DNA from: a virus
Length of the DNA: 64,000 bases
Strand: one strand, 5' to 3'
Virus record (IMG/VR): IMGVR_UViG_3300042923_001106
Location: 32,001-96,000 of that record
The notes under the pieces were generated by a model, which had not been told where the DNA came from, made no database searches, and was given only the letters and a program-made list of their open reading frames with translations. Positions within the stretch are counted from its first letter, which is position 1; each line of letters begins with the position of its first letter. Positions 1 through 64,000 of the stretch are shown piece after piece. The position numbers and the translations under genes are program-made.

Positions 1-914
1 CTGTCATACCCCCGAATATCAACCATTGGTATTATAACGATTTTGCCAGTTGCAATCATTGCTTCAACTGTCGGTCTGTCACCAAATTTACTGATGAGAA
101 TATTGCCAATGCTGGATTGTAAAAGTTTTTCGTTCTTGTCACCTTTATAGAAACCTATGGGTTGTGCATGTTTTACAGGTACAGGATTTACTAAGCAAAC
201 TAACTTTGAGTATTTTGTACTGTCGATTAGGCTCATTGCGTAATTTAAGGCAACTAGACTCTTTCCCGATCCTGCTTTGCCTCTTAAAAGGGTCACGTCA
301 TTTGAATGTAGGCTATCTGTAGCACACTTCTGATATATATCAAGAGGCTTGAATTTTCCAAAATGAGCTGAAGAAATTGTTTTATTAGTTACTTGAATGT
401 ATTTACTACCATTCCACTTATAAGCGTCCACAACTTCGCCACTTCGCCGAATAATCAGGTACTGATTAAGAAGAAGATCATATCTATTAATGGTTAAATC
501 CTCATAAAACTGAGCTAATTCTGTGTCATTCATGTTTAATTCGACATACCCACTGTAATCGTCTTCGTTATTATCAAGATCAAAACATTCGATATCTTTT
601 GCTTTTGCTTTCAGTTGAACATTGAAATCTTCACTAATAAGAACAGCGTTGTATTTCTGAGCACAAGCAATAATTACATCGTCGTTGTTCCCATTATGAA
701 GGATTGAATGTTTATTATCGAATTCAAAATCGTATACAACATTGGATGTTTTTAATTTTCTAATTGCTTGTCTTGCTCGATAAGCTGTCTCAGTAAGCCC
801 CATCTTCAATTTATCCAATTCGATCAATACGATGAACGGCAATATTTTATCACCTTCCATATCAAGAAGGTCAGATCGAAGTAATAGAGCGTTAGTGTCG
901 AACACAAACTTCAT
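1..914 (-). CDS. phoH: PIN domain-PhoH ATPase fusion (3' end runs off the window)
   Basis: Manual translation from ATG at 914 gives MKFVFDTNALL (PIN motif), later LLRGKAGSGKS (Walker A) and IIPMVDIRGYD (PhoH-like). Not in the ORF track because it is truncated. Confidence 0.85.
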   Translation of the reverse strand, partial: MKFVFDTNALLLRSDLLDMEGDKILPFIVLIELDKLKMGLTETAYRARQAIRKLKTSNVVYDFEFDNKHSILHNGNNDDVIIACAQKYNAVLISEDFNVQLKAKAKDIECFDLDNNEDDYSGYVELNMNDTELAQFYEDLTINRYDLLLNQYLIIRRSGEVVDAYKWNGSKYIQVTNKTISSAHFGKFKPLDIYQKCATDSLHSNDVTLLRGKAGSGKSLVALNYAMSLIDSTKYSKLVCLVNPVPVKHAQPIGFYKGDKNEKLLQSSIGNILISKFGDRPTVEAMIATGKIVIIPMVDIRGYD

Positions 915-967
915 AATGTTACCCCGTTTCTAGTGTTGGGTAGAATATATAAAGGAGCGATAACAAT

Positions 968-2327
968 GGGTCTGTCAAGAATTTTGTGTAAACTCTTTTA
1001 TTGGAATCTCCCCGGAGGGGAGATCGACCCTCCTCAGCGAAGGTGTTGACCGATTCTCTCTGGGAAGAAGACGGACAACTGCAGGAGCATTTGACCCCAG
1101 TTTTGGACACGGCCGGTCCATTTTCGTGTGACGTCCATCGTGACCAGGTACAGCATCTTCAGTAAAGCCTCGTCGCTTGGGAAAATGCTCTTTCCTTTGG
1201 TGACTTTGCGCAGTTGACGATGGTAGCTCTCGATCATGTTCGTCGTGTAGATGAGCTTGCGCAGCTCCGGCGGATACTTGAAGAAAGTGGCAAGCTCGTC
1301 CCAGTTGCTGCGCCACGAGCGGATAATGAGCGGGTACTTGACGCCCCATGTCTCCTCGAAGCGGTCCAGCTCTAGCAAGGCCATTTCCTCGGTCGTAGCC
1401 TTGTAGATGGGCTTCAGATCAGCCGTCACCTTCTTCAGATCCTTGTAGGAGACATAACGTGTCGAGTTGCGGATCTGGTGGATGATACACTTTTGAATCT
1501 CCGTCTTCGGATAGCAGGCCGAGATCGCCTGTGAGAAGCCCGTGAGGTTGTCCACGCAGGTGATGAGAATGTCCTGGACGCCGCGATGCTTGAGGTCGTT
1601 TAGGACGCTCAGCCAGAACTTGGCGGACTCGTTCTCGCCAATCCACATGCCCAGCACGTCCTTGTTGCCGTCCAGATCAATGCCGATGACCATGTAGGCC
1701 GCTTTGTTCACAATGGCACCGTCCTGCTTGACCTTAAAGTGGATCGCATCCAGAAAGACGACAGCGTACACGCCCTGCAGTGGCCGATTCTGCCACTCCT
1801 TAATGAGCGGAATGATCTTGTTTGTGACATTGGAAATGAAGGTCGGCGAAACCTCCAGCCCGTACAGATTTTGCAGATGGTCTTGGATCTCCCGCGTGCT
1901 GACGCCTTTGGCGTACAGGGCAATAATCTGGTCTTCGATGCCGGTGACATTGGACTGATGCTTCTTCACAACGAGCGGCTCGAACTCGCCCAGACGGTCA
2001 CGAGGGACGGAGATCTCCTGGTCGCCGTATTCGCTGGTAACGGTCTTCTTGCTCTTGCCGTTGCGGCTGTTCTTCGTCTGCTTGTTCTGCACCTCATGCT
2101 TGCTATAGCCTAGATGCGTGTCCATCTCGGCCTCCAGCATCTCCTGCAGCGTTTCGGCAAACAAGTCCTTGAGCGCGTTTTGTGCGTCCTGTGCGGTGAC
2201 CAGGTTGTTTTCTTTGATGAAGCTACGAAGCTGTTCTTTCGTCCATAATCCCATGTGTGCTCTCCAACCTTTCTACTGTTTTCATTTTAATCGGTATGAG
2301 AGTTTACACAAAGTATTTTACAGACTC
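968..2327 (-). mobile_element. IS256-family insertion sequence
   Basis: Imperfect terminal IRs GGGTCTGTCAAGAATTTTGTGTAAACTCT (968) and AGAGTTTACACAAAGTATTTTACAGACTC (ends 2327); 8-bp target duplication ATAACAAT at 960-967 and 2328-2335; GC-rich relative to flanks. Confidence 0.95.
1034..2254 (-). CDS. IS256-family (mutator-type) DDE transposase
   Basis: 406 aa; SRNG, VPRDR, VFLDAIHFK, ILITCVDNL, QKCIIHQIRN and TTNMIES motifs. Confidence 0.95.
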   Translation of the reverse strand: MGLWTKEQLRSFIKENNLVTAQDAQNALKDLFAETLQEMLEAEMDTHLGYSKHEVQNKQTKNSRNGKSKKTVTSEYGDQEISVPRDRLGEFEPLVVKKHQSNVTGIEDQIIALYAKGVSTREIQDHLQNLYGLEVSPTFISNVTNKIIPLIKEWQNRPLQGVYAVVFLDAIHFKVKQDGAIVNKAAYMVIGIDLDGNKDVLGMWIGENESAKFWLSVLNDLKHRGVQDILITCVDNLTGFSQAISACYPKTEIQKCIIHQIRNSTRYVSYKDLKKVTADLKPIYKATTEEMALLELDRFEETWGVKYPLIIRSWRSNWDELATFFKYPPELRKLIYTTNMIESYHRQLRKVTKGKSIFPSDEALLKMLYLVTMDVTRKWTGRVQNWGQMLLQLSVFFPERIGQHLR

Positions 2328-2408
2328 ATAACAATCGCTCCTTGTGTTTCGGCTCCTTACCGGAGACGTATTAAATATATTATTGCACCTCTTAGCGAAT
2401 GTATCGTT

Positions 2409-2681
2409 TTATTTTATCGCTTCCTTCAGTTTATTACCGGCTTTGAAAGCAGGTACAGTTGTTTCTGGGATTTCAATTTCTTCGCCTGTCTGGGGATTAC
2501 GTCCTTTACGAGCAGCACGCTTACGCGGTTCGAACGATCCGAAGCCGATTAGCTGCACCTTCTCTCCATTTTGAAGTGCTTCTGTAATCTCGACTTGAAA
2601 TGATTCAATTACTGTTCCAATATCTTTTTTAGCCAATTCTGTTTTTCCTGCAATATTTTTAATCAATGTTTCTTTGTTCAT
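2409..2681 (-). CDS. hup: HU-family histone-like DNA-binding protein (SPbeta YonN-like)
   Basis: From ATG 2681, MNKETLIKNIA...VQLIGFGSFE...ARKGRNPQTGEEIEIP...PAFKAG, 90 aa. Confidence 0.95.
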   Translation of the reverse strand: MNKETLIKNIAGKTELAKKDIGTVIESFQVEITEALQNGEKVQLIGFGSFEPRKRAARKGRNPQTGEEIEIPETTVPAFKAGNKLKEAIK

Positions 2682-2804
2682 ATTTTTAAATCTCCCTTTT
2701 ATTTTTAGTTTTTTTGGTAAGAAAAGAGCAATCCTCTTCTTCCATATAAGCAATATTTTCATTATTCTCGAAATCCCTTATGTATCAAGGGTTTTCAGCA
2801 CTTT

Positions 2805-3473
2805 TCATTTTCCTAAATTATAATATCTTTTATTTTGTTCGTTCTTTATTATTTTAGCACATGCATTACAGTACTTATGTACGTTCTTATTTTTTCGAAA
2901 CATCCTACTACACTTCAAACACTCACCAATATTGTGACCTTTCCATCTAAGGTAATAATAAACAATATCTCGAAAGTCAGTTATTGTGATTGCAGATTCA
3001 TCTTTGTTATCGGAATAATTAACTCTAATATTTGTGCAATCAACTTTTCTTGATGTATCAACCAAGCCTAAGTTAAGCAATTCGTGAATCATTAGTTCTT
3101 GTTTATGTTTAGTTAATGCTACTTTACAATCACTAAAAACGTCTTTTACATCGCTATTTACCCAATATGTATTGTTTTTGTTTTTAACATTATATATCTT
3201 GCTATAGACTAACAAAACGAATGCTAGTCTTTCCAATTTGTTATTATTTAGAGAGGAAATGACTTGCAATTCTCCTCTAGTTACGTGTAACTCATTTATA
3301 ATTAACATATCCACTTTGTTTCTTTTTTCTTGAATTATTAATTCATCAAATTTTGGCTGCCAATAAGTTGTATTGTAATCTTTATAACTTGTTTTCATAA
3401 ACTCGCTTAAAGTCTGCTTTATCTGATCTGCATTCATCCCTTTATCTAATAGATATCTAATTATTATTCTCAA
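2805..3473 (-). CDS. Hypothetical phage protein with C-terminal CxxC...CxxC zinc finger
   Basis: 222-aa ORF between the RNAP and hup; CLKC...CNAC near the C-terminus. Confidence 0.7.
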   Translation of the reverse strand: MRIIIRYLLDKGMNADQIKQTLSEFMKTSYKDYNTTYWQPKFDELIIQEKRNKVDMLIINELHVTRGELQVISSLNNNKLERLAFVLLVYSKIYNVKNKNNTYWVNSDVKDVFSDCKVALTKHKQELMIHELLNLGLVDTSRKVDCTNIRVNYSDNKDESAITITDFRDIVYYYLRWKGHNIGECLKCSRMFRKNKNVHKYCNACAKIIKNEQNKRYYNLGK

Positions 3474-3561
3474 TGTACCAGATGGATACTTATCTTTTTT
3501 TCCTTTTTTTAATGCATCTTCGGCATACTTCTTTTCATTTACTACTATTTTCAGATTTGAT

Positions 3562-6312
3562 CTACCTCCAATTTTTTGTGGTCATTGACAGATATTGTCC
3601 ATTAAATTCAATATCGCCTTTTTCATTAAGTATAGGAAAGTTATATTTATTACCATTTTTACTTAATAAGTTTTTGATCATTTGCTCTCCGCATATATCC
3701 CATGCGAATTGTTTTGATTTATTGCCATTTTTATAACACAAATCTACTACGATATTACACAATTCTTCTTCATTATTGCACAGTTCTAATGCTTTCTGTT
3801 TAAAGTGCTGTACAAATACTTCTCGATGATTATAAACATTTGAATCATGCATCCGTATATTCTTTAATTCTTTAGCGTGATCCTGCATTTTTACATTATG
3901 TTCACTATATAATTCTTTAATTTTATTATATCTGCCAATAGAATAGTTTGAGTTTGATTTTAAAATAGCATAATCGAAACTCGCTTCTTTAAACTTGTCA
4001 CTAACTCGATCAAATTCGCTCTCAATTTTCCTACATATCTTATTCATTACAGATGAGGATAATGAAACTGGCATTCTTTTTTGGTAAGTATTAATAAATT
4101 CAATTTCTTGAATAGTCTTATCTTGTTTTGACAGAAGTTCAGAGAGTGATAATCCAAATAATCTAATGCAATTTCTCTCGCAATTGTTTATGTATTGCTT
4201 ATACTCCTTCATTAGTTCAGGATAAATATAAATAAAGAAATATGGTTTCTTGTCTGCAAGTATCCTTAAATTTAACTCTTTCCTTTTCTTGACTTCCGTA
4301 GAGTCACCTTCTCTTATTATATTTGATTTATAGTCACACCATTCTTTTGGCATAGGTTTACTAACAATACCTTTGGTTTTATCGATAGCGTTCTGTTGAT
4401 AGTTTTGACCACACTGGATTCTATACTCAAGTTCTTTATATTCTTCGCAACGTGGTTCAAAATTTGCTAATACATCAAACATTGAGGTTATCCTATTGGT
4501 TGTTGTTCCTATTGCATCGCCAAAACTGTCCTTATTAGCCTTTATCAAGTCGCCTTCCTCAACAATCTTCTTCGTAGCTGTTTTCTGAACACACACAATC
4601 GCATCGAGTTCTTTTATTGATTTCATAATAATCGGATTATCTGTCAACAAAACCGTATCACCGTCTTTATCGGCCCCGTTTAAAGCATGAGTAGTTGTTC
4701 CCCATGAATTAAATATGGTGACAGTATTCATGTATGTATACCACTTTCGGGTTTTTTCATTGTCAACCAACCGCAATATTCTTATGTTGTTGTGGCAAGT
4801 CATTGGAGCACGAAAACACGACACTTTATCAATTTTTCGGTCAGTCCAATATTTATTATAAAATTCGCCGGTCTTGAGCAATCCAGTTACTTTTAATCCA
4901 AACATACTTTGACAAAGACTATATGGATCACCAGAGATAGTACTGTAATTACCATGCACCTTTAATACTCCAACTTTAGCATCCTTAATTCGTTTTTTAA
5001 TCATATTATGTATTTTATTTCTTACAAAAGGATCATCAATCATTCTCGCATCAACCATTAATGCCTTCGTGAAGTCATTGCTTCCGTATATAAAATCTTC
5101 TTCTGCTATATGTGTTCCTTTCAAAAAAAGCAACGACTTCCTATAATCTCCACCTAATACCTCATGAATTTCTTTTACAGTCGGATTGGTCAGTTCATCA
5201 ATATCTTGATCAGATAAATCTAATGATTGTATAAACTGATAATTCAGATTTCGTTGATTTTCTAGTTCTTTAGGCGTTATCTTTGTCACACTAAATGTAT
5301 ATCCGTTCTTTTCGCAGCACTCTAAGTAATGCTCAATACTTTTATAAGAATCCCATAGTTTAAGCATAGATGTTGTTAGAACTACTTCAACATTGCGTAT
5401 ATCTTTTTTATGCCCCCATGCATCTATGACGAAATACTGCTCCGCAACTTCAGATGCAAACTGATGAAGGTCGAATGTGAAAAGCATACCTTTTGCATAA
5501 CTATTTCTTACACAAAATCCGCTAGGAATATAATCTTCTCCTAATTCGCTTCCCCAAACCTCACTTAAATAAGGAGATATTAGTCCATACCCATCGCTTT
5601 CTTCTAGCAAAATTTCGAAATCTTGCTCGTTAGTAATAATAGGGTATTCCGAATCAGTGTCATCAATTTTGATTACATTTGTTTTAAATGTAGTGACACA
5701 ATCTTTAACGACAAGTACTCCTCTTGGATTCGAAACCGGGGTGCTTCCACTGCATACCAACGATTTATAAGCTTCAAGCTTTGCTGGAACAAATTGTTTA
5801 TTATTAATTCTATCGTTCTCAATTTTATTATTTAGTTCATCGAAAACAACATCACTTACATAAACTACGGTACTATTTTTTGCTCCACCAGTTGTAGCCA
5901 AAAGTCGTTTGAATTTTGTCCCATTGATAAAGAACCCTTTAGTACTATTTAATCGATCAAAATCTTTATTTTTATCGATTACAATACAAACAAAATGCTT
6001 TATAAACAGAAGATCATATAATTTATCATATAATAGCTTAATTTTTTTACGGTTTTGAATATCTGTTGGAAGTTTCTTTGTTTTTTTGATCTCTAATTTT
6101 ACATTGTTAACTTGTTCTTGAAAAAATGTATATTCAAATGATTTATTTTCAATTTGTCTTATAAATCGTAATGCAGCGCTATCACCAATAGAAATCAATT
6201 CTTTATTTTTTATTGCCTCATCAAGACCGAGATTTAAATTCCAATTAGAATTCCTAAGCCGAGAAGAGTGAATTTTAAATATGTATGACAAACTGGATTG
6301 TTGCTTACTCAA
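3562..6312 (-). CDS. yonO: YonO-like single-subunit RNA polymerase (RdRP-like two-barrel family)
   Basis: 916 aa; catalytic NGADKDGD (DxDGD) motif plus FRAP and SDGYGLI motifs; next to hup as yonO is next to yonN in SPbeta. Confidence 0.85.
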   Translation of the reverse strand: MSKQQSSLSYIFKIHSSRLRNSNWNLNLGLDEAIKNKELISIGDSAALRFIRQIENKSFEYTFFQEQVNNVKLEIKKTKKLPTDIQNRKKIKLLYDKLYDLLFIKHFVCIVIDKNKDFDRLNSTKGFFINGTKFKRLLATTGGAKNSTVVYVSDVVFDELNNKIENDRINNKQFVPAKLEAYKSLVCSGSTPVSNPRGVLVVKDCVTTFKTNVIKIDDTDSEYPIITNEQDFEILLEESDGYGLISPYLSEVWGSELGEDYIPSGFCVRNSYAKGMLFTFDLHQFASEVAEQYFVIDAWGHKKDIRNVEVVLTTSMLKLWDSYKSIEHYLECCEKNGYTFSVTKITPKELENQRNLNYQFIQSLDLSDQDIDELTNPTVKEIHEVLGGDYRKSLLFLKGTHIAEEDFIYGSNDFTKALMVDARMIDDPFVRNKIHNMIKKRIKDAKVGVLKVHGNYSTISGDPYSLCQSMFGLKVTGLLKTGEFYNKYWTDRKIDKVSCFRAPMTCHNNIRILRLVDNEKTRKWYTYMNTVTIFNSWGTTTHALNGADKDGDTVLLTDNPIIMKSIKELDAIVCVQKTATKKIVEEGDLIKANKDSFGDAIGTTTNRITSMFDVLANFEPRCEEYKELEYRIQCGQNYQQNAIDKTKGIVSKPMPKEWCDYKSNIIREGDSTEVKKRKELNLRILADKKPYFFIYIYPELMKEYKQYINNCERNCIRLFGLSLSELLSKQDKTIQEIEFINTYQKRMPVSLSSSVMNKICRKIESEFDRVSDKFKEASFDYAILKSNSNYSIGRYNKIKELYSEHNVKMQDHAKELKNIRMHDSNVYNHREVFVQHFKQKALELCNNEEELCNIVVDLCYKNGNKSKQFAWDICGEQMIKNLLSKNGNKYNFPILNEKGDIEFNGQYLSMTTKNWR

Positions 6313-6333
6313 TATAGTTTTATCCCTCCTTTT

Positions 6334-7074
6334 TTATCGATTTTTGCGTATGTGCATATCTGTGTCTATATTAATAAAATACTGAATATTGTTAACAGTT
6401 GGACAAATTGAATATTCCTCTAGATTTAATACCATCTCCTTAAGAGGGAAAATGTAATATTCTTTAAGTGAATAATCGTTATAAGGCAATTTGTTTTTAA
6501 TTACATCGCTACCAATAGCCACTCGACTCTTTCGCACATCAAGATAAACCTTAATGTACTTCTCAATGTTTTTAAATCTTGACGCATGATCTGCTGTGTA
6601 GGTATAAAATTCAATATTGTATTTGTCTTGTCCAAGAATCCAAATATCTTTTATATCGGCTAATCTGTATAGTTCGCGTCTATTTAAAAATTCTGTTGCT
6701 ATAGGAGTACATTGAAATTCAATTACAAACTTATTACCATCAAGTTCAAAATATATATCTGGTCTTTGCTTCGTCTCTGGAATCCATGCTTCAAGTTTGC
6801 AATTTTTAATGCCATCTAGTTCCCTAATCCATTCATACAATAATTGTTTTCCACACCTATGTTCTTCAGTTTCAGGTTCAGTATAATACCCTTCACATTC
6901 TTTAATTTTATGTCTAAAGTAAGGTGGTGAAATATCGCCATGACAGTATTCACAGCAATCTCCGCAAACAGGGCATTTTAAAGTGTTTTTATCAGACCAA
7001 TTTTTTAAAGTGTATTTATCATATCTACCGTCAAAGCAATTTATTAAGGTTTTTCCAACTCTACAAGTCAGCAA
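6334..7074 (-). CDS. CoiA-like PD-(D/E)xK nuclease with N-terminal Zn finger
   Basis: CPVC...YFRHK, ETEEHRCGK, QRPDI...VIEFQC...DIWILG. Confidence 0.75.
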   Translation of the reverse strand: MLTCRVGKTLINCFDGRYDKYTLKNWSDKNTLKCPVCGDCCEYCHGDISPPYFRHKIKECEGYYTEPETEEHRCGKQLLYEWIRELDGIKNCKLEAWIPETKQRPDIYFELDGNKFVIEFQCTPIATEFLNRRELYRLADIKDIWILGQDKYNIEFYTYTADHASRFKNIEKYIKVYLDVRKSRVAIGSDVIKNKLPYNDYSLKEYYIFPLKEMVLNLEEYSICPTVNNIQYFINIDTDMHIRKNR

Positions 7075-7103
7075 TTATATAATCACCCATCTCGCTGTTT
7101 AAT

Positions 7104-7298
7104 TTATTTATTTTTATTCAATAATTTCAATTCAAAATCATCGTCACAATCATACATAAATTCTTTATATGTAGAAGCCTCAGATAGTGAATTCCATCCT
7201 TGGTCATTATAATTTTTTATGTATCTCATGGTTTTATTATCATAATGTTCAATGCCATCATAATAATCATCTTGCCAAGTTCGACGTGAAAAATTCAT
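7104..7298 (-). CDS. Hypothetical protein
   Basis: 64-aa ORF with RBS. Confidence 0.55.
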   Translation of the reverse strand: MNFSRRTWQDDYYDGIEHYDNKTMRYIKNYNDQGWNSLSEASTYKEFMYDCDDDFELKLLNKNK

Positions 7299-7464
7299 TT
7301 ATTATTTTCTCCCCCTTTCGTATGTGTTAGAAAGTTTGTACTTCAAAAACTTCCCTTGCAATAAATCTATCATAAATAAATAATATTGTAAAGATTTATT
7401 CATAAAATAAAAGGAGTCACGAATAGTGTATACCTCCGTAACTCCGACATATAATATATCGCCA

Positions 7465-7731
7465 CTACCTATTGTCGTCGGTGTTCCTCCATGAACCCGG
7501 CGATTTTGTTTTGTCCTCTAATTTATCAATGTCAATGCATATTTCTTTTTGCCAATCAACATTGTTGGCCATTGATGCCAGCAAGGACATATTCTCGAGA
7601 TAGGACATTTCCCACCAATAGTTCAAATTTGCATTCAAACAATGAGTAAAATCCATTGCTTCTTGATCTGTCAGATCTCCGCACTTCTGTTTTTGCCATA
7701 ACTCAGCTAATCGCCTGAAAATAGGCTCCAT
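7465..7731 (-). CDS. Small conserved prophage protein (IFRRLAELW...ENMSLLAS...DWQ type)
   Basis: Likely start ATG 7731; part of a three-gene leftward unit. Confidence 0.6.
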   Translation of the reverse strand: MEPIFRRLAELWQKQKCGDLTDQEAMDFTHCLNANLNYWWEMSYLENMSLLASMANNVDWQKEICIDIDKLEDKTKSPGSWRNTDDNR

Positions 7732-7733
7732 GG

Positions 7734-7901
7734 TTACCATAGCCTCCACCATCCTACAGCAGCCAGTATGCCTAGTATGAGGACAAACCATGCGGATAGG
7801 TTATTCGATTGATCATCCTTTGGCTCTTCCTGTGAGGTGTATACGGCTTTGACACGATTATCTGCGGTATACCGAATGTGGTAAACTGTTTGCTTCTCCA
7901 T
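7734..7901 (-). CDS. Small membrane protein
   Basis: ATG 7901 after AAGGAG; C-terminal hydrophobic helix. Confidence 0.55.
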   Translation of the reverse strand: MEKQTVYHIRYTADNRVKAVYTSQEEPKDDQSNNLSAWFVLILGILAAVGWWRLW

Positions 7902-7969
7902 TGTACCATCGCTCCTTATCGGTTGATGATACATTATATGCAAGTTCGCTTAAATGATTACCAGTTTGC

Positions 7970-8173
7970 TTAAACTTTTTCAAGCGACCAAATACTCTCT
8001 ACGGGTACACCCAAAGTTTGAGCAATATCCAAAGCAATTTCAATGCGAGTCGATCCACCATTGGCAATTTGGCTCATAGTCGTTTTACTAACCGGTTGGT
8101 TCATTCTTTGTATTAGATCCTGTTGTGTGACATTCTGTTCGGCCAAAATTACTTTTAATCGGCTCTTTAGCAT
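7970..8173 (-). CDS. XRE/Cro-family HTH regulator
   Basis: MLKSRLKVILAEQNVTQQDL...VSKTTMSQIANGGSTRIEIALDIAQTLG. Confidence 0.85.
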   Translation of the reverse strand: MLKSRLKVILAEQNVTQQDLIQRMNQPVSKTTMSQIANGGSTRIEIALDIAQTLGVPVESIWSLEKV

Positions 8174-8337
8174 ATCGATCACCTCGTTTATTACATTCAA
8201 CAGAGGGGCTTGTCGAATCCTTTGTTGATGAATAAGAAGTTTTGACGAATCTAATAAATAAAATAATACAATACATTGACAATCATCATTTTTTACATAT
8301 AATTTGGATATACGCAATTAATGAGGAGGATTATGAA

Positions 8338-9378
8338 ATGAGTAAGTCATCAGTGATCAATGTTAGTAAGCTTAACCAACAGGAATCAGTATTTAAATAC
8401 ATTCAATCTTTTCTGAGAAATAAAGGAGTAAAATCACAAAACACTGAAAAGGCTTATGAGAATGATATACGCCAGTTTTTTCTGTACATGAGAAATAAAG
8501 AAATTGAAAGGCTGCTCGAAGTAGATATTCAGTTTAAAAATGCAGACATGATGGATTACCAGACATACCTTTACAGTGAGTTTGTTCAAACTAATGGTGA
8601 AAAATATTCGAATATTACAATAAACCGTAAAATGAATACAATAGTGGCACTCTATGCATCTCTAAAGCGAAATGGCTTTAGTGTTGACCCGGATATTATG
8701 AAGATTGAGGACTTACCCGATGATAGTAAACAGATTGGTTTTCTGACCGTCGATGAAATCGACCATATGCTGATAGTAACAAATGATTTGGAATTAAAAT
8801 ATTTCATCATGCTTGCATTGAGAACGAGTTTAAGAAAGGATGCTCTGCTCTCTCTAAGGTGGGATCAAATTCAACCATGTCATAATAATCCCGAATGTTA
8901 TATTATTACGACAATAGATAAAGGGAAGAGAGTGGAAAAGGAGATCCATAAGACAATGTATGAACTATTGTTAAAACTAAAAAAGGAAAACGATCCAAGT
9001 GTATTCCACACACCTATCAGGACACTTGATTATCGGTTTAAATCATTATGTAAAAAAATTGGCATAGATGAAAAAAGAAAGGTATCAATCCATTCTTTAA
9101 AAAAGGCTGGGGTTAGTTATGTAAAAGAATTAACAGGTGACATTCATGCAGCACAAATGCAAGCTGGACATAGTTCTCCAGTAACGACATCTAAATATTA
9201 TCTGGAGCGCAAAACAAACCTTGCGGGCATGATGTTGGACATTAAGGTAGAGGATAATATCTTTGAACAATTGACACATCAAGAATTGATAAACCTATTC
9301 CGAAGTTTTGGCAATGGAATTGGGCATCAACTTAAACTTAGAGCCAAGAAAATTATTGATGAGCGTTCGGATAAGTAA
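8338..9378 (+). CDS. Tyrosine recombinase/integrase
   Basis: SAM-like N domain; LRTSLRKDALLSL (Arg I), DKGK (Lys), HSLKK (HxxR with R to K), AGHSS, TTSKYY (Tyr); ATG 8338 after GAGGAGG. Confidence 0.9.
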   Translation: MSKSSVINVSKLNQQESVFKYIQSFLRNKGVKSQNTEKAYENDIRQFFLYMRNKEIERLLEVDIQFKNADMMDYQTYLYSEFVQTNGEKYSNITINRKMNTIVALYASLKRNGFSVDPDIMKIEDLPDDSKQIGFLTVDEIDHMLIVTNDLELKYFIMLALRTSLRKDALLSLRWDQIQPCHNNPECYIITTIDKGKRVEKEIHKTMYELLLKLKKENDPSVFHTPIRTLDYRFKSLCKKIGIDEKRKVSIHSLKKAGVSYVKELTGDIHAAQMQAGHSSPVTTSKYYLERKTNLAGMMLDIKVEDNIFEQLTHQELINLFRSFGNGIGHQLKLRAKKIIDERSDK

Positions 9379-9420
9379 AATAAATAAATATTTAAAAATA
9401 TATTAGTACAAGGAAATGGC

Positions 9421-10203
9421 GTGGTAACAATGAATTCAAGTTTATATGATGCCTTACTGATCAGAAATCATGAAAAAGTCTATATACAAAATAAAATATT
9501 TTTTGATTTAGCAAGGAATACACTGTTCTCCACTAAAAATATAGTTTTTATATACGCTTATTACTGTTTAATCTGCTACTTGTTTAGATATTGCAAGTAT
9601 GGTCAAGGTAGGTTTCTAACCAATGAAGACATAAAGGAGATATTGGGTTATCAAAGAAAATATGCTGGAGTTGATTATCTCATAAAGAGGGGAGGCGTTT
9701 TGGACCATATTGGGTATACAGAATGTATTAGAGATTTTCCCTTACAGTATAAACTTGAATCACAGTATGTTGAATTTAAAATGTATTCTGAGCTAGAACA
9801 GGAAACAAAGAAAGTGTTAGATATGCCGAGGAACTTTTATATTAAGAAGCCAATAATGGCGTTTTATAAAGACGAGAGCAGCTCACAGAATAAAATTTAT
9901 GATGGGACATTTTATGAAATAGAAAATACTCATCTGTTTGATATATCCATCTTGGTGGAAATGATGGTGTCTGGATTGAGCTTAAATGAATTTTATATTT
10001 ATCAATTTTTCAGGCATAAAACGGATTTATTCAAAAGCGGGTATAGTGCAAGTTATGAACGGATAGAGAAAGAAGTTAGAATTCCAGTTAGATCCTTGAA
10101 AAGAATAATCTTAAAATTGGAGGAGTTTGATTATTTGAATATTATACGGGATATCCCAAAAGGAAAAGAAACGAGGCCCAATATATACGAGATAAATAGA
10201 TGA
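9421..10203 (+). CDS. Hypothetical protein with possible C-terminal HTH (replication-initiator-like)
   Basis: 260 aa; C-terminal SYERIEKEVRIPVRSLKRIILKLEEFDYL resembles a wHTH. Confidence 0.55.
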   Translation: MVTMNSSLYDALLIRNHEKVYIQNKIFFDLARNTLFSTKNIVFIYAYYCLICYLFRYCKYGQGRFLTNEDIKEILGYQRKYAGVDYLIKRGGVLDHIGYTECIRDFPLQYKLESQYVEFKMYSELEQETKKVLDMPRNFYIKKPIMAFYKDESSSQNKIYDGTFYEIENTHLFDISILVEMMVSGLSLNEFYIYQFFRHKTDLFKSGYSASYERIEKEVRIPVRSLKRIILKLEEFDYLNIIRDIPKGKETRPNIYEINR

Positions 10204-10220
10204 TACTTTAGTGCGCTAAA

Positions 10221-10337
10221 ACCCTAGGTTTTGGCACACATTATAATATATATATATTATATATATAATAATAATATATAATAATTAAAATAATAATAAT
10301 AAAATAATCTATTATAAAGGGTGCCAAAATCTAGGTT
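10221..10337. repeat. 17-bp imperfect inverted repeat flanking an almost pure A/T tract
   Basis: ACCCTAGGTTTTGGCAC (10221-10237) versus GTGCCAAAATCTAGGTT (10321-10337), 15/17 complementary. Confidence 0.75.
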
Positions 10338-11128
10338 CTTTGATTTTTTATATATGAGTATTGTTGCAGAAGGATGATGACCAGAGATGGTCATTTTTTT
10401 TATTCGATGGATTAGTATCGATGAAAACTGGAATAAACGTTGGTGTAATAAGGGATATAGGGTTAATTTGTGATAAAACAATGGGAGTACATTGAGTGGA
10501 AATAAGGATGCATCGTGTAAATGTAGATGGGAGTAGGGAGGACAGGGTGTGATATGGGGATATAAGAGTATTTATGGTGATATTTATTGAAATTGAGGAG
10601 AGGGGAAAGTGAGGTGGGAGTAGGGATGGATCGATGCGGTATCGATGTGATTATCGATGGGGATTGGAGTGAAAATTGGATTTGGGGGAGGGAGGGATAA
10701 AAATAGGTATAGTGTGTGGATAGACCTGCTGCGGCCCCAAATACCGGCATAAATTGGCTAGGAAATGTAAATATACCCCCCATACCTATGCTATAATGTT
10801 GCGTATATGAATGGTTATACGCAAGATGATGCTACAGGCATACCGAACGAATCAATGCTTTGCGATCCGATGAATGAGCAGAGAATGAGCAATAAAAAAA
10901 GCTAGATACGTCTAGTGAAAAATTTTGAAAATGTCATATTGAAAATATCGAATAGTAACATGCCGCCGATTTTCTAAGTCTTATCATCAACTATAACTAT
11001 TAACTATCACATACACCAATCCAATAACTTTCACCTATCACCTTTACACTATAATCATTCCCTATCACTATTGTGCATATTATAAACTATTCCTATCATC
11101 ACTCACCCCAATATAATAAAATAAACAT

Positions 11129-11157
11129 TTGCAATAACCTTATCATAATGGTATAAT
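11129..11157 (+). promoter_or_regulatory. SigA-type promoter of the toxin gene
   Basis: TTGCAA-17 bp-TATAAT preceded by TAAAATAAACAT. Confidence 0.8.
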
Positions 11158-11187
11158 TTTCTTTGTAGGGGAAAGGAGGTGATTCCC

Positions 11188-11340
11188 TTGCGGTTCCTTG
11201 AATTAATCCCGTTGCTCGTACTTATTCGCCTAATCTTCTTAGACGCTATTGCATTCATCAAATGGTTGTACGAGAAACGGAAGAAAAGGAAAAAGCGCCG
11301 AAAAGGTTCGCACAAACCTAATCGACGCAAGCGCAAGTAA
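11188..11340 (+). CDS. Type I toxin, YonT/Fst-like (50 aa)
   Basis: AAAGGAGGTG RBS, TTG start; MRFLELIPLLVLIRLIFLDAIAFIKWLYEKRKKRKKRRKGSHKPNRRKRK, i.e. one hydrophobic helix plus a polybasic tail. Missed by the ORF track. Confidence 0.75.
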   Translation: MRFLELIPLLVLIRLIFLDAIAFIKWLYEKRKKRKKRRKGSHKPNRRKRK

Positions 11341-11400
11341 AGCCTTATACCTGATACATAAGCAATATGAGAGACAAGGGAAGCCGATTCCCTTGCTTTC
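11300..11400 (-). ncRNA. Putative antisense antitoxin RNA (3' end uncertain)
   Basis: Minus-strand promoter TTGTCA (11435-11430)-17 bp-TAAGAT (11412-11407) with TG extension; 5' hairpin CAAGGGA/TCCCTTG. Confidence 0.6.
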
Positions 11401-11436
11401 CCTTACATCTTATCATACTAATAAAGGGGTGACAAT

Positions 11437-11577
11437 ATGAACAAAACACGCCTTGTCTACGCCTTGCTATTCGCTTTCTGTGCGATTATCTTTGACAATC
11501 CATTCATTCGATACACTATGTTTGCGGCGGTTCTGTATTGCATGATTACAGCTTATATAAAGCGTAATAAACACTAA
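11437..11577 (+). CDS. Small two-TM membrane protein (46 aa)
   Basis: AAAGGGGTG RBS; MNKTRLVYALLFAFCAIIFDNPFIRYTMFAAVLYCMITAYIKRNKH. Confidence 0.6.
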   Translation: MNKTRLVYALLFAFCAIIFDNPFIRYTMFAAVLYCMITAYIKRNKH

Positions 11578-11732
11578 TCGGACCATCACTTGTTGCATCA
11601 TTCTAATGCAAGCAATATCATACGTTGTTGTATCCATCATTTGCAGCTAAATACATTGAAGAACAGCGGAATATAAATATCGAATAGTCCAATGAGTATA
11701 TCGGCTTTTCTTTTCGTTAATAAAATAAATAT

Positions 11733-11761
11733 TTGAAATATAACATTAATCGTGATACAAT
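11733..11761 (+). promoter_or_regulatory. SigA-type early promoter
   Basis: TTGAAA-17-TACAAT with TG extension; upstream TAAAATAAATAT. Confidence 0.75.
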
Positions 11762-11780
11762 GTATTTAAGAAATTAAACC

Positions 11781-12032
11781 ATGGGAGGAATTACAGTGGA
11801 AAAGGTTGTTGTAATGGTAGATTTTAAAAAAGGATACTTTAATGCATCTGCCCAAGCTAACATACCGGGAAGATTTACTGCAGAAATTGTTACTGGTCCA
11901 GACGATATTTTTGAAGGTGGTCATCAATTTTATGGAGACGGTAGAACAGTGGAGGAAGCATTTTCTACAATTTCGAATCAGTTAAAGAAATTCGGGAATT
12001 ATGAAGTTGTTAAAAGTAAAAGGAGCCTATAA
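11781..12032 (+). CDS. Hypothetical protein
   Basis: 83-aa ORF followed by a terminator. Confidence 0.65.
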   Translation: MGGITVEKVVVMVDFKKGYFNASAQANIPGRFTAEIVTGPDDIFEGGHQFYGDGRTVEEAFSTISNQLKKFGNYEVVKSKRSL

Positions 12033-12046
12033 AGGCTCTTTTTTTA
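12020..12046 (+). terminator. Intrinsic terminator
   Basis: GAGCCT-ATAA-AGGCTC followed by a T run. Confidence 0.7.
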
Positions 12047-12060
12047 TATAAAATAAATAT

Positions 12061-12090
12061 TTGCAATATAACTTAAAACTATGATATAAT
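12061..12090 (+). promoter_or_regulatory. SigA-type early promoter
   Basis: TTGCAA-18-TATAAT with TG extension; upstream TAAAATAAATAT. Confidence 0.75.
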
Positions 12091-12121
12091 GAACTTAGTT
12101 AAATAAATCGTTTTATAAGGA

Positions 12122-12469
12122 GTGGTTACCATGAAATTCACTTTCAAACCGGATATCACAATCACATCAATTATTGTCAAGCCTCATGACACGTTCGGAA
12201 ACACTATTGATTTTTATGTACAAGGTAATATCGTTGATTGCATTGACGACGAAAGAACCATCACGGATATTATCAACGATGCGCAAACAGCATTCCCGAA
12301 TGCATCAATCAAAATTGAAAGTGAAGATGATGGAATTTTAACTTTCATTGGTGTCAACTTCAGCAAAAACTTTAATATGGGTAACGGTGCTAAAGTTTAC
12401 AGATTCGCCTATGAAGATGGAAACCACACTGAAATGGTATCTGAATTTGTAAACGAGATTATAAAATAA
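12122..12469 (+). CDS. Hypothetical protein
   Basis: 115-aa ORF with RBS. Confidence 0.7.
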   Translation: MVTMKFTFKPDITITSIIVKPHDTFGNTIDFYVQGNIVDCIDDERTITDIINDAQTAFPNASIKIESEDDGILTFIGVNFSKNFNMGNGAKVYRFAYEDGNHTEMVSEFVNEIIK

Positions 12470-12505
12470 AAAGATGCAATAATATAATCATAAGGAGCGA
12501 GAATA

Positions 12506-13888
12506 ATGAAAAAAATCGACTTAAATCCGTTCATTATCAATTATGCGGAAGGATATCAAAACATAATGGGAAATCGCGTATCGTCCATCCATTCCGAAGG
12601 CAATACAATCTATATTCGCTTTCTCATCAACGCCAACAAAGCAGAGTATGCACTCGACATGGTACGTGTATTCTGCAATGTCGCTTATAACATCGATACA
12701 GGTAAATTATCCAGTGTCACCGAAAATGGAAAAGGTTCACGAAAGTTTAATTCTTACGTTAAACACGAATGCGAACTACTAACAAAATTGTTTGTCGAAG
12801 AGGCAACAAAGAGACTGAACCTTGAAATCAAACAGCAAAATAGTGACTATTACGATTCTTGTCATGTTGAATTGTTATCTTTAATCAATAATGATTCATC
12901 AAAAAAGAATGTATGTTTCGAATACATTAACAAAGTCCAAGAACTATACGTGAGCGGTGCAAATGTCGACGAAATGTCTGCATTGTTCGAAATGGTTAAA
13001 ATCGAAATGTTAAATGATACTCGCCTTTTCCCTGTCGTTTCTGAATCTCCAACTAAAACCATAACAGTAACCGTACAAGATAACGGGCAAACTTTTACCG
13101 CTTTTAATCGTTCCTTCCCTTCTTACAATCAAGCGTATAACTTTTGTATCTCTTCGGACTTCGATCCAGCATACATAATTCCATCTGCTGTTGACTCAAT
13201 AACAGAAACCGCCATAACAGACGGTCAAATATCGAACGGACTAAAACTCGACTTACAACTATTCGGCAATGCTCCTACCTCTGTATACACTCCTGAAGGC
13301 GTTCATAAATGGGGAATAGGAAAACATCTTCAAATACTTTACATAGTCGAGACTACGAAAACCGATAAAGATATTGAGTCAATGAATTATTCAAATGCGC
13401 ATCAATACGAGCATAGAAGCATTCAGTCAGCTATGAATCATATGCTCACTATGCAGCGGAATGGATGGCATAACATCAATTTGAATGTGCAGGTATACAA
13501 CAGAGAACAAATTATAGTTGAGGATATTGCATACGATACCCAATTTGTAAGCACGACAGAACAGGATACTAAACAGGAAAATAGACAACTAATGGAACAA
13601 ATCAGGTGTATGACAATCGAAAATGAAACATATAAAGGATTCATTTCTAAGTACAATGCGAAAAAGACGTTTGAAGCATATACAAATGAACAGCAGAGCA
13701 TAAACAAAGATGATAACGGCTTGTACTGGTACGAAATGTTATACTGTCCATTGTCTCCATTTTGCCAACCAAAAGGACATATTGCCTATGACGACACAAT
13801 AGGAAAACACGGCATAATTGCATATAACAGACCGTTAACAGATAGCGAATTAATTGAATATGAATTAATTAAATGGAAAATTGTATGA
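12506..13888 (+). CDS. Polyvalent-type protein with C-terminal DarA_C-like domain
   Basis: 460 aa; C-terminal YWYEMLYCPLSPFCQPKG...HGIIAYNRPLTDSELIEYEL; internal LKLDLQLFG. Confidence 0.65.
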   Translation: MKKIDLNPFIINYAEGYQNIMGNRVSSIHSEGNTIYIRFLINANKAEYALDMVRVFCNVAYNIDTGKLSSVTENGKGSRKFNSYVKHECELLTKLFVEEATKRLNLEIKQQNSDYYDSCHVELLSLINNDSSKKNVCFEYINKVQELYVSGANVDEMSALFEMVKIEMLNDTRLFPVVSESPTKTITVTVQDNGQTFTAFNRSFPSYNQAYNFCISSDFDPAYIIPSAVDSITETAITDGQISNGLKLDLQLFGNAPTSVYTPEGVHKWGIGKHLQILYIVETTKTDKDIESMNYSNAHQYEHRSIQSAMNHMLTMQRNGWHNINLNVQVYNREQIIVEDIAYDTQFVSTTEQDTKQENRQLMEQIRCMTIENETYKGFISKYNAKKTFEAYTNEQQSINKDDNGLYWYEMLYCPLSPFCQPKGHIAYDDTIGKHGIIAYNRPLTDSELIEYELIKWKIV

Positions 13889-14236
13889 TACGTTCTTTAT
13901 ATGTCCATATTCAAAAATTAATCAAGTGGTACATTGCCCTAGAGGAAACCGAAACTGTCTAATAAGCCTATAACAGCACTCGATTTTTATTACCAGCATT
14001 TTATATAATAACGCTCATGAAATGGATCTGAAAGGATCAATCTTATGTACCTACAAATTCATTACGGATGGTATTATAAAATAACTTCGACTTGGTGCTA
14101 CTGGGTAGAATCAAAAGAAAAGGCTACAAAGTTTGATACAGCTGAAGCAGCCGATAAAGCACATAATTTTCATTTTAACTTTAATAAAGCAATTAAGGTT
14201 ACCGAATAAACCTTTTTATTAAATGGGGGATTACAT

Positions 14237-14671
14237 ATGCTTTATATCGAAACGAAATATAAAACGATTCATGGGAAGCCGGTTTACGCTCACATGCAAC
14301 ATGAGGATGATTCGAATTATCGTTTTGTCACTCTGAAAACGAAACGTCAACTTGTGAAGGAACAAAAAGAATTAACATTAAGCGTTCGCCTTATTCCTCA
14401 TAACTACATTGATCCAATTGAATGCCCTAAGCTGTTCGAAGAGTCACCATTACATTTTAGCTCCTTCATTTCCTCTATGCTTCGTATTTGCAAATGGTTA
14501 ATGCCTTATTATGTCGGTTACATCAAAGACGGCCATGACAGCCGTAGAGCCTTTGATAAAGCGGTTATAAATTATGAGGAATGCCACAACGTAACATTAG
14601 ACGGTTTATGGTATCATCATGCATTCGATATTGTTTCAGCAGCAGCGAAAGGATTGGAGGGAATCGCATGA
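14237..14671 (+). CDS. Hypothetical protein
   Basis: 144-aa ORF with RBS. Confidence 0.7.
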   Translation: MLYIETKYKTIHGKPVYAHMQHEDDSNYRFVTLKTKRQLVKEQKELTLSVRLIPHNYIDPIECPKLFEESPLHFSSFISSMLRICKWLMPYYVGYIKDGHDSRRAFDKAVINYEECHNVTLDGLWYHHAFDIVSAAAKGLEGIA

Positions 14672-14865
14672 TTTGTCCAAAGTGCAATATAAAAATGAAA
14701 CCTAAAACTGATAAAGAATTAAATGAAAAATATTATGATTGTGAGCAATGCGGATTTAATATTTTAAGATCCATTGCAAAAATGAAAATTCACAAGGAGA
14801 CTGAAAGAATAATTAAATACAGTATTCAATAAAATGAAAGTTTGAATTCATAGGAGGGAAAATAA

Positions 14866-15126
14866 ATGACTTATGAAGAAGCCAAAGCACACAAACTAAT
14901 ATTAGAGAAAAAGAATAATACTGATTCTAGCGCGCTGCAATTCTTCGAAAGAAACGCTATGGGATTAATACCGGATCATGTTAGAGAAACGCCAGAATGG
15001 AAAAGTGCTAAAAAGGCTTTTGATAGTTCTTTTGCCGAACTAAGAAACTTTAACGGATGGTTTGTTAAAATGTTTAAAAAAGAAATTTCTGCCGATAGAA
15101 ATTATAAACGATACGTGAGCAAATAA
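14866..15126 (+). CDS. Hypothetical protein
   Basis: 86 aa; stop codon lies inside the 18-bp motif. Confidence 0.75.
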   Translation: MTYEEAKAHKLILEKKNNTDSSALQFFERNAMGLIPDHVRETPEWKSAKKAFDSSFAELRNFNGWFVKMFKKEISADRNYKRYVSK

Positions 15127-15156
15127 AATTTTAATTTTATCATCCAAAATAAAGGA

Positions 15157-15411
15157 GTGTTTACCATTTCGCTATCATACAAAATCAAATTGTTGTCACA
15201 AGAAGAAAAAAGTAAATTTATTAGCATGTTAGATAAATGTTTAAAACTCCAATCTTTTTGGGTTAAATGTTTACTTGATACTAATAAAACAAATGAACAA
15301 TGTGACTTTGCATTAAATAAATTATATTCAATAGAGCAAGAGTTCAGAAACCGATTTAATTATTTGGGTTTGGATAGTTTCAGATTAAACGATAATAAAC
15401 TGTGCCTATAA
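15157..15411 (+). CDS. Hypothetical protein
   Basis: 84 aa; stop codon lies inside the motif. Confidence 0.65.
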   Translation: MFTISLSYKIKLLSQEEKSKFISMLDKCLKLQSFWVKCLLDTNKTNEQCDFALNKLYSIEQEFRNRFNYLGLDSFRLNDNKLCL

Positions 15412-15435
15412 AATGTTACTTTTATTCCTTAAAGG

Positions 15436-15462
15436 ATCGGCAGCCATGCCGGTTTTTGTTTG
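15436..15462 (+). terminator. Intrinsic terminator
   Basis: ATCGGCA-GCCA-TGCCGGT followed by TTTTGTTT. Confidence 0.65.
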
Positions 15463-15605
15463 TGTCTAAGCGTCTATATTCGCTTTATCATTGCTTATCC
15501 AGAATTTAAGTATATCCCTATGATTGAACCTAGAAACGTCTTACATTGGGTTTGTGGCGTTCTCAGCTCATATAAAATAAACATAAACAATAGTAAATAA
15601 AACAT

Positions 15606-15634
15606 TTGTTTATCTATTCTTAGTATGATAATAT
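15606..15634 (+). promoter_or_regulatory. SigA-type promoter
   Basis: TTGTTT-17-TATAAT with TG extension; upstream AAATAAAACAT. Confidence 0.7.
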
Positions 15635-15677
15635 TAATTTTAGGGATTCTATTCGCCCTAACATTAAATAAAATGGA

Positions 15678-16328
15678 GTGGTTTTTATTAAAAAGTGTTC
15701 TGATTGTAATAAAGAAAAACCTTTAAATGAGTATTATTTCAACTTTATTAAAAAGAAAAATGGGGAAGTTAAAATTTCGTATCATCCCAGATGTAGAGCG
15801 TGTTCGGTAATTCGTAATTCTGAATACCGAATAAAAAATGACAACAGAGAGAAAAGATTGGTGACACAAAAGCAATATAATAAACGTGAAGAAACTAAAG
15901 AATATCAAAATAAAATGAGGAGAGATGGATATAGAAAAGAATATTTAAGCGAGTATAGGAAAAGTAATCCTAATAAAATTAAAGAATATAATAAGAAGTA
16001 CTCAAACAAAAAGCATAAAATCACTATGAAAGAATGGGATGCCTGTCGTTTATATTTTGACTATAGGTGTGCATATTGCGGCAAAACTTGGGAGCAGAAT
16101 AAAAAAGAAACAAGAAAAGATTTACATCAAGAACATGCATATGATGACGGTGCGAATGATCTAAGTAATTGTATTCCATCATGTCAAAGTTGCAACAGTT
16201 CAAAACGTGAAAATGATTATATAGAGTGGTATTCGATTAATAACCCTTTGTTTAAGCAGGAAAGAATAGAGAAAATAGATAAATGGTTAATTGAGGAATA
16301 TAAGAGATATATTGAATTCATCCAATAA
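15678..16328 (+). CDS. HNH endonuclease with N-terminal Zn finger
   Basis: CSDC...CRAC at the N-terminus; CAYCG...EH...GANDLSNCIPSCQSCNSSK. Confidence 0.85.
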   Translation: MVFIKKCSDCNKEKPLNEYYFNFIKKKNGEVKISYHPRCRACSVIRNSEYRIKNDNREKRLVTQKQYNKREETKEYQNKMRRDGYRKEYLSEYRKSNPNKIKEYNKKYSNKKHKITMKEWDACRLYFDYRCAYCGKTWEQNKKETRKDLHQEHAYDDGANDLSNCIPSCQSCNSSKRENDYIEWYSINNPLFKQERIEKIDKWLIEEYKRYIEFIQ

Positions 16329-16385
16329 ATTACTGTTTTCATTCACCTATTTAAACTATAATCACAGTAAAGGAGTGAGTACATT

Positions 16386-16604
16386 ATGAATCAAATCACG
16401 AGTTTTTTAATCTATACGCAATACGGATTAGTTAATATCGTACATTCTCTAGAGGAATTGCAGCAGATTGAAAAAATAAATTGGATAAAGGTCGAGATAT
16501 GGAAATTTGGAACACGTCAAAATGTTATCGAAAAATGGAACGGCTACGATAAACTAATGGAATATGCAATCTTTTATTTCAAATTGATTCAGCCTAACAA
16601 ATGA
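16386..16604 (+). CDS. Hypothetical protein
   Basis: 72 aa; stop codon lies in the motif. Confidence 0.65.
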   Translation: MNQITSFLIYTQYGLVNIVHSLEELQQIEKINWIKVEIWKFGTRQNVIEKWNGYDKLMEYAIFYFKLIQPNK

Positions 16605-16638
16605 AAACTGGATTTTATCAATATGAATAAAATAAATG

Positions 16639-16667
16639 TTTGTAATAAAATAAATGTATGATATAAT
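16639..16667 (+). promoter_or_regulatory. SigA-type promoter
   Basis: TTGTAA...TG-A-TATAAT; upstream TAAAATAAATGT. Confidence 0.7.
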
Positions 16668-16700
16668 GTATTTAGACGAAAGAAGAAAGGGGCGATGTAA

Positions 16701-16895
16701 ATGATTATCATACAAGGTGCATACACCATTATGGCAGCAAACATAGCAACGGGAGAAACTGTACAGCATGACATGATTCTTCCTCTAGACGTAACCACTA
16801 TTCAACTTAAAAGGTTTTGTCGTCAAAAGTTTACCCGATTTATTGAGATAACAGATTTTGAACCAATACAAATGGAATTGAGCGGTGATAGATGA
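16701..16895 (+). CDS. Hypothetical protein
   Basis: 64-aa ORF with RBS. Confidence 0.6.
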   Translation: MIIIQGAYTIMAANIATGETVQHDMILPLDVTTIQLKRFCRQKFTRFIEITDFEPIQMELSGDR

Positions 16896-16990
16896 TAAGT
16901 AGATTAACTCGTTCGAGCGAGTATAAAAAGGCCACTAGGCTCGAAGCGTTCCCCTGTAATGGGGAGGAGGCAAGATAAATAATACATAGT

Positions 16991-19792
16991 ATGGAGGCGT
17001 TCCAAATGCACTATATTTACAAACGGGAAGCAAAGGTAATGATTGCTCATGCACTCGAAAAAAACGGATGGAAAGTTTACGGCTATCACGAAGACCAATC
17101 CGACAGCATGACCGACTATTATCACCCGGCCTCGTGGGATGGAATCGCTACAAAGAACGGTCATACACTCGTTATTGATAATTCCAATACATACTATTCC
17201 GGTTATGAAGTAAAGAAATATAACTATTCTGCACGTAAAGCTGTTGTAAATAACAATAACAAGATTGAAAAACTTCGTGCACTCGCTAATGATGAAGGAG
17301 CGACAGAAGGAGAAAAGGCGGCAGCACGTGAAGGAATCGAGCGCCTAACAGGTAAAGAAGCAAATGACGAACCTACATGGACAGTCATCGGCACTTACCC
17401 AACGTTTGCCCACGGTAATCCGGGTAAATGTTCATGGCACATAGAAAAAGACGGTCAAATATTGGCTAAAGGAACCGGCGTGTTTGCTTGCAATGAGTAT
17501 GATTGGGAGGACAAGACAAAAACAGCAGCAGAACAGAAACAGGAAAAAGTTACAGATATTATTGCTCGATTTGAAAAGGTATTAGGGGATTCTGATGCAC
17601 TGCAAGCCGAAGTAATTAAAGTTGAAAAGAAAATTATTAAACATGTAGAAATTGAAAAGACAAGTGTAACAGAAAGTGAAATTACCGAATGTTTTACTTT
17701 TATTATGAAGATTGATTACACGGGAGGTAATTGGAAGGGCAATAAATGGCAGATGGTTAGAAGATATGACAGCGAGAAAAGCGGAGCGAACTTTATATTT
17801 CAGCGCTTAGGTAAGCGCGGCAAGCCTGTTAATGGTGATTGGTGGTTAAGTGTTGAAAAACTTAATAAGATTCTTTCCAAAGGACACATTGCAATTGTAG
17901 AAATGCAAGAGGTTACAGAATACGAAGAAAAGACCGTATTTAAGAAAACTGGACGCAAGCAGCCTCAAGCAAACTTTGACAATGACGCTTTACCGGGAGA
18001 TGTTGAGGAGGAAACAACAGAAGAAACTACACAGGAGTCCGCACAAGCAAAGAAACAAACTGTAAAGCATGAAACAGTATCCGACAACGATCAAGCGACT
18101 AAAAAGCAACTATGGGCGCTACACTGTGCAACAAAGTTAAACACGACTAACCTTTTTATTACAAAAACTAAAGCGTCCGAGTTAATCAGCAAATCGAAAG
18201 CCGGTACAGATATAACGGACGAAGTGAAAGCATTATTAGGTATTGTAGACGCTCCAGAAGTGAAAGAGGAGTCGATAAAAGTAAATGCACAAGAGAGTCA
18301 ACAGAACGACGAAGATCCTGCAGATTGGATCTTAGACTATGCCACAAGTATTATAATGGATGATAATACGGATTCGGTTAAGAAACCGGAAACGGAGGAA
18401 GAAAAAGCAGATTTTAGAAACAAAATAATTGAGTATGTGAAGTACAAAGGAGATTCTGTTACCCAATCTCTTATCAATCATTTTATCTCATTAGGTTCTG
18501 GCGTAACCATCTTGTTAATTGTAGAGGCTTTGCAATCATTGAACGGTTCCCATAACAGCATAGACGAATTAAAGCAGGATGATTATACATTCAATATCGA
18601 TTCGTCATATCTGTACCACGATATACATTTCAAAGCATGGAACATGGAAATAGAACAAATTGAGCCGTATTTGAATGTTCGGGAAATACCATTTTACATT
18701 GCTGGTGATAAGTTTATATGTAAAGGTTTGACTATTGAACAAGTACAATTTATCGAAGGTTTGAACGCATCCAATCAGGCGATATTGTTTTATGATGATA
18801 AATACAACGAAAAGCCCAATAACAGCACCAGAACAGAAGAGCTTGAGAATCAGAATGAAAACACAATTTTATCATCCGATAACATTATATATCATAACTT
18901 TACCAGCAACCAAACCAATAAAGAGGAGACTGAAAACGAATATATGATTGACGATGACTTTTTAAGCAAATTTGATAATGTCGAAGTAACAAATGAGTCA
19001 AAGATTGCCGCTGATGACTTGGAATTCTGTAAGGAACAAGAAGACATTTATAAAAAACTTATTTCAACGTATAACAGTTTTAGTAGTCAATTGCAGGACA
19101 TTTCAAAATTAACTAAATCCATTAGTGAAAATTATACTTATACTAATAATGGATATACGCATAGACACGATACAGCATACTCTAGCAGCTTTTCACAAAG
19201 CGATATTAATGAAAAAATTAATAAAATGAAAGATCGCTTTATTAGCACAATCTGCTATTACTTTGAAAGAAAATACAATATAACAATTCAAGAAGAGAAA
19301 ATACAGAAAAAATATAAAGAATCCGTAACACTAGAAAACATTTTAGATGAAATACATATACAGTTAGAAGGATTCAATTTCACTGAGAAAGCAGAAAAAG
19401 AAATCAAGGACAAATCAAAAGAAATTGTAAGAAATAGTGATAAAATTACAATTAAAAACAACAAATTAATAATTGATGCTTGGTTTTCTCGCCTTGATTC
19501 AATTTGGAAAGAGTATAGAACTAACGGAGAAAGACTTACCAATATTTTTAATGCTCTCCAGCACTTCGAAAATGGGCAAATAAAAGGCAATGAGGAACTA
19601 ACTAAGAAATATATTGGCTATGATAACGAACGCAGCCAGTCAAACTATGAACGTTATGAACCGACAACATTAAGTAAAGTTGCTTCGATCAAAATTTTGA
19701 AAAATGGAAAACTTGAAATTGAATTTAAATCAAATCAACAGGCTACACAATTTGCAAAGGTTTATTGCGGATACAATCAAAAATCAGCATAA
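16991..19792 (+). CDS. Large multi-domain (polyvalent-like) phage protein
   Basis: 933 aa with acidic low-complexity linkers; immediately upstream of the MTase-helicase fusion. Confidence 0.7.
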   Translation: MEAFQMHYIYKREAKVMIAHALEKNGWKVYGYHEDQSDSMTDYYHPASWDGIATKNGHTLVIDNSNTYYSGYEVKKYNYSARKAVVNNNNKIEKLRALANDEGATEGEKAAAREGIERLTGKEANDEPTWTVIGTYPTFAHGNPGKCSWHIEKDGQILAKGTGVFACNEYDWEDKTKTAAEQKQEKVTDIIARFEKVLGDSDALQAEVIKVEKKIIKHVEIEKTSVTESEITECFTFIMKIDYTGGNWKGNKWQMVRRYDSEKSGANFIFQRLGKRGKPVNGDWWLSVEKLNKILSKGHIAIVEMQEVTEYEEKTVFKKTGRKQPQANFDNDALPGDVEEETTEETTQESAQAKKQTVKHETVSDNDQATKKQLWALHCATKLNTTNLFITKTKASELISKSKAGTDITDEVKALLGIVDAPEVKEESIKVNAQESQQNDEDPADWILDYATSIIMDDNTDSVKKPETEEEKADFRNKIIEYVKYKGDSVTQSLINHFISLGSGVTILLIVEALQSLNGSHNSIDELKQDDYTFNIDSSYLYHDIHFKAWNMEIEQIEPYLNVREIPFYIAGDKFICKGLTIEQVQFIEGLNASNQAILFYDDKYNEKPNNSTRTEELENQNENTILSSDNIIYHNFTSNQTNKEETENEYMIDDDFLSKFDNVEVTNESKIAADDLEFCKEQEDIYKKLISTYNSFSSQLQDISKLTKSISENYTYTNNGYTHRHDTAYSSSFSQSDINEKINKMKDRFISTICYYFERKYNITIQEEKIQKKYKESVTLENILDEIHIQLEGFNFTEKAEKEIKDKSKEIVRNSDKITIKNNKLIIDAWFSRLDSIWKEYRTNGERLTNIFNALQHFENGQIKGNEELTKKYIGYDNERSQSNYERYEPTTLSKVASIKILKNGKLEIEFKSNQQATQFAKVYCGYNQKSA

Positions 19793-19852
19793 CAGGAGCA
19801 TAAAAAAGGAGCCAGCGTTTTTATAAGTTGGCTCCTAGAAAGAAGGTTAATC

Positions 19853-22800
19853 ATGTATCAGATATCTAATACGGTCATACCACAAAATAAACGCGAGACG
19901 CTAAACAACAAAATTTTGCATCTGATCGAGAATAACCTAACTCAAAAATATAACGTGACTCCCAGTGATGTCTACAACGGCTATACGGGTTTCGGTGGTT
20001 TGCATGGTCTGAACTACAACGATTTCAATTCATATCATGCATTCAGTGAAGCGAAAAAACAAATCGAACTAGGGGCATTCTATACGCCTCATCATGTCTG
20101 CAAATTTCTTATAGAATGCTTGAAACCTTCTAGCCACGATCTAATAACAGACATGACATGTGGAATCGGAAACTTTTTTAACTGGCTTCCGAATCATTCT
20201 AATGTATATGGAAATGAAATTGACATTCGCGCTTACAAGGTGGCAAAATATCTTTACCCAAATATCAACATAACAGCGGATGACATTCGAAGCTGGTCAC
20301 CTAGCGTTTCGCTCGATTTGGTTATCGGTAATCCCCCATATAATCTAAAATTTAAAGTAGGCAAAGACGAATACCTTTCACAACTATACTACTGTCTAAA
20401 GTCTTATGACGTTCTCAAGCCTTCTGGACTTCTCGCTTTAATCCTTCCAGCATCATTCCTAGCAGATGATTTTAGCGACTCAGGCATGATCAAAACAATC
20501 AACGATAAATTTAACTTTATATATCAGGCCGAATTACCTTCTAATGTGTTCAAGTCTGTATCTGTAGAAAATTATCGTACCAAAATTATGTTCTTTCAAA
20601 AGAAAAGCGAACAAATAGCAGCCGATAAACCATATTCCACAACTTTACCTATAACAGCCATTGATCAAAATAGCAGCGATTTTATTTATAATACATATAT
20701 CAAGCCAGTTATCGAACAAAAAGAAAAAGTTAAGCATAAATTGTTTTTTGAGCAATTACATAGTAACAGTGGTGACGTAGAATTTCAGGAGAAAGTAAAA
20801 AAGTATCTCTTTGATATCAAGCGCAATAAATATGTTAAAAATTACTATGCCAAAGCTACTGAGTACGTGAATAGATATCACACGCAGAAACAACCTGAAG
20901 GAATGAAGTGGGATGAGTGGGAAAAGATCAGAATCAAAAAAGGAATGGTATTGTCATATCTTAAGAGAATCATCAAGAATCAACATAACAATGAACGAGA
21001 TGAGATACGGCTAATTAAAACAAATTTTTCAATCAAACTCAAGGGATACTCTCAGAAAAATAAAATATATCTATCCAAGTTTACCGGAACAAAAGAAATA
21101 TCATTCAATGATATGATCCTTAATGGCTCCTATCCATTTGAAGATGAAACATATAAATTTTTATATAACAGCAAACGTAAAAAGTTTCTAGTGCAATCAA
21201 AACCATTTAAGCAGATTAATGAAAATTCTAATATCAAATCATGGTTAGACAATTTCAGCCTGTACAATCAGGAAAAGAAAGAAACAATTCACCTAAAGGA
21301 TTTTCAAAAAGAGGATTTACAGAAGATCCTCCAGAAAGACAAAGCACTATTGGCTTGGAATGTCGGCCTCGGTAAAACAGAAGCGGGAATCACATGGATG
21401 TCATACATCAACCAGCATAAACATGTTAAGAATACATTCATTGTTTCATCTAGTATTTCAATTAAAATGACATGGACTCAACGGCTATCGAACTATGGCA
21501 TTAACTTTAAAAAAATAGAGTCACTAAAGGATATTAAAACTTTAACAAAAGGCGAGATTGTGCTAATCTCCTTTAGTATGCTTGTTAAGTACCAGAAGCA
21601 CTTAAAACATTACATCAAGAAGCAAGGAAGAAAACTAGCATTGATTCTCGATGAAAGTCACCGCTGTATCTATCCAAACACAAAGACAACGAAAGCAGCC
21701 TTATCTGTATTTCAACGTGTACCGTATAAATTATTAGCTTCTGGAACGCCAACGAAAAACAATGCTAACGAATTGTATTTACAATTCATGATCTTGTATG
21801 GAAGTAGCATCAATTTCTTATGTGAGTGTGAATATATATCTGTAGAAGACAAGAAAACCGGAGAATGGAAAGAGGTTCAGAATAAGTACTACATGAAGCC
21901 ATTCCCACAATATAATCAATCATTGTTTTCTGCTTGCTTCTCGCCAAAAAAAGCATCAGTTTTTGGAATTGAAAAAGGCAACCAAAATATTTTAAACTCG
22001 GATAAGCTGATTAAACTAATTGAAAAAACAATTATAGTGCGTAGTATGTTCGAAGTGTTAAACAGAGATATGGTCGAGTTTAAGACTCATCGTATAGAAC
22101 AGAACGTGAACGAAAAAGAAGTGTATCGGCTAATCATGGAGGAGTTTCATTCTATGGTTAGGAATTACTATGGATCGACTGGAAACCACAGAAAAGATAC
22201 TATGTTGCGGATCATCCAGCAAATTATGCTTCTTCAAAAAGCCGTAAGTATCCCACATAAACTAAAAGAGTACAACGGATACAAAGAGCCGAATAAATAC
22301 AAGAAAATTGTAAATATAGTAAACACTGCTAAGAACGAAAAAGTAGCATTAGGTGTAACGTTTATTGATTCGGCTACTTACTACTATCACAAGTTAAGAA
22401 GCGAGTTTCCAGATAGAAGGCTGTTCCAAATCCTTGGTGAAACACCATTCAAAAAACGCCAAGAGACTATTCAAGAGTTCGAGTCAACTACAAATGGCAT
22501 CCTTGTTTCGTCCCAACAATCACTCTCCGAGAGCGTCAATATCCCATCCTGTGACGTAGTAATATGCGAAGGTCTTCAATATAACATAGCCAACATTATG
22601 CAGTATGTGGGACGATTTACGCGCTTAAACAGCGAGAATAAGACGGTTATTCACTTTGTAACATATATAAACTCATTAGAACAGAATATTCTAGCTCTAT
22701 TAATGGCAAAGCAACGCATAAATGAATTTATAAAACAATGTGAGTACAAAGAAGATGCTGTGATATTTGATGAATTTGGAATCAGTTTGGATATTTTCAA

Positions 22801-22873
22801 CAACATCATCACAAAAGAAAAAGACGAAAACGGTCTGACAAAATTGAAATGGGGAGAGCAGTCAATTGTCTAA
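19853..22873 (+). CDS. N6-adenine methyltransferase-SNF2 helicase fusion (DarB-like)
   Basis: 1006 aa; GAFYTP, DMTCGIG, GNPPY (MTase motifs); NVGLGKT, LILDESH, ASGTP, GRFTR (SF2 helicase motifs). Confidence 0.85.
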   Translation: MYQISNTVIPQNKRETLNNKILHLIENNLTQKYNVTPSDVYNGYTGFGGLHGLNYNDFNSYHAFSEAKKQIELGAFYTPHHVCKFLIECLKPSSHDLITDMTCGIGNFFNWLPNHSNVYGNEIDIRAYKVAKYLYPNINITADDIRSWSPSVSLDLVIGNPPYNLKFKVGKDEYLSQLYYCLKSYDVLKPSGLLALILPASFLADDFSDSGMIKTINDKFNFIYQAELPSNVFKSVSVENYRTKIMFFQKKSEQIAADKPYSTTLPITAIDQNSSDFIYNTYIKPVIEQKEKVKHKLFFEQLHSNSGDVEFQEKVKKYLFDIKRNKYVKNYYAKATEYVNRYHTQKQPEGMKWDEWEKIRIKKGMVLSYLKRIIKNQHNNERDEIRLIKTNFSIKLKGYSQKNKIYLSKFTGTKEISFNDMILNGSYPFEDETYKFLYNSKRKKFLVQSKPFKQINENSNIKSWLDNFSLYNQEKKETIHLKDFQKEDLQKILQKDKALLAWNVGLGKTEAGITWMSYINQHKHVKNTFIVSSSISIKMTWTQRLSNYGINFKKIESLKDIKTLTKGEIVLISFSMLVKYQKHLKHYIKKQGRKLALILDESHRCIYPNTKTTKAALSVFQRVPYKLLASGTPTKNNANELYLQFMILYGSSINFLCECEYISVEDKKTGEWKEVQNKYYMKPFPQYNQSLFSACFSPKKASVFGIEKGNQNILNSDKLIKLIEKTIIVRSMFEVLNRDMVEFKTHRIEQNVNEKEVYRLIMEEFHSMVRNYYGSTGNHRKDTMLRIIQQIMLLQKAVSIPHKLKEYNGYKEPNKYKKIVNIVNTAKNEKVALGVTFIDSATYYYHKLRSEFPDRRLFQILGETPFKKRQETIQEFESTTNGILVSSQQSLSESVNIPSCDVVICEGLQYNIANIMQYVGRFTRLNSENKTVIHFVTYINSLEQNILALLMAKQRINEFIKQCEYKEDAVIFDEFGISLDIFNNIITKEKDENGLTKLKWGEQSIV

Positions 22874-23109
22874 GGGAGAATCGAATATTCTCCCTAAAAT
22901 AAAACTTGATTTTTATAAAGTAAAAGTATATAAATAAAATTAACAAGTAAACCAATTGCAGAAATTTTAAGGGAGGAATACAAAAATGTTCAAAAGCGGA
23001 AAAAGGATTAACGGCAAGTTGTATGTGCGAACCCATAAGGGAAATCTAATTGAATTATCGCTGCTAATTATATAAGTAAAAACATAATATAAAAGGGGTT
23101 TTGTTTATA

Positions 23110-23499
23110 ATGACTGAACAATTGGTAATGGACATAACAAATGATCTGAAAGCAACTGGCAACTTTAAACAGTACAACATTTCCGACATAAACAAGCACT
23201 ATCTTGATTCGTTTCAAAAAGGAAAATACCCGGATCTTTTGACTGATAAAAAGCAACGAATGAGTTTTAACCAATACCGATGCACCGTGAACAATTTTCT
23301 CGAATCGCTTTCTAAAGACGTTGCAATGGTTAAACGTGAGGATATTGATAACTTTCTTGCCCTGATCCCGAATGAGACGACAAGAGGCAACAAAGCAGCT
23401 CACATAAAAAGCTTCCTTGTATATCTCATATCTAACAATGTTAAGAATTGCACGAGCAAGATAAGTCGGGACTTGTTGATAAAACTTTTGGAGATGTAG
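23110..23499 (+). CDS. Stand-alone integrase N-terminal (SAM-like/core-binding) domain protein
   Basis: YRCTVNNFLESL...VKREDIDNFL...TRGNKAAHIKSFLVYL; no catalytic domain. Confidence 0.55.
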   Translation: MTEQLVMDITNDLKATGNFKQYNISDINKHYLDSFQKGKYPDLLTDKKQRMSFNQYRCTVNNFLESLSKDVAMVKREDIDNFLALIPNETTRGNKAAHIKSFLVYLISNNVKNCTSKISRDLLIKLLEM

Positions 23500-23720
23500 T
23501 AACTAAACATGATCCAATGAAATCAGAATTTTATTTGGAGTAAAAAATAAAAAATGGAGTGATAACAATGAAAACAAAAGAAGAATTATTAAAGTATTAT
23601 GAAAAGCAACTAGAAAAGGTAACTAACACCTACAAAGATGATCATAGAAAAGAAGAATACATCAAACAAGCAGAGGAAAATTTAGAGGCAGTAAAGAACG
23701 GGAGAGAGTGGTAATTAATT

Positions 23721-23954
23721 ATGAAACTATACAAAGTTTACGAAGGTAGCATTGAAGCAATGAAAAATACGCCTTGCAAAGTTGTTATATTTGCAGATGG
23801 GAATAACATTAAAATTTTTCAAAAAGCTTTTTATAGAAATAAATTAAGCAGACCAAACTCGATAAGAAATATAATTTTAGAAAAAACAAAAAATATCAAT
23901 TCAATTGAAAGTGTTCTATATTCTTCGGGCTTCGTACCAAAGGAAGTACATTAA
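23721..23954 (+). CDS. Hypothetical protein
   Basis: 77-aa ORF. Confidence 0.6.
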   Translation: MKLYKVYEGSIEAMKNTPCKVVIFADGNNIKIFQKAFYRNKLSRPNSIRNIILEKTKNINSIESVLYSSGFVPKEVH

Positions 23955-24161
23955 ATGTTAATACAATACGAAAAAATTAAAGTCGGCGATACATTGATTT
24001 GTAATGTATTAAGTAATAATGGAATTACACAAATCGAACATATTGTAACTAGAATAGAATTTTTGGATATGTATGGAATCAGATCAGATATTAATAAAGA
24101 AGTTGCTATTCTAGGCGCAAGTATCTTAGAACATAAAACGTCTAATAACACAACAAAATAA
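23955..24161 (+). CDS. Hypothetical protein
   Basis: 68-aa ORF. Confidence 0.6.
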   Translation: MLIQYEKIKVGDTLICNVLSNNGITQIEHIVTRIEFLDMYGIRSDINKEVAILGASILEHKTSNNTTK

Positions 24162-24192
24162 TGCTTTCATCGTCACTTAGGAGCGAACCACT

Positions 24193-24438
24193 ATGCTAGA
24201 CTCAAAAATTATTATGTTAATCCATAACAGAAAAGCAGAAATAAAGCAGGGGCAGAGACAACAATTAATTAAGCATGGGTTCGGAAAAAATTCAAGGGAT
24301 ATTGATAAACAAGCAACGGATGCGTTTTTCAAAATGGCCGAAGAAAGCAAAGAAGACCTAAATGCTTATATTGAATTTGAAAAAGATTATGTCGAGTGTA
24401 ATCAAAGACTTATTCAGTTAAGACTTAGCAGCCAATGA
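24193..24438 (+). CDS. Hypothetical protein
   Basis: 81-aa ORF with RBS. Confidence 0.6.
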   Translation: MLDSKIIMLIHNRKAEIKQGQRQQLIKHGFGKNSRDIDKQATDAFFKMAEESKEDLNAYIEFEKDYVECNQRLIQLRLSSQ

Positions 24439-24549
24439 AAGAAGTTTTCGCAGCCCAATGGGACATGTTATAATTGTCATAATATACATAGGCTAACACT
24501 TAACAGTCAAGGGGAATGAAACCAGTCTTTCATAGGATAACAGAGAGGA

Positions 24550-24807
24550 TTGATAAAAATGGAAGAGGTAAAAGTAGGTTTCCAGCATCCTGATTATGGT
24601 ATTCCATGTATCGCAATATGGGATGAGGATGGGGAAACATTGATGTTTGATATTGAAGATTACGAAGAAGCAGAGAAATGGAATCCCGCCGAAGACGTTG
24701 AAGCGGTTCGTCAATGGTGCATGAGGAACGCAATTAACTGTGACAGTGCAAATCGAGCAAATAATCACTTGGCATTCCTAGGAATTAAAGAGTGCATAGC
24801 CGATTAA
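24550..24807 (+). CDS. Hypothetical protein
   Basis: 85-aa acidic ORF. Confidence 0.65.
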   Translation: MIKMEEVKVGFQHPDYGIPCIAIWDEDGETLMFDIEDYEEAEKWNPAEDVEAVRQWCMRNAINCDSANRANNHLAFLGIKECIAD

Positions 24808-24857
24808 TCACCCTAAATAGGTTATAAAACAAGTATTTTATCTCATGAACAGGGGGA

Positions 24858-25130
24858 TTGCCTGTGCGCTGCAAAGTGTCAAATGGGTATGCAGAAATCG
24901 GAGATATTATTTCTGTTAGTGAGTATGGTAATGCGCAATATAAAGTCACTGAGTTTGGGGACTATGAAGGCGCGCCGCAAATTAGATATCGAAGGATTTT
25001 TCCTGAGACTGGTGAATTCTATCCAGATACAATTGGATCATGGATGAGCTTAGAAGATGCTTCAACGGAGTTAAGATTGGTTAGCCAAAAGAAAAAGTTT
25101 AGTCTTCGTAATTGGATTAGTGGCAGATGA
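24858..25130 (+). CDS. Hypothetical protein
   Basis: 90 aa, bounded by motif copies at 24824 and 25127. Confidence 0.65.
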   Translation: MPVRCKVSNGYAEIGDIISVSEYGNAQYKVTEFGDYEGAPQIRYRRIFPETGEFYPDTIGSWMSLEDASTELRLVSQKKKFSLRNWISGR

Positions 25131-25232
25131 AAACGGCATTTTATTTAGGATTTTTCTCTAATGAATTCTACATACACATTGTGGACTAGATTAAGATGCC
25201 AAAGGATATAAAATAAAACCAATGATGTAACT

Positions 25233-25544
25233 TCAAATAAATAATGGTTTTGGTCGAACTAAAAGTATAACATTTGTGGGTTTATGTTTATTCAATAATT
25301 CATACATTCTAAACCTTCCAAATGGGTTAGCAGAATGAATAACAATCTTTTTTGGATATGTTCTGTTCTGCACCATGTATCTAACGACTTCATAACCAGA
25401 TGGTTTGCCAAAGCCTAGATCATGGTCTAATGACAATGTGTTTACCTTATACTTGGTTATAATCTTAATACATTCATCTACTGTCTGAACATATTTATAT
25501 CCTTTTGGGCATGGACGAAGATCGTCCAAAAACACATTAATCAT
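25233..25544 (-). CDS. Cyclic-phosphate-processing receiver-like domain protein
   Basis: VFLDDLRPCP...LSLDHDLG...GYEV...IHSANPFG. Confidence 0.75.
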   Translation of the reverse strand: MINVFLDDLRPCPKGYKYVQTVDECIKIITKYKVNTLSLDHDLGFGKPSGYEVVRYMVQNRTYPKKIVIHSANPFGRFRMYELLNKHKPTNVILLVRPKPLFI

Positions 25545-25854
25545 AAGTTAATCACCTACAATGGAAGGTAAGATATCCTGTTATTTTATGAAGTGAGCAT
25601 AATGATTGATTGGACACATCGACAAAAAAGTAATTAAATAAAAAGTATAAATAAAAAGTGTATTTCATGTGGTGAACTAGGAGTTGAAATTGATGAATAA
25701 TTTGTTATGTAAATTGTCTGGACATTCACTTGATTTCTCAAAAGTTGTTGGACGACTATCAAAAACAAATTTAGTGAAATACAGATGTGTGCGATGCAAC
25801 AAAATAGTTGTGTGTAGATGAAATGTATCTTTCATTATGGAGGAGTGATGAAAA

Positions 25855-26142
25855 ATGAATCATTATAAATGGTTAGAGGAAAATCTTCCGACATTTTTTG
25901 AAAAGATGGGAATAAATCCTGAATACTCTCACGGCGTCATAGCGGCTCATGGTGATAAATGTGAAATGGCAAGAACATTGTTTAAAAGAAATGGATTAAA
26001 ATACTGTCATGGGGTAGCCATCTATCTTTTACTAAGTTTTGAGCCATATGCTAATCAAGTACGACAAACAGTAAATGGTTGGATTGATCCATTTGAGTGG
26101 ATTGTTAATAACAAAGATAAATTCGAGCCTTACTTGTCTTAA
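25855..26142 (+). CDS. Hypothetical protein
   Basis: 95-aa ORF; its RBS follows the motif at 25818. Confidence 0.7.
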   Translation: MNHYKWLEENLPTFFEKMGINPEYSHGVIAAHGDKCEMARTLFKRNGLKYCHGVAIYLLLSFEPYANQVRQTVNGWIDPFEWIVNNKDKFEPYLS

Positions 26143-26207
26143 CCCAAATAACATTAATAAATAAAAAAATCTACATTTTATTCGATAACAGAGGAGGAGC
26201 AAACAAC

Positions 26208-26396
26208 ATGAAATCTTTGGTTGGGTATAATGTTAAAGTTGAAACATCCAGACAGAATTATAGCGGAGTTGTAGTTGGTCATTTATTCCAGTCCAGTAAA
26301 GTAGATGTGAAGATTACAGAAGTAATCAAAGGAAATAAGAAAGTAGGAAAAGTCGCTCGGTTCTCAATGGATCAAATTACAACGGTTTCGGCATAA
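26208..26396 (+). CDS. Hypothetical protein
   Basis: 62 aa; stop codon lies in the motif. Confidence 0.65.
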   Translation: MKSLVGYNVKVETSRQNYSGVVVGHLFQSSKVDVKITEVIKGNKKVGKVARFSMDQITTVSA

Positions 26397-26429
26397 AATT
26401 TGCATTTTAACGGGAGGGAAGGGGTTAAA

Positions 26430-26783
26430 ATGATTAATCTGTATGTTGACGATCTTCGTGATTGTCCTGAAGGCTTCGTTGTTGCTCGTACATATGAAGA
26501 AGCAATTAACCTTGTGGAAAATAACGAAATTGAAATCCTTACACTTGATCATGACCTTGGAGAAGACGCCAATGGCAAGGAACTTCCCAATGGATATGAC
26601 TTCGTTAAATGGTTCTGTGAAAACGGTAAACGAGCAAACAAAATTTATCTTCATACCGACAACCCTGTGGGTCGCAATAATATGTATGAAACGCTTCTCG
26701 CTGCTCAAAGAAGAGGTTTTATTGATGAAGATATTGAAATTTATCATTATCCGATTACGGCAAACAAATATTCTGGGCAATGA
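26430..26783 (+). CDS. Cyclic-phosphate-processing receiver-like domain protein (second paralog)
   Basis: LYVDDLRDCP...LTLDHDLG...GYDF...LHTDNPVG; bounded by motifs at 26393 and 26780. Confidence 0.75.
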   Translation: MINLYVDDLRDCPEGFVVARTYEEAINLVENNEIEILTLDHDLGEDANGKELPNGYDFVKWFCENGKRANKIYLHTDNPVGRNNMYETLLAAQRRGFIDEDIEIYHYPITANKYSGQ

Positions 26784-26812
26784 AATATCTATTTCATTAG
26801 GAGGACTAACGA

Positions 26813-26974
26813 ATGGTTGAAAAGAAAGATTTCGAATTATTCACTAAAACATATCTTGCAGCAGGAGAAATGTTTGATTATGACGGGGATTCTTATGTTA
26901 CGATTTCTATTCTGGAAGTAAGAAGCAATTGGGAAGGAAAATGCATCATCACAGCACTTGTTGTTAAGCAATAA
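26813..26974 (+). CDS. Small hypothetical protein (53 aa)
   Basis: GGAGG RBS after motif 26780; TAA lies in motif 26971. Below the ORF-track cutoff. Confidence 0.6.
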   Translation: MVEKKDFELFTKTYLAAGEMFDYDGDSYVTISILEVRSNWEGKCIITALVVKQ

Positions 26975-27217
26975 AATGTCCATTTTAATTGGAGGAGTAA
27001 ACGAAGATGAGATATCCTACTTTATACGATAAGGATCAGATTGAATCAATTGTGTATCGACTTGTGGGCTACTGGAACAACGATAACTATGTACAATTTG
27101 TTAAACAATCAAATGAACTTTATGAGAAATACGGAGAGTTTCAAGCAGATGAGTTGATGAAAAAGATTAAGCAACAAATAAAATAATTGTTTTATTAACT
27201 AAAAGGAGTGAAAATAA

Positions 27218-27436
27218 ATGAATATATGTAATGTGTATATAAATGTGTCTACTTCATTGATTGGAACATGTGATGTGGAAGTATTTTATCATGATCCAGT
27301 ATGTGATGAATGGGATATAGATGAGGATTTAACAAAGAAAAATTTGAATTCGAGAACTGAAGCTGATTTATACATCAATGAACTTTGGCAGCAAGACGAC
27401 ATAACTATCCGAATTCAGGATGTTAGATATTTTTAA
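27218..27436 (+). CDS. Hypothetical protein
   Basis: 72-aa ORF with RBS. Confidence 0.65.
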   Translation: MNICNVYINVSTSLIGTCDVEVFYHDPVCDEWDIDEDLTKKNLNSRTEADLYINELWQQDDITIRIQDVRYF

Positions 27437-27451
27437 AAGGAGGAGCAAGAA

Positions 27452-27703
27452 ATGAGCCAACTTTACCTATCTAAACCAAGAGGCGATAACAAACATCGTC
27501 TGTGGTTCAAATCCGAAGATCCTAAGAAGGTGAGCGAGTTTAAAGTGGCATGCTTCATGAAAATGGATATTGTTAAAGTCCAACCAATTCACCATACGGA
27601 TTCGAAGGATTTTCAAGTATTCGAATTTTGGAATGGAACATTCGATGAAATCGTTACAGAGTGTCAGAAGGTTGCTCGTATTCTAAATATAGAATTAATA
27701 TAG
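27452..27703 (+). CDS. Hypothetical protein
   Basis: 83-aa ORF with RBS. Confidence 0.65.
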   Translation: MSQLYLSKPRGDNKHRLWFKSEDPKKVSEFKVACFMKMDIVKVQPIHHTDSKDFQVFEFWNGTFDEIVTECQKVARILNIELI

Positions 27704-27818
27704 GTATATCTTTGACCTTTAATTATGCTTATGCTGATTTTAATATAAATGCATCGGAAGTATCTGAGTCATAAAAGGAGAAGTTACTTTCTGGGCGGAT
27801 AAAATCCAAACAGGAGGC

Positions 27819-28007
27819 TTGGTTTGTATGTGGTTCAAGAAGAAAGAGGAGAGTTATCTTATTGATTTAGTCAAAGAACGAGATGGGTATGTTGTGCGTA
27901 ATCCATCGAACGGAGTAACAGTAAGATGCACAGAGAAATTTCTAGAATCATGGAAAGCAAGAGGTTTTGAAGTGATTTACGCAGGGAAAATAAAGCTTAT
28001 AGAATGA
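27819..28007 (+). CDS. Hypothetical protein
   Basis: About 60 aa; followed by terminator GAGGC-GAAA-GCCTC-TTTTTT. Confidence 0.65.
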   Translation: MVCMWFKKKEESYLIDLVKERDGYVVRNPSNGVTVRCTEKFLESWKARGFEVIYAGKIKLIE

Positions 28008-28112
28008 CGGTGGAGGCGAAAGCCTCTTTTTTGTTGTAATATTCTCAATGTGCGATTTTAAGAAATAAAAGAGCCGTTTTATTTACCGGCTCCTAGAAGT
28101 GTGTCCATATAT

Positions 28113-28484
28113 TTATACCGCTCTCTTGACGTCATTGTTAACAATCTCTTCAATATTGAAAATCAAAACTTTACTATACTCTTTTTGATAATACTCGAGT
28201 TGCTTCATCATTTTTTCTTCTGAGGTGTGTACTTCTCCAAACACGTATCCAATTGTATTACCGGCTCTAGCAATTAACCAGTTTTCTACTTGAACATGAT
28301 CCCCGTATACTATTCCCCATAGATCTAAAATTCTTTCGAAACCAATTGCAAACTTTTTACTTGTCACTATCTTTGCCTCCAATTTGTATTGCATATTGTT
28401 AGTATACATTAAGAACAAGTGTTCTGGTTGAATGTAAATAATGTCCGAAATGTCGTATGTGTACGATGAAAAATGTGGTTTCAT
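28113..28484 (-). CDS. Hypothetical protein (counter-oriented)
   Basis: 123-aa ORF. Confidence 0.55.
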   Translation of the reverse strand: MKPHFSSYTYDISDIIYIQPEHLFLMYTNNMQYKLEAKIVTSKKFAIGFERILDLWGIVYGDHVQVENWLIARAGNTIGYVFGEVHTSEEKMMKQLEYYQKEYSKVLIFNIEEIVNNDVKRAV

Positions 28485-28574
28485 AAATCAATTTAATAAA
28501 TAAATATACATAATAATAATGTTGTTATTGCGGTGTAATAGGTGTATAATATTAGTAAGTGGAAATAAGGAGGA

Positions 28575-28772
28575 TTGAACAGAATGGCTTGGGAGTTTGT
28601 GAAAACAAACATTGTAGGGTATGGTCGGCTGCTTGATCCAAAGGGAAAGGAATATAATGTTCAATACAATAATGAAGGAAATATAGAAGTTACAACGATT
28701 AAGCGTAATACAATAGTAAAAATTCCTCAGAAGGTACATAGAATGATTACCGAAAAAGTCTATAATACATGA
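28575..28772 (+). CDS. Hypothetical protein
   Basis: 65-aa ORF. Confidence 0.55.
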   Translation: MNRMAWEFVKTNIVGYGRLLDPKGKEYNVQYNNEGNIEVTTIKRNTIVKIPQKVHRMITEKVYNT

Positions 28773-28844
28773 GTGGATAAAAGGGTTATTTCAATTGGTT
28801 AATAAAGTTGGTTTGAATAAATTATTGGAGGCGTTTATTGTAAT

Positions 28845-29150
28845 ATGATAACTAACAATCGTAACGAGATAGTGCAAAAATCCTTTCAATTGCAAGTTAG
28901 ACTTTCTAAAATGGCTAAAGAGGATAATCAGAATGAATTATTAAAAGCTTTACATAGCAATCATAACCAATTAAGACTTGATTATCGAATGAAAAGAATT
29001 TCATTTGAACAATTTCACGATGGATTTTTGTTAGTTAGCAATACTCTTGGTGAGATAGACAGGATTAGCACGGAGATACTAATGGATGCAGTTGAAAAGT
29101 TAGGACAGATGTCTTTATTGCATGGACGTCAAAATGTGGGGATAAAATGA
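28845..29150 (+). CDS. Hypothetical protein
   Basis: 101-aa ORF ending in motif 29142. Confidence 0.65.
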   Translation: MITNNRNEIVQKSFQLQVRLSKMAKEDNQNELLKALHSNHNQLRLDYRMKRISFEQFHDGFLLVSNTLGEIDRISTEILMDAVEKLGQMSLLHGRQNVGIK

Positions 29151-29187
29151 CTGTTTCATCATCTTCAATGCTTCAGGAGGATTACAT

Positions 29188-29439
29188 ATGGCAAAAGCAA
29201 AAATACCAAAGCGGACAACTCGAGATGAATTTGTAATGGAAGAATTAGGGGACCAAATATCTGAAGCATTTAACGAAAAATCGGAAGTTCTTTTGACCAT
29301 ATGGGGATGGGAGCAACAATTGCGCGGAACGATAGTGCATTTAGATTCTCGAACAGGTAAGGTTCACGTTCAGAAACAGAATGAAACTGTTAAAGTTCCT
29401 TTCATGGATATTATGCAATTGGATTATCCGAGAGATTAG
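29188..29439 (+). CDS. YolD-like protein
   Basis: RTTRDEFVMEELGDQISEA...LTIWG...GTI...VPFMDIMQL. Confidence 0.7.
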   Translation: MAKAKIPKRTTRDEFVMEELGDQISEAFNEKSEVLLTIWGWEQQLRGTIVHLDSRTGKVHVQKQNETVKVPFMDIMQLDYPRD

Positions 29440-29463
29440 AATCGAACAGTTTTTTCGGGATCA

Positions 29464-29712
29464 ATGAGGGGAGTTACAATGAAATACATAATGCCAACAT
29501 CCGACTGGATAAACTCGCTTAATATTGGTGATACAGTACTTGAAGTAACGACACCAAGAATCGGAGAAGATGCGTTAATAAAAGAAGTTAGAGTTAAATC
29601 TATATCGAAAACCGGAATAATTTCAGTTGAAGGAAGCAGCAACACTTTCAAAGATGGATATCGGAGAGGGTTTCAACACTCTGGAAACTGTTGGCTTCAA
29701 CCGATATCATAA
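29464..29712 (+). CDS. Hypothetical protein
   Basis: 82-aa ORF. Confidence 0.6.
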   Translation: MRGVTMKYIMPTSDWINSLNIGDTVLEVTTPRIGEDALIKEVRVKSISKTGIISVEGSSNTFKDGYRRGFQHSGNCWLQPIS

Positions 29713-30053
29713 AGGAGAAGAAGAAATGAAAGTTCCAGCACATATTAAGGAATGTATAAGAAAAAATGCAAAAGCCAATGATATTGCGAGAAAAACAGAT
29801 GATGTGATACGTGATTGGTGACTGAAGAAGAATATTTGCAATGACTCAATCATAGACCAACTAATCGATTGTTGTGACAATACAAATAATCCTGAAAGTT
29901 TCATATTGTTTTTAGAGAATGAAGCTTCTTTTTTTGAAGGAAACGATGATGAGTATTTAGAGAATTGAAATTAATTGATTTCTTAGCGAAATAGAGAAGG
30001 AGAGTATTATGAAAGAGTTTTTGATTTGATTCAAAAGGCAAAAGGGGATTAGT

Positions 30054-30545
30054 ATGAACTTTCTTGAACAGTTGGCGAATGAGTGGTACTCGTATACGGA
30101 TCATTTTGTTCGCAATAATATTAAGTTTGATAAGCGTCCAAATGGAGGCTACAATGGAGAAATTGATGTAATAGCATTTAATTATAAGGAAAATCAACTA
30201 ATTCACATTGAAGCTTCTATGGATGCTAATCAAAATGAAAAACGAGTTATTGGCTTCAATAAGAAATTCCGTTTAACATTAGGGGAATACAACGAACTGT
30301 TGAAAACCGAGGCTACGAATATAAAGAAAATTGCAATAGTAGGCATATCGAAAACAGCAATTGATTTTGGAAACGGAATTCAGCATATTACTGTACCTGA
30401 TTTTGTAAACAATATAACGAATAGAATTAAGAACATTGATCCAATGAAAGCAGCAATTCCAGAAGGCTTCCCGTTGATGAGAGCAATCCAATTTTCAAAT
30501 TATTATATAAATAAAACAAAGGATGAAATTATCGTTAGGCAATGA
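30054..30545 (+). CDS. PD-(D/E)xK nuclease-fold protein
   Basis: EQLANEW...GEIDVIAF...LIHIEAS. Confidence 0.6.
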   Translation: MNFLEQLANEWYSYTDHFVRNNIKFDKRPNGGYNGEIDVIAFNYKENQLIHIEASMDANQNEKRVIGFNKKFRLTLGEYNELLKTEATNIKKIAIVGISKTAIDFGNGIQHITVPDFVNNITNRIKNIDPMKAAIPEGFPLMRAIQFSNYYINKTKDEIIVRQ

Positions 30546-30594
30546 AATGGTTATTTTATGAATCGAGAAAGGACTATAGAAAGGGGGAAATAAG

Positions 30595-31155
30595 TTGTCT
30601 TACAATTTTAACAGAATAATCAGGTATGTAGCTGGAAATATTGTATTACATTATGATAAGAGGTCTGATAAAAAACGTCCCTATCTAATAATTTCTAACA
30701 ATTCTGCGGCGATTGACGGGTACTCTGATTATATCGTTCTACCGATCACGTCAAAAAATAAGCGAAAGAAGAAATTTATGATTGAAGTAGATCATGAATC
30801 TTGTGGACTAAAAGAACCAAGTTTCATAAAGGGCAATAAACCTGATGTTATAACTCAGGATGGAATAATTAAATTGATCGGAAATGTTGACTCTGTAATA
30901 TTGGAACAATCTAAAGAAGCCCTTGAAGATTGCATTAAAGACGAATCAATGAGCAGATACAAGGAGTCCTTTATGTACTGGATTAAAGCCTATAATGTTG
31001 CATACAGGTTGTCCTACACATTATCGGATGCAACAAATGGTATGAAGGATGAATTCCACACCTCGATAGGCAGATTTATTTTTGAGAATAAGTCAGTTTT
31101 AAAAATATCTTTGAATCCTGAATATCTCGATATATTAAAAATAAGAATTGAATAA
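30595..31155 (+). CDS. PemK/MazF-like endoribonuclease with C-terminal extension
   Basis: GNIV...KKRPYLIISN...IVLPITSK...CGLKEPSFI. Confidence 0.7.
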   Translation: MSYNFNRIIRYVAGNIVLHYDKRSDKKRPYLIISNNSAAIDGYSDYIVLPITSKNKRKKKFMIEVDHESCGLKEPSFIKGNKPDVITQDGIIKLIGNVDSVILEQSKEALEDCIKDESMSRYKESFMYWIKAYNVAYRLSYTLSDATNGMKDEFHTSIGRFIFENKSVLKISLNPEYLDILKIRIE

Positions 31156-31188
31156 AATGGTTCTTTTAATGGGAGGTTGAATTGAATA

Positions 31189-31473
31189 ATGATGAAACAC
31201 GATTTCATTAAGCAAGTTTTCACTAAGATCGAATCCAAAGGATTTACGGTATTTGAAGGGGAACAAAAATCTGAGGCAGTGCATGTAAAGGTTCTACATA
31301 ATCAAACGGCTCACTCGTATGATTTAAAACTCCAATTTAAGAATGATAACTACGATGGTTTTGAATTGGGTGGAGATCAGGAAGTTGAGCATGTAACTCG
31401 AAAAAATTACGAAACCTTTGATATAATGAATCAGATCGAATCGTCTATAAGGGAAGTTTTGTTTCGACGATAA
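31189..31473 (+). CDS. Hypothetical protein
   Basis: 94-aa ORF. Confidence 0.65.
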   Translation: MMKHDFIKQVFTKIESKGFTVFEGEQKSEAVHVKVLHNQTAHSYDLKLQFKNDNYDGFELGGDQEVEHVTRKNYETFDIMNQIESSIREVLFRR

Positions 31474-31510
31474 TAGGCATGTTATTTCTTAAAAATTTGG
31501 ACGTGATTCA

Positions 31511-31741
31511 GTGAGTAAATGCAATTATATATCTTTAAAAGATTTAATTAAAAAACTCATTCTCGATTCTCACGATGATGGTTATGTGCTTCTGTACGAT
31601 GGTGTTGAATGTATTGTACGTAGTTTTGATCGATTTATTTTAGATTATTGTGTAGACAAAGACTATTTCGCTCCATACTTCAGTTATTATATTGCCGAAG
31701 ACACAAAATACTTTGATGATTTTAAATGGAGATATGTATAA
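31511..31741 (+). CDS. Hypothetical protein
   Basis: 76-aa ORF. Confidence 0.5.
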   Translation: MSKCNYISLKDLIKKLILDSHDDGYVLLYDGVECIVRSFDRFILDYCVDKDYFAPYFSYYIAEDTKYFDDFKWRYV

Positions 31742-31758
31742 ATAAAAAACCATGCTGC

Positions 31759-32244
31759 TTAAACGGCATGGTTTTGGTTTGTTCCATCGAGAATCCCAAG
31801 TTTACGGGCATTTTCAATTATTTTGAGCATGTTTTTAAAATCTTCATTTATCTTGATTTCCGGCTTATTTTCTAATTTTATCGTTAGTTCTTCATTTTCT
31901 TTTCTCAATTTATCGATTACATGCTCCATCAATTGTAAGGCTTCAAGAATGTCTGAGATGGGGATGAAATTGTTTTCAGTTACTGTTGGAATAGGATCTG
32001 CTTTAATTTTCGGTTTAACCGCAACAGTATTTTTTCGTTCCATTTTTGCCTCTTTAATCTCTTTCTCATAACGTTTTCTTACTTCGCTATTCCATCTGAA
32101 CCCAGCTGCTGCCGAAGTCCTTTCGAGGCGTTCTGCGACCTCCAAAAATGCCTTTAATTGTGTACTGCCATCTCTTATATGTTGAAGTACAGTTTCAGCT
32201 AAAAGTAAGTCGTCCTCTAAAGTCCATTGATCTTTTCTTTCCAA
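31759..32244 (-). CDS. RsfA/YlbO-family Myb-like transcriptional regulator
   Basis: [31 protein letters not shown]...[18 protein letters not shown]; likely TTG start 32244 after GAGGTG (the ORF track extends it to 32289). Confidence 0.85.
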
Positions 32245-32340
32245 TTGTTCCACCTCAACTTTTAAGTTATTGTTATCCAGTATATTCATTTATGTGAACT
32301 ATATTCATTGGGACAAAATGTAGTTGACAAAATTTAAAAT

Positions 32341-32354
32341 AGAACAAATGTTCT
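32341..32354. promoter_or_regulatory. LexA/DinR (SOS) box
   Basis: AGAAC-AAAT-GTTCT, matching the Firmicute GAAC-N4-GTTC consensus, just upstream of TATAAT at 32362. Confidence 0.7.
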
Positions 32355-32439
32355 ATTGTGTTATAATCATTTACACTATATAATAGGTACATGGATATAA
32401 ATAAATGATAATAATACTATTATACAAGGAGTCGATATT

Positions 32440-32853
32440 ATGGCGGTTGCAATGATGGAAAGAGCATCAATTAATATTCATCAAACTAACTTTACTGCAC
32501 CAAAAACAATCCATAGAGGCGATATCTATTTTGCGGATTTAGGCGATGGAAGAGGATCAATTCAAGGAGGAGTTCGGCCAGTACTTATTATTCAAAATGA
32601 TATTGGAAATCGATTCAGCCCTACCGTTATCATCGCGCCTATTACAGCTCAAATTCAAAAAGCGAAGCTGCCGACTCATGTAGTGCTATCGGCAATAAAG
32701 TATGGACTCGAAAGAGATTCTGTTGTACTGTTTGAGCAAATACAGACAATAAATAAGTCCGAACTTGGTGATAAGATTGCGCATATCAGTAGCCGAGACA
32801 TGAAGGAGATCATTCAAAGTGCAATGCAGATTAGTATTGGTTTGGTCCACTAA
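32440..32853 (+). CDS. mazF: MazF/NdoA-family endoribonuclease toxin
   Basis: RGDIYFADL...GSIQGGVRPVLIIQNDIGNRFSPTVIIAPIT...KLPTHV...DSVVLFEQIQTINKSEL. Confidence 0.9.
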   Translation: MAVAMMERASINIHQTNFTAPKTIHRGDIYFADLGDGRGSIQGGVRPVLIIQNDIGNRFSPTVIIAPITAQIQKAKLPTHVVLSAIKYGLERDSVVLFEQIQTINKSELGDKIAHISSRDMKEIIQSAMQISIGLVH

Positions 32854-32946
32854 TAAAAAGGGATTGATCTGATATGTCGAGGATAACTTAGCCTGATTGG
32901 TGTATGACACTGGTCAGGCTAAAATTATAAAACAGGAAATTTATAG

Positions 32947-32975
32947 TTGACTTAAATAAAATAAAAGTATATAAT
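32947..32975 (+). promoter_or_regulatory. SigA-type promoter
   Basis: TTGACT-17-TATAAT. Confidence 0.75.
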
Positions 32976-33030
32976 AAAATTAATCAAAATCATATTACAT
33001 AAGATCAAATGAAACTATTATTTTTATTGG

Positions 33031-33258
33031 GTGGTGAAGAAGATGAACACAATAATTGAACTTAAGAATGTGTGGATCAATAAGTCATCAACTAAAGAAG
33101 ATTTTTATTTCTGGAGTGCTCGGTATTTAAGTGGAAAGTACGGTGAGGATTATCAGAAAGCAGCGAGAGAAATTGGTGAAATGATTGTAGAACTTCAACT
33201 TACTCGAATCCAATCAAACAAGATTTGGGCAAAAGCGAAGGCGATGCATTCAAGATGA
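33031..33258 (+). CDS. Hypothetical protein
   Basis: 75 aa; stop codon lies in the motif. Confidence 0.65.
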   Translation: MVKKMNTIIELKNVWINKSSTKEDFYFWSARYLSGKYGEDYQKAAREIGEMIVELQLTRIQSNKIWAKAKAMHSR

Positions 33259-33289
33259 AATAATCCTTTCAATTGGGAGATGATGAAAC

Positions 33290-33481
33290 ATGGCAAAGAA
33301 ACCGAAATGCAAAGTGTGTGATCGTGAAATTGACACTAGAAAATACTCGCATTATAAATTCGGCCATGACTTCGTGTGTTATGTTGAAGCCACAGAGGAT
33401 TGCGTTGTTCAATACACTGGACAACATTTCAGAGAAAAGGGCGATGGATCTGGTCGTTTGAGTGGTGATGATTATGAGTAG
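33290..33481 (+). CDS. Small Cys-containing hypothetical protein
   Basis: 63-aa ORF with CKVC. Confidence 0.6.
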   Translation: MAKKPKCKVCDREIDTRKYSHYKFGHDFVCYVEATEDCVVQYTGQHFREKGDGSGRLSGDDYE

Positions 33482-33803
33482 GATAACAATCAAGGAATAT
33501 AGAGCGTCCAAAGGCGGAGATTACGATTGTTATAAGTTATCTAACGGTCAAAAGTATTGGTTATGGCTAAAGGCTCCCTTTAGAGGTGGGGATGCGGCAC
33601 TTGTACATATAGTTACGGACGACGACAAAGAGGTTGGGACTGTGTTCCTAGAGAAAAACATCAGCAGCGTGAGGATGGGCTTTGAGGGAACAGGTAAATT
33701 AATTGAGGTTCCGATAACAGTAATGCAAGATGTTAGGCCGAATAAGAAGTATTACTTTGATAAGATTGTAAGAAACCTATTAATAAAGGAGATGAATCAT
33801 TGA
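33462..33803 (+). CDS. Hypothetical protein
   Basis: 113-aa ORF. Confidence 0.6.
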   Translation: MVMIMSRITIKEYRASKGGDYDCYKLSNGQKYWLWLKAPFRGGDAALVHIVTDDDKEVGTVFLEKNISSVRMGFEGTGKLIEVPITVMQDVRPNKKYYFDKIVRNLLIKEMNH

Positions 33804-34225
33804 GCACACTTGAACAAGCAATAATCGTCGCTGCCGATGGGCATCAAGGTCAATATGATAAAGCCGGACTACCGTACATATTCCATCCATTACGAGTAAT
33901 GATGGCTTTAACCACCGAAGAAGAACAGATCGTTGGGGTATTGCACGATGTTCTAGAAGATACGGTTATTACAGAAGATAGGTTAAGGTACTTCGGATTT
34001 TCTGAATTGATTATCGAGGCTGTGAAAAGCGTGACAAGACGTGAAGGAGAAAGTTATTCAGTATTTATTCGTCGGTGTAAGGAAAATGAAATCGGTGTAA
34101 AAGTTAAGATCGTGGATCTGAAGGATAATATGAACATCTCTAGGATTCCCAATCCGTCTCAAGAAGACTTCAGACGGATTGAAAAATACAAAAAGGCACT
34201 AGCAATATTGCTTGACGAAGAATGA
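33800..34225 (+). CDS. HD-domain (RelA/SpoT hydrolase-like) protein
   Basis: HQGQYDKAGLPYIFHPLRV...GVLHDVLEDT...VKIVDLKDN. Confidence 0.8.
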   Translation: MSTLEQAIIVAADGHQGQYDKAGLPYIFHPLRVMMALTTEEEQIVGVLHDVLEDTVITEDRLRYFGFSELIIEAVKSVTRREGESYSVFIRRCKENEIGVKVKIVDLKDNMNISRIPNPSQEDFRRIEKYKKALAILLDEE

Positions 34226-34551
34226 AACGAATCTTTTATTGAGAGAGGATGAATAAAAAAAAATGAAACTGAAATTCGTGCAAACTCCACATAATTCCAT
34301 TCGGGTATGGATGCTATTCGATGAGGATCATAAAGATGTAATGATAAAATCGAGAGAATTTAACTTTTTCCAATTCATCTGAATATGGGGTGGATTTGAC
34401 AAAGTGGAAAGAGACATGTTTTCGTGGGAATTACCATTGTCGATAAAAGATTATATCAAGAAAAAATTCGCCCATTACCCAGATTGCCAAATCAATATAT
34501 TGTGATTAATATAAAAATGTGAGTTCAATTGAGAATGGGTGAGCTGGACGA

Positions 34552-34965
34552 ATGAACGCTAAGGGGTATCGTCACACGTTGGATGATTTAATTAAGGCAG
34601 AAGTTAAAAAAAGAAAACAAAACATCGTTAGCAATGCTTCTGTGCAAGGAGTTATGCAGGATTTGGCTGATTACTGCAAAATAACAACTGATGCAATTTA
34701 TAATTATAGAAAACATAAAGCCATTCCTCTATTAGCTATAGCTTACAGAATGGCTGAGTATTTTGGAGTAACTGTTTTGGAATTGTACCAAATCGAAAAT
34801 TACGAAACAGCTTTAGGCAAAAGAAATGAACAGGGAATAGGTAGAGGGAGGAAAAAAGAAGATTATAATAAGAATTGCAGAGAATGTGGTGAAATTGGTT
34901 ATGCGAAAGGCTTTTGTTTGAAGCACTATCAACAGCACAGAAGATTCAAATTAAATAAATTATGA
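34552..34965 (+). CDS. XRE-type HTH protein with C-terminal Zn finger
   Basis: QDLADYCKITTDAIYNY...AYRMAEYFGV; CREC...FCLKHY. Confidence 0.7.
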   Translation: MNAKGYRHTLDDLIKAEVKKRKQNIVSNASVQGVMQDLADYCKITTDAIYNYRKHKAIPLLAIAYRMAEYFGVTVLELYQIENYETALGKRNEQGIGRGRKKEDYNKNCRECGEIGYAKGFCLKHYQQHRRFKLNKL

Positions 34966-34971
34966 TTCAAG

Positions 34972-35241
34972 TTGCGTCTATTATCAAAAATGCTAACAGA
35001 AGACGAACTAAATAAAATGAATATTTTAATGGGAGATGAAAAAATGACAAAGCAAAATTATACACTGAAAAACGGTAAGTCAATAACTGTAGGTACTCAA
35101 AACTTCATAAATGGAACTATTCCAGTAATTATCAATGGGAATATGAAAATGAATCATACTATGGTTCAGGATTCAAATGGAGACCTAGGATTTTGGTGTG
35201 ACGGTGAGTTTGTATATTTTAGAGATTTAAGCAGTCAATGA
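34972..35241 (+). CDS. Hypothetical protein
   Basis: ORF whose stop codon lies in the motif. Confidence 0.55.
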   Translation: MRLLSKMLTEDELNKMNILMGDEKMTKQNYTLKNGKSITVGTQNFINGTIPVIINGNMKMNHTMVQDSNGDLGFWCDGEFVYFRDLSSQ

Positions 35242-35278
35242 ATGGATTCTTTTATAATCCAAGTGGAGGAGATATAGA

Positions 35279-35539
35279 ATGTCTGAGAAAAACCCTTTAA
35301 TTAGTCTATATGGCGATGATGCATTTAACTTAGTTTTAATAGAAGTGAAAGAGTTAGCAGTAAATTCAAATATTCCATTCGATAAAAAGTATGTTGATTT
35401 AGGAATATCATTCTTGATGATGAAGGCTAAGGATGCAATTGAAGGAAAGAGGAAGCGAGGTAGTTTACGCCAGTTAGTATGCGAAAGTTTCGGAGAAGCT
35501 GCTATGTTCAAATACAATGTTAATGATGGAGTATTATAA
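35279..35539 (+). CDS. Hypothetical protein
   Basis: 86-aa ORF with RBS. Confidence 0.65.
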   Translation: MSEKNPLISLYGDDAFNLVLIEVKELAVNSNIPFDKKYVDLGISFLMMKAKDAIEGKRKRGSLRQLVCESFGEAAMFKYNVNDGVL

Positions 35540-35764
35540 GAGCAAATGAAAGAAGTATTTTAAGAGGTGATGAAACGAAAAATGAAAAACGTAAAAGAAA
35601 TGAATCCTGCTGAACTTATTGATGAATTAGAGACACTTACATTGAAACGATGGAATGCAAACTACACAGAAGGCTATAGACTTGATAATCGGTTAAGAGA
35701 ACTTAGAATTGAAATGATGGAGAGAATGAAATAAGTCATTTATTTGGAAAGGTGAGTTATAAAT

Positions 35765-36157
35765 ATGAATGTTTACAAAAGCCTTGGAGAAATTGTGAGT
35801 GATTATAATGCGGGTGTCTACAAGAGTACGCTGCCTTATCCTACCGGCAGATTTAGAGAGGATCATGTCTTTGATGAAGACCAATCAATAAAATGGAATA
35901 AAGATGAGGTTGTAAGAAGAAATAGCGAATACGACCAGAAAAGAAATGAGTACCGTGCTGATAACAATAGATTAGATAAGTTACTCAAAGATGATGTAAC
36001 TTACAACTTGATTTATGATTTTGACTTGAATCAAGAACAGGCCGAATATACTTATGACATTGCATATACTGAAAAGCATTCTAGTATGACTGACGTATTC
36101 TATTATGCGGTTGAATTAGCAGAGTATTTTGTGAAAATGAAAGTACTTGAAAGATGA
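35765..36157 (+). CDS. Hypothetical protein
   Basis: 130 aa, bounded by motifs at 35726 and 36157. Confidence 0.75.
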   Translation: MNVYKSLGEIVSDYNAGVYKSTLPYPTGRFREDHVFDEDQSIKWNKDEVVRRNSEYDQKRNEYRADNNRLDKLLKDDVTYNLIYDFDLNQEQAEYTYDIAYTEKHSSMTDVFYYAVELAEYFVKMKVLER

Positions 36158-36473
36158 TAAAAGAGCGATTTTAATGGGAGGTGTGTTAGAGGATACGGAT
36201 TGCCCGATTGATTTTGATTATAACAGATGCTCTTCAAAGGACTTCGGTTTGCAGTGTGATACATGTGTTCATGCTCCAGAGTTTCAAATTTATCAGCACG
36301 GTCTAATGTGGGTTGTATCAGACGATAAATACATTGCAACCGGCAAGACAAGAGATGGAGCAATTGACAACTTCATTGAACTATTAAATAAAGAGTATGC
36401 TCGGTTGAAGCAAAAGGTCGATCAGGATATTCAAGAATCAAGAACGAAGCATCGGAAACTATGGAATTACTGA
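36147..36473 (+). CDS. Hypothetical protein
   Basis: ORF; true start probably downstream of motif 36157. Confidence 0.55.
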   Translation: MKDDKRAILMGGVLEDTDCPIDFDYNRCSSKDFGLQCDTCVHAPEFQIYQHGLMWVVSDDKYIATGKTRDGAIDNFIELLNKEYARLKQKVDQDIQESRTKHRKLWNY

Positions 36474-36521
36474 GCAAATGAAAAAGCAATTTTATTTAAT
36501 AAAACTATTCAATATAAATTA

Positions 36522-36839
36522 ATGAATAAAGAGGTGCGCTGCATGACAATTATTCGTAAACGATTTATTGAACGAGACTATCTTTTTAAAAAGATCATGC
36601 TGAATAGCGAAGCAATTACGGAATCCATGGCCAATGAATTGTTGGACGACATGAAATGCCCATTTGCTGATTATACTTTTTATTTCATTCCCATTGGAGC
36701 AGGATGGAGAACGGAAATCAAAGATAACGATTCAGGAATGCTTGTGTCAGTAGCAAATATAACAGGATTTGCAAATGATTTTTATATTAAACAACTAATC
36801 GAACTTACAAAGAACAAACTCCAACAACAAATTGCGTGA
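36522..36839 (+). CDS. Hypothetical protein
   Basis: 105-aa ORF. Confidence 0.6.
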   Translation: MNKEVRCMTIIRKRFIERDYLFKKIMLNSEAITESMANELLDDMKCPFADYTFYFIPIGAGWRTEIKDNDSGMLVSVANITGFANDFYIKQLIELTKNKLQQQIA

Positions 36840-37033
36840 GGTGGATGTGTATGAGTATAGTTGACTTCGCAAAGAACATTTTAAAGGTTCCTCTGAATTT
36901 CTACCAAGTAGAACTTCTTGAATTGCTGCAGATCAGCGGAGATAGTGCCTTTTACTCTTCGCGTCCACGCACACACGGCATGCTACTGATCCATGAGATT
37001 TACCAAAAATACAAGAACGCAGATTCAATGTAA
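36836..37033 (+). CDS. Hypothetical protein
   Basis: 65-aa ORF. Confidence 0.5.
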   Translation: MRWMCMSIVDFAKNILKVPLNFYQVELLELLQISGDSAFYSSRPRTHGMLLIHEIYQKYKNADSM

Positions 37034-37051
37034 TCTTCTGATAAGGAGAGG

Positions 37052-37243
37052 TTGGAGTCAGTGAGATGTAATGTATTCAGAAGATTAATGGATAGAATCA
37101 AGAGACAGAAGATACATGCTTCGGTAAATCGTATATGTGAAATTCAATCAGAGGAAATAAACTTGCTGAGGGCTGAGAACCAATTGCTAAAGAGAATGAT
37201 AGCAATGTTGGAGGAGGAAAATAAAAAAAAGAATAAAGACTAA
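37052..37243 (+). CDS. Hypothetical protein
   Basis: 63-aa ORF. Confidence 0.5.
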   Translation: MESVRCNVFRRLMDRIKRQKIHASVNRICEIQSEEINLLRAENQLLKRMIAMLEEENKKKNKD

Positions 37244-37282
37244 GGTTACGGTTCATGTGCCAATAGTCCATAAGAGGCTCAG

Positions 37283-37346
37283 GTATACAAAAAGTATACG
37301 AGTATACAGTAGAATACCATTGATTTTATAAGGAGTGAAAGTATAC
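37283..37346. repeat. Four GTATAC palindromes upstream of a coiled-coil gene
   Basis: GTATAC at 37283, 37294, 37302 and 37341. Confidence 0.7.
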
Positions 37347-37350
37347 CTTT

Positions 37351-38181
37351 ATGTCAGATATCCAGAAGCATACGACAATTAAAGTAAACGATGACATTAA
37401 AGATCGAATCAATACTTTGGTCGAAGAGTTGGGTGCCAGTAGTCAAAAAGATGCGATGGATTATTTGTTAGGTTTACATGCAGTCAAAAGAGAAATTGAG
37501 AGCGGTAAAGAAATTCCTCGGATCACTGACATGAAGTATCACTTTGCTCGTATCGAAGGTATTTTCACTGAGTTTGTACTAACATCAAGAGACCGTGAGG
37601 TTTTTGATGCTGAGACCATTAGTATACTGAAACAAACTATAGAAGATCAAAAGATCCAACTGTATGACAAGTCGATTGAGAATAGTAGTCTGAGAGAAAA
37701 TTATGATCAATCTATGCAAGAGTTGACTACTAGGCACGAAAATGAAATATCTGTTTACTCTGCTGAATTTGACAGAGTAAAAGGTGTAAGTGCTCTTGTT
37801 AAAGAAAATACAGCCAAAGAACTTAAACAGATGGAGCAGCTGGTCGAGCAGTATAAGGAGTCAAAAGAGCAAGCTGAGAAGTTAGTCAAGTTAGCACAAG
37901 AAGCAAGCGAAAATGCTCAAAATAAACTTAATGAATATTCAAATAAGGTGAAGGAATATGACTTGCTTCAACAAGTGAATGAGGATCTGAAAAGCAAATT
38001 ATCAGAAATTAAGAATTTGCTTAAAGGAAAAGAGTATGAATGCAAAGAAGCGATATTGGCTACCGAGAGAAAGCGTCTCGAACAGGTTGGTAAATTGCGT
38101 GAAGAGTTAGCGTCTCAAAGAGAAATATATGCTGAACTCAAGATCGAATCGTCTCGGTTAAGAGGAGCACACGATAAATAA
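37351..38181 (+). CDS. Coiled-coil protein with possible N-terminal ribbon-helix-helix domain
   Basis: HTTIKVNDDIKDRINTLVEEL followed by long E/K/Q-rich heptads. Confidence 0.6.
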   Translation: MSDIQKHTTIKVNDDIKDRINTLVEELGASSQKDAMDYLLGLHAVKREIESGKEIPRITDMKYHFARIEGIFTEFVLTSRDREVFDAETISILKQTIEDQKIQLYDKSIENSSLRENYDQSMQELTTRHENEISVYSAEFDRVKGVSALVKENTAKELKQMEQLVEQYKESKEQAEKLVKLAQEASENAQNKLNEYSNKVKEYDLLQQVNEDLKSKLSEIKNLLKGKEYECKEAILATERKRLEQVGKLREELASQREIYAELKIESSRLRGAHDK

Positions 38182-38210
38182 AATAAATAACAGAATGGGA
38201 GTTACTATAA

Positions 38211-38510
38211 ATGAAACTTGAAAAGTACCTTGAGGAAAACCATCCTGATGTGCTTGGTCAATATCGTGCATTTATTAGAAAAGATACACTTCCCAAAATC
38301 GGGGCTACTGTAAAGACCATTCGAGGTGGATTTGGTGACTGGAAGGGTGGACGGCATCTTAGAGTTGTAGGTTATGGATATAAGGGAGAGAAAAGTGGTG
38401 GCGCGTCATGGGGAGATAACTTCATCGTCTTAAGAGGGGATAGTCGGAAGGATGAGTACCTTTCAAGAATGGACGAATGGTGGAATGACTTTGTTATTGT
38501 GAATGAATGA
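38211..38510 (+). CDS. Hypothetical protein
   Basis: 99-aa ORF. Confidence 0.65.
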   Translation: MKLEKYLEENHPDVLGQYRAFIRKDTLPKIGATVKTIRGGFGDWKGGRHLRVVGYGYKGEKSGGASWGDNFIVLRGDSRKDEYLSRMDEWWNDFVIVNE

Positions 38511-38533
38511 AATCACTATTTCATCGGAGGAAT

Positions 38534-39004
38534 ATGATGGAACAAATTAGCAAATACCACTATAAAACTTACGTAGGTTTCAAAGAGGATAATGGATATA
38601 GAATGAGTTGGAATTCAAGTCATCCAGATCTTGAGCCAACAGAAACATTCAGTTTAGGTTATACAGATGTTTATTGTGTCTATTGTTGTGGTCAAGCGTA
38701 TCCAATTCAAGCAGGACTAAAAGGAGTTGTATACGGCTACACCAAAAACTATGATGTGACCGGTTATACATGTATCTGTGAAGCAGCCGAGAATGAAAAG
38801 TTACAAAGAAAAGAATTGAAGGAGTTACAAGAAAGACATAAAAAAGAAGAATTAGAACTGATGAGAAAGTTTCAACCACTTCTAAAGCAGGATAAACGGA
38901 AACGTCTTGAATTGAAGCATAAACGAGAATTGTATGAGCTTGAAAATGATGAGAAATACGAAAGACAGATGTCGTTGAGAAGTAATGAAGTAGTTAGGAA
39001 ATAA
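38534..39004 (+). CDS. Hypothetical Cys-containing protein
   Basis: CVYC...CIC; stop codon lies in the motif. Confidence 0.65.
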   Translation: MMEQISKYHYKTYVGFKEDNGYRMSWNSSHPDLEPTETFSLGYTDVYCVYCCGQAYPIQAGLKGVVYGYTKNYDVTGYTCICEAAENEKLQRKELKELQERHKKEELELMRKFQPLLKQDKRKRLELKHKRELYELENDEKYERQMSLRSNEVVRK

Positions 39005-39024
39005 AATCGGTATTTTATCGAGAG

Positions 39025-39228
39025 GTGATAATGAAAATGAGTGATGAACAGGTGGCGTCACTATATAAATTTTATGTTAAAGAGACGATACGGTTGCTCA
39101 ACATTAAATGTAGAACCAAAAATAGAAGAATTAAATTTAAACTATTTGCAAGGATTATGAAATTAAAAGATAAATATGATTGGACTTATGATGAGATTTA
39201 TAGACGTAGACTATTACAATTCAAATGA
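39025..39228 (+). CDS. Hypothetical protein
   Basis: 67 aa, bounded by two exact motifs. Confidence 0.6.
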   Translation: MIMKMSDEQVASLYKFYVKETIRLLNIKCRTKNRRIKFKLFARIMKLKDKYDWTYDEIYRRRLLQFK

Positions 39229-41053
39229 AATTTGTGTTTCATCTTACGATTTAAAATAAAATAAACCAAAGGGAGAACTAGTAAATGGAATTTAAACAAT
39301 TCAAAGAAATGCTGCAAACAAATTTTCAACAAATGTCGAAAGAAGTAACACACTTATTTGAAGTGAACTTGGATAAGGATGAACTCTGGAACTTGTACTT
39401 AGACAGTTTTCCAGATGGAACTAATTTGATTTTCAGAGAACGAAGAGAATATGACTGTTCTTGCTGTAGACAATTTGTAAAAAATATTGGCAATGCGGTT
39501 GTGATCAAGAACAATAAAGTAACGACCATCTGGGATTTCGAGACGGATGATGTTAAATTTCAACCTGTTCTTGATGCGCTATCATCGTTTGTCAAATCTA
39601 AAGTTGTTTCTGACGTATACATTAGCAAATTTAAGAAAATGGGAACAGATAAAAATTTCGAAGAGGTTAACGGTGGTGCAAAGGAATGGCAACATCTTTA
39701 TCTTGAACTACCTGATAAGTATGTAGATAAAAGTTCGCGTTCTGAGGGTGACATTAAGGGAACTTACCGTGACACGAGAAACGTCTTCAAAAGATCCTTA
39801 GATGAAATTACTGAAGAAAGTCTTCTGACCGTGTTGGAACTCATTTCACAAAACTCGCTCTATAAGGGTGAAGAGTGGAAAGCAGCGTTAACAGAGTTCC
39901 ACAAGCATAAAAAAGAATACGATAAACTCCAGACACAACAAGAGAAGTCAAATTATGCTTGGGAGCAATCCGTAAAAGTTGGTGGCGCTATTGGCAGAAT
40001 CCGAAACCATAGCATGGGCACATTGTTGATTAACCTGAGCGAAGGAATGGATCTTGATACAGCCGTCAGGAAGTATGAAGTAATTGTTGCTCCGTCCAAT
40101 TACAAAAGACCGAAAGCAATCTTTACTAAGAAAATGTTGGATGATGCAAAAGAAACATTGCAACAACTTGGATATATGAATTCTCTTAATCGGCGTTTTG
40201 CCACTCTCGACGATATTACAGTGAATAATATCCTTTTCTCCAACAAAGATTCTGCGAAGCGAATTAGCGGCTCCGACGTGTTCGATGAAATGTTGGGCGA
40301 AGTTGCTATTAATCCGAAGAAATTTTCTAAAGTTGAAGAGATCCCGATTGAAGCATTTATCAAAGAAGTGCTGCCGACATCTAAGGAAGTCGAGGTTTTC
40401 CTAGAAAACAAACACTCTAACAACATGGTTTCCTTGATTGCTCCAGAGAATAGGGATGATAAAACTATGTTTAAATGGGGAAACGGTTTTAGTTGGGCAT
40501 ACTCTGGAAACATTACCGACAGTGCAATGAAAGAGCGAGTGAAGTCGGCAGGTGGCAATGTAGAAGGTGTATTGCGGTTCTCGATTCAATGGAATGACGG
40601 AAATTTCAACGGTAATGATTTCGACGCTCACTGTATCGAGCCAAGTGGCAATCAAATTTATTACGGTAGCAAGAAAAACTGGGCCACTACTGGTGAATTG
40701 GATGTAGATATCATTCGTCCCGAAAGAAGCAAGCCAGCAGTTGAAAATATTACATGGACAAATAGAGATAAGATGGCAAAGGGAACTTATAAATTCTTTG
40801 TTCACTGCTACTCTAACAATGGCGGTCGGGATGGATTTAAGGCAGAGATCGAGTTCGGTGGACAAATTTATTCGTTTGAATACAACAAAGAACTTCGTCA
40901 AGGTGAGAAGGTGCATGTTGCAGAAGTTAATTTCGATCAAGATGGGTTTACAGTTAATGAAAAACTGCCTTCCAATGTATCATCTCGCGACATTTGGAAT
41001 GTAAAATCGAATCAATTTGTTCCGGTTTCGGTCGTCATGTATTCGCCTAACTA

Positions 41054-42774
41054 GGGCTTGCTGAACAAAGTTTTCTCGAGCTAAGCCCAACGAACATTTC
41101 CGTAAACCAAGAATCTGAAAAAAAGAAAAAAGAGAGCCCGTAGTCGGCGCTCCAAGTTCATGACCAAGAATTGGAGGGTGATTACGGTTTGACTGGAATC
41201 GGATCGGCGTGTTCGAATAAGACCAAGCCCAAATCGACGTTTGCCTTCTCCGAATTTCCCTTCGATGGCATTTCGATCTGCAGCGTCTTGGCGTTCTTGC
41301 TTTCGATGATCCTGTTCCTGATTCACTTTTGTGGGTCTACCTAGCTTGGGACCACTTAGCCGAATTCCTAGTGCCTTGCAATAGTTTAAGTTTTCTCGGT
41401 TTCGGTAGATCTTATCGGCCAAGATGACAGCTGGATAGTAGCCATGACGCTCTTTGTATGCTTCAACCGATCCCTGTAATGTGGTCGACTCATTAAAATT
41501 ATCCCATTGCATCGTTTCGATCCAAGTGTATCCGCCCACCAAACTGGCCGCAACCTTGGCACCAAATTCAACTGGTGTTCCTGCTTTTCCCCGGACGATG
41601 GGGCGTACATGAGGCTGCTCGATGCTCACGATACGATCCGCGACGGAATGGGTTTGGTTTTTCATCATCTCGCTCTGTTGCCGAACCAGTTCATGGATGA
41701 CAAGGAGGTGGTGATAGTGGGTTTTGCTGAGTACGGTGAGCGGTGTGTGTTCGAGCAGCTTTTCGATGATTCGCAAGTCTCTACCCACATAGGAAAGCTG
41801 CTTCTTGACTGCTTTTTTAATTGTCTTCCCTTTCACTTTGCGCTGCTTGGATACGTTCAGAAAAGCTTTTCGAGCTTCCTCACGATAGGTCCGTGGCTTT
41901 TCCATTTGGCCGATGTGCGGTTGGTGCAGGGTATCGATGATACGTTCTAGGATCTCTCGAGCATGATTCAGCAAGCCCAAGTCCGTCGGATACTTGATGT
42001 CAGCTGGCGCACACGTCGCATCCAGCATTAACGTTCCCAGGTTGGTTTCGTTCTCACCGGACTTTGGTGGTAAGACTTTGAGTGTTTTCATCGGTTTCCG
42101 CACTTTTTTTAGAGGGGATTCGGCCACCTCTGGAACCGTAAGGGCGTCTCCAACCTCCAACGTCAATTGACCGCTGTCAGGATCGTCATCGTCCTTGTCC
42201 TTACTGGCCTTTTCTTGGCGTTGGGCAGCAGCTTCTTGCTCGGCTTTCAAACCTTCCTTGGCAATCACATCATTGACTTCGGCCAGAACATCGGCACCCA
42301 AACGCACTCGAAAATGAGTCATGAGGGAATGATGGAACGGCTCTTGATCGATATAACCCACATACCCAAGGAAGAACTGAAGGTATGGATTTTCCATGAT
42401 CTGCAGGGTTGTTTCCCGATCACTCAAACCAAGTCTTTCCTTGATGATCAACGCTCCAAGTGCGATTCGAACCGAATACGCTTCTTGACCTAGGAGTGGT
42501 GACCTGAACGAATCGGTATACTTCTCTTCCACCTTGTCCCACGGGATCATCTTGGCAAGTTGAACCCAACGATTATTAGGATTCAGTTTCCCACCGAAAG
42601 GCAGATGGAAATCTTCTATAAGTTTTGGCGTACTTTCACTCATTTTAAACATTATTTATTCACTCCGTATGCAAGGTTTTTGGCCGATTTCCGTCTTTTT
42701 CCTTGCATATAAATTCGACAGAATGAGCTCAAACCCCTTGTGGGAGTAAGAAATTATATTTGTTCAGCAAGCCC
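41054..42774 (-). mobile_element. IS5-family insertion sequence
   Basis: IRs GGGCTTGCTGAACAAA / TTTGTTCAGCAAGCCC; flanking duplication TAACTA at 41048-41053 and 42775-42780. Confidence 0.92.
41081..42652 (-). CDS. IS5-family transposase
   Basis: 523 aa; LMLDATCAPADIKYPTD, RIVSIEQPHVRPIVRGK, ILADKIY, RNAIEGKFG. Confidence 0.92.
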   Translation of the reverse strand: MFKMSESTPKLIEDFHLPFGGKLNPNNRWVQLAKMIPWDKVEEKYTDSFRSPLLGQEAYSVRIALGALIIKERLGLSDRETTLQIMENPYLQFFLGYVGYIDQEPFHHSLMTHFRVRLGADVLAEVNDVIAKEGLKAEQEAAAQRQEKASKDKDDDDPDSGQLTLEVGDALTVPEVAESPLKKVRKPMKTLKVLPPKSGENETNLGTLMLDATCAPADIKYPTDLGLLNHAREILERIIDTLHQPHIGQMEKPRTYREEARKAFLNVSKQRKVKGKTIKKAVKKQLSYVGRDLRIIEKLLEHTPLTVLSKTHYHHLLVIHELVRQQSEMMKNQTHSVADRIVSIEQPHVRPIVRGKAGTPVEFGAKVAASLVGGYTWIETMQWDNFNESTTLQGSVEAYKERHGYYPAVILADKIYRNRENLNYCKALGIRLSGPKLGRPTKVNQEQDHRKQERQDAADRNAIEGKFGEGKRRFGLGLIRTRRSDSSQTVITLQFLVMNLERRLRALFFLFFRFLVYGNVRWA

Positions 42775-43077
42775 TAACTATTGGGATGAGCAGCATGGCA
42801 TTGGACATAAGCATTATTTCTTCATGTTGAAAGATTGCGTTAATCCTGAAAATCCAAATGGATTTTATAATGAATTCTTGAAGGAGGAGTTAGTTCAACA
42901 CAAACGAGTATTTGAAGCGTTGGGCGGCAAGATGGCAGTTAAAGATGTAGATGATCAATTGTCAGGCGTTGGATTCTCTTCGACAAAACGAAATGAGCTA
43001 TTGGTAAAAGTAAAAGGGCAAACCGAACGAGTATTGCAAATTAAATTCTAAATTAAACTAAGGAGATGTTTTAGATT

Positions 43078-43467
43078 ATGACAAATGCAAATATGTTTGA
43101 GGTAGCAGTTCGGACTAAGATGCGGTTTACGTTTAAAGGCGTAATTTCTGTAGAGGATCTGTGGGATTTGTCGGTTGAGAATTTGGATGCAATTTTCAAA
43201 ACACTCAATTCGCAACTGAAGCAAGTAAAAGAAGAAAGTTTATTGAGCACAAAAACGAAAGAAGACAAAGAACTGGACGTAAAAATCGAAATCGTAAAAT
43301 ACATTGTTAACGTGAAATTGGAAGAGCGAGATAAGCAGCAAAAAGCGAAAGAGCAAAAGGAAAAGAAGCAGAAGATTCTTGAGCTAATCTCTAACAAACA
43401 AGATGAAGCCTTGCAAAATAAATCCGTTGAAGAACTTCAAGCAATGCTTAACGAATTGGATAACTAA
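43078..43467 (+). CDS. Conserved phage coiled-coil protein
   Basis: MRFTFKGVISVEDLWDL; 129 aa. Confidence 0.75.
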   Translation: MTNANMFEVAVRTKMRFTFKGVISVEDLWDLSVENLDAIFKTLNSQLKQVKEESLLSTKTKEDKELDVKIEIVKYIVNVKLEERDKQQKAKEQKEKKQKILELISNKQDEALQNKSVEELQAMLNELDN

Positions 43468-43542
43468 GTGATGGAAAGTGGGTGGTGGTTTCTTACCACT
43501 GCCCCATGAAACTCGTCATTCGAGGGAAAAGGAGAATAAAAA

Positions 43543-43806
43543 ATGACAAAAGATGAATGTAAACAAAAATATTGCGAGTTTATTGATTCACTGACTACAG
43601 AAGAATTTCAAAGATATTTAGATGATGATGACGAATATCCTGATTTCTTTTATGGGCTACACTCAAATGTTGAAGACCTAGCTACTGTACTTGTAAGAGA
43701 AATAGATAATAACAAAAGACCAATAGAGATCATCTTATATCCTAAAAATATTCATGGTGAGTTAGAGTTTGCAATTGATATTTGGCACAAATATGAAAGC
43801 AAATAA
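43543..43806 (+). CDS. Hypothetical protein
   Basis: 87 aa; stop codon lies in the motif. Confidence 0.65.
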   Translation: MTKDECKQKYCEFIDSLTTEEFQRYLDDDDEYPDFFYGLHSNVEDLATVLVREIDNNKRPIEIILYPKNIHGELEFAIDIWHKYESK

Positions 43807-43833
43807 AATTCGTAATTCATAGGAGGAGTTTAA

Positions 43834-44379
43834 ATGAATAAACAATATCAAAAAATCGAATTTACGTGGGGCGGAAATATAGAAACGGCGGTTAATAAAT
43901 TACTGAGTTTTAAAGAGAAAGGAATTCTTGCTTGCGGTGAGTTTAACGGAGTAACCCTGTATTCTGACACGGTTACAATGGACGGAGCATACAATTCGAT
44001 TATAGGGCAGACCAAAAGCGAATTTGATGAGTCGCAAAGAAAATGGAGAGAAGACCATGAGCGCAGAGAAAAAGAGTTCAAAGAGAGCATTCCGACGCTA
44101 AGTGAAGAGTGGATGATTAAAGGTAAAGAAGTGTTGTCTGAGGATAAATGGGAACTATGGGATCGAATTGTTCCAGTTAGGCTTAATGATTTGTATCGTG
44201 GGATGGAGTTGGGATGTTGCTTAGACATTGTAAAAATTCTAAACAATGATGGTAGTCTCGATGAGGCGAAAAAGGCAATCGAAGATCAAAATCATTCGGG
44301 AATGTCTTTTGGATTGGTCTGCTCTATGGTCAGAGAGTTTAGTGACCGAGGAAATGAATTCGTAAGTTACGTCAGGTAA
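43834..44379 (+). CDS. Hypothetical phage protein
   Basis: 181-aa ORF with strong RBS. Confidence 0.75.
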   Translation: MNKQYQKIEFTWGGNIETAVNKLLSFKEKGILACGEFNGVTLYSDTVTMDGAYNSIIGQTKSEFDESQRKWREDHERREKEFKESIPTLSEEWMIKGKEVLSEDKWELWDRIVPVRLNDLYRGMELGCCLDIVKILNNDGSLDEAKKAIEDQNHSGMSFGLVCSMVREFSDRGNEFVSYVR

Positions 44380-44502
44380 GGTTATCAAATAAAATCCGCA
44401 TTTTATAAAATAAAAATATAGAGTATTAATTAAATTTGATTAAGAATACCTCTTATACATAACATATCAGTCACCTTAGAGAATGACAAAAAAATCAAAG
44501 AG

Positions 44503-44697
44503 GTGATTTTTATTGGACGGTATTTATTGGAGAAAATGATTGGCTACGATCCGAACACTAAAGTTGAAACTTGGCAAAAGGTAATGGAGAGCGATGATTT
44601 GGATACTCTAAAAGAATTTCTTGGTAATAATTATCGAATCATTGATCGTGCAACCGGCGGATATGGAAGAGAAATATTTAGGAGTGAGTTAGAGTAA
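44503..44697 (+). CDS. Hypothetical protein
   Basis: 64-aa ORF; hairpin ATCCTGCTGA/TCAGCAGGAT downstream. Confidence 0.55.
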   Translation: MIFIGRYLLEKMIGYDPNTKVETWQKVMESDDLDTLKEFLGNNYRIIDRATGGYGREIFRSELE

Positions 44698-44738
44698 CAA
44701 AAATCCTGCTGATGAGATTCAGCAGGATGTACATAATT

Positions 44739-44930
44739 CTAGGATTCTTCTACATCGTCGAATGATATAAATGTATCTAGAACTTCGAATGTTACATTAT
44801 CCTCAACTTCGGTAGCATTTAGATAATCATAGTTTATCATTGCTTGATTTAACGCTTCTTCGGGTGAATTTGCTGGGATTCGAAGTGTTATGTATTTCGT
44901 ATAAGTTCCGTAAACAATGTACTCTTCCAC
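44739..44930 (-). CDS. Small hypothetical protein divergent from the XRE regulator
   Basis: 63 aa; AAGGAG RBS. Confidence 0.65.
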   Translation of the reverse strand: MEEYIVYGTYTKYITLRIPANSPEEALNQAMINYDYLNATEVEDNVTFEVLDTFISFDDVEES

Positions 44931-44947
44931 TGATTATTCGCTCCTTT

Positions 44948-45024
44948 TGTGTCCTTGTGTCCTTTGATTGTTATATTAATCTAAATGTGTCCTTGTGTCA
45001 ATATTTTCTTGGAAACGAGGACAC
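44948..45024. promoter_or_regulatory. Operator-like GTGTCC repeats in a divergent promoter region
   Basis: TGTGTCCTTGTGTC at 44948 and 44986; inverted GAGGACAC at 45017; TG-A-TATAAT at about 45030. Confidence 0.7.
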
Positions 45025-45062
45025 GAAATGATATAATGTAGATAATCGGAGGTTGATTAGAA

Positions 45063-45863
45063 ATGTACAACAAAGACACTCTTGGCGAAATTTTAACAGA
45101 ATACAGGGAACAGAATGGGTTAGGGCTTCGGGAAGCAGCAGAAAAGATCGGGATCAGTTATTCATATTTAGGTAAGATTGAAAGGCAAGATGTTAGACCA
45201 CCTAAAGAGACTGTAATCAAAATTGCTGAAACATTGGGACTTTCAGTATATAGGCTACTAAATTCATCCGGATATGTAGTAGACATTTTGAAGGATGTTC
45301 GCACGGTTGATCTAAATTTAACTCATGTTGAGCTTCTTGAAGTATTGGAAAAACATAGAATTTATGCCACTATGTATTTAAGACAAGAGGTTTATAAAGT
45401 AGAGCCAAATTATCGAAAGTTTTGCGACAAAATAAATTTTGAATATGAGAGATTCTATGACATTACTACAAATGAAAGATATACTACATTGCACGAGGCA
45501 GCGACTTTATGTCTTTTTTTAAATGTTAATTTTAGCGATGTATTTCAAATAAAAAAAGTAAATTATGACGTTAAATTTATTGGCATGCAAAAAGAAGAAG
45601 ACGTAGCACTTCAATGTCACATGATGATAGAGAAATTCAAAATTAAAAGTCGTGAGAAAAAAAATGAGAGTTCAGATGAGATTGCGGTAACTGCAGAAAA
45701 TGATAACTCAAGAAAGATTAATTTTTCAACTCATGCAATTTCTCAAGAGTTAATTAATTCAGATATGAAGAAGTATCTGCTAGATATTAATGATGATGAA
45801 CTTTATTACTTAGTTCGACAACTTCAGTTATATCGACAGTTAAGATTGAAAATAGGTAAATAA
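45063..45863 (+). CDS. XRE-family HTH repressor with C-terminal extension
   Basis: LGEILTEYREQNGLGLREAAEKIGISYSYLGKIERQ...P. Confidence 0.85.
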   Translation: MYNKDTLGEILTEYREQNGLGLREAAEKIGISYSYLGKIERQDVRPPKETVIKIAETLGLSVYRLLNSSGYVVDILKDVRTVDLNLTHVELLEVLEKHRIYATMYLRQEVYKVEPNYRKFCDKINFEYERFYDITTNERYTTLHEAATLCLFLNVNFSDVFQIKKVNYDVKFIGMQKEEDVALQCHMMIEKFKIKSREKKNESSDEIAVTAENDNSRKINFSTHAISQELINSDMKKYLLDINDDELYYLVRQLQLYRQLRLKIGK

Positions 45864-45903
45864 AATCCTGATTTCATACTAACAATAAAAGGAGAATGAA
45901 AAA

Positions 45904-46206
45904 ATGACAGAGTTAATTAGTTATCCAGAACACGAAAAATTGAAAAAGGTAAGAGATAAATCACAAGCGATTGGAGAATTCCTTGTGTGGCTACAAGAAA
46001 GATATACGCTCTGTAGTTATTTACCTGTCAGTACCAGATTGACCGAGGAGGGGCATATTGAGATTGTAGAAGATGAACGCGCCAGACATCCTTTCCATGT
46101 GCCCGTAACAAAAAATATCGAAGACTACTTATCCGATTATTTTGGAATCGATCAAGAGAAATTGGAAAAAGAAAAACGTCAAGCGTTAGCGGCACTAAGG
46201 CAATAA
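45904..46206 (+). CDS. Hypothetical protein
   Basis: 100 aa, motif-bounded. Confidence 0.7.
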   Translation: MTELISYPEHEKLKKVRDKSQAIGEFLVWLQERYTLCSYLPVSTRLTEEGHIEIVEDERARHPFHVPVTKNIEDYLSDYFGIDQEKLEKEKRQALAALRQ

Positions 46207-46242
46207 AACACGGAATTTATTGGGAAAGGAAGAGAATACAAA

Positions 46243-46428
46243 ATGAATGGTGCAGAAGTCCAAATCAGAGACAAAACATCCAGATTTGATGGGATGGTTG
46301 GAAGGATTGTGAAAGTCCAGAAGACACTGCAAGGAAACGATCTTTATATAGTAGCAATGAATCCATTCATCTCTGAGTCATTCTTTCCTGATGAAGTGTT
46401 TGTTTTAGATGATCCAATAAAAAACTGA
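46243..46428 (+). CDS. Hypothetical protein
   Basis: 61 aa, motif-bounded. Confidence 0.6.
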   Translation: MNGAEVQIRDKTSRFDGMVGRIVKVQKTLQGNDLYIVAMNPFISESFFPDEVFVLDDPIKN

Positions 46429-46448
46429 TTTTATGGGGAGGAATCAGA

Positions 46449-46757
46449 ATGTTAACGATTGAGGCACTTGTTAATAAAGGATTTAATCGGACAGTGTATG
46501 AGGATCAAACTGGAAAACCAGTTTTTTATACTAGAGAATTTAACGAGTTAAGCGATGTTAAAAGGTTACATAAATACTTGGGGGAAAGTATTGGTGAGTT
46601 TGATTTTGATTACGATGGACTTCGTTGTGTGGTTGAAATTGTAGAGGATTTAAGTGAAGGCCAGTACCTATTTACGGAGAAAAAAATTGAATTCGGATAT
46701 AGTACTCACGACAGACTTTCGACAGAAGATTTTCAACAATTGTTAGATATTTTGTAA
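46449..46757 (+). CDS. Hypothetical protein
   Basis: 102 aa, motif-bounded. Confidence 0.7.
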   Translation: MLTIEALVNKGFNRTVYEDQTGKPVFYTREFNELSDVKRLHKYLGESIGEFDFDYDGLRCVVEIVEDLSEGQYLFTEKKIEFGYSTHDRLSTEDFQQLLDIL

Positions 46758-46793
46758 AGTGATAAAACGGAGATTTCATTCGAATACAAAGGA

Positions 46794-47168
46794 GTGATTA
46801 ATGTGAAGTTAATGGAAGTATCTCTAGCCTTAGTTGTTAAGCTGGTTATGCAGGACTTGGATAACTATATAGAAGGAAAAGAAGAATACTTAACAACTAA
46901 TATCAGAGATGATATTGATCATTGGTTCGAATGGGCTGTATCTGATGATGTTACAGATAAAGAGAAAGAGATAATACTAAACGAACTTCACGAATGTCTT
47001 AACGATATGCGAGTGTGGGCTGAAGATGAGGAAGAGTACAGTGAAATCTTGAACAAAATTAATAGGTATTTTGAAGAGAAATTAGAGAACTCAGAAGAAG
47101 TAGGTGTGTTTAAAGATATTGTTATCAATTACTACAAAGAACAAATAGCAGAAGAATGGAATATCTGA
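46794..47168 (+). CDS. Hypothetical acidic protein
   Basis: 124 aa, motif-bounded. Confidence 0.7.
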   Translation: MINVKLMEVSLALVVKLVMQDLDNYIEGKEEYLTTNIRDDIDHWFEWAVSDDVTDKEKEIILNELHECLNDMRVWAEDEEEYSEILNKINRYFEEKLENSEEVGVFKDIVINYYKEQIAEEWNI

Positions 47169-47414
47169 GAATAAAAGATTGGTTTCATGGGGAGTGGATG
47201 ATTTGGAGGAATTATTGGCTGTAATCGAGCGATACAAAGAAACATTTAAGCGAAAAGAAAGATTGCTTAAACCATATCGTGATAAAAAAGAACGACAGAA
47301 GATTTACTTATAAATGAATCAATCTCAATGTTAATTTTGGAGGCCGAAATACGTCAATTGAAAGAAATCATCGAGGATCTTGAACATGTTGTTAGCAGAT
47401 AAAAGACTCGTTTC

Positions 47415-47648
47415 ATGGGGAGGGTGAATAGCTTGAGGAGTAAGGTGCCAACTAATATTAAAGAGGCAATCAGAAAAGCAGCGAAATATAATGCTAAGGC
47501 AAAACAGTATGAGGATATTGTTGAACGTTGGTTTGCAGCAAATGGAGTTGAAGAGAATGATAGCTTCAGGGATACATTTATTGATTGTGTGCAACAAAGT
47601 CCCGATCCTGAAAGGGCAATTGAGGTTTTTGAAAGATACTTAAACTAG
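47415..47648 (+). CDS. Hypothetical protein
   Basis: 77-aa ORF. Confidence 0.55.
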   Translation: MGRVNSLRSKVPTNIKEAIRKAAKYNAKAKQYEDIVERWFAANGVEENDSFRDTFIDCVQQSPDPERAIEVFERYLN

Positions 47649-47685
47649 GAAGAGGTGATTTTCAATAAAGATTTCACATTGGGAG

Positions 47686-47910
47686 ATGTTGCTGTTAATT
47701 TATCAGAATCAATTAGAATCCTTCCCTGTGTACAAAATACAGTGCCACAAAACACTTCTACGTACATGTCTTAAGAATGGATGGGTAGAAGAAAAGGAAA
47801 ACGATACTGTTATTGTAACTGACGCAGGTCTTGAGGCGGCAATGATTGAAATAGCTCCGCTTTATGAGCGCAATAAGGCAGCACAAATCGGACAAACATT
47901 TTCAGGATAA
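47686..47910 (+). CDS. Hypothetical protein
   Basis: 74 aa; stop codon lies in the motif. Confidence 0.55.
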   Translation: MLLLIYQNQLESFPVYKIQCHKTLLRTCLKNGWVEEKENDTVIVTDAGLEAAMIEIAPLYERNKAAQIGQTFSG

Positions 47911-47953
47911 AATACTAGTTTTATTTTGAAATAAACACAAAGGAGATGACGGC

Positions 47954-48193
47954 ATGGCGCTTATGGAAGGGGAAAATATAGCACCAAAAACGGCTGCTGA
48001 AGCCAAAAAATTGATTGGGAAGCATGTCCGCTATTTAAGGAGTCAAGACATTGATAAATCTGGAAGAGGTTATTTCTTCCCAAGGTTCGGAATAATTTCT
48101 GAGGTTCATGGAAGAAACATATTTATGGAAAATGGAACAGATATTCAATTGAGCGAGTTGGTTGAGATGGTTGAGATTCAAGTGACTGAATGA
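47954..48193 (+). CDS. Hypothetical protein
   Basis: 79-aa ORF with RBS. Confidence 0.65.
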   Translation: MALMEGENIAPKTAAEAKKLIGKHVRYLRSQDIDKSGRGYFFPRFGIISEVHGRNIFMENGTDIQLSELVEMVEIQVTE

Positions 48194-48224
48194 AAGAAAG
48201 AACTGTTTTATCTGGGAGGATGAA

Positions 48225-48680
48225 ATGGAATCGTTGAATGGACTGTTCCTAGAAAAAATGAAAATGTTAGTTCATTGCCATACTGGTCTGCCTCTAATAG
48301 AATTTGATAATGACTACTACGAAAAAACCACAATGTTTATGGGTTATAACTTTGGTGAAAAACTTATAGCATATAATCTACCAATGTACGAACTTAATAA
48401 GAGTCAAATTCCTGAATTAGCACATCTTTCATTAGAGGAGTTTTTTGAAATAGCAGTTTATCACGAAATAGGACACCATCTTGATTACATTGCAAACCCG
48501 AATAGGAAGATATACAGAGAAATGCATGTTAACGATGCGACCAATGAGTTTATTCTTGAAGGTGAACTCAATGCTTATAAATATGGTAGGGATCTTGTGC
48601 CCGACTCCCTAATAAGTTATTACGATATTTTGAACCAATTCAACATAGAGAAGTACAATGAAGTGGCAAATGAAACCTGA
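48225..48680 (+). CDS. HExxH (zincin-like) metalloprotein
   Basis: AVYHEIGHHLD...EGELNAYKYG. Confidence 0.6.
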   Translation: MESLNGLFLEKMKMLVHCHTGLPLIEFDNDYYEKTTMFMGYNFGEKLIAYNLPMYELNKSQIPELAHLSLEEFFEIAVYHEIGHHLDYIANPNRKIYREMHVNDATNEFILEGELNAYKYGRDLVPDSLISYYDILNQFNIEKYNEVANET

Positions 48681-48918
48681 ATTTCATTCTCAGTTTAAAA
48701 AAGAAATGAGGACTACAAATATGAAGTTTTCAAAAGAAGAATTAGAAGACATGGAAAATGCGATTGATATCGATGTGGAAACAAATAAGGCTTTCTGTCC
48801 TCGTTGTGGTACTGAAATATTAATAAGACAAGAATTTAATAAATGCCCAGATGTAGCGTGTGGGTGGAGACAGTACATGAGAAATAAAAAGACTAGCGAA
48901 AAGTATTATGGTTCTTAA
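48658..48918 (+). CDS. Zn-ribbon hypothetical protein
   Basis: CPRC...CPDVAC; true start probably 48721. Confidence 0.5.
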   Translation: MKWQMKPEFHSQFKKEMRTTNMKFSKEELEDMENAIDIDVETNKAFCPRCGTEILIRQEFNKCPDVACGWRQYMRNKKTSEKYYGS

Positions 48919-48976
48919 TTAATGGATCGAGGCTATGAAAACTGACTTTTATCAGTTGGCAAGGAGGTATTTTTAA

Positions 48977-49195
48977 ATGGTCGCAGTGAAAGAAGCACTT
49001 TGTACCAACGATGTGATCAACATAGGAAATTCAAGAATTTCAGTTGCTTTCTACAAGGGTAGATCGTACCCAGTTTATATAGAAGACGATGGCCGAAGTA
49101 TTTGGGCTTTTAATGAAAAAGGGATTGATCAGATGTTACGTGACTTTGAAACGCCGGATACCTTTTTTGACAATCATTTTAGTATCGTTGACTAA
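48977..49195 (+). CDS. Hypothetical protein
   Basis: 72-aa ORF with RBS. Confidence 0.6.
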   Translation: MVAVKEALCTNDVINIGNSRISVAFYKGRSYPVYIEDDGRSIWAFNEKGIDQMLRDFETPDTFFDNHFSIVD

Positions 49196-49508
49196 AAACA
49201 TTATAGGTTGTCGGGTTGTAATCAATTTTTCAATCAATCATAACAAGATTGAAAGGTGGGCTAGTCTGAACAAACTTTTCATATTCGCATTCTCATCTGC
49301 TATAGGATCAATCGTAATGATAATACTAAATCTAATTTTCTACGGTAACACGCTGGCAACGGGTATATTAGCAGCATCAACAGCGCTAAATAGTGCAATG
49401 CTTTGGACTTTTCATAGAGAAGAAACTGTCGATGCGCTGAAGAGAATATTTTGGAGAAAATAAAACTTGCTCTTATAGAAATTCTAAGTTAAAGGGGATG
49501 TTCTTAAA

Positions 49509-49952
49509 GTGAATAGTTATCTCGAAAGATACATTGAAAATCTTACGGGTAGAACTTTTTTCAAAAGCGTAGTGCAAATGGAAGATAAGCTTATTATTTT
49601 CTTTTATAACTCATACCAAGAGTTTCGGGAAGACAAAAACACTACTCAGATCACTGAGGAAGATTATCAGGAGTACTTTACACAGAACACCATTGAAAAA
49701 ATCTTGGTAGGTGAACCGGCGAGGATTATGAGGGAGTTTCCCTTTATTGATTCAGTAGAGATTAAAATGCCAAAATATGCAACCGAAATCAAAAGGGACC
49801 TACTGAATGAGTTTCTGGGTTTTCGAATTGAACAAACAAGTGTTTTTGATGGTACTTGGAGAAGTCAATTTTCAGATGTGTACATTTATAATAAAACCAA
49901 GCGGAAGCAATTTATTACCGAGTTCGTTAATATCGATAAAGAAGATCAATAA
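49509..49952 (+). CDS. Hypothetical protein
   Basis: 147-aa ORF. Confidence 0.7.
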   Translation: MNSYLERYIENLTGRTFFKSVVQMEDKLIIFFYNSYQEFREDKNTTQITEEDYQEYFTQNTIEKILVGEPARIMREFPFIDSVEIKMPKYATEIKRDLLNEFLGFRIEQTSVFDGTWRSQFSDVYIYNKTKRKQFITEFVNIDKEDQ

Positions 49953-49984
49953 AAGTTCCACTTTTATCGGACGAATGGAGGGTA

Positions 49985-50272
49985 TTGAAATTGTCCACAT
50001 CATTAGTTGTTCTTCTAGTAATTTTCATTATCGTTATCTTTATTTTCGGAAAATCGAATAAGCGGCGTTTTGGACGTAGGGGATATACAAAGGGCTACAA
50101 TAGAAATAGTTATGATGAAACAAGACAACAAAGAGAACAAGAAAGGACCATCAGATATTTGGAAAGGCAGCAAGAGAGAGAAGAAAGATATTCAAAGAGG
50201 CATGGCCAAAGTTATAATTTTCGGAACAATAAGTCTAAATTTGGTCAAACAAACAAGAGCAGATTTAAATAA
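49985..50272 (+). CDS. Small N-terminally anchored membrane protein
   Basis: N-terminal TM helix plus basic tail; stop codon lies in the motif. Confidence 0.65.
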   Translation: MKLSTSLVVLLVIFIIVIFIFGKSNKRRFGRRGYTKGYNRNSYDETRQQREQERTIRYLERQQEREERYSKRHGQSYNFRNNKSKFGQTNKSRFK

Positions 50273-50302
50273 AAGGTCAATTTCATGTGATGGGGTGATA
50301 AG

Positions 50303-50590
50303 ATGAAGCAATCTGACTATAATCGAGCAGCAAGAAAAATTGCCAGAGCGAATGCTGCTTTATGGGATGCTATTGGTCTAATTAACGAAGCATTATCAGA
50401 TCCAGTTATCAGTAAACTCCTTGAGGAACATGATAATGACAAACAAAAACTTTTTGAGAAGTTAGCTACTGCTTATGAAAAGATCAATAAGAAGTATGAT
50501 GGTTTTATAGATGCTGGAATGCATGGTAGAGATATTGATGATTTTGATAATTTTACAACCAAGTTTGCGGAAGTGTTGGAAACCGAATAA
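50303..50590 (+). CDS. Hypothetical protein
   Basis: 95 aa, bounded by exact motifs. Confidence 0.7.
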   Translation: MKQSDYNRAARKIARANAALWDAIGLINEALSDPVISKLLEEHDNDKQKLFEKLATAYEKINKKYDGFIDAGMHGRDIDDFDNFTTKFAEVLETE

Positions 50591-50639
50591 AATGTCAGTT
50601 TCATTTTTTTAAGTAACAGTAAATTAAAGGAGTAGGTTT

Positions 50640-50909
50640 ATGAAACAGACAGTAGCTTTAACCGTATTGTTGGGAATTCTCTCATTAATTATTATCGGAT
50701 GCTCTACCACACAACAGACAAAACAATTTATAGAAGTTCGTGTCAATAAGGATATGGTAACTCTTAACATCGATCATATAGTAAGTATTCAACCTAACGG
50801 CGATAATGGAGCAGTTATACTAATGGATACGTCAAATGGCATGAATGGCGGACACTTGAATATATCTGAAAGTTACGATGTAATTATTAAACGATTATCC
50901 AAACAGTAA
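50640..50909 (+). CDS. Putative lipoprotein
   Basis: Signal peptide ending in LIIIGC. Confidence 0.65.
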   Translation: MKQTVALTVLLGILSLIIIGCSTTQQTKQFIEVRVNKDMVTLNIDHIVSIQPNGDNGAVILMDTSNGMNGGHLNISESYDVIIKRLSKQ

Positions 50910-50955
50910 GATGAAGTAAATAAAAAATCCATTTCATTAGGTGAGAGGGGAAAAG

Positions 50956-51429
50956 ATGAATACCAGACAGCGTTTGTTTACTACCCAATATAGGGAACTT
51001 TTGGATTGTGAGTGGAAAATTATCTTCGATCCAGTTAATTTTGAAGCGAAGATTGTTAATGAAAACGGTAAAGAAATAGATGGCGTTCCACTGAGTCTAA
51101 TGTTGGGCGAAATCGACGATTACGGCAAAAGAAAGCATGAGGAAAAGAGTGATAAGATCCGCAAACAACCACTAGATGAGTTCACGAAAAAGAGATTAGA
51201 GATAGAGGATTATGTCTTAATCAAGGATGAAACGGATAGGATTGGTAGAAGGGTTTTTGAAGTCTACCATGACCAGAATGATATTTTAACGTTAGATTGT
51301 TTTTCGGTTTCAAAATCTAATAACCTCGTTTATCAGGAGTTTACTGCTCATCTGCTTGTAGATGAGGTTGAAAAAATATTACCAACATTGAATGAATTCG
51401 TTCGGAAGAAAATGAGATCTAAAGAATAA
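50956..51429 (+). CDS. Hypothetical protein
   Basis: About 157-aa ORF. Confidence 0.7.
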   Translation: MNTRQRLFTTQYRELLDCEWKIIFDPVNFEAKIVNENGKEIDGVPLSLMLGEIDDYGKRKHEEKSDKIRKQPLDEFTKKRLEIEDYVLIKDETDRIGRRVFEVYHDQNDILTLDCFSVSKSNNLVYQEFTAHLLVDEVEKILPTLNEFVRKKMRSKE

Positions 51430-51481
51430 TATAGATTATGAAAAGTTCATTTTATAATCTCTTAATTGGAGGCGTTGTTGA

Positions 51482-51886
51482 ATGGAACTGGATACTAAAC
51501 AAAGAGTCCTACTTGCTCTTTATACAGAATATCAAAAAGATTTGCCAGAAATGAGAAGTATCAAACCAGACGTATTAGAGTTGGAACCAGATGTATTTCA
51601 TATTGCTATTATGAAACTAGAAACTGAGGGGTATATTACTGATACAACTCCAATAAGGACGTTGGGCATGAGACATCCTGCTTATCGAATTGATAGCGTA
51701 AAATTAACTAGAGACGGAATTGAATATGTAGAATCAAAATTGAATATTGATCCAACATCAAGTGGCAATGAAAAGGCAAGAGGTGTTTGGAGAAAAGTTG
51801 GTGAATGGGGATTGGAACAGTTTAAAGACGTTATTGCGAAAATAGCAGCAGAGGCGATTAAAGGGCAGTTCGATACTAAATCCTAA
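51482..51886 (+). CDS. YjcQ-like winged-helix protein
   Basis: VLLALYTEYQKD...AIMKLETEGYI...VKLTRDGIEYVE. Confidence 0.6.
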   Translation: MELDTKQRVLLALYTEYQKDLPEMRSIKPDVLELEPDVFHIAIMKLETEGYITDTTPIRTLGMRHPAYRIDSVKLTRDGIEYVESKLNIDPTSSGNEKARGVWRKVGEWGLEQFKDVIAKIAAEAIKGQFDTKS

Positions 51887-51902
51887 CTAGGAGATACAAT
51901 CA

Positions 51903-52373
51903 ATGAAATACACCTATGATTACTTTAGCAGAAATCGTGAGATTACACTAAGAAAATTATTAAATATTGAAGGTTCATATTCATCCATTTCAATCCGCGA
52001 ATTTTATGGAGAAGGTAAAAACCCAAATGAAAATCGCGCTATAAACTCTCTAGATCGAGGATTGTATATAATACAAAAGGGCAATTCCAGTGCTTCTGTT
52101 GATGATCTATTGAATTGTAACTTTAGTGATATTTTAAAAATAAGGAATGCTGGTAAGGGCTCTCATATAATTATTTTGAATGGAATTCTCGATTATTTTA
52201 AACTTGGGAAAATTATCGATGAACCAGAATTAATACGGTCGTACAAATGTGAAATAGATAAATTGATCCAGAGTTGTGATAATGACTCGTTAAAAGAAAT
52301 TATTTATTTACTTTTTGAAGAGCTGTCAATTATTGAAGCAGAAAAAGCATTAAGAAAAATAAAAGACAAGTAA
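51903..52373 (+). CDS. Protein with RNAP alpha-CTD-like segment
   Basis: RAINSLDRG...SVDDLLNCNFSDILKIRNAGKGSHIII. Confidence 0.5.
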   Translation: MKYTYDYFSRNREITLRKLLNIEGSYSSISIREFYGEGKNPNENRAINSLDRGLYIIQKGNSSASVDDLLNCNFSDILKIRNAGKGSHIIILNGILDYFKLGKIIDEPELIRSYKCEIDKLIQSCDNDSLKEIIYLLFEELSIIEAEKALRKIKDK

Positions 52374-52415
52374 TGAAAATACTATTTTATTTCTTTCTAT
52401 AGAAAGGAATTTTAA

Positions 52416-53018
52416 ATGAAGAGAATTAGTTTCAAAACGGGGTCAATAATTGGGTCTATATTATTGCTTTCTGCTTGTTTAGTTTCAGGTATATGGGCCT
52501 TCCAGAGTAGAAATGAAATCAAACAACTAAAAGTGTCTTTGCAGAGTAAGGAGAATGCTTTAGTACAATCTGAGGAGAAAATTATAAATATTCAGAACCA
52601 AAATCTAGAGATCGCTGAGTTATTTGAGTTTCTTTCAGAAACCCAAACCACAATGAATCTTGGGAAAAAGATGGTTAGTGATATCAATTCGCAAAAAGTT
52701 GGTGAAATCGATTTTAATAAGTACACTTATCCCACAGAGAAACGAATAGAGCTAGTCGATGCTTTTGTTAACTACCAAAAGAAGTACACAAAAGATCGAT
52801 TAGAAAAAATCTATATACAAATCGGGCAAAAAGAAGAGGAAGTATCTAAACATCAAAAAATGATTGAAGATTATCTTAACTTTGCAGTAAATTTCAGGGA
52901 CCGAAAGAATGAACCTTTAGGAATCTTGCGGCTTAATGATCTTTTAGCAGCTCTACAAGTAGAAAAAGCTATCTCAGCAACTCAAGAAAAAATTCATGGT
53001 CTACTGCAAAATAAGTAA
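52416..53018 (+). CDS. Membrane-anchored coiled-coil protein
   Basis: N-terminal TM helix; 200 aa. Confidence 0.65.
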   Translation: MKRISFKTGSIIGSILLLSACLVSGIWAFQSRNEIKQLKVSLQSKENALVQSEEKIINIQNQNLEIAELFEFLSETQTTMNLGKKMVSDINSQKVGEIDFNKYTYPTEKRIELVDAFVNYQKKYTKDRLEKIYIQIGQKEEEVSKHQKMIEDYLNFAVNFRDRKNEPLGILRLNDLLAALQVEKAISATQEKIHGLLQNK

Positions 53019-53057
53019 ATGAAAAGACTCTTTCATGGGGAAGTAGGAGGTGCATAA

Positions 53058-53318
53058 ATGAGACTTACAGATAAAACGGGTGCTTGGGATAGATTAAAAA
53101 GATGGGAAGGAAAGTATAAAAAGTTTGAAGTATCAATTAGTCAGGGCAGTAGTGATCCACTTAGAGGCATTGTAGACTGCTATTACTTCGTGGTAATTTG
53201 CAACGAACCTGATTTAAGACACAATTCTTTGTGGACTAAGGATAAATACAGTTCAAAAGAAGAGGCTGAACAAGCAGCAATTAACTGGATTGATGAAAAA
53301 CTGAAGGCAATAAAATAA
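53058..53318 (+). CDS. Hypothetical protein
   Basis: 86-aa ORF with RBS. Confidence 0.65.
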   Translation: MRLTDKTGAWDRLKRWEGKYKKFEVSISQGSSDPLRGIVDCYYFVVICNEPDLRHNSLWTKDKYSSKEEAEQAAINWIDEKLKAIK

Positions 53319-53585
53319 CGGTGTTGTAGAAAGGGAGAGGGGAAAATGTATAAGGTTGGAGATTGGGTTAAAACATCTCAGACATCAAGCGACTTTATAA
53401 GAATAATTGAACTCAGCGAATCAGACTCTAAAGGTGGGACACCTGTACGGGTATCATAGCAAATACTCTAAGAGAAGGAAACCAGCGGGGTTCAATACAA
53501 ATATAAATGAGAACAAGTCAGAAATGTACAAAGGGTAGAAGCGAATAATAAAATAACTTTCATAGGGAAATAGGAGGCATTAAAT

Positions 53586-54407
53586 TTGAGCAAAGCTAAA
53601 AAGAAAATCGATGTAAACTCAGAAGAATTTAAAGTGCAGCAACACAGGGATAATCTTATACGTATTGAGGAACGATTGATTCACATTCCAGAGCCAACTG
53701 TTACTTTTGAGATTGGAGAAAGTGTAAGGGTGGGTAGTCTTGAAGATGAGATTGTTTTTTCAATTCTTCATGGTGGCAAAATTCTTGAAATCGATTATAC
53801 CTCTGTTAAGTCAAATTACGGAAATCCAATTCGCGAGGAGCATCAAAAGGGGTATTGGACATGGACAGAGACAAGAAAGAAAAATGACAATGTTAATTCT
53901 CTAATTGAAAACGACGATATCCGTTTGAACTACTCTCAAACCCATCTACGTGGATTGCTAACTAAAGTCTATCATTTTGGCGTAGATTTTAATCCTGATT
54001 ATCAGCGTGATTACGTTTGGGATGAGAGCGACAAAGTTAAGTTAATTGATGCAATATACAAAAATGTAGACATTGGGAAGTTCGCCTTTGTTCGGGTATC
54101 CGATAGAAAGTGGGAAGATAACGGGCATATCTACAGTTATGAAATTCTAGACGGTAAGCAGCGACTCAGAGCAATTCTCGATTATTATGAAAATCGTTTC
54201 CCGTACAAAGGATTTTATTTCAATGACTTATCACGCAGGGATCAAAATCATATGATGGAATACAGTGTTAATGTGGCCGAAGTATCCGAGCTAACTTACG
54301 AGCAAACGTTACGATACTTCCTGATGCTCAACACTAGTGGACGGATTATGAGTGAAGAACATCTAGACAAGGTTCGTCAATTGCTTGATCAAGAGACGAT
54401 GAAATAA
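53586..54407 (+). CDS. DUF262 (ParB/GmrS-like) domain protein
   Basis: FNPDYQRDYVW...LIDAI...EILDGKQRLRAI...FLMLNTSG. Confidence 0.85.
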   Translation: MSKAKKKIDVNSEEFKVQQHRDNLIRIEERLIHIPEPTVTFEIGESVRVGSLEDEIVFSILHGGKILEIDYTSVKSNYGNPIREEHQKGYWTWTETRKKNDNVNSLIENDDIRLNYSQTHLRGLLTKVYHFGVDFNPDYQRDYVWDESDKVKLIDAIYKNVDIGKFAFVRVSDRKWEDNGHIYSYEILDGKQRLRAILDYYENRFPYKGFYFNDLSRRDQNHMMEYSVNVAEVSELTYEQTLRYFLMLNTSGRIMSEEHLDKVRQLLDQETMK

Positions 54408-54434
54408 CGGTTTCATTGAGAGGTAGGGTTAATA

Positions 54435-54638
54435 ATGATTGAGTTCAAGAGAACATCTGTACACGAAGTTGGAGGCTGTAATTATTGTGATCAAGGCAAA
54501 CTGAGCTTCGGTGGACATAATTTAGTGTATCCATATGATGAGGTATTTGAGATTCGCGGCAATAGAACGAGAACAACAATATGCGCGGACTGCTTAGAAG
54601 AGTTAGTTAGTAAGAATCCGTTAAAAATGAATTTATGA
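54435..54638 (+). CDS. Zn-finger hypothetical protein
   Basis: CNYC...CADC. Confidence 0.65.
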   Translation: MIEFKRTSVHEVGGCNYCDQGKLSFGGHNLVYPYDEVFEIRGNRTRTTICADCLEELVSKNPLKMNL

Positions 54639-54651
54639 GGAGTTACAATAT

Positions 54652-54855
54652 ATGATTTGGATGTACACAATAGTAAAAAGAGTAGAAGATAGATTTGGTA
54701 ATAAGTGGACAATTGATGGTAAAATATATGAGCCGTTCACAGATAGGAGTTTGAGTTATGTATTGAACCAGTACGGAGCAGAAGGTTGGGAATTGGTTAC
54801 TAAGGAAGACGGAAATACTTATATTTTCAAGAAGTTGCATCAAGATGATGAATGA
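54652..54855 (+). CDS. Hypothetical protein
   Basis: LNQYGAEGWELV, a DUF4177-like motif. Confidence 0.6.
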   Translation: MIWMYTIVKRVEDRFGNKWTIDGKIYEPFTDRSLSYVLNQYGAEGWELVTKEDGNTYIFKKLHQDDE

Positions 54856-54885
54856 CAAATAAACGATGATTTTATGGGATGAGAG

Positions 54886-55200
54886 GTGAGTAATGTGGAG
54901 TATGGAGTTTTCAATGGAAGAGAATTGATTCAAACATTTGAAAATGATGAGGAAGGTAAGGAGATCGCACTCAATTTATTTAAGGAATCAGGAGAAGTAT
55001 ATTTTTGTAGAAGATTACACTTTGATGAGTTAACAGAAGATTCTAAAATTCGCAGACTAAAAAATCGACTTGATGAGTTAAACGAATTTCTGGATCGAGC
55101 CAAAGAATCTGGTAGAACATATAGGTCGGACACATCAATAAATGCCGATGAACTTGAATGGCTGCTTAACTTAGCACAAAAACAATTACAGATGAAATGA
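54886..55200 (+). CDS. Hypothetical protein
   Basis: 104-aa ORF. Confidence 0.65.
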   Translation: MSNVEYGVFNGRELIQTFENDEEGKEIALNLFKESGEVYFCRRLHFDELTEDSKIRRLKNRLDELNEFLDRAKESGRTYRSDTSINADELEWLLNLAQKQLQMK

Positions 55201-55222
55201 CGACTTCAAAGGAAGTGAGAAA

Positions 55223-55768
55223 TTGCAAATGCTGCTACGTAAATCATTTCATTTTGAGAAGCAGAAGTATATGTTTACAGTGGAAACAGATGGTGTCTTT
55301 TTAGTGTTGAATTGTTACAAGGGCGGAAGTGAGAAAAACGAAGCGGTTCTAATTGAACGATTTTCTCCAATAGAGAAGAAAATTATGAATGTTATTGATG
55401 ATACGATTGGTCACTCAATGGTTACTGATTTACGAAAAGACACAAAGAGAATGAGTGATTATGTCAGAAAATACTATAAAGTTCCTTTCCCAGAAGTAAA
55501 TGAACTCTTGGTTCTGGATGAAGAGATAGAAAAAAATGGGTATTCGGTTTACGAAGATATTTTGGTGTTGGAGTACTTGGAAAATAAAGAAATACCATTT
55601 GTAACTTTTGAGTATGAAGGTAAAAAGTACGTGTTTACTTCAAAAAATAAACTGGATGAATTTCAAGAAGTATTAATGAAAGAAGTTACAAAAAAGAAAA
55701 ACGAAATTAAGCAGATCCAAGATTTAGAGATGGACATTTTTTATAAGTCAAAGCGCATCTTCGGATAG
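55223..55768 (+). CDS. Hypothetical protein
   Basis: 181-aa ORF. Confidence 0.7.
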   Translation: MQMLLRKSFHFEKQKYMFTVETDGVFLVLNCYKGGSEKNEAVLIERFSPIEKKIMNVIDDTIGHSMVTDLRKDTKRMSDYVRKYYKVPFPEVNELLVLDEEIEKNGYSVYEDILVLEYLENKEIPFVTFEYEGKKYVFTSKNKLDEFQEVLMKEVTKKKNEIKQIQDLEMDIFYKSKRIFG

Positions 55769-55832
55769 AGAGATAAAGATTTTTGAGCAATTCCGATGAG
55801 AACATGCTTTTATCTGATAAAAGGTTAGGAAG

Positions 55833-56276
55833 GTGTGGCGAAAAGTGAAAACTAAAGATTACATTAAGATGCTGCAAGTAGGAAAAAATCCAGTTGTTCG
55901 TTTCACTAAATTGATTGATACATTTGAATGCGAAGTGGACGAAGGAATGCTGGCCAGAGCGGTATCTGTGAGGGACGAGGGAGACGGAACAACAAAAGTT
56001 GTATTCGAAGTAAAAGAGTTTGAATCGACAAATATTCCATTTATGAAACTCGACTATTTTGATAAAGATGGAGATCCGACCTTGAGATGGATCGACACAA
56101 ACTTTTATCCCAAAGACGGTATTGAATATTTTTATATTGAAACTGATGGTGAAACACCCTTTGAAATTATTGATGACAACGTTGCTTTGAATGATTATAG
56201 AAACAGCGGATCAAGTCTAAGCTATATTCAATGGCTAGAGGAGCAGTATTTGAAATTATCAAAGAAGCATATCTAA
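55833..56276 (+). CDS. Hypothetical protein
   Basis: 147-aa ORF. Confidence 0.7.
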   Translation: MWRKVKTKDYIKMLQVGKNPVVRFTKLIDTFECEVDEGMLARAVSVRDEGDGTTKVVFEVKEFESTNIPFMKLDYFDKDGDPTLRWIDTNFYPKDGIEYFYIETDGETPFEIIDDNVALNDYRNSGSSLSYIQWLEEQYLKLSKKHI

Positions 56277-56301
56277 ACCTTTTACCAAGGATGAGAGCGG
56301 T

Positions 56302-56568
56302 ATGACTATAGATAAATGTACAATTGAAGGCTGCACTGATCCTGTTAAAGCCAAAGGCTTGTGTAGCATGCACCATCAAAGGTTAAGACGTACCGGAAGT
56401 GTAGAAGCAAAAAAACCAAAAGAAACACAAAGGATCGCCAATAGAAGCTCGAACAAGTCGTTCCTGTTAAAAAAATGTAATGCATATGGATGTAATGAAT
56501 ACGCCTCAAGCATGGGACTCTGTAAAAAGCACTTGGAAGAATGGGATTGCGGGATTAAAATACGATAG
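56302..56568 (+). CDS. Protein with two Cx4C...CxxH zinc-finger repeats
   Basis: CTIEGC...GLCSMH; CNAYGC...GLCKKH. Confidence 0.7.
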   Translation: MTIDKCTIEGCTDPVKAKGLCSMHHQRLRRTGSVEAKKPKETQRIANRSSNKSFLLKKCNAYGCNEYASSMGLCKKHLEEWDCGIKIR

Positions 56569-56657
56569 CTGATTTGTAAATGATTGTTGATCATTTTATG
56601 AGTGTTTATGAAGTGTGACAGTGAAAGGTAATTTTATTTGAGGCGAGAATAACTAAC

Positions 56658-57110
56658 ATGTCTGTCAATGTGATTCAAGGTGATTTACTCAATGCTCCAG
56701 AAAACATAATTGGACATCAGGTTAATTGTCAGGCCGTAATGGGATCAGGTGTAGCTAGAGCTTTGAGGGACAAGTATTCCGATTTATACTCAGCATACAC
56801 AGAGTTTTGTACGGGAAACTCACCAAAAGAATTATTAGGACAGTTGCAAATTGTACCAGTCGCAAAAGACAAATATGTGGCTAATCTATTTGGTCAGCTG
56901 AATTTTGGACGATCTAACATTACATACACTAATTACGACGCTCTGAAAGAGGCATTACTTGCATTAAAAGAATGCGCCAAAGAAAATGGATATACTGTTG
57001 CGCTTCCATATAATATCGGCTGCGGATTGGCCAACGGTAGATGGGCAATTGTTGAAAAGATACTCGAAGATGTTTTTTCGGACTATGATGTGGTATTGTA
57101 CAAAATTTAA
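56658..57110 (+). CDS. Macro domain (ADP-ribose processing) protein
   Basis: IQGDLL...IGHQVNCQAVMGSGVARAL...VANLFGQ...ALPYNIGCGLANGRW. Confidence 0.85.
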   Translation: MSVNVIQGDLLNAPENIIGHQVNCQAVMGSGVARALRDKYSDLYSAYTEFCTGNSPKELLGQLQIVPVAKDKYVANLFGQLNFGRSNITYTNYDALKEALLALKECAKENGYTVALPYNIGCGLANGRWAIVEKILEDVFSDYDVVLYKI

Positions 57111-57127
57111 TAATACTACACAATTTC

Positions 57128-57526
57128 ATGGAGGACAGAAGGATGAATCCAAAAGAAATTGGTAAGAGAATAGTGTATGTTCTACAGCTTGAAAATGATT
57201 ATTTTTATGTTGGACAAACGCCATATTTAGTTAAAAGATTGGATGAACATAAAAGGAACAAAGGATCTGTCTGGACTAAGATTCATAAGTACGAATACCT
57301 GATTGAAACTTATGATGCGGGGTCATGTACATCGAAAGATGCAGAGGCCCTTGAGAATGAAGTAGTCATAAAGTATATGAAAGACAAAGGATGGAGGAGA
57401 GTTAGGGGAGGTAATTTAAGTGCTATTGATGAGAAGGAAATATTGAGAGTACTATTGAAATTTCCGAAAAAGTATAACCTAGATCAAGAATTTATAAATA
57501 TTCTAACTGCCAGTCAATCTGAATAA
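57128..57526 (+). CDS. GIY-YIG nuclease
   Basis: IVYVLQLENDYFYVGQT...RLDEH...LENEV...VRGG. Confidence 0.8.
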   Translation: MEDRRMNPKEIGKRIVYVLQLENDYFYVGQTPYLVKRLDEHKRNKGSVWTKIHKYEYLIETYDAGSCTSKDAEALENEVVIKYMKDKGWRRVRGGNLSAIDEKEILRVLLKFPKKYNLDQEFINILTASQSE

Positions 57527-57563
57527 AACAACAATTTCAATTGATTGTAAAGGAGTATGAAAT

Positions 57564-57872
57564 TTGAATAAAATAGAAAGAAATTATTTATTTGAACTAT
57601 ACAATAACTCTAATTTTGTCCCTAACATCAAAAACAATATGGATATTGGAGCAGCTACTAGTCAGAGATATGACTTAATGGAACAGTCCAAATTAATCAA
57701 ATCACTTTCATACGCTATTCTTATGTTAGGTTCAGAAGATGATAAGGAATATTGGAAAGAAGAATGCGATGAAGCATTGCATGAATTAATGGAGTTTCGA
57801 AAACATAGAGAGGAGGAAAATTGGAATCCTAGAACAACATATGGATACACAGTAAATTTAAGTGGTTGGTAA
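57564..57872 (+). CDS. Hypothetical protein
   Basis: 102-aa ORF. Confidence 0.65.
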   Translation: MNKIERNYLFELYNNSNFVPNIKNNMDIGAATSQRYDLMEQSKLIKSLSYAILMLGSEDDKEYWKEECDEALHELMEFRKHREEENWNPRTTYGYTVNLSGW

Positions 57873-58110
57873 TATGATAAAACAAATAATTCATGGGGAG
57901 TTGACGTACATGCAAGAGTTTAAATTTAAAGGGAAAGTTGTTACCGATCCTATTGACGAAAATAATGTAGCATGGTTAATAGAAGATTCTTTTGGAGTAC
58001 GACACAATGCAGCAGACCTTCTAACTGGAATTGATCTCCTGAGTAATAGTTTCCGCACTGAAGATGGAGATGAAGTAGAGATTATAGTTCATAAGAAGGT
58101 CATAAAATAA
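57862..58110 (+). CDS. Hypothetical protein
   Basis: ORF; true start probably downstream of motif 57877. Confidence 0.55.
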   Translation: MVGNMIKQIIHGELTYMQEFKFKGKVVTDPIDENNVAWLIEDSFGVRHNAADLLTGIDLLSNSFRTEDGDEVEIIVHKKVIK

Positions 58111-58361
58111 TACTTTTATAGGGTGGTGATAAAGTGGCTACGAGCAAGGAACTTGAAGAAGAGCGAAAAACAATTGCAATGCGAGTTTTTCAATTGCATG
58201 GTGTTGCTGTTGATGTTGGCGGATATAATACTAGACAGTTAAAAGATATTGAAAGAATGCTCGATCAGTCTTACACTTATCATAAATTAAATGATACAAA
58301 AAATGAATAAAACAATTCTTTCATTTGGGCAGTCGGAACTTAATAACGATGGGAGACTAAT

Positions 58362-58793
58362 ATGGGAATGTATTATAGTTTGAGATGTAAGCTGAAATTA
58401 AAAAAAGATTTCGTACCATTGATCCAATCATTATTAGATAGTGACAATGATGATGAATGGAGTAATTTAAAAACTGAGATTGATTCGATAAGAGAATACT
58501 CTAAAGCTGATCGAGCATCTTTTATACCGTTTGGAGGGTTGGCATATTCGCCAGAGTTGTGGCAGTCAGAAGAGGATGAGTGGTGCAATGAGATAGTGAA
58601 TGACACTTGGACTTTCCAATGCAGTATAAAGACACTAAGTACAATCGAGTCGTTTTTTCAAAATGTAGTCCCAATTATTACGGAAGTATCATTGCATATT
58701 GAATTATTTTATGAAGAAGATAATAATTCAACGTTTTACAAACTAATCGAAGGTGCGGTCATTGAAACAGGCGAAATGATCACATATGATTGA
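58362..58793 (+). CDS. Hypothetical phage protein
   Basis: 143-aa ORF. Confidence 0.7.
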   Translation: MGMYYSLRCKLKLKKDFVPLIQSLLDSDNDDEWSNLKTEIDSIREYSKADRASFIPFGGLAYSPELWQSEEDEWCNEIVNDTWTFQCSIKTLSTIESFFQNVVPIITEVSLHIELFYEEDNNSTFYKLIEGAVIETGEMITYD

Positions 58794-58857
58794 CTTTCAG
58801 ATGAAACAGCGATCTTAATTAACGAATACTCTCTGTAAATAATTCTCTAGCATTATA

Positions 58858-58876
58858 CGAACATACGTTCTATAAT
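58858..58876 (+). promoter_or_regulatory. LexA/DinR box abutting a -10 element
   Basis: CGAAC-ATAC-GTTCT (58858-58871), then TATAAT at 58871-58876. Confidence 0.8.
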
Positions 58877-58984
58877 AGCGATATAGCCACTACACTATTT
58901 AAGTGGAACCCAGAGATGTCAGTTTCGTACCTTTTTGACTCAATTAGGAGCAATAAAATAGCGTTTTTATAGGAGGGAAATAAA

Positions 58985-59425
58985 ATGACAATTCGTGCTA
59001 TCGAGAACCCAACTTGGAGTAATGGAATCAAGGAAACATTGACACCATACTCTACATCGTTCGAGTTTGAAGGAGTGCCTGACGATAATCCTTTAGACAG
59101 ATATGAGTGGTTCGAGCTTGTTAACGAAGACGGAGCAACTCAGGGAGTCGGTTGGATTGAAATAGACAAATTTATGGGGAAAGTGGAATGTGAAATATCG
59201 TTATGCGTAAATAGTAACCATAGGACAGTTCGAGGAATTGGAGTGAGATTGTTAGAACATTTAGAAGATGTGGCTACTAATAAATCTGCAGATATCTTTT
59301 TGGCAATTGTTAAGATGAGTAACCCTGAACATGATCAGGTTGTAAGTTGGTTTGAAAGAAGAGGATATACAATCGATCCAGAAGAATCCTCCAATACTAA
59401 CACTTGTCTGAAGAAACATATGTAA
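58985..59425 (+). CDS. GNAT-family acetyltransferase
   Basis: EISLCVNSNHRTVRGIGVRLLEHLE...N...VSWFERRGY; bounded by exact motifs at 58953 and 59425. Confidence 0.8.
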   Translation: MTIRAIENPTWSNGIKETLTPYSTSFEFEGVPDDNPLDRYEWFELVNEDGATQGVGWIEIDKFMGKVECEISLCVNSNHRTVRGIGVRLLEHLEDVATNKSADIFLAIVKMSNPEHDQVVSWFERRGYTIDPEESSNTNTCLKKHM

Positions 59426-59681
59426 TAAAATTGGCATTTCATTTCATTTGATCATTGGAGAGTTCCAAGTTTTGAAGAGTATGATGAATATATAAATCGG
59501 CACCTGTAAAACGGGACTATTTTCCTATTATAAATAAACAAAAAGTAATTTGAAAAATAAAACTAATACATATATCCTCAATAATATGAAAATAAAAATT
59601 GAGGTGTTTATGTGTTTGTTTTATTTTTTAATATTTGTGATATAATATATACCAAAGGGTAAAAAATGAGGAGTTGAGGTA

Positions 59682-60989
59682 ATGATTAGAGATCGTTCTG
59701 AACTTGAGCTACATCTGCAAGAGGCTATCGAACGAATAAAATATAAAAGAAAAAATGTCGAAGAAGTAAATAAATCTTTGTTAGAATATGACGTTCCACC
59801 GGGATTTTTCAATGAAGTTTGTAAGAAATACTCGATTCTGCAAGAAATCGATGCAGCATTGTTATGCTTAATAGCTAAAGCAGTATTTATGATTGATGGT
59901 AGTGATTCCATTAGAGTGGAAAATTACTTCACACAGGGCGAAATTGAGAGTGCTTCAAAATATAAACTAGAAAGAGATCAAGATATAAAACTGCCCATTA
60001 TCCTTAATGAAGTTATTAAAATAGACAATGACCGGTACTTTACAAAGATCAAGATGACGGATTTAGTACAATGGTATCACTCAAAGTTAATTGTATATGA
60101 CGCAGAAACACAGAGAGGTTTAAAATTTATTCGCTCCAGAGATGGGGTTGTGCCGGTTCCAATTGTCAATAAAGATAGCGTTGACAATATTGCAAATCAT
60201 ATGGAAGACGAGACATTCTTCACAGACACTATCCGATTAAATGTATACTCTGAGGAGTTTGAACCAGTTATATACAATCCTAAGACACGCATGTTAACGA
60301 TTAAAGAAGGAGTCACAATTTCTATTCTTGATGGTTTCCATCGGCTTCAAGGTGGTGTCAGAGCCGTCATGAAAAACCCCGAACTGCCACTTATAGAAGA
60401 ACTGTCTATTTGTATCTATGACACAGAAACAGCTAAGAAGTTTTTTGGACAAATTAACAAATACAACCCCATTGATCCTCAACGTCTTGAAGAATTAGAT
60501 GAGGAAAAAGTATCATTTGCAGCAGTTAAACAGTTAAAAATACACTCAGTCTTAAAAGGCAGAATTGCATCTGGATCTAAGATTAGTGGACTAGTCGGAC
60601 ATCTTACAACGGAAAGTATACTTGCAACGGCTATTGAGGAAGTTTTCGAACCCAGAAACACCCCACAAGCAAACTCTGTTGGAGTATATCTTGTAGAGTT
60701 TTTTAATTATTTATTTGAGACGTTTAAAGATCAAATTAACAACAAAGATTCGCTACTTGGACATCAGAGAATGTTTATTGGGTACATTGTGATAGCAAAA
60801 CAATTTAAAGATTATGACATTCCTTTAGAAGAGATCAAAGTGGTTGTTAATTATTTTAACTCTGATTATAATGAAGAATTGAGACAATTACTCACCAACA
60901 ATAGAGGAACACAAGCGAGATTACAGAAACTTGTTAAAGAATACTTTGAAAAGACAGATGTGAAATCAATTTTGAAATCAGGAGAGTAA
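59682..60989 (+). CDS. DndB/ParB-like DGxHR-domain protein (SPbeta YopQ-like)
   Basis: 435 aa; ILDGFHRLQG...FFGQINK; directly upstream of the MrpR-like gene. Confidence 0.7.
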   Translation: MIRDRSELELHLQEAIERIKYKRKNVEEVNKSLLEYDVPPGFFNEVCKKYSILQEIDAALLCLIAKAVFMIDGSDSIRVENYFTQGEIESASKYKLERDQDIKLPIILNEVIKIDNDRYFTKIKMTDLVQWYHSKLIVYDAETQRGLKFIRSRDGVVPVPIVNKDSVDNIANHMEDETFFTDTIRLNVYSEEFEPVIYNPKTRMLTIKEGVTISILDGFHRLQGGVRAVMKNPELPLIEELSICIYDTETAKKFFGQINKYNPIDPQRLEELDEEKVSFAAVKQLKIHSVLKGRIASGSKISGLVGHLTTESILATAIEEVFEPRNTPQANSVGVYLVEFFNYLFETFKDQINNKDSLLGHQRMFIGYIVIAKQFKDYDIPLEEIKVVVNYFNSDYNEELRQLLTNNRGTQARLQKLVKEYFEKTDVKSILKSGE

Positions 60990-60992
60990 AAC

Positions 60993-61991
60993 ATGTCCAA
61001 TAAGATTTATCAAGGTGGTTTTTATAACGAATATCAAAAATTTCGTTATCTAAAAACACTGCCTGAAAAATCGGTCGCACAAGCATCCCGAATTTTGAGT
61101 CGAGCAAGGCCAATAGAAGAACAATATGACATTGATTTATACAATTTCAGTCTACATCAAGTTGAAAACCTATTTAATTATCTCGAGCCTTCAACTTTAA
61201 ATGCGAGTCGTTCAAATTTCTATATTGTGCAAAACTATATCAGGTGGGGCATTGAGCAAAACTTAAGAGATGACAACCTCAATCCTATTGAATTGTTTTC
61301 AGATGTTGCATACTTCAACAGATTCATCGATCAATCAAAAAAGGCACTTTACACAAAAGATGAGATTGATGACATTGTTGATACATGTAAGAATGCTCAA
61401 GATTCGTTAGTGATCCAATTGATTTTTGAAGGCATATTTGGAGTATCTGGCTATACAGAACTTCTAAATTTAACAACAAATGATGTACTGGAAAACAACA
61501 CATTGCGGCTCAAAGATGGAGATAGCGAAAGACTTATTCGAGTGTCTGATAAATGTATCAGATTAATTGAAAAAGCCATTAATGAAGAAGTTTATTATAA
61601 AAAGAATGGTAATGCCAGTGTAAACCTCAAATCAGCAGATCATGCCGAGTTAGTTAAAAATAATTATGTTTTAAGAAATGTTAACACGAGAAGTAAAGAT
61701 GACGGGATCGCAGACGCTCACCTTGTATTAAGAAGAATTAAAGCTATAAAAGAATATGCTGAATTAAAAGTTTTAACTCCTTATATTGTAAGGAATTCAG
61801 GAATGTTGTACTTAGCGAAAAAGATATACGAAGAAGAAAACAAATTAGAAAAAGATCAAATAATATCAGTGTGTAGACAGTTCGGTATTCGAAAGATAAA
61901 TAACAATGGTTATGAAGTTTATAATACTCATAGATACACTGAAGACTTTTTAAATGTTAGGACTATCGATGAGGTATATGCAGACAGTTAA
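60993..61991 (+). CDS. MrpR/YopR-like lytic-cycle repressor (degenerate tyrosine-recombinase fold)
   Basis: 332 aa; LIFEGIFG...ELLNL lacks Arg I and YIVRNSGM replaces HxxR; follows the YopQ-like gene. Confidence 0.75.
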   Translation: MSNKIYQGGFYNEYQKFRYLKTLPEKSVAQASRILSRARPIEEQYDIDLYNFSLHQVENLFNYLEPSTLNASRSNFYIVQNYIRWGIEQNLRDDNLNPIELFSDVAYFNRFIDQSKKALYTKDEIDDIVDTCKNAQDSLVIQLIFEGIFGVSGYTELLNLTTNDVLENNTLRLKDGDSERLIRVSDKCIRLIEKAINEEVYYKKNGNASVNLKSADHAELVKNNYVLRNVNTRSKDDGIADAHLVLRRIKAIKEYAELKVLTPYIVRNSGMLYLAKKIYEEENKLEKDQIISVCRQFGIRKINNNGYEVYNTHRYTEDFLNVRTIDEVYADS

Positions 61992-62010
61992 CTCTCTGTC
62001 TGCATTTTTT
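61979..62010 (+). terminator. Intrinsic terminator
   Basis: TGCAGACAG-TTAACTCT-CTGTCTGCA-TTTTTT. Confidence 0.8.
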
Positions 62011-62059
62011 GTTGTTTTCTGACTGTGAAATTACTTTAAACATTTATTTATAAAATGTG

Positions 62060-62089
62060 TTGACGGACTTAGGAAGAATGTGGTACATT
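62060..62089 (+). promoter_or_regulatory. SigA-type promoter of the agr-like cassette
   Basis: TTGACG-18-TACATT with TG extension. Confidence 0.6.
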
Positions 62090-62161
62090 TATATCAAGAA
62101 AACAAACAGTAGATGTTTTAAAGATTTATGTTATAAAACATAATGGGGAAGAGTGATATCG

Positions 62162-62803
62162 ATGGATGCAGTTAGATTTTTCATGTTATCTATCTTAGAA
62201 GTTTCAACTTTGTTTGTTCTCATGTTCTCGATATTTAGATTCAAAGTTAGGTTCTATATAAAAGAAATAATTTTTATAAGCGTGTTGATTTCGTTGGCAT
62301 CTTATTATCTTAGATTTTTTGAGAATCTATATAGTTTAGTTCCGATAATACTCCTTGTTCTTATAATAATAAATTTATGGATTGTGTTTAAAATATCACC
62401 TTTCTACGCAGCTATTATGGGGATTGCTTCCTACGTCGGTTATAGTGTTGTACAGGCACTGATACTTTGGATCATGCAAGAGTCCAACTTTGTTACATTC
62501 AATCAGATAAAAGAAAACAATCTACAAACTGGTCAGTTACTTCAGATAATATCGGTTGCCATTACTCTACTGATATCTGTTGTTTTAGTAAGGTTTAGAC
62601 TATGGTTTACGTTTGTTCCTGTATCAAATTCTGTACTCATAAAGATCAACTCGAAGAATCTTATTACACTAATTGCAATTACAATATCTATCATCATAGT
62701 AGGATCGATTTTTAATATAAATAATATCGCTCTTATACTCATTGGATTAGTATTTGTCGCTGGATTTATTTATTACCTTCTGTATAAAAGGGAGACAACA
62801 TGA
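62162..62803 (+). CDS. Polytopic membrane protein (possible peptide sensor, no kinase domain)
   Basis: About 213 aa, almost entirely hydrophobic helices; overlaps the agrB start. Confidence 0.7.
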   Translation: MDAVRFFMLSILEVSTLFVLMFSIFRFKVRFYIKEIIFISVLISLASYYLRFFENLYSLVPIILLVLIIINLWIVFKISPFYAAIMGIASYVGYSVVQALILWIMQESNFVTFNQIKENNLQTGQLLQIISVAITLLISVVLVRFRLWFTFVPVSNSVLIKINSKNLITLIAITISIIIVGSIFNINNIALILIGLVFVAGFIYYLLYKRETT

Positions 62804-63327
62804 TTGATAAATTAACTCATACAATTGGTATGAAAATCAAAAAGAATTATCCAGAAGCAAACATTGAAATCCTTAAATACTCATTGAACGTAATAATAAA
62901 CCCACTAGCAACAATTATCCTTTCAATGGTAATATCACACTTTACTAATGATACTTATGATGTTGTAATCGCTATGGTATCGTTCGCTGTACTTAGGGCA
63001 TTCTCTGGCGGAATACATATTAAATCATCGGAGCTATGCATAATTATCTCAACGACATTATTTATTGGAATCTCTTTTTTGCACGATTACCTCGTCGACT
63101 ATACACTAATACTCACTATCATATCATCATTATTAGCCTTGACTTTTGCACCATCTAGAATTTATGGTCAAACAAGAATTCCGGAGCAGTTCTATCCGAT
63201 TCTAAAAGTTGTTTCATTGGGTATTATTTCAATTAATTATATATTTAACAGCAGTGTACTTGCTTTAACTTTTTTCATACAAAGTATGCTGCTGATTAAC
63301 ATCGGGAAAGGAGGTGAAAACAAATGA
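62800..63327 (+). CDS. agrB: AgrB-family peptide-processing membrane protease
   Basis: LKYSL...LRAFSGGIHIKSSELC (R, GGxH and C catalytic motif)...FAPS. Confidence 0.9.
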   Translation: MIDKLTHTIGMKIKKNYPEANIEILKYSLNVIINPLATIILSMVISHFTNDTYDVVIAMVSFAVLRAFSGGIHIKSSELCIIISTTLFIGISFLHDYLVDYTLILTIISSLLALTFAPSRIYGQTRIPEQFYPILKVVSLGIISINYIFNSSVLALTFFIQSMLLINIGKGGENK

Positions 63328-63449
63328 AAAAAATCATCGCAAAATATGCTACCTTGGCTTTGTCTGCAGTTGCTGTTGCTACCGTTAGTGGTACTGCAAG
63401 TTTGGTTTTCGTACACAATCCTAAAGTACCTCAAGATCTCTTGAAGTAA
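63324..63449 (+). CDS. agrD: AgrD-like cyclic lactone autoinducer precursor (41 aa)
   Basis: AAAGGAGGTG RBS; MKKIIAKYATLALSAVAVATVSGTASLVFVHNPKVPQDLLK. Missed by the ORF track. Confidence 0.85.
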   Translation: MKKIIAKYATLALSAVAVATVSGTASLVFVHNPKVPQDLLK

Positions 63450-63539
63450 TTTTAGGTTGAAATTGTTGGACTCGGAGAGTGATCGCTGTACTTTCCAGTC
63501 CAACAATTATAGTTTCTAGAATTGGAGGATATCTTTGCT

Positions 63540-63923
63540 ATGGAGTTTTTCGCAAAAAAGAAAGATGGGAAGAATATTTCAGAAAAAGTTGAAAAAATTC
63601 ATAGCAAGGATATCTGCTATGTAACCACCGAAGGAAGAAAAGCTCATACAATTGCAAAAATGAAAGATGGCTCTGTATATTATATTTCTATGCCAATATC
63701 AGAAATTGTTCAAGGATTGGAGGAATATGAAAACTTCAAAACAACGGATCGCAGTGTAACAGTCAATATGGATAACGTTACATATTACGAAACGCTGTAC
63801 GATAGGTTATTTTTTGAACATAACAATGAAATGAGGGAGTTTACGTTTATTACTGTAGCTAGATCATATGCTAAGGAAATCAAAGTCCTAATGAGGGAAT
63901 TACGTGTAGAATTTAGGGAATAA
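63540..63923 (+). CDS. Stand-alone LytTR DNA-binding domain protein
   Basis: KDICYVTTEGRK...FKTTDRSVTVNMDNV...ITVARSY; no receiver domain. Confidence 0.8.
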   Translation: MEFFAKKKDGKNISEKVEKIHSKDICYVTTEGRKAHTIAKMKDGSVYYISMPISEIVQGLEEYENFKTTDRSVTVNMDNVTYYETLYDRLFFEHNNEMREFTFITVARSYAKEIKVLMRELRVEFRE

Positions 63924-64000
63924 GGTTTTTCAAATATAAAGTAAAACAATAAAATACATTAAATAATTTTATGTGACATATTGCGACAAAATTTTCAATA

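Follow-up and report, generated by a model that had tools for sequence, protein, structure and literature searches.

The 64,000-bp stretch of DNA analyzed here (the window) comes from an SPbeta-like phage and covers bases 32001-96000 of a virus record 183,208 bp long. It carries a YopP-like tyrosine recombinase gene, a long array of small genes punctuated by the palindrome ATRAAA-N6-TTTYAT, and a lysogeny module with YopQ, MrpR and Agr-like genes (window 59.5-64 kb; Table 1). A count by eye had put the palindrome at 54 or more copies, 36 exact and 18 with one mismatch, with fewer than one exact match per window expected by chance. The observation holds: our scan found 41 exact matches and 64 copies with at most one mismatch, whereas 100 dinucleotide shuffles gave 0.30 exact matches on average and never more than 3. 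The first copy in the window begins at 14834 and the last at 59425, in agreement with the span originally given (14834-59442); however, these limits are partly an artefact, because the window is part of a longer record. A scan of the whole phage showed that the array extends far beyond the window. The complete record holds 76 exact copies (0.45 in shuffles) and 124 with at most one mismatch (13.4 in shuffles); 31 of the exact copies lie downstream of the window, reaching contig position 171 kb, and 4 are in the late (minus-strand) arm, where sites are rare. The lysogeny module has none. A comparison with host density had also been proposed, and in the genome of Paenibacillus medicaginis, which contains a related prophage, 41 of 44 exact palindromes fall within one 147-kb stretch and the remaining 5.65 Mb hold 3. 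This confirms that the array is real and phage-specific.

The copies had been placed at gene junctions and outside long ORFs and IS elements. Almost all pairs of small genes have a palindrome between them. Typically, the palindrome overlaps the stop codon of the upstream gene and lies directly ahead of the next RBS. An ORF of at least 40 codons ends between -40 and +12 of the site start for 96 of the 117 plus-arm copies, the stop codon being the TRA of the left arm in 45 of these 96, and the median distance to the next start codon is 22 nt. Genes flanked by neighbouring sites are not paralogues. The IS elements at 39285-42652 contain no palindromes, as expected, but the claim for long ORFs failed: one exact copy (18855) and one single-mismatch copy (19050) lie within a 933-aa ORF at 16991-19792.

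Table 1. Palindromes, promoter boxes and relevant genes in the window (window coordinates; L005 is a near relative of the window phage).
Feature	Coordinates	Strand	Remarks
YopP-like two-domain tyrosine recombinase, candidate enzyme	8338..9378	+	Pfam Phage_integrase, Phage_int_SAM_1
SPBRE-like box (ATAAAATAAA) + strong sigma-A-type promoter	11116..11157	+	separate from palindrome
SPBRE-like box + promoter	11720..11761	+	
SPBRE-like box + promoter	12048..12090	+	
junction palindrome	14834..14851		1 mismatch
junction palindrome	15123..15140		exact
junction palindrome	15408..15425		exact
junction palindrome	16325..16342		1 mismatch
junction palindrome	16601..16618		exact
double SPBRE-like box + promoter	16627..16667	+	
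palindrome within 933-aa ORF	18855..18872		exact
palindrome within 933-aa ORF, may be chance	19050..19067		1 mismatch
junction palindrome	22899..22916		exact
junction palindrome	23517..23534		exact
junction palindrome	24153..24170		1 mismatch
junction palindrome	24516..24533		exact
junction palindrome	24824..24841		exact
junction palindrome	25127..25144		exact
junction palindrome	25651..25668		exact
junction palindrome	25818..25835		exact
junction palindrome	26164..26181		1 mismatch
junction palindrome	26393..26410		1 mismatch
junction palindrome	26780..26797		exact
junction palindrome	26971..26988		1 mismatch
junction palindrome	27178..27195		exact
junction palindrome	28065..28082		exact
junction palindrome	28777..28794		1 mismatch
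junction palindrome	29142..29159		exact
junction palindrome	30542..30559		exact
junction palindrome	31152..31169		1 mismatch
junction palindrome	32927..32944		1 mismatch
junction palindrome	33255..33272		1 mismatch
junction palindrome	34222..34239		exact
junction palindrome	35012..35029		1 mismatch
junction palindrome	35238..35255		1 mismatch
junction palindrome	35546..35563		1 mismatch
junction palindrome	35726..35743		1 mismatch
junction palindrome	36157..36174		1 mismatch
junction palindrome	36478..36495		exact
junction palindrome	38507..38524		exact
junction palindrome	39001..39018		exact
junction palindrome	39225..39242		exact
junction palindrome	43803..43820		1 mismatch
junction palindrome	44389..44406		exact; first base = restart of homology with variant phage
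junction palindrome	45860..45877		exact
junction palindrome	46203..46220		1 mismatch; joint just after site
junction palindrome	46417..46434		exact; joint 4 nt after site
junction palindrome	46762..46779		exact
junction palindrome	47171..47188		exact; joint = first base
junction palindrome	47399..47416		exact; joint = last base
junction palindrome	47907..47924		exact
junction palindrome	48194..48211		1 mismatch
palindrome within ORF, may be chance	48258..48275		1 mismatch
junction palindrome	48670..48687		exact; joint = last base
junction palindrome	48935..48952		exact
junction palindrome	50269..50286		exact; joint 2 nt before site
junction palindrome	50587..50604		exact
junction palindrome	50920..50937		exact
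junction palindrome	51438..51455		exact; spacer = L005:1227, flanks unrelated
junction palindrome	52373..52390		exact; spacer = L005:1689
junction palindrome	53019..53036		exact; spacer = L005:2332
decayed copy, possible insertion footprint (single case)	53310..53327		2 mismatches; spacer = site 54399
junction palindrome	54399..54416		exact; spacer = L005:2565, flanks unrelated
palindrome copy	54858..54875		2 mismatches; spacer = L005:3896
palindrome copy	55192..55209		2 mismatches; spacer = L005:4415
junction palindrome	55796..55813		1 mismatch; spacer = L005:4945
junction palindrome	57523..57540		1 mismatch; spacer = L005:6344, flanks unrelated
junction palindrome	57877..57894		1 mismatch; spacer = L005:6540, flanks unrelated
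junction palindrome	58102..58119		exact; 18/18 = L005:6830, flanks unrelated
junction palindrome	58307..58324		exact; 18/18 = L005:7110, flanks unrelated
palindrome copy	58801..58818		2 mismatches; spacer = L005:7311
junction palindrome	58953..58970		exact
junction palindrome, final copy in window	59425..59442		exact
YopQ-like protein (DndB-type domain), always paired with MrpR gene	59682..60989	+	
MrpR (YopR) homologue, lysogeny repressor	60993..61991	+	Pfam MrpR_N_CB, MrpR_C_cat

Comparison with relatives showed that the spacers persist where the genes between them do not. In the near relative L005, a run of thirteen successive sites has counterparts in the window, in identical order. Twelve have spacers identical at 6/6 positions; at the thirteenth (L005:5307, window about 56620) the spacer is intact and the left arm has a 1-nt indel. 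Shuffling gave 1.4 identical-spacer matches, compared with 12 among the 30 L005 sites observed. Not one substitution was found in 72 spacer positions, yet the blocks that the two phages share are merely 85-94% identical. For nine of the 12 intervals between matched sites, neither blastn nor tblastx shows any similarity, and their lengths differ; most matched sites are 18-bp islands with flanks at random level on either side. The original prediction had asked whether breakpoints between related phages fall on the motif, and mosaic joints against near relatives do coincide with site edges. Near-identical variants on soil-metagenome contigs yielded 28 joint endpoints, of which 14 are no more than 5 nt from a site (1.07 expected); conserved blocks begin with a site's first base and finish with the last.

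The junction site also occurs, in a longer 11-6-11 form, in SPbeta and phi3T; no description of it for SPbeta was found in the literature accessible to searching. An identical-spacer partner in SPbeta exists for 14 of the 20 phi3T sites, all collinear, and 5-6 of these shared-spacer sites are islands. Block ends between the two phages fall at sites in 4 of 24 cases versus 0.25 expected.

Within genomes, no spacer is repeated, against 3.6 repeats expected in one comparison (P = 0.019) and 3.1 in another (P = 0.033). Neighbouring spacers are nonetheless related, with a mean identity of 2.49 versus 1.74 in the window phage and 2.40 versus 1.79 in the P. medicaginis prophage (P < 0.0002 for each). 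They typically differ by two changes with the central dinucleotide retained: spacer pairs at distance 2 number 24 in the window phage versus 3.9 expected, and the central dinucleotide is common to 21 of 80 neighbour pairs versus 5.3 expected, and to 15 of 60 versus 5.0. The signal is limited to the spacer, to the nearest neighbour and to direct orientation. It was not seen in SPbeta or phi3T, where only 15 and 10 pairs were available, and a search for decayed duplicate sites gave background levels. Taken together, related neighbours and the lack of repeats point to probable insertion of DNA at the sites.

The best candidate for an enzyme acting on these sites is the YopP-like tyrosine recombinase. 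Both of its Pfam domains score above cut-off, and it is 30% identical to YopP of SPbeta. The family, a core gene of the SPbeta-like phage group, retains the catalytic set R-K-H-(R/K)-(H/W)-Y, the second Arg being replaced by Lys in most members, including the window protein. The structure model (pLDDT 86.7) shows a Xer/Cre-type fold and lacks an arm-binding domain; its best matches are XerA, XerH, Cre, Tn1549 Int and IntI. No function is assigned to YopP in the literature consulted on these phages, and its link with the palindrome is so far co-occurrence in the same phages.

We considered several other roles for the palindrome. Its position inside polycistronic transcripts, after one gene's stop codon and ahead of the following RBS, would suit an RNA hairpin for processing, termination or translational control, but this is scarcely credible. 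Among the 76 exact copies the R and Y positions of the arms do not covary; the commonest combination (25/76, a third of copies) is a non-pairing A..C that would leave a 6-bp A-U stem mismatched at its centre, and additional spacer pairs are rarer than chance (18 versus 25 expected). The arms vary independently, and reverse-complement symmetry without pairing therefore indicates that a symmetric protein recognizes the site as double-stranded DNA; the palindrome would thus fit dimer binding. MrpR, a protein of tyrosine-recombinase fold, has as its target in SPbeta a repeated element, SPBRE (PMC10516654). The window encodes a homologue, itself with homologues in Paenibacillus, and the original prediction had offered an SPBRE-equivalent operator as its alternative. 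This is highly improbable. The SPBRE core, ATATGTATA, is common to 9 of 10 SPbeta promoters with MrpR ChAP-seq peaks and is a different sequence. SPbeta has both elements, with 36 junction palindromes, yet only ten MrpR peaks are reported, all at SPBRE promoters. About 10 copies of a promoter-linked box of its own, ATAAAATAAA with a -35 element, occur in the window phage, and this box is likely to be the operator of its MrpR. Moreover, the palindrome is unchanged across phages whose MrpR proteins are 40-54% identical, while the promoter box varies among them. The palindrome was accordingly rejected as SPBRE, and that alternative is refuted. Integron attC sites are folded and 55-140 bp long. 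A strict integron, in which a dedicated integrase would excise single-gene cassettes as circles and reinsert or shuffle them at attC-like sites, is very unlikely here. It would account for promoterless small genes in one orientation, each followed by a palindrome at its stop codon, for a tyrosine recombinase gene upstream of the array, for relatives that differ slot by slot, often by a single gene, and for one homologous gene (70% nucleotide identity) in different slots (L005 6881-7100, window 47964-48183). However, site order is strictly collinear (13/13 with L005, 14/14 between phi3T and SPbeta), the site, 18 bp long, gives no sign of pairing, in contrast to a folded attC, and spacers that all differ should block excision between neighbours. 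The first palindrome lies 5.5 kb away from the recombinase gene, the phage shows no attI/Pc arrangement, the recombinase model is no closer to IntI than to Xer or Cre, and no metagenome contig has a circle junction at a site. Of the cassette model first proposed, the sites do bound single-gene units that are gained or replaced there; shuffling is not seen, because site order is collinear, and integron-like behaviour is not supported.

A cis-regulatory role is a possible but less probable explanation. Here the main function of the palindrome would be to bind a DNA-binding dimer of phage or host origin, which may silence the lytic operons or set up a transcription roadblock, much as mycobacteriophage stoperators or KorB operators do. 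Gene exchange would in that case be incidental, a result of general short-homology recombination comparable to that at the PeSL elements of T4-type phages. The 6-N6-6 geometry fits any helix-turn-helix dimer, and the original argument for a tyrosine recombinase from the 6-bp spacer alone is weak because many such dimers share that geometry. The absence of sites from the lysogeny module and their rarity in the late arm, which SPbeta shares, also suit regulation, and selection on each copy at every infection would explain arms kept from Bacillus to Paenibacillus phages. Regulatory elements that double as recombination substrates have precedent (PMC2839356), and 15 of 16 phi3T-SPbeta hybrids obtained in the laboratory had arisen at homologous regions (bioRxiv 10.1101/2020.05.06.055103). 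Nevertheless, a plain operator leaves unexplained the perfect spacer conservation between relatives, the uniqueness of spacers within a genome and the direct-orientation-only relatedness of neighbours. One site per gene is also a far higher density than silencing calls for. At junctions that include a promoter, the palindrome stays with the upstream stop codon rather than with the promoter or RBS, and no promoter consensus was found beside the sites.

We give an even chance to the reading that the palindromes are lox/dif-like recombination sites and that their spacers address gene exchange slot by slot. In the window phage the conserved arms are just 6-7 bp, short for a tyrosine recombinase, and this counts against addressed exchange. 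The phage also encodes a Sak4-type annealing protein, and general recombination at short identical islands, which needs no dedicated enzyme, could yield both the scaffold and the breakpoints. Phage mosaic breakpoints are common at gene boundaries; every gene boundary here holds a site, which weakens the breakpoint evidence.

From the sequence patterns observed, we infer for addressed exchange a protein, a chemistry and a spacer role as follows. The palindrome would be the core site of recombination, and in SPbeta-like phages such sites would partition the early and accessory arm into slots, each comprising a single gene or a few. A symmetric phage protein would bind both invariant arms on double-stranded DNA, and the 6-bp spacer would be crossover region and address at once, restricting exchange to sites with the same spacer. 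Internal deletions would be suppressed because no two sites in a genome have the same spacer. A new slot would arise when DNA inserted into an existing site duplicates it, the daughter sites then diverging by about two changes in the outer spacer. Co-infecting or resident relatives would hold one ordered set of addresses, so that the content of any slot could be swapped by crossover at its two flanking sites. Such exchange would be nature's equivalent of the cassette exchange that takes place between heterospecific lox sites.

Our analysis showed that the 18-bp palindrome ATRAAA-N6-TTTYAT, two 6-bp arms around a 6-bp spacer, is far more frequent in this phage than expected. The window holds 41 exact copies, against 0.3 expected, and 64 with at most one mismatch; the whole record holds 76 exact copies (0.45 in shuffles) and 124 near-exact ones (13.4 in shuffles). 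The array originally predicted at 14834-59442 therefore reflects a real excess, but since copies across the whole record exceed the shuffles, it does not end at 59.4 kb. It thins yet reaches contig position 171 kb, across replication and nucleotide-metabolism genes; the palindrome is rare in the late arm. Placement is equally regular. The palindrome is attached to the end of the preceding gene: among 96 scorable cases, the stop codon is part of the left arm in 45, and the upstream stop lies inside the site or no more than 12 nt upstream of it in 84. The distance to the next start codon has a median of 22 nt. No promoter consensus was found beside the sites. The motif was also concentrated in phage and not host DNA in the genome of Paenibacillus medicaginis, where 41 of 44 exact copies lie in one prophage and 3 in the remaining 5.65 Mb.

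The virus record (183,208 bp, with the window as bases 32001-96000) is classed as linear in IMG/VR with a CheckV completeness of 100%, and the soil metagenomes are the sequencing runs that contain it. A six-frame comparison with SPbeta identified the phage as a distant SPbeta relative with the same gene set, mostly at about 30% protein identity (see table). The nearest named relatives of its MrpR homologue, the lysogeny repressor, are from Paenibacillus. A megablast search of phage records gave no match to the array, and a single-protein search of genome and viral contigs with the MrpR homologue confirmed no locus. Directly after the MrpR gene lies an Agr-like operon, in which the position of AgrB is conserved in three relatives (L005, L011 and L012); possibly the operon is a module for peptide signalling that replaces arbitrium. 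The larger of two very large ORFs shares 44% identity with an annotated helicase of Clostridium phage D-1873 and resembles DarB-type helicase-methylases, and together with the smaller one and a DarA-like protein it may form an anti-restriction module. Two other large ORFs, read as IS elements in the original prediction, form a block of 40-44% G+C, against 34% in the surrounding phage DNA, which breaks the array and is free of the palindrome. The 916-aa ORF occupies the place of the YonO-type single-subunit RNA polymerase in relatives (in L006, from P. lutrae, this is a protein of 853 aa that hits an RdRP family). In P. lutrae and P. chitinolyticus, YopQ-MrpR pairs stand amid ordinary host genes with no palindromes close by, and are probably decayed-prophage remnants that retained the repressor pair.

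Features of the phage, with window positions unless marked as contig positions
Feature	Position	Strand	Basis or remark
Tail and tape-measure genes		-	Six-frame SPbeta comparison
HU-like YonN; YopQ-like gene			Six-frame SPbeta comparison
YorF, YorG (Sak4-like), RecJ-like protein, DNA polymerase, YotM-like protein			Six-frame SPbeta comparison
SprA-like serine integrase			Six-frame SPbeta comparison
YopP-like gene, two-domain tyrosine recombinase	8338-9378	+	Six-frame SPbeta comparison
MrpR homologue	60993-61991	+	Six-frame SPbeta comparison; both MrpR Pfam domains matched
Agr-like operon	62153-63923		Membrane protein, AgrB, small peptide ORF, LytTR-type protein
ORF of 916 aa	3562-6312	-	No Pfam match
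DarA-like C-terminal domain protein	12506-13888
Two very large ORFs	16991-22873		933 and 1006 aa
Large ORF in G+C-richer block	39285-41054	+
Large ORF in G+C-richer block	41081-42652	-
ATAAAATAAA boxes	11116-11157, 11720-11761, 12048-12090, 12461, 15572, 16627-16667, 32956, 44405
ATAAAATAAA boxes	contig 122194, 148577-148595

The same kind of site was found throughout the group. SPbeta has 36 junction palindromes of the form TRAAA-N6-TTTYA and phi3T at least 20 (in 50 kb), and in both the flanking bases extend the palindrome to 11-6-11. Metagenomic and Paenibacillus relatives have the 18-bp form, though their MrpR proteins are only 40-95% identical. This distribution points to an old, conserved, group-wide feature that is separate from the repressor operator. 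The junction palindrome is unannotated in the SPbeta GenBank record, and no description of it was found in the SPbeta literature searched, a body that stops short of the 1999 genome paper (Lazarevic et al.).

Two readings of the palindrome other than a recombination site can be weighed directly. As an RNA hairpin, it should show pairing covariation and a stable stem, and it shows neither. The left-arm purine and right-arm pyrimidine vary independently, the non-pairing A..C is the commonest arm combination (25 of 76 copies), and pairing at the spacer ends is rarer than chance. This indicates that the symmetry reflects two equal half-sites on double-stranded DNA. The original prediction had also named, as its alternative, an operator equivalent to SPBRE, the repeated element bound by MrpR. 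In SPbeta, ChAP-seq of MrpR gave ten peaks at named promoters, all with SPBRE (PMC10516654). We derived the SPBRE core from those ten upstream regions as taken from the SPbeta record; nine share an element with the core ATATGTATA, which follows ACAAA repeats, overlaps a promoter and bears no resemblance to the palindrome. This phage, too, has an SPBRE-type box of its own, ATAAAATAAA, directly upstream of the -35 element of strong sigma-A-type promoters that have an extended -10. Between 10.5 and 17.5 kb the four best promoter matches all carry the box, as do several other places, and a box of this type is visible in two relatives (L007 and L011). It is probably here that the MrpR homologue has its true operator, the counterpart of SPBRE. 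Both SPBRE and the palindrome are repeated elements in intergenic DNA of SPbeta-like phages, and a recombinase-fold protein binds the former; both are present in SPbeta and in this phage. However, they differ in sequence, and SPBRE marks about ten promoters while the palindrome marks more than 100 gene junctions. The different consensus and the placement of the sites off promoters contradict an MrpR operator as the explanation. It is well supported that the sites are conserved, phage-specific sites on double-stranded DNA at gene junctions.

Comparison with close relatives indicated what happens at these sites. In the contig of a near relative (L005, MrpR 95% identical), 13 consecutive sites have partners in the window in identical order; 12 have the same spacer, and the thirteenth has an intact spacer and an arm indel. 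Nine of the 12 intervals between shared sites have no nucleotide or six-frame similarity and are of unequal length. Most of the shared sites stand as isolated 18-bp islands, their flanks to left and right being unrelated. The spacers show zero substitutions in 72 positions, against 85-94% identity in the shared blocks, and the two-state arm positions are frequently unlike between partners. SPbeta and phi3T likewise share 14 spacers, all collinear (14/14), with five to six islands. Identical-spacer islands with unrelated flanks imply that crossovers were confined to the sites, on both sides of many of them. That the sites form an ordered scaffold with unique spacers, and that gene content is exchanged at them, are both well supported. 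As judged from these alignments, the sites outlast the genes between them, and this scaffold is the stronger result when compared with the breakpoints.

The breakpoints agree with the original expectation that gene gain and loss between relatives would fall on the motif. Homology blocks between L005 and the window open on a site's first base or stop just past its last. Contigs from three soil metagenomes, compared with window 43000-62999, showed 14 replacements or skips in near-identical variants; 14 of 28 joint endpoints lay no more than 5 nt from a site, where 1.07 would be expected (the highest count in 2000 trials was 6). Between SPbeta and phi3T, 4 of 24 block ends fall at sites, against 0.25 expected, and one block of 3.2 kb with 99.97% identity spans exactly from site to site. 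Breakpoint evidence is weak alone because sites occupy every gene boundary here. One backward joint in the metagenome contigs, from 59751 to 57485, is off any site. In run X1, probably the source sample of the record, a minor variant at about one-tenth of the depth has other slot contents across window 43000-62999 (a slot being the one or few genes between two sites); slot variants thus coexist within one soil sample.

The spacers themselves are not a random collection. No spacer occurs twice in a genome (0 against 3.6 and 0 against 3.1 expected), and those of neighbouring sites are related: their mean identity in this phage is 2.49, against 1.74, and in the P. medicaginis prophage 2.40, against 1.79, both beyond all shuffles. 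The excess lies at exactly two differences (24 against 3.9), mainly in the outer positions of the spacer; neighbours agree best in the central dinucleotide, which they have in common three to four times as often as expected by chance. The relatedness is found only in the spacer, only with the nearest neighbour and only in direct orientation, and the adjacent genes are non-paralogous. Tandem gene duplication was rejected as its cause, as none of the five paralogue pairs in the record is adjacent, and so was regional base composition, the signal being gone at lags of two or more and in the flanks. In SPbeta and phi3T, which offer few pairs, no neighbour-spacer relatedness was seen. The simplest reading of these statistics would be insertion followed by duplication and divergence: a gene entering at a site would duplicate that site, and the duplicates would persist only once they had diverged enough to avoid recombining with each other. 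Such divergence resembles that of heterospecific lox sites, which need two spacer changes for full incompatibility. Decayed same-spacer duplicates within 3 kb were not enriched (19 and 23, against 13-22 and 11-29 in displaced controls). The sole clear pair of a decayed and an intact site, 53310/54399, has the same spacer with one 273-aa gene between; L005 has a single site with that spacer at that position, and the pair looks like the footprint of one insertion.

As for the enzyme, genes for a single serine recombinase (SprA-like) and for two tyrosine recombinases, one YomM-like and one YopP-like, are present in the record, besides that for the inactive-type MrpR. Across the YopP-like family the catalytic Arg, Lys, His, His/Trp and Tyr are retained, but most members have Lys in place of the second Arg. 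Its model (pLDDT 86.7) resembles XerA, XerH, Cre, Tn1549 Int and IntI in a fold search, with IntI (2a3v) ranking 12th, after Xer and Cre; a phmmer search of PDB sequences gave no hit. YopP is a plausible candidate, by its resemblance to two-domain enzymes of which several (Xer, Cre) use simple palindromic sites. The sites have the tyrosine-recombinase core geometry originally proposed, with inverted 6-bp arms (7 bp with the flanking A/T) around an asymmetric, crossover-type 6-bp spacer, 0-1 spacers being self-complementary. A serine recombinase is unsupported, as there is no shortage of palindromic central dinucleotides (32 against 30 and 33 against 28). We infer a dedicated site-specific recombination in which the spacer may serve as an address. 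The main alternative is a regulatory site that doubles as a short island of homology. Exchange boundaries at identical-spacer sites and the absence of repeated spacers within a genome agree indirectly with a need for equal spacers, but homology-driven exchange would be expected to give a similar pattern.

The closest known systems are loxP, dif and difH and the heterospecific lox and FRT sites, which likewise have inverted protein-binding arms around a short asymmetric spacer. As in heterospecific lox/FRT cassette exchange, exchange here apparently needs equal spacers and a segment between unlike sites is swapped whole; related neighbours are about two spacer changes apart, as in heterospecific lox, and the phage encodes a recombinase like those of Xer/Cre systems. 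In contrast, the phage array is natural and comprises more than 100 sites that all differ in spacer; its arms measure 6-7 bp (11 bp in SPbeta) instead of 11-13 bp, and the second catalytic Arg of the candidate enzyme is often Lys. Integrons, like the phage array, have promoterless, co-oriented genes that each end in a recombination-type palindrome, and a tyrosine recombinase is encoded in the same element. The attC site, however, is a 55-140 bp imperfect, sequence-variable palindrome read as a folded single strand, and integron cassettes enter at attI near intI in varying order. Here the site is an 18-bp double-stranded one without pairing covariation, order is collinear (13/13 and 14/14), replacement is slot-wise and 5.5 kb separate the recombinase gene from the first site. 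A strict integron is therefore contradicted; of the integron-like gene-cassette system first proposed, the exchange of gene content at junction sites is supported. Stoperators of cluster A mycobacteriophages, the L5 repressor sites, are asymmetric 13-mers oriented with transcription. They too occur as dozens of copies of one short site in small intergenic gaps of a temperate phage genome, whereas the arms here are palindromic and polarity comes only from the spacer; to our knowledge, no spacer role or exchange scaffold has been reported for stoperators. The PeSL of T4-type phages, a sigma-70 promoter with a terminator stem-loop that recombines by homology (Arbiol et al. 2010, PMC2839356), are short conserved elements bordering orphan genes in plastic regions of a large phage genome (PMC2839356), and like the present sites they mark indel and replacement boundaries between close relatives. 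They differ in that our sites have no promoter or stable stem and have a unique spacer per position in fixed order.

A bolder reading, less likely than not, is that SPbeta-like phages run a natural, genome-wide cassette exchange, in which more than 100 lox-like sites with unique 6-bp addresses would be cut and rejoined by the candidate YopP-like recombinase, accessory genes would be swapped slot-wise without the risk of internal deletion, and slots would be born by insertion into a site. Since SPbeta and phi3T share the site type, this idea is directly testable in Bacillus subtilis with existing genetics. If the enzyme is instead general recombination, the ordered address set and the neighbour-spacer relatedness, neither of which was found in the literature searched, would still be unexplained. 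Genome engineering could also draw on the sites as a natural supply of numerous recombination sites incompatible with one another. If true, the proposal would say what YopP does, a conserved recombinase without a reported function in the literature searched, and would explain how small orphan and anti-defence genes reassort gene by gene in SPbeta-like phages with the genome left intact.

Follow-up and report, generated by a model that had tools for sequence, protein, structure and literature searches.

Barcoded palindromes at the gene junctions of a large SPbeta-like phage as candidate crossover sites for cassette exchange

The attC sites of integrons extend over 57-141 bp, and the sites on which tyrosine recombinases act, among them lox, FRT and dif, possess an overlap region. 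The repressor SroF binds an asymmetric box of 24-26 bp as a monomer (bioRxiv 10.1101/2025.11.27.690993), and the phage protein YopP is without a known role (PMC8612738). Here we analysed a window of 64,000 nucleotides from a 183-kb record (IMGVR_UViG_3300042923_001106), the gene for a MrpR/YopR/SroF-like repressor (60993-61991, plus strand) marking the phage as SPbeta-like. An 18-base palindrome, ATRAAA-N6-TTTYAT, occurs at junctions between small genes in this large phage and differs from attC in being a 6-6-6 palindrome without hairpin covariation. No paper on this barcoded palindrome pattern was found in the literature. Judging from the sequences, we consider it fairly probable that the palindromes would serve as barcoded crossover points at which cassettes are traded in register between SPbeta-like phages.

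Geometry of the palindrome and its position at gene ends

With up to one mismatch allowed, the window contains 64 matches to the palindrome (41 exact), compared with 6.33 ± 2.67 in dinucleotide shuffles, none of 100 of which reached 64. An earlier note on this DNA had claimed that the palindrome supplies the upstream stop codon, and at 25 sites in the window the stop is indeed the TRA at positions 2-4, the R of the left arm yielding a stop with either purine as the note had pointed out. All 20 stops that it had listed sit in this register, and five more end at 16328, 25821, 26974, 38510 and 58310. The exact copies of this class are located at 15123-15140 (stop 15124-15126, next ORF from 15157), 15408-15425 (stop of the ORF 15157-15411), 16601-16618, 25127-25144, 25818-25835 (next start 19 nt away), 26780-26797 (15 nt), 30542-30559, 34222-34239, 38507-38524 (12 nt), 39001-39018, 39225-39242, 45860-45877, 47907-47924, 50269-50286, 50587-50604 and 58307-58324; those with one mismatch are located at 16325-16342 (43 nt), 26393-26410 (19 nt), 26971-26988, 31152-31169 (19 nt), 33255-33272, 35238-35255, 43803-43820 (13 nt), 46203-46220 and 57523-57540. 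The stop at 25821 belongs to a doubtful ORF of 42 aa.

Eight further stops fall inside the 6-base centre. Five had been listed correctly, all in exact copies (29142-29159, stop 29148-29150; 46417-46434, stop 46426-46428; 48670-48687, stop 48678-48680; 54399-54416; 58102-58119), and the other three, each at +5, end at 24161 (copy 24153-24170, one mismatch, next start 22 nt), 27186 (27178-27195, exact, 22 nt) and 35734 (35726-35743, one mismatch). Elsewhere the stop precedes the copy, by 5 nt at 14834-14851 (one mismatch, next start 14 nt), 29 nt at 22899-22916 (exact), 21 nt at 23517-23534 (exact, 33 nt), 20 nt at 24824-24841 (exact, 22 nt), 25 nt at 26164-26181 (one mismatch, 26 nt), 8 nt at 28777-28794 (one mismatch), 8 nt at 46762-46779 (exact, 23 nt) and 14 nt at 50920-50937 (exact, 18 nt). 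Exact intergenic copies occupy 24516-24533 (25 nt), 25651-25668 (24 nt) and 28065-28082, the last adjoining minus-strand genes, and from the exact copy at 58953-58970 the next start is 14 nt away. Matches within genes are probably due to chance (19050-19067 and 48258-48275, one mismatch each) or, in one case, probably a chance match or relic (18855-18872, deep within the 928-aa CDS 17006-19792). After the motif end, the next start codon follows at a median distance of 20 nt (interquartile range 15-26), enough space for an RBS and nothing more.

The proposed stop-to-motif bias also holds in the whole record, where 43 of 124 copies have a stop at positions 2-4 and at most seven in any other register. 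An AT-rich stop context fails to explain it: among the 241 plus-strand genes of the block, 53 end in A-TRA-AA, and TTTYAT follows exactly 6 nt downstream in 29 of these 53 (0.1-0.4 expected) and at most once at any other spacing. The R position is A or G in similar ratios whether or not TRA is used as a stop, the TAA:TGA ratio of 28:15 at motif stops equalling that of 121:63 at other genes, so its degeneracy is a property of the site and not of stop use. Since the sites are squeezed into junctions of 30-50 nt and the arm reads A-TRA-AA, a third of the upstream genes end in the left arm. A stop codon overlaps no more than 17-35% of the copies in a given genome, and this overlap appears to be a side effect of compaction rather than the reason for the site.

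The spacing between the arms is rigid, with 70 exact copies at 6 nt and no more than four at any other distance, and weak symmetric extensions are seen at positions 0/19 and 7/12. Positions 3 and 16 show no covariation (A-C 24, A-T 19, G-T 15, G-C 12), which rules out the reading of the palindrome as an RNA hairpin and argues for a protein site on duplex DNA. The palindrome copies thus behave as double-stranded DNA sites.

Centre identity between and within phages

Shared 6-mer centres in the same orientation number 13 with L007 (the closest relative), 25 with G001, 15 with G003 and 8 with G004, versus 0, 1, 5 and 1, respectively, in the reverse-complement control. They are collinear in 13/13 cases for L007 and 23/25 for G001, which was never matched in 5000 shuffles. 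The 60 nt on each side of shared centres are ~30% identical, the random level, and matching slots lack gene similarity (Smith-Waterman z ~0) and differ in gene size and number. The excess of sharing is restricted to Hamming distance 0 (distance 1, 38 vs 46 in the control), and the R/Y positions of the arms are randomised at sites whose centres match. Centre identity is all or none.

L007 shares the centres of the copies at 54399 (both flanks unrelated), 55796-55813 (one mismatch), 57523 (also G001), 58102 (also G001 and G003), 51438-51455 (exact; also G001 and G004, both L007 flanks unrelated) and 57877-57894 (one mismatch; also G001, G003 and G004), and the centre of its site 7311 is found in a decayed copy with two mismatches (58801-58818). 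Centres in common with G001 lie in the copies at 14834, 15123, 15408, 28777, 29142, 36157-36174 (one mismatch), 36478-36495 (exact), 46417, 47907, 48935-48952 (exact) and 50269, and those in common with both G001 and G003 at 34222 (out of order in G001), 35238 (flanking cargo unrelated on both sides), 35546-35563 (one mismatch) and 35726. A run of six shared centres opens with the copy at 35012-35029 (one mismatch), which is collinear with G001 55532 and has its centre in G004 as well. G003 and G004 share the centres at 26971 and 48194-48211 (one mismatch), and G003 those at 33255 and 59425-59442 (exact).

Within genomes (352 sites in G000, G001, G003 and G004), there are no duplicate centres (9.4 expected), no palindromic centres (8.2 expected) and no reverse-complement pairs (8.3 expected). 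About 26 cases are expected in sum, and all three classes were at zero in none of 3000 column shuffles. Homologous cargo genes lie between different centres in 12 cases and between the same in six, indicating that the variable centre is a feature of the position rather than of the genes carried.

Replacement breakpoints in natural variants and relatives

Assembled contigs from three soil metagenomes, 95-99% identical to the window, differ from it by block replacements that break at motif edges. Of the 26 breakpoints, 14 are no more than 5 nt from the edge of a motif, where <1 was expected, another is 7 nt from an edge and three fall at decayed copies; three replacements comprise exactly one motif-to-motif slot each. 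A minor variant co-occurs in the source sample at a depth of ~25-32 vs ~250.

Homology to the variants ends at 43517, the boundary of centre and right arm in a decayed copy with three mismatches (43506-43523), and picks up again at 44388, 1 nt short of the exact copy 44389-44406. It resumes at 46221 (copy at 46203) and ends at 46438 (46417), resumes at 47170 next to the exact copy 47171-47188, and ends at the final base of two copies, namely 47416 (47399-47416, exact) and 48687 (48670). In a variant copy with a 7-nt centre (49950-49969), homology ends at 49958, within the centre. Further on, homology resumes at 50267 (50269), ends at 54418 (54399), resumes at 55801 (55796), breaks at 57516 and 57539 (57523), resumes at 57876 (57877), ends at 58123 (58102) and resumes at 58818 (58801). 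At the breakpoint copy 58307, a 23-nt island (58306-58328) alone is conserved in X2 and X3, and the slot on its left holds genes of 58, 80, 217 and 188 aa in four phages, those of the three relatives being unlike the gene of the window.

The homology blocks of L007 also begin and end at palindrome copies; one shared cassette is bounded by the exact copies 52373-52390 and 53019-53036, with homology beginning 1 nt before the former and ending ~6 nt past the latter. Homology of Goe14 to SPBc2, phi3T, SPbetaL1, SPbetaL4, BUCT082 and BUCT083 begins or ends at motif copies. B. subtilis phages, including the model phages SPbeta and phi3T, follow the same pattern, which makes B. subtilis a test system. 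For more distant phages (blastn blocks of at least 80% identity), 19 block ends fall at the 279 junctions with a motif vs 23 at the 457 without. Motif junctions are thus only mildly favoured, meaning that exchange is not restricted to palindrome sites. Because homologous cargo often lies between different centres, movement between slots also occurs, for which a strict requirement for identical centres cannot account.

A model of exchange and its candidate proteins

We infer that a recombinase performs the exchange. The copies would be fixed, individually barcoded crossover points on double-stranded DNA, at which the two constant arms (6-8 bp) would each hold one subunit of a dimeric protein, and the 6-bp centre, different at every site, would need an exact match between partners, like the overlap region of lox, FRT and dif. 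Cassettes made of an RBS with one or a few ORFs would be traded in register via the copies, so that a newly arrived ORF would be supplied with a stop and the following one would keep its own RBS. Arms of 6-8 bp are short for a tyrosine recombinase, which counts against an enzyme of this type.

The enzyme is most likely, from sequence comparison, a phage-encoded Xer-like tyrosine recombinase, with a YomM-like protein (13680-14663 of the record, outside the window) as the first candidate. Among proteins of solved structure it is closest to XerA and XerD, and it carries the canonical R, H-x-x-R, H and Y. A motif copy is located 2-19 nt past the YomM-like stop in G000, G001, G003, G004 and Goe14 and 218-399 nt from the gene in E3, phi3T and SPBc2; the region has few other copies. 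In G005 the only copy near the gene has two mismatches. Alternatively, the sites may be served by a second candidate, the YopP-like tyrosine recombinase encoded at 8338-9378 (plus strand; Phage_integrase and SAM-like domains), which is 30% identical to Goe14 YopP (E 1e-38) and whose gene occurs in all four compared phages. Its R, K, H-x-x-(R/K), H and Y are conserved across six phages, but the second catalytic R is replaced by K in three of the six. Beside the YomM-like or YopP-like enzyme, a phage HU-like DNA-binding protein (2409-2681, minus strand; Bac_DNA_binding, E 1e-33), conserved in G001, G003 and G004, is a possible accessory factor.

The units between copies behave as exchangeable cassettes of an RBS and one or a few ORFs, and this part of the cassette reading in the earlier note stands. 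Its analogy to integrons does not, given a plain 6-6-6 palindrome, a centre tied to position and no attI/IntI platform seen. The MrpR/YopR/SroF-like repressor was rejected as the palindrome binder, given the asymmetric, monomer-bound box of SroF.

The suggestion that units are promoterless and read from a few upstream promoters is borne out in part. No enrichment of sigma-70-like promoters was found in the array (71 vs 88 expected, and 72 vs 75.5), and strong promoter-like sites are few and placed in long gaps, the best of the region beginning at 32947, just past the copy 32927-32944 (one mismatch). A terminator-like hairpin (15432-15457) follows the copy at 15408.

A palindromic element at gene ends of an SPbeta-like phage

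The record, of which the window covers bases 32001-96000, is 183,208 bp long, is called complete by CheckV and shows all the hallmarks of the SPbeta-like phages. An MrpR/YopR-type repressor gene (window 60993-61991) adjoins a DndB/ParB-like gene of the YopQ type, two tyrosine recombinases are encoded at window 8338-9378 (YopP-like) and, outside the window, at record 13680-14663 (YomM-like), and a large serine recombinase of the integrase type is also present. This gene set identifies the record as an SPbeta-like phage. The layout fits the family as well, whose genomes reach about 130 kb or more and have a single long block of rightward genes; here that block comprises around 250 small genes, called by our own method, and extends between about 40 and 166 kb of the record. 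The named relatives of its MrpR come from Paenibacillus. A 10-kb portion of the window gave no megablast match in the phage collection, and a P. chitinolyticus locus proved to be just a DndB/MrpR remnant in a chromosomal context.

The window contains 64 matches, with at most one mismatch, to the 18-bp palindrome ATRAAA-N6-TTTYAT, compared with 6.3 +/- 2.7 in shuffled sequences; 124 matches were found in the whole record, and 115 of them lie inside the rightward block. The two arms are separated by a rigid 6-nt center, as 70 exact copies have this spacing and at most 4 have any other. Inverted arms, weak extensions and the fixed spacing of 6 together form the layout of a tyrosine-recombinase core site of the Xer/dif, lox or FRT type, in which two inverted binding arms surround an overlap of 6-8 bp. 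The degenerate positions 3 (R) and 16 (Y) vary independently, leaving an A-C mismatch in a third of the copies, and the inner positions are not complementary. An RNA hairpin was rejected on the absence of covariation, and the geometry fits a dimeric protein on duplex DNA and not a hairpin of RNA or DNA. The element is enriched in every SPbeta-like genome tested. Exact copies and control matches number 64 and 0 in G001, 40 and 1 in G003 and 30 and 0 in G004, which are IMG/VR relatives of the phage studied here, and 27 and 0 in a further SPbeta-like genome, G005; the corresponding numbers are 24 and 0 in Geobacillus virus E3, 16 and 2 in phi3T, 15 and 2 in the B. subtilis phage Goe14, and 12 and 0 in Alicyclobacillus phage KKP_3916.

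Many copies supply the stop codon of the gene upstream. The earlier note had listed 20 genes whose stop occupies motif positions 2-4 and five that stop within the center. Every one of these assignments is right, the window total being 25 for the former and three further genes joining the latter. Over the whole record, 43 copies carry a stop at positions 2-4, and every other register has at most 7. The AT-rich context of stop codons, raised in the same note as a possible source of this bias, does not explain it, since 29 of the 53 genes ending in A-TRA-AA have the right arm exactly 6 nt on, where 0.1-0.4 would be expected. The gap from the motif to the next start has a median of 20 nt. The same habit is seen in 17-25% of the copies of four relatives and also in Goe14. 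The A:G ratio at R is alike for copies with and without TRA as a stop, so the degeneracy is a property of the site. The overlap seems to follow from the packing of an A-TRA-AA arm into very short intergenic junctions. It has a useful effect, in that an incoming ORF has a stop after any exchange. For annotation, it would explain why many small genes of SPbeta-like phages end in one A-TRA-AA word.

Site centers and replacement breakpoints

Comparison with relatives revealed that the variable centers are shared in an orderly way. The closest relative, L007, has an MrpR 95% identical to that of the record, and its blocks of homology with the window begin and stop at motif copies. At about 10 syntenic junctions, the entire 18-mer including the center is identical in the two phages while both flanks are unrelated. 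Centers shared in the same orientation, against the reverse-complement control, number 13 against 0 in L007, 25 against 1 in G001, 15 against 5 in G003 and 8 against 1 in G004, and all remaining genome pairs exceed their own control too (31 against 0 for G003-G004, for example). These shared centers are collinear in 13 of 13 cases in L007 and in 23 of 25 in G001. The excess exists at exact identity only, with none at one mismatch, and the R/Y arm positions of the same sites agree at the level of chance.

The genes between the sites do not follow the centers. The 60 nt on each side of shared centers are about 30% identical, which is the random level, and matching slots, that is, the stretches between two neighboring copies, hold genes without detectable similarity that differ in number and size; one slot carries genes of 58, 80, 217 and 188 aa in four phages. 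Homologous genes, in turn, are flanked by different centers in 12 cases and by the same centers in 6. The same centers thus surround unrelated genes and homologous genes often lie between different centers, and the center is therefore tied to position and not to cargo. Among the roughly 306 proteins of the record, 26 are common to all four Paenibacillus-type phages, including both tyrosine recombinases and an HU-like protein, and 8-25 centers are shared with each of three IMG/VR relatives; the site scaffold is thus no less well preserved than the gene content.

Three rules hold for the centers within a genome, as assessed over 352 sites of the record, G001, G003 and G004 with 3000 column shuffles. 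There are no duplicate centers (9.4 expected), no palindromic centers (8.2 expected) and no reverse-complement pairs (8.3 expected), which makes 0 against 25.8 in total, and none of the 3000 shuffles gives all three zeros. Such rules are what selection would yield if identical centers recombine efficiently. Identical centers in direct repeat would then cause deletion, inverted ones would cause inversion, and symmetric ones would lose the direction of the exchange. The all-or-none sharing, the single orientation and the absence of duplicates, palindromes and reverse-complement pairs give indirect but strong support to a putative crossover in which the partners must have identical centers and the asymmetry of the center sets the direction.

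The positions of breakpoints point the same way in close relatives. Between distant phages, 12 of 200 left ends among all blastn block ends lie within 5 nt of a motif; motif junctions are only mildly preferred to plain ones, and many joints fall at motif-free junctions. Block ends at low identity are too fuzzy for this purpose, so near-identical metagenome variants provide the useful test. Of the words in a 10-kb stretch, 37% and 20% occur in two soil metagenomes other than the source, and contigs from these two were aligned on window 43001-63000. Segments that are 95-99% identical to the window are interspersed with replaced blocks, and 14 of the 26 breakpoints in these contigs, which, unlike reads, speak to presence and not to mechanism, lie within 5 nt of a motif edge (fewer than 1 expected), with one more at 7 nt. 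Three further breakpoints coincide with decayed copies, one of which has a 7-nt center. In three cases the replaced block runs precisely from one motif copy to the next, filling a single slot, and a 23-nt island consisting of one motif copy alone is kept between two replaced blocks. A minor variant with the same joints is present in the source sample at about one tenth of the depth. Cargo does move between slots. Contigs from two of the soil metagenomes (X1 and X2) join window 59751 back to 57485 in reverse order, and in some variants the block starting near 57485 comes after the DndB/MrpR region, as in G001.

A similar pattern was found in B. subtilis phages. The homology of Goe14 with SPbetaL1, SPbetaL4 and BUCT082 starts at base 1 or 2 of the copy at 88674, and another upstream gene in SPbetaL4 stops in the TRA of that same copy. 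The homology with SPBc2, Goe12, Goe13 and SPbetaL8 starts 1-8 nt before the one-mismatch copy at 88242. Across Goe14 90001-110000, 9 or 10 of 24 block ends lie within 7 nt of one of nine copies, where about 0.35 would be expected.

Candidate recombinases and competing explanations

Judged from these sequence comparisons, the most likely role of the motif copies is that of barcoded crossover points at which an Xer-like recombinase of the phage exchanges cassettes in register. We give roughly even odds to the wider proposal that SPbeta-like phages carry natural recombinase-mediated cassette exchange, with 60-120 heterospecific sites per genome that combine common arms with unique 6-bp barcodes and are served by a dedicated Xer-like recombinase, YomM or YopP. 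The accessory genome would then be a set of loci with unrelated 'alleles' that are swapped in register between co-infecting phages and prophages, and such swaps would proceed without deletions or inversions. If true, this would provide a concrete mechanism for gene-by-gene mosaicism in a large phage family, testable in a model system with SPbeta and phi3T in B. subtilis, and would be a modern, site-specific form of Botstein's 'linker' idea. It would also give a role to two orphan tyrosine recombinases and could yield dozens of short recombination sites that are orthogonal by nature, for use in genome engineering. No description of the element was found in the literature searched.

Both candidate enzymes appear, from their sequences, to hold the R-K-H-R-H/W-Y catalytic set. 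The YomM-like protein has R, H-x-x-R, H and Y, matches PF00589 with an E-value of 1e-20, and has XerA and XerD as its nearest solved relatives. In the YopP-like proteins, the residues R, K, H-x-x-(R/K), H and Y are conserved, and a sequence comparison with the PDB gave no match for the YopP-like protein. Xer-type structures are the best matches of the tyrosine recombinases, and the match to IntI4 is marginal (E 0.008). A motif copy at record 13659-13676, outside the window, lies 3 nt beyond the stop of the YomM-like gene. In five genomes (the record, G001, G003, G004 and Goe14) a copy is found 2-19 nt past this stop, and in three more within 400 nt of the gene, in a region that is otherwise poor in copies. 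The arrangement recalls cre with loxP and xerS with difSL, recombinase genes that adjoin their own site. With the dif site of B. subtilis the motif arms agree at only about 4 of 7 bases each, a likeness that we do not count in favor of host Xer. SPbeta itself uses the serine recombinase SprA for integration, and no role is known for YopP (PMC8612738).

The repressor is ruled out as the binder of the palindrome, because MrpR/SroF binds a long asymmetric box of 24-26 bp as a monomer and has no catalytic tyrosine (PMC10516654; bioRxiv 10.1101/2025.11.27.690993). Its operator, SPBRE, is not the palindrome either: as derived from Goe14 it is a different, non-palindromic word at promoters, an A-rich 15-mer with a ATATGTATA core. 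The 15-nt word occurs at 10715-10729 of a Goe14 locus (L006) and in five other places, upstream of promoters including the aimR promoter, and is evidently the SPBRE.

The copies might instead be primarily regulatory protein sites that act by roadblock or silencing in the manner of stoperators, and mosaic joints would fall on them only because diverged phages retain no homology other than an identical word of 18-20 bp, to be used by general recombination or by phage single-strand annealing. Exchange at motif-free junctions agrees with this, and so does the finding that many copies closely precede an RBS, in the short gaps between genes of the long transcription units that run rightward. Cluster A mycobacteriophages have their stoperators in like places, where dozens of copies of a protein-bound word are spread over the genome in short intergenic gaps, but these are asymmetric 13-bp words without a variable core, oriented with transcription and bound by an immunity repressor monomer (PMC6550527, PMC9283540), whereas the motif is a palindrome with a variable center. 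Furthermore, the known SPbeta repressor reads a different, asymmetric box; like the motif, SPBRE is repeated in phages of this family, and the protein that binds it has a recombinase fold, but it is non-palindromic and has about 10 copies, at promoters (PMC10516654; bioRxiv 10.1101/2025.11.27.690993). Regulation would predict neither the total absence of duplicate, palindromic and reverse-complement centers nor the exact, all-or-none conservation of a center ignored by the bound protein, at sites whose R/Y arm positions drift, and 18 bp is very short for homologous recombination. We consider this explanation unlikely. The PeSL (promoter-early stem-loop) cassette of T4-type phages, which acts through homology, is also a short intergenic repeat that flanks small accessory ORFs and marks joints of insertion, deletion or replacement between close relatives, but each repeat carries an early promoter and a true stem-loop (PMC2839356); promoter-like sites are not enriched in the motif array, and the motif differs also in its lack of base-pair covariation and in its position-specific centers.

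It is quite improbable, in our judgment, that the copies are targets of a phage site-specific (homing-like) endonuclease whose breaks are repaired from a co-infecting relative, so that tracts of gene conversion stop at the sites. Dimeric nucleases typically cut at an interrupted palindrome, breakpoints do lie at site edges, and a GIY-YIG gene interrupts the relative L007. Conversion tracts, however, would not end exactly at the next copy, as the three one-slot replacements do, no nuclease is conserved together with the motif, and conserved position-specific centers that are never duplicated or palindromic would have no explanation.

The earlier note had drawn an analogy with integrons, in which a cassette bears its own attC-like 3' site and is captured or excised as a circle by an integrase. 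An attC site is an imperfect palindrome of 57-141 bp that travels with its gene and recombines in a folded, single-stranded form in which R''/L'' and L'/R' boxes are paired; IntI, attI and Pc head the array. Both systems consist of RBS+ORF units in one orientation, with few promoters and with a stop codon inside the repeat, and integron-like elements have been reported in phages (PMC9892861). The analogy breaks down on site structure, as the motif has 18 bp, a rigid 6-nt center and no hairpin covariation, and on the linkage of cargo and site, as the centers stay with the position. Moreover, no site is duplicated as circle insertion would produce, no attI/Pc platform was seen, and the two recombinases resemble Xer proteins more than IntI. 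The integron reading, which we hold to be very improbable, is already contradicted by the uncoupling of cargo and center. An RNA-level element, either an intercistronic hairpin or a protein-binding signal for translation termination/re-initiation or mRNA processing, would account for the fixed place between stop and RBS but is already unlikely, and in our estimate highly so, given a stem of six A-U pairs that an A-C mismatch would interrupt in one third of the copies, the lack of covariation, site-specific loops whose conservation across phages has no RNA rationale, and a copy on the other strand beside the YomM-like gene.

As putative crossover sites of a phage recombinase, the copies can be compared with heterospecific lox and FRT sites, which serve in recombinase-mediated cassette exchange and whose different centers do not cross; loxP lies beside cre in phage P1, and orthogonal lox variants have reportedly been described. 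Symmetric arms, an asymmetric center that sets compatibility and direction, a site beside the recombinase gene and an in-register swap between two different sites are the common features. The lox/FRT systems are laboratory designs with 13-8-13 sites, whereas here the sites would be natural, of a 6-6-6 form and about 18-20 bp, with about 60-120 centers per genome and a presumed dependence on the center. The pdif sites and dif modules of Acinetobacter plasmids, a XerC/XerD system (PMC6449649, PMC13141974), also comprise many core sites of the tyrosine-recombinase type, with inverted arms and a 6-bp center, that bound accessory modules shuffled between replicons. They have distinct 11-bp arms for the host XerC and XerD and modules flanked by sites of alternating orientation, whereas the arms here are short and symmetric (6-8 bp), all centers are co-oriented, unique and conserved in position, the replicon is a phage, and the enzyme is likely phage-encoded and not host Xer.

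Cargo genes and neighboring loci

If cassette exchange at barcoded sites is true, accessory cargo could be delimited by the sites, which here would apply to MazF-like toxins, a GmrSD/NsnA-like protein and a DarB-like methylase-helicase. Two MazF/PemK-like toxin genes and a gene for a Myb-like DNA-binding protein occupy window 30595-31155, 31759-32244 (minus strand) and 32440-32853; the second toxin gene and the Myb-like gene are divergently arranged, and this pair is kept in all four compared phages. The cargo gene at window 53586-54407 encodes a GmrSD_N domain with a PADLOC match to NsnA and is a possible defense or anti-defense nuclease; in L007 this slot is occupied by a gene of 69 aa. A 1006-aa fusion of an N6 methylase with an SNF2/DEAD helicase (DarB-like) is encoded at window 19853-22873, its nearest phage match being 44% identical and from Clostridium phage D-1873, and the gene before it (17006-19792) has a partial homolog in G001 with 57% identity. 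PADLOC named nothing beyond the GmrSD/NsnA-like and methylase-helicase cargo.

An insertion sequence with a DDE transposase (DDE_Tnp_1_2, DUF772) lies at window 41081-42652 on the minus strand, just after the gene at 39285-41054. It sits in a block of 44% G+C inside the phage of 34% G+C and probably came from the host. An Agr-like unit at window 62153-63923 adjoins the MrpR-like repressor on its downstream side. The unit is composed of a membrane protein, AgrB (PF04647), a 41-aa ORF and a protein with LytTR alone, and there is no kinase in the vicinity. The unit is kept in L007, AgrB is also present in G001, G003 and G004, and the unit may represent a non-arbitrium peptide signal.

Follow-up and report, generated by a model that had tools for sequence, protein, structure and literature searches.

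An 18-base palindrome, ATRAAA-N6-TTTYAT, lies between the small genes of a large 183-kb SPbeta-like Paenibacillus phage, and its copies most likely serve as crossover points, each with its own address, at which genes are swapped, because relatives of the phage keep the order of the 6-bp centres while the genes between them are replaced. The copies are probably, though with a good deal of doubt, dif-like joints for a phage tyrosine recombinase, in which each 6-bp centre would give its slot an address, so that genes are exchanged in register. A search of the literature found no paper describing this motif or such a joint system.

The window (the whole 64,000-nucleotide stretch of DNA that was analysed) contains 41 exact copies, versus 0.30 expected and a maximum of 3 in dinucleotide shuffles, and the whole record contains 76, versus 0.8 in Markov controls. 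One-mismatch copies add 48 sites to the whole record, of which about 15 are expected by chance, a caveat that extends to the 23 one-mismatch joints of the window. Spacing is strict: N6 accounts for the 76 copies, and every other spacer length from 3 to 11 gives just 1-4 copies each in the whole record, which bears out an earlier, sequence-only reading of this DNA in stating that the spacer is almost always 6. The ten ATAAAA...TTTCAT copies listed in that reading are all present, together with one more at 25651. Nearly all of the exact copies (72/76) are located in the + strand arm of the phage genome. The motif is always preceded by a stop codon and followed by an SD sequence, on the sense strand of genes that point the same way; in 17/41 window copies it supplies the upstream stop (TAA/TGA) of a frame with 40 codons or more, and an SD-like sequence begins a median of 7 nt past it. 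The array and those of its joints that were located by the motif scan are as follows (window coordinates, no strand).

14834..59442, array of 64 joints (41 exact, 23 one-mismatch) among co-directional + strand small genes
15123..15140, exact joint; gives upstream stop
15408..15425, exact joint; gives upstream stop
16601..16618, exact joint
18855..18872, exact match within a 933-aa ORF; may be chance or an embedded copy
22899..22916, exact joint
23517..23534, exact joint
24516..24533, exact joint
24824..24841, exact joint
25127..25144, exact joint
25651..25668, exact joint
25818..25835, exact joint
26780..26797, exact joint
27178..27195, exact joint
28065..28082, exact joint
29142..29159, exact joint
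30542..30559, exact joint
34222..34239, exact joint
38507..38524, exact joint
39001..39018, exact joint
39225..39242, exact joint; directly upstream of a widely travelled two-gene module
45860..45877, exact joint
47171..47188, exact joint
47399..47416, exact joint
59425..59442, exact joint; last before the YopQ/MrpR module

The palindrome is weakly extended to ~24 bp, with A before it in 55/76 copies, T after it in 44/76, and C/G at -3/+3. Its degeneracy is symmetric, R in the left arm and Y in the right, and so are its flanks, which is the pattern expected if a dimer binds a palindrome. The inverted arms, the strict 6-bp centre, and the symmetry of degeneracy and flanks also fit the core site of a tyrosine recombinase. 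Recombinase arms are usually 11-13 bp, longer than the 6-7 bp that are strongly conserved in each arm here. Motif-bearing phages span Bacillus, Geobacillus, Paenibacillus, and Staphylococcus, with arms and strict 6-bp spacing kept; SPbeta itself has 34 copies, and its joints are spread over >120 kb and on both gene strands.

Both the position of the motif, between stop codon and SD, and its self-complementary arms could point to an RNA-level signal, that is, a hairpin, a processing site, or a translational coupling element in a polycistronic mRNA. However, the half-site classes occur in the window as A..T 12, A..C 11, G..T 10, and G..C 8 (Fisher p = 1.0) and in the genome as 22/25/17/12 in the same class order (Fisher p = 0.35, odds ratio <1). 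The half-sites thus vary independently, as the earlier reading had held, and 25/76 copies would fold with an A-C mismatch. The covariation analysis that it had proposed revealed none at arm positions 3/16. No excess complementarity was present in the spacer or flanks, and the mean MFE of the 26 nt around the motif is just -2.35 kcal/mol (-1.04 for shuffles), a weak fold. Symmetric R/Y degeneracy and conserved centres have no RNA rationale. Together, these results sustain the claim of a duplex-DNA site rather than an RNA hairpin, and we consider an RNA signal to be extremely unlikely.

Within one genome no two centres are alike. Spacers are unique in 41/41 exact copies of the window, in 76/76 exact copies of the genome, and in 124/124 genome copies with no more than one mismatch; for 124 random spacers of equal composition, 4.3 duplicates would be expected (P(0 duplicates) = 0.011). 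None of the 124 is palindromic or the reverse complement of another. The sequence-only reading, whose quoted spacers are located at 15408, 16601, 28065, 46762, and 50269, had seen no identical pair, and this holds for all 124 sites. Its term "non-homologous core" is right within a genome and wrong between related phages, in which same-position spacers are identical.

These relatives were found with the YopQ-like gene as an anchor. In L112, a Logan contig, YopQ is 97% identical to that of the window, while in L113 and L114, which are Paenibacillus prophages, and in L115 it is 56-60% identical. Spacers in common with this phage number 9/13 in L112, 10/21 in L113, 14/25 in L114, and 6/16 in L115, compared with a chance expectation of 0.8-1.6 and a maximum of 5-8 in 5000 simulations, and their order is perfectly collinear in all four. 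A comparison of spacers at orthologous junctions had been suggested as a check, and this finding of 6-14 identical, collinear centres is decisive. The surroundings of the shared joints are different: protein homology within 450 nt is absent on both sides in 36/39, the 12 nt adjoining the motif show random identity, and the cargo between consecutive shared addresses is unrelated and of different length. Identity at the joints is limited to the 18-mer. The anchor gene and the joints concerned are the following (joints without strand).

59682..60989, + strand, YopQ-like (DndB family) gene, by homology

By spacer comparison:
35238..35255, one-mismatch joint; address common to L114
35546..35563, one-mismatch joint; address common to L114
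35726..35743, one-mismatch joint; address common to L113, L114
36157..36174, one-mismatch joint; address common to L113, L114
36478..36495, exact joint (also by motif scan); address common to L114
44389..44406, exact joint (also by motif scan); address common to L115
46203..46220, one-mismatch joint; address common to L113
46417..46434, exact joint; address common to L113, L114, L115
46762..46779, exact joint; address common to L113, L114
47907..47924, exact joint; address common to L113, L114, L115
48670..48687, exact joint; address common to L113
48935..48952, exact joint; address common to L114
50269..50286, exact joint; address common to L113, L114
50587..50604, exact joint; address common to L115
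50920..50937, exact joint; address common to L115
51438..51455, exact joint; address common to L112, both flanks unrelated
54399..54416, exact joint; address common to L112, L115, flanks unrelated
55796..55813, one-mismatch joint; address common to L112
57523..57540, one-mismatch joint; address common to L112, L113, L114
57877..57894, one-mismatch joint; address common to L112, L114
58102..58119, exact joint; address common to L112, L113, L114, flanks unrelated
58307..58324, exact joint; address common to L112, L114, flanks unrelated

By comparison with L112:
52373..52390, exact joint; left edge of the sole cargo gene common to L112
53019..53036, exact joint; right edge of the cargo gene common to L112
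58953..58970, exact joint; same-position L112 site differs at 2/6 spacer bases

Because same-position spacers are identical despite unrelated flanks, the natural partner of a joint is the same-address site in another genome, and a recombinase would not have to tolerate heterology in that exchange, contrary to what the earlier reading had supposed. Some observations count against the address reading. Cargo also appears in different slots. Positions 6871-7113 of L112 have 79% protein identity to window positions 47954-48184, which have other flanking addresses, and slots are gained and lost (e.g. SPbeta 87598 versus phi3T), indicating that exchange between unlike addresses occurs too. In more distant relatives, moreover, orthologous genes have different centres. 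As a negative control in favour of the reading, no spacer sharing above chance was seen in the distant motif-bearing phages (G001-G005, Tsamsa, E3, a Staphylococcus SPbeta-like phage, and SPbeta).

Breakpoints of homology tell a similar story in five Spbetavirus genomes from B. subtilis, in which the motif is also present. Among these genomes, which are not independent samples, and with junctions called by a crude custom gene finder and motif junctions mostly in the plastic early arm, breakpoints are present at 106/149 (71%) motif junctions versus 236/754 (31%) motif-free junctions (odds ratio 5.4). When only co-directional gaps of 8-80 bp are considered, the values are 36/63 versus 66/277 (p = 6e-7). 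Homology reaches across the shared 18-mer and stops exactly at its far end, 8-12 bp past the motif centre, whichever flank is homologous. The partner genome has the same spacer in 107/157 motif breakpoints, and a single address is found with several different upstream and downstream genes.

In the mechanism that we propose, the inverted arms ATRAAA/TTTYAT and the weaker symmetric flanks (~10-11 bp per arm) would be docking sites for a protein dimer, most probably an Xer-type tyrosine recombinase encoded by the phage, and strands would be exchanged within the 6-bp centre as the overlap region. With all centres different, two joints of one genome would not be productive partners for recombination. 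A co-resident related phage or prophage would have the same centres in the same order, so that crossover would occur only between same-address joints, matching centres presumably being a mechanistic requirement. One crossover would swap whole genome arms in register; two would exchange the one or more genes that a pair of joints encloses. Because the joint lies between stop codon and ribosome-binding site, with the stop often in its left arm, every exchange would leave intact genes. The candidate enzymes are these.

8242..9378, + strand, YopP-like tyrosine recombinase, 378 aa (Pfam PF00589/PF02899; 30% identity to SPbeta YopP)
G000:13680-14663, minus strand, outside the window, YomM-like, second candidate, by homology

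The YopP-like protein of this phage has R, HxxK, H, and Y, and its YomM-like protein keeps R, K, HxxR, H, and Y; Lys replaces the second catalytic Arg in SPbeta YomM and in the YopP-like proteins of this phage and SPbeta. Both of these orphan tyrosine recombinases are conserved in all the complete genomes with the motif that were tested. Lactococcus phage LW81, however, has homologs of both, yet neither the motif nor any other 5-mer palindrome is enriched in it.

This last observation is also compatible with a different idea, in which the arms bind a dimeric protein whose primary role lies elsewhere, in regulation or DNA architecture, and exchange is a by-product: the 18-20 bp of same-address identity would suffice for annealing by a phage Sak4-like protein or host RecA, with no site-specific recombinase involved. 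SPbeta is annotated as encoding a Sak4-like annealing protein and a RecJ-like exonuclease, and the restriction of joint identity to the 18-mer would agree with this idea. Linker or boundary sequences are likewise part of the modular theory of lambdoid phage evolution. The PeSLs of T4-type phages, units of promoter plus terminator between which homology allows recombination, provide a precedent for regulatory repeats driving modular shuffling (PMC2839356). Like the joints, PeSLs and lambdoid linkers are short conserved sequences between genes, situated where small genes make up plastic regions, and they coincide with the end points of insertion, deletion, and replacement. Unlike PeSLs, the joints are strictly palindromic, have private centres kept by relatives, and show promoter-like and terminator-like signals only at chance level: window positions 44000-60000 contain 63 promoter-like sites versus 60.9 by chance and 7 terminator-like sites versus 5.9. 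Furthermore, the centres of a by-product should drift, yet they are kept 6/6 at a YopQ identity of 56-60% with their surroundings replaced, and strict 6-bp spacing and arms kept across four host genera call for an arm-reading protein, for which no other role is evident. We therefore regard this explanation as rather unlikely, though it deserves serious attention. It weakens the recombinase reading that general recombination or phage annealing, without a dedicated enzyme, could also make use of an identical joint of 18-20 bp.

Certain dimeric endonucleases typically recognise interrupted palindromes whose 5-6 central bases are unspecified, and such an enzyme might cut the 6-bp centre to leave address-specific overhangs, after which a ligase would rejoin fragments of co-resident genomes in order. 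SPbeta-like phages do encode a DNA ligase, and unique centres would enforce the order of rejoining. Yet there is no candidate nuclease among the proteins conserved across motif-bearing phages, ~100 cuts per genome would be risky, and no evidence positively distinguishes this scheme; we know of no natural system of this kind. Cutting and rejoining is thus improbable.

Short arms around a free 6-bp centre are also the classical architecture of operators for helix-turn-helix dimers. The sequence-only reading had favoured a repressor or roadblock site should the enzyme not tolerate heterology, and a dimeric repressor or silencer on all copies could control the early arm with no role in recombination; the placement of sites directly upstream of ribosome-binding sites and their concentration in the + strand arm would suit such a function. 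Nevertheless, an operator leaves unexplained the slot-specific conservation of centres within unrelated flanks, the breakpoints at the motif edge, and the absence of duplicate centres. The known master repressor is the following.

60993..61991, + strand, MrpR/YopR (SroF)-like repressor, recombinase fold (Pfam PF22822/PF22823)

In SPbeta this protein, which has a tyrosine-recombinase fold, binds SPBRE as a monomer over 24 bp at ~ten copies, in promoters (PMC10516654; 10.1101/2025.11.27.690993). Like the joint, SPBRE is a repeated intergenic element of this phage family, but its 15-24-bp sequence, ~ACAAA-W-AATATGTAT as derived from ten ChAP-seq promoters, is different, and there are no ChAP-seq peaks at the 34 SPbeta motif copies. 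MrpR/SroF was consequently rejected as the motif binder, and we give little credence to a purely operator function.

The small co-directional genes, which look promoterless and have an imperfect palindrome after each of them, and a tyrosine recombinase gene 5.5 kb upstream of the first site recall an integron, whose attC sites, 57-141 bp in length, work as folded single strands and move along with the cassette. Here, however, sites do not travel with genes but are decoupled from them on both sides: the same address has unrelated genes to its left and right, orthologous genes have different addresses, and a homologous cargo gene lies between other addresses. The sites are only 18 bp, with no extended single-strand fold, and the SPbeta distribution over >120 kb on both strands is unlike a cassette array. 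That each site belongs to one cassette, excised and inserted together with it, is very improbable.

Among the known systems closest to the addressed joints is Xer/dif, especially the single-recombinase systems XerH/difH and XerS/difSL (PMC5357621, PMC5241119), which has the same two inverted arms around a 6-bp central strand-exchange region, A-rich in the left inner arm and T-rich in the right. The inner arms of the joint (ATGAAA/ATAAAA, 6 bp, TTTT/TTTC) resemble difH and difSL, and the left arm of difH, AGTTATGAAAA, ends in ATGAAAA (PMC5357621). In VGJ phage, central-region homology governs which exchanges are completed (PMC5357621). In contrast to the single dif per chromosome used for dimer resolution, the phage has ~100 sites with private centres; 10-11 bp are conserved per dif arm versus 6-7 bp strongly conserved in the joints; and for the joints, known from sequence comparison, no FtsK-type control is evident. 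Acinetobacter plasmids similarly have many dif-like pdif sites in accessory regions, and site-bounded gene modules recur in different replicons (PMC6449649). Unlike the phage joints, whose arms are symmetric, pdif sites pair an XerC arm with a different XerD arm and presumably rely on host enzymes, and their modules move together with the flanking sites, whereas the joints form a fixed, ordered scaffold in which the cargo changes.

The same logic underlies recombinase-mediated cassette exchange with heterospecific lox or FRT sites, which share arms and have unlike spacers: only same-spacer sites recombine, so whatever lies between a pair of unlike sites changes places in register and is neither deleted nor inverted. 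That scheme was engineered in the laboratory and uses two sites, whereas the phage layout, with a spacer rule that we infer, is natural, genome-wide, and conserved in the lineage.

The record containing the window is 183,208 bp long and is rated complete in IMG/VR; between about 43 and 169 kb nearly all of its genes lie on the plus strand, and most of them are small. A YopQ-like gene is followed by a gene for a relative of MrpR/YopR, the master repressor of Bacillus phage SPbeta, and this is also the gene order of SPbeta:

Window 59682-60989: YopQ-like gene
Window 60993-61991: MrpR/YopR-like gene

Because of this order, and because the named homologs of the YopQ-like protein come almost exclusively from Paenibacillus genomes, the record can be assigned to a large SPbeta-like temperate phage of Paenibacillus. 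Its two ends (record positions 852-5519 and 181639-183186) encode related proteins with 84% identity over 406 residues; it may be that some of the record is duplicated or flanking sequence, or that the phage does not in fact end where the record does. A gene for a Mutator-family transposase lies on the minus strand near the left edge of the window (1034-2254; PF00872, E = 3.5e-120), within a patch of 45% G+C.

The joint is an 18-bp site, ATRAAA-N6-TTTYAT, whose six central bases are referred to here as its spacer, centre, or address. There are 41 exact copies in the window (0.3 expected) and 76 in the whole record (0.8 expected), in addition to 48 copies with one mismatch (15 expected). Spacer length is strictly 6 bp, with 76 copies at N6 versus 1 to 4 at each other length from 3 to 11. 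The two arms agree in consensus and in degeneracy, the flanks are symmetric, and a weak, symmetric continuation of the palindrome brings it to about 24 bp. The joint occupies the gap from a stop codon to the next ribosome-binding site, and in 17 of the 41 window copies a frame of 40 codons or more terminates on motif positions 2 to 4. A sequence-only reading of the window had held that all spacers differ, and this extends to the genome, where 124 of 124 are distinct (4.3 duplicates expected, P = 0.011), none is palindromic, and no two are reverse complements. Paralogs within the phage are too few to reveal internal cassette duplication.

The same reading favored a protein site on duplex DNA over an RNA hairpin, and every coordinate and spacer that it quoted is correct. 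Its half-sites do vary independently (R versus Y, Fisher p = 1.0 in the window and 0.35 in the genome), and a structured RNA element, whether hairpin or processing site, was rejected on this absence of covariation in the arms. Pairing within the spacer and flanks is no greater than chance, the RNA fold is weak, and 25 of the 76 copies in the genome would contain an A-C mismatch if folded.

Similar sites are found well beyond this phage. SPbeta contains 34 copies of WTAAAA-N6-TTTTAW at spacer 6, versus 3 expected, which are positioned between stop codon and ribosome-binding site as in the Paenibacillus phage and accompany genes on both strands. The core motif is also enriched in phi3T, Goe11, Goe14, and BUCT082; in Geobacillus virus E3; in Bacillus phage Tsamsa (29 copies versus about 5 in the control); in a Staphylococcus SPbeta-like phage (20 versus about 5); and in six IMG/VR proviruses of 142 to 218 kb (31 to 70 copies versus 2 to 10 in controls). 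Enrichment is absent from Lactococcus phage LW81 and Staphylococcus phage SEP9. Judged by this distribution, the motif is a trait of the phage family. No description of it was found in the literature searched, which did not include the 1999 SPbeta genome paper.

A megablast of window 44000-64000 against phage records, a scan of viral contigs with the MrpR-like protein, and a scan of genome contigs with the YopQ-like protein returned no close relative, and contig L111 proved to be a fragment of this phage itself (100% identical). Closest to the window is L112, a 40-kb Logan contig whose YopQ is 97% identical and of whose 20 array genes about 6 have any homolog in this phage. Nine of its 13 sites nevertheless carry a spacer of this phage, in the same order. 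Neither flank is related at seven of these nine, and in the five of the seven that were displayed, the 45 nt on each side are at random identity. The single cargo gene common to L112 and the window has a shared joint at each of its ends. In the Paenibacillus prophages L113 and L114 and the Logan contig L115, in which YopQ is 56-60% identical to that of the window, 10 of 21, 14 of 25, and 6 of 16 spacers, respectively, are shared with this phage (0.8-1.6 by chance), and all are perfectly collinear. Between consecutive shared addresses, the cargo is unrelated and differs in length, and at 36 of 39 shared joints neither side shows protein homology within 450 nt. Thus, the non-homologous core of the sequence-only reading is not supported beyond a single genome, since relatives keep the same spacers, collinearly, at joints with unrelated flanks.

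Five distant IMG/VR proviruses also contain the motif, but only 2-5% of their nucleotides align with this phage; this ruled them out for comparing orthologous junctions, and they were used as a negative control instead. In that control, distant motif-bearing phages share spacers with this phage at chance level only. Among orthologous genes of this phage and three of the proviruses, the adjoining spacer is identical in 1 of 22 cases and mostly different, indicating that addresses do not travel with genes. Likewise, one L112 cargo gene has a homolog in the window that is flanked by other addresses. Since shared addresses adjoin unrelated genes and related genes adjoin other addresses, addresses and genes are uncoupled in both directions.

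In five Spbetavirus genomes, alignments cover 43-62% of the length at about 95% identity and place breakpoints at base resolution; for the near-identical pair Goe11 and Goe14, they cover 87% at 99%. Homology breaks at 106 of 149 motif junctions versus 236 of 754 others (odds ratio 5.4), counts that come from genomes of common ancestry, so that events are not independent, and from junctions based on our own crude gene calls, with motif junctions mostly within the plastic arm. For co-directional gaps of 8-80 bp only, the figures are 36 of 63 versus 66 of 277 (p = 6e-7). Homology stops 8-12 bp beyond the motif centre, where the motif has its far edge, irrespective of whether the shared gene lies upstream or downstream. 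At 107 of 157 such breakpoints, the partner carries a motif with an identical spacer. Across the five phages, addresses such as GATGCA, AGACTG, and GTAAAA are found with 2-3 different upstream and 2-4 different downstream genes, and SPbeta, phi3T, and Goe11 have 24-27 addresses in common among themselves, all collinear. Mismatches are present in 10 of 32 arms next to a non-homologous flank versus 5 of 32 next to a homologous one, a trend only.

The core site of a tyrosine recombinase consists of arms bound by the cognate enzyme, which makes staggered cuts, 6-8 nt apart, where the central region begins and ends. The joint has the same anatomy as such Xer/Cre-type sites: two inverted arms around a central region of fixed length (6-8 bp required, 6 here). 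Its arms presumably differ from those of B. subtilis dif. Unlike pdif, which has distinct XerC and XerD arms and probably relies on the host XerC and XerD enzymes, the joint has one consensus for both. In dif, two arms flank a 6-bp central region in which strands are cut and exchanged, and the left arm of difH is AGTTATGAAAA (PMC5357621).

Two orphan tyrosine recombinases are kept in every complete motif-bearing genome tested:

Window 8242-9378: YopP-like candidate, in which HxxK replaces HxxR
Record 13680-14663, outside the window: YomM-like candidate, which keeps R, K, HxxR, H, and Y

Choosing between them by co-occurrence failed, as no motif-bearing genome lacks either one and motif-free LW81 has the two as well. 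The YopP-like protein has no match at E < 1e-5 in the PDB sequence set. Next to the YomM-like gene, here and in SPbeta, is a gene for a 143-residue protein (phrog_19892, function not assigned; record 14676-15107, minus strand, outside the window). Found in 7 of the 8 groups that bear the motif, but in neither LW81 nor SEP9, this protein may be a recombinase partner.

Several known systems were considered and rejected. An integron does not fit because the sites do not travel with genes and lack an attC-like fold: one address has unrelated genes on both sides and orthologs lie at other addresses, and attC is a single-strand fold of 57-141 bp with paired R and L boxes, whereas the joint is 18 bp with pairing beyond the arms not above chance. 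An integron would also have an IntI-type integrase, with attI and promoter Pc, at the head of its array; here the first site, at window 14834, follows the YopP-like tyrosine recombinase gene, and sites extend far from that gene, over 120 kb. A PeSL-type cassette, each unit of which has a strong sigma-70-type promoter and a terminator stem-loop, was set aside because promoter-like (63 versus 60.9 expected) and terminator-like (7 versus 5.9) signals in window 44000-60000 are at chance, and none is tied to joints. The operator SPBRE is bound by SPbeta MrpR at about ten promoters (PMC10516654), and SroF, the same repressor, binds a 24-bp box as a monomer (2025 preprint, 10.1101/2025.11.27.690993). 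The element common to ten SPbeta promoter regions from ChAP-seq is a different sequence from the joint, and SPBRE is found at about ten promoters while the 34 SPbeta joints lie at stop-to-ribosome-binding-site junctions. In the SPbeta record, joints at 76170 and 99497 lie directly after terminator hairpins and just upstream of the SPBRE-bearing aimR and yorE promoters; therefore, joints and repressor boxes can adjoin.

By these comparisons, the 6-bp centres are specific to their slots and outlast genes, whereas in an operator they would be free filler. Because of this, together with the strictly palindromic build, the pattern points to a recombination joint at which the centres of the two partners would have to match. 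Identical centres where flanks were exchanged are seen, by comparison only, in the 107 of 157 Spbetavirus cases and at the 39 shared, collinear addresses of the Paenibacillus group. Some events do, however, take place between unlike centres, as is evident from slots that were gained or lost and from cargo that occupies a different slot. Co-occurrence does not settle the enzyme, since LW81 has both recombinases yet no motif. A serious rival is that general or phage annealing functions recombine through 18-20 bp of identity; a minor one is a cut-and-rejoin nuclease acting at the joints.

The recombination-joint reading leads to a tentative proposal, held with slightly less than even confidence: the SPbeta-like phages of Bacillus, Paenibacillus, Geobacillus, and Staphylococcus would carry a natural, genome-wide scaffold for cassette exchange. 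Each genome would have about 30-110 dif-like joints in this scaffold, every one with its own 6-bp address kept within the lineage. Strand exchange would be confined to joints of the same address and carried out by a dedicated phage tyrosine recombinase, YomM-like or YopP-like. Any accessory gene, including anti-defence genes, could then be swapped in register between co-resident phages with no need for flanking homology. Engineered cassette exchange uses heterospecific sites, and the logic of the joints matches it; if joints are substrates of a phage recombinase, they would be its natural counterpart.

Phage genomes are mosaics, and linker sequences were reportedly proposed in the 1970s; how unrelated genes swap cleanly at gene boundaries has been a question ever since. 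On the proposal above, the 'linker' of the modular theory of phage evolution would take physical form in these joints. Large temperate phages of a whole family, among them the tractable models SPbeta and phi3T, carry an ordered set of short palindromic joints. The private centres of the joints outlive the surrounding genes, and the joints match exchange points to the base. If true, the proposal would account for how rapidly the accessory and anti-defence genes in the arrays turn over, and would offer orthogonal recombination sites as a toolset.

The array cargo in the window includes the following genes, which are likely to function in defence or anti-defence:

Window 12506-13888: DarA_C-domain protein
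Window 19853-22873: N6-methylase and SNF2-helicase fusion, 1006 residues
Window 30595-31155: PemK/MazF-like toxin
Window 53586-54407: protein with a GmrSD N-terminal domain

A two-gene module, consisting of a gene for 589 residues with no Pfam match (window 39285-41054) and the small gene that follows it (43078-43467), is present in 21 viral contigs. It appears to move on its own because most of these contigs lack the joint motif; as evidence on spacers it was discarded, being found in many unrelated motif-free contigs. An IS-type DDE transposase gene (PF13586, PF05598) at window 41081-42652, minus strand, is an insertion in this phage, and the two flanks of the inserted segment (record 73054-74772) are contiguous in the sequences L021, L022, and L033. 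L115 contains an IS605 OrfB/TnpB-type gene (3104-4333) and two MrpR-like genes (1761-2762 and 11323-12339). A cassette with an AgrB-family gene follows the MrpR-like gene in this phage (window 62153-63923) and in all four relatives (10490-12257 in L112; also L113-L115), and the YopQ-MrpR-Agr block of L113 and L114 occupies a place in the address series different from that in this phage and L112.
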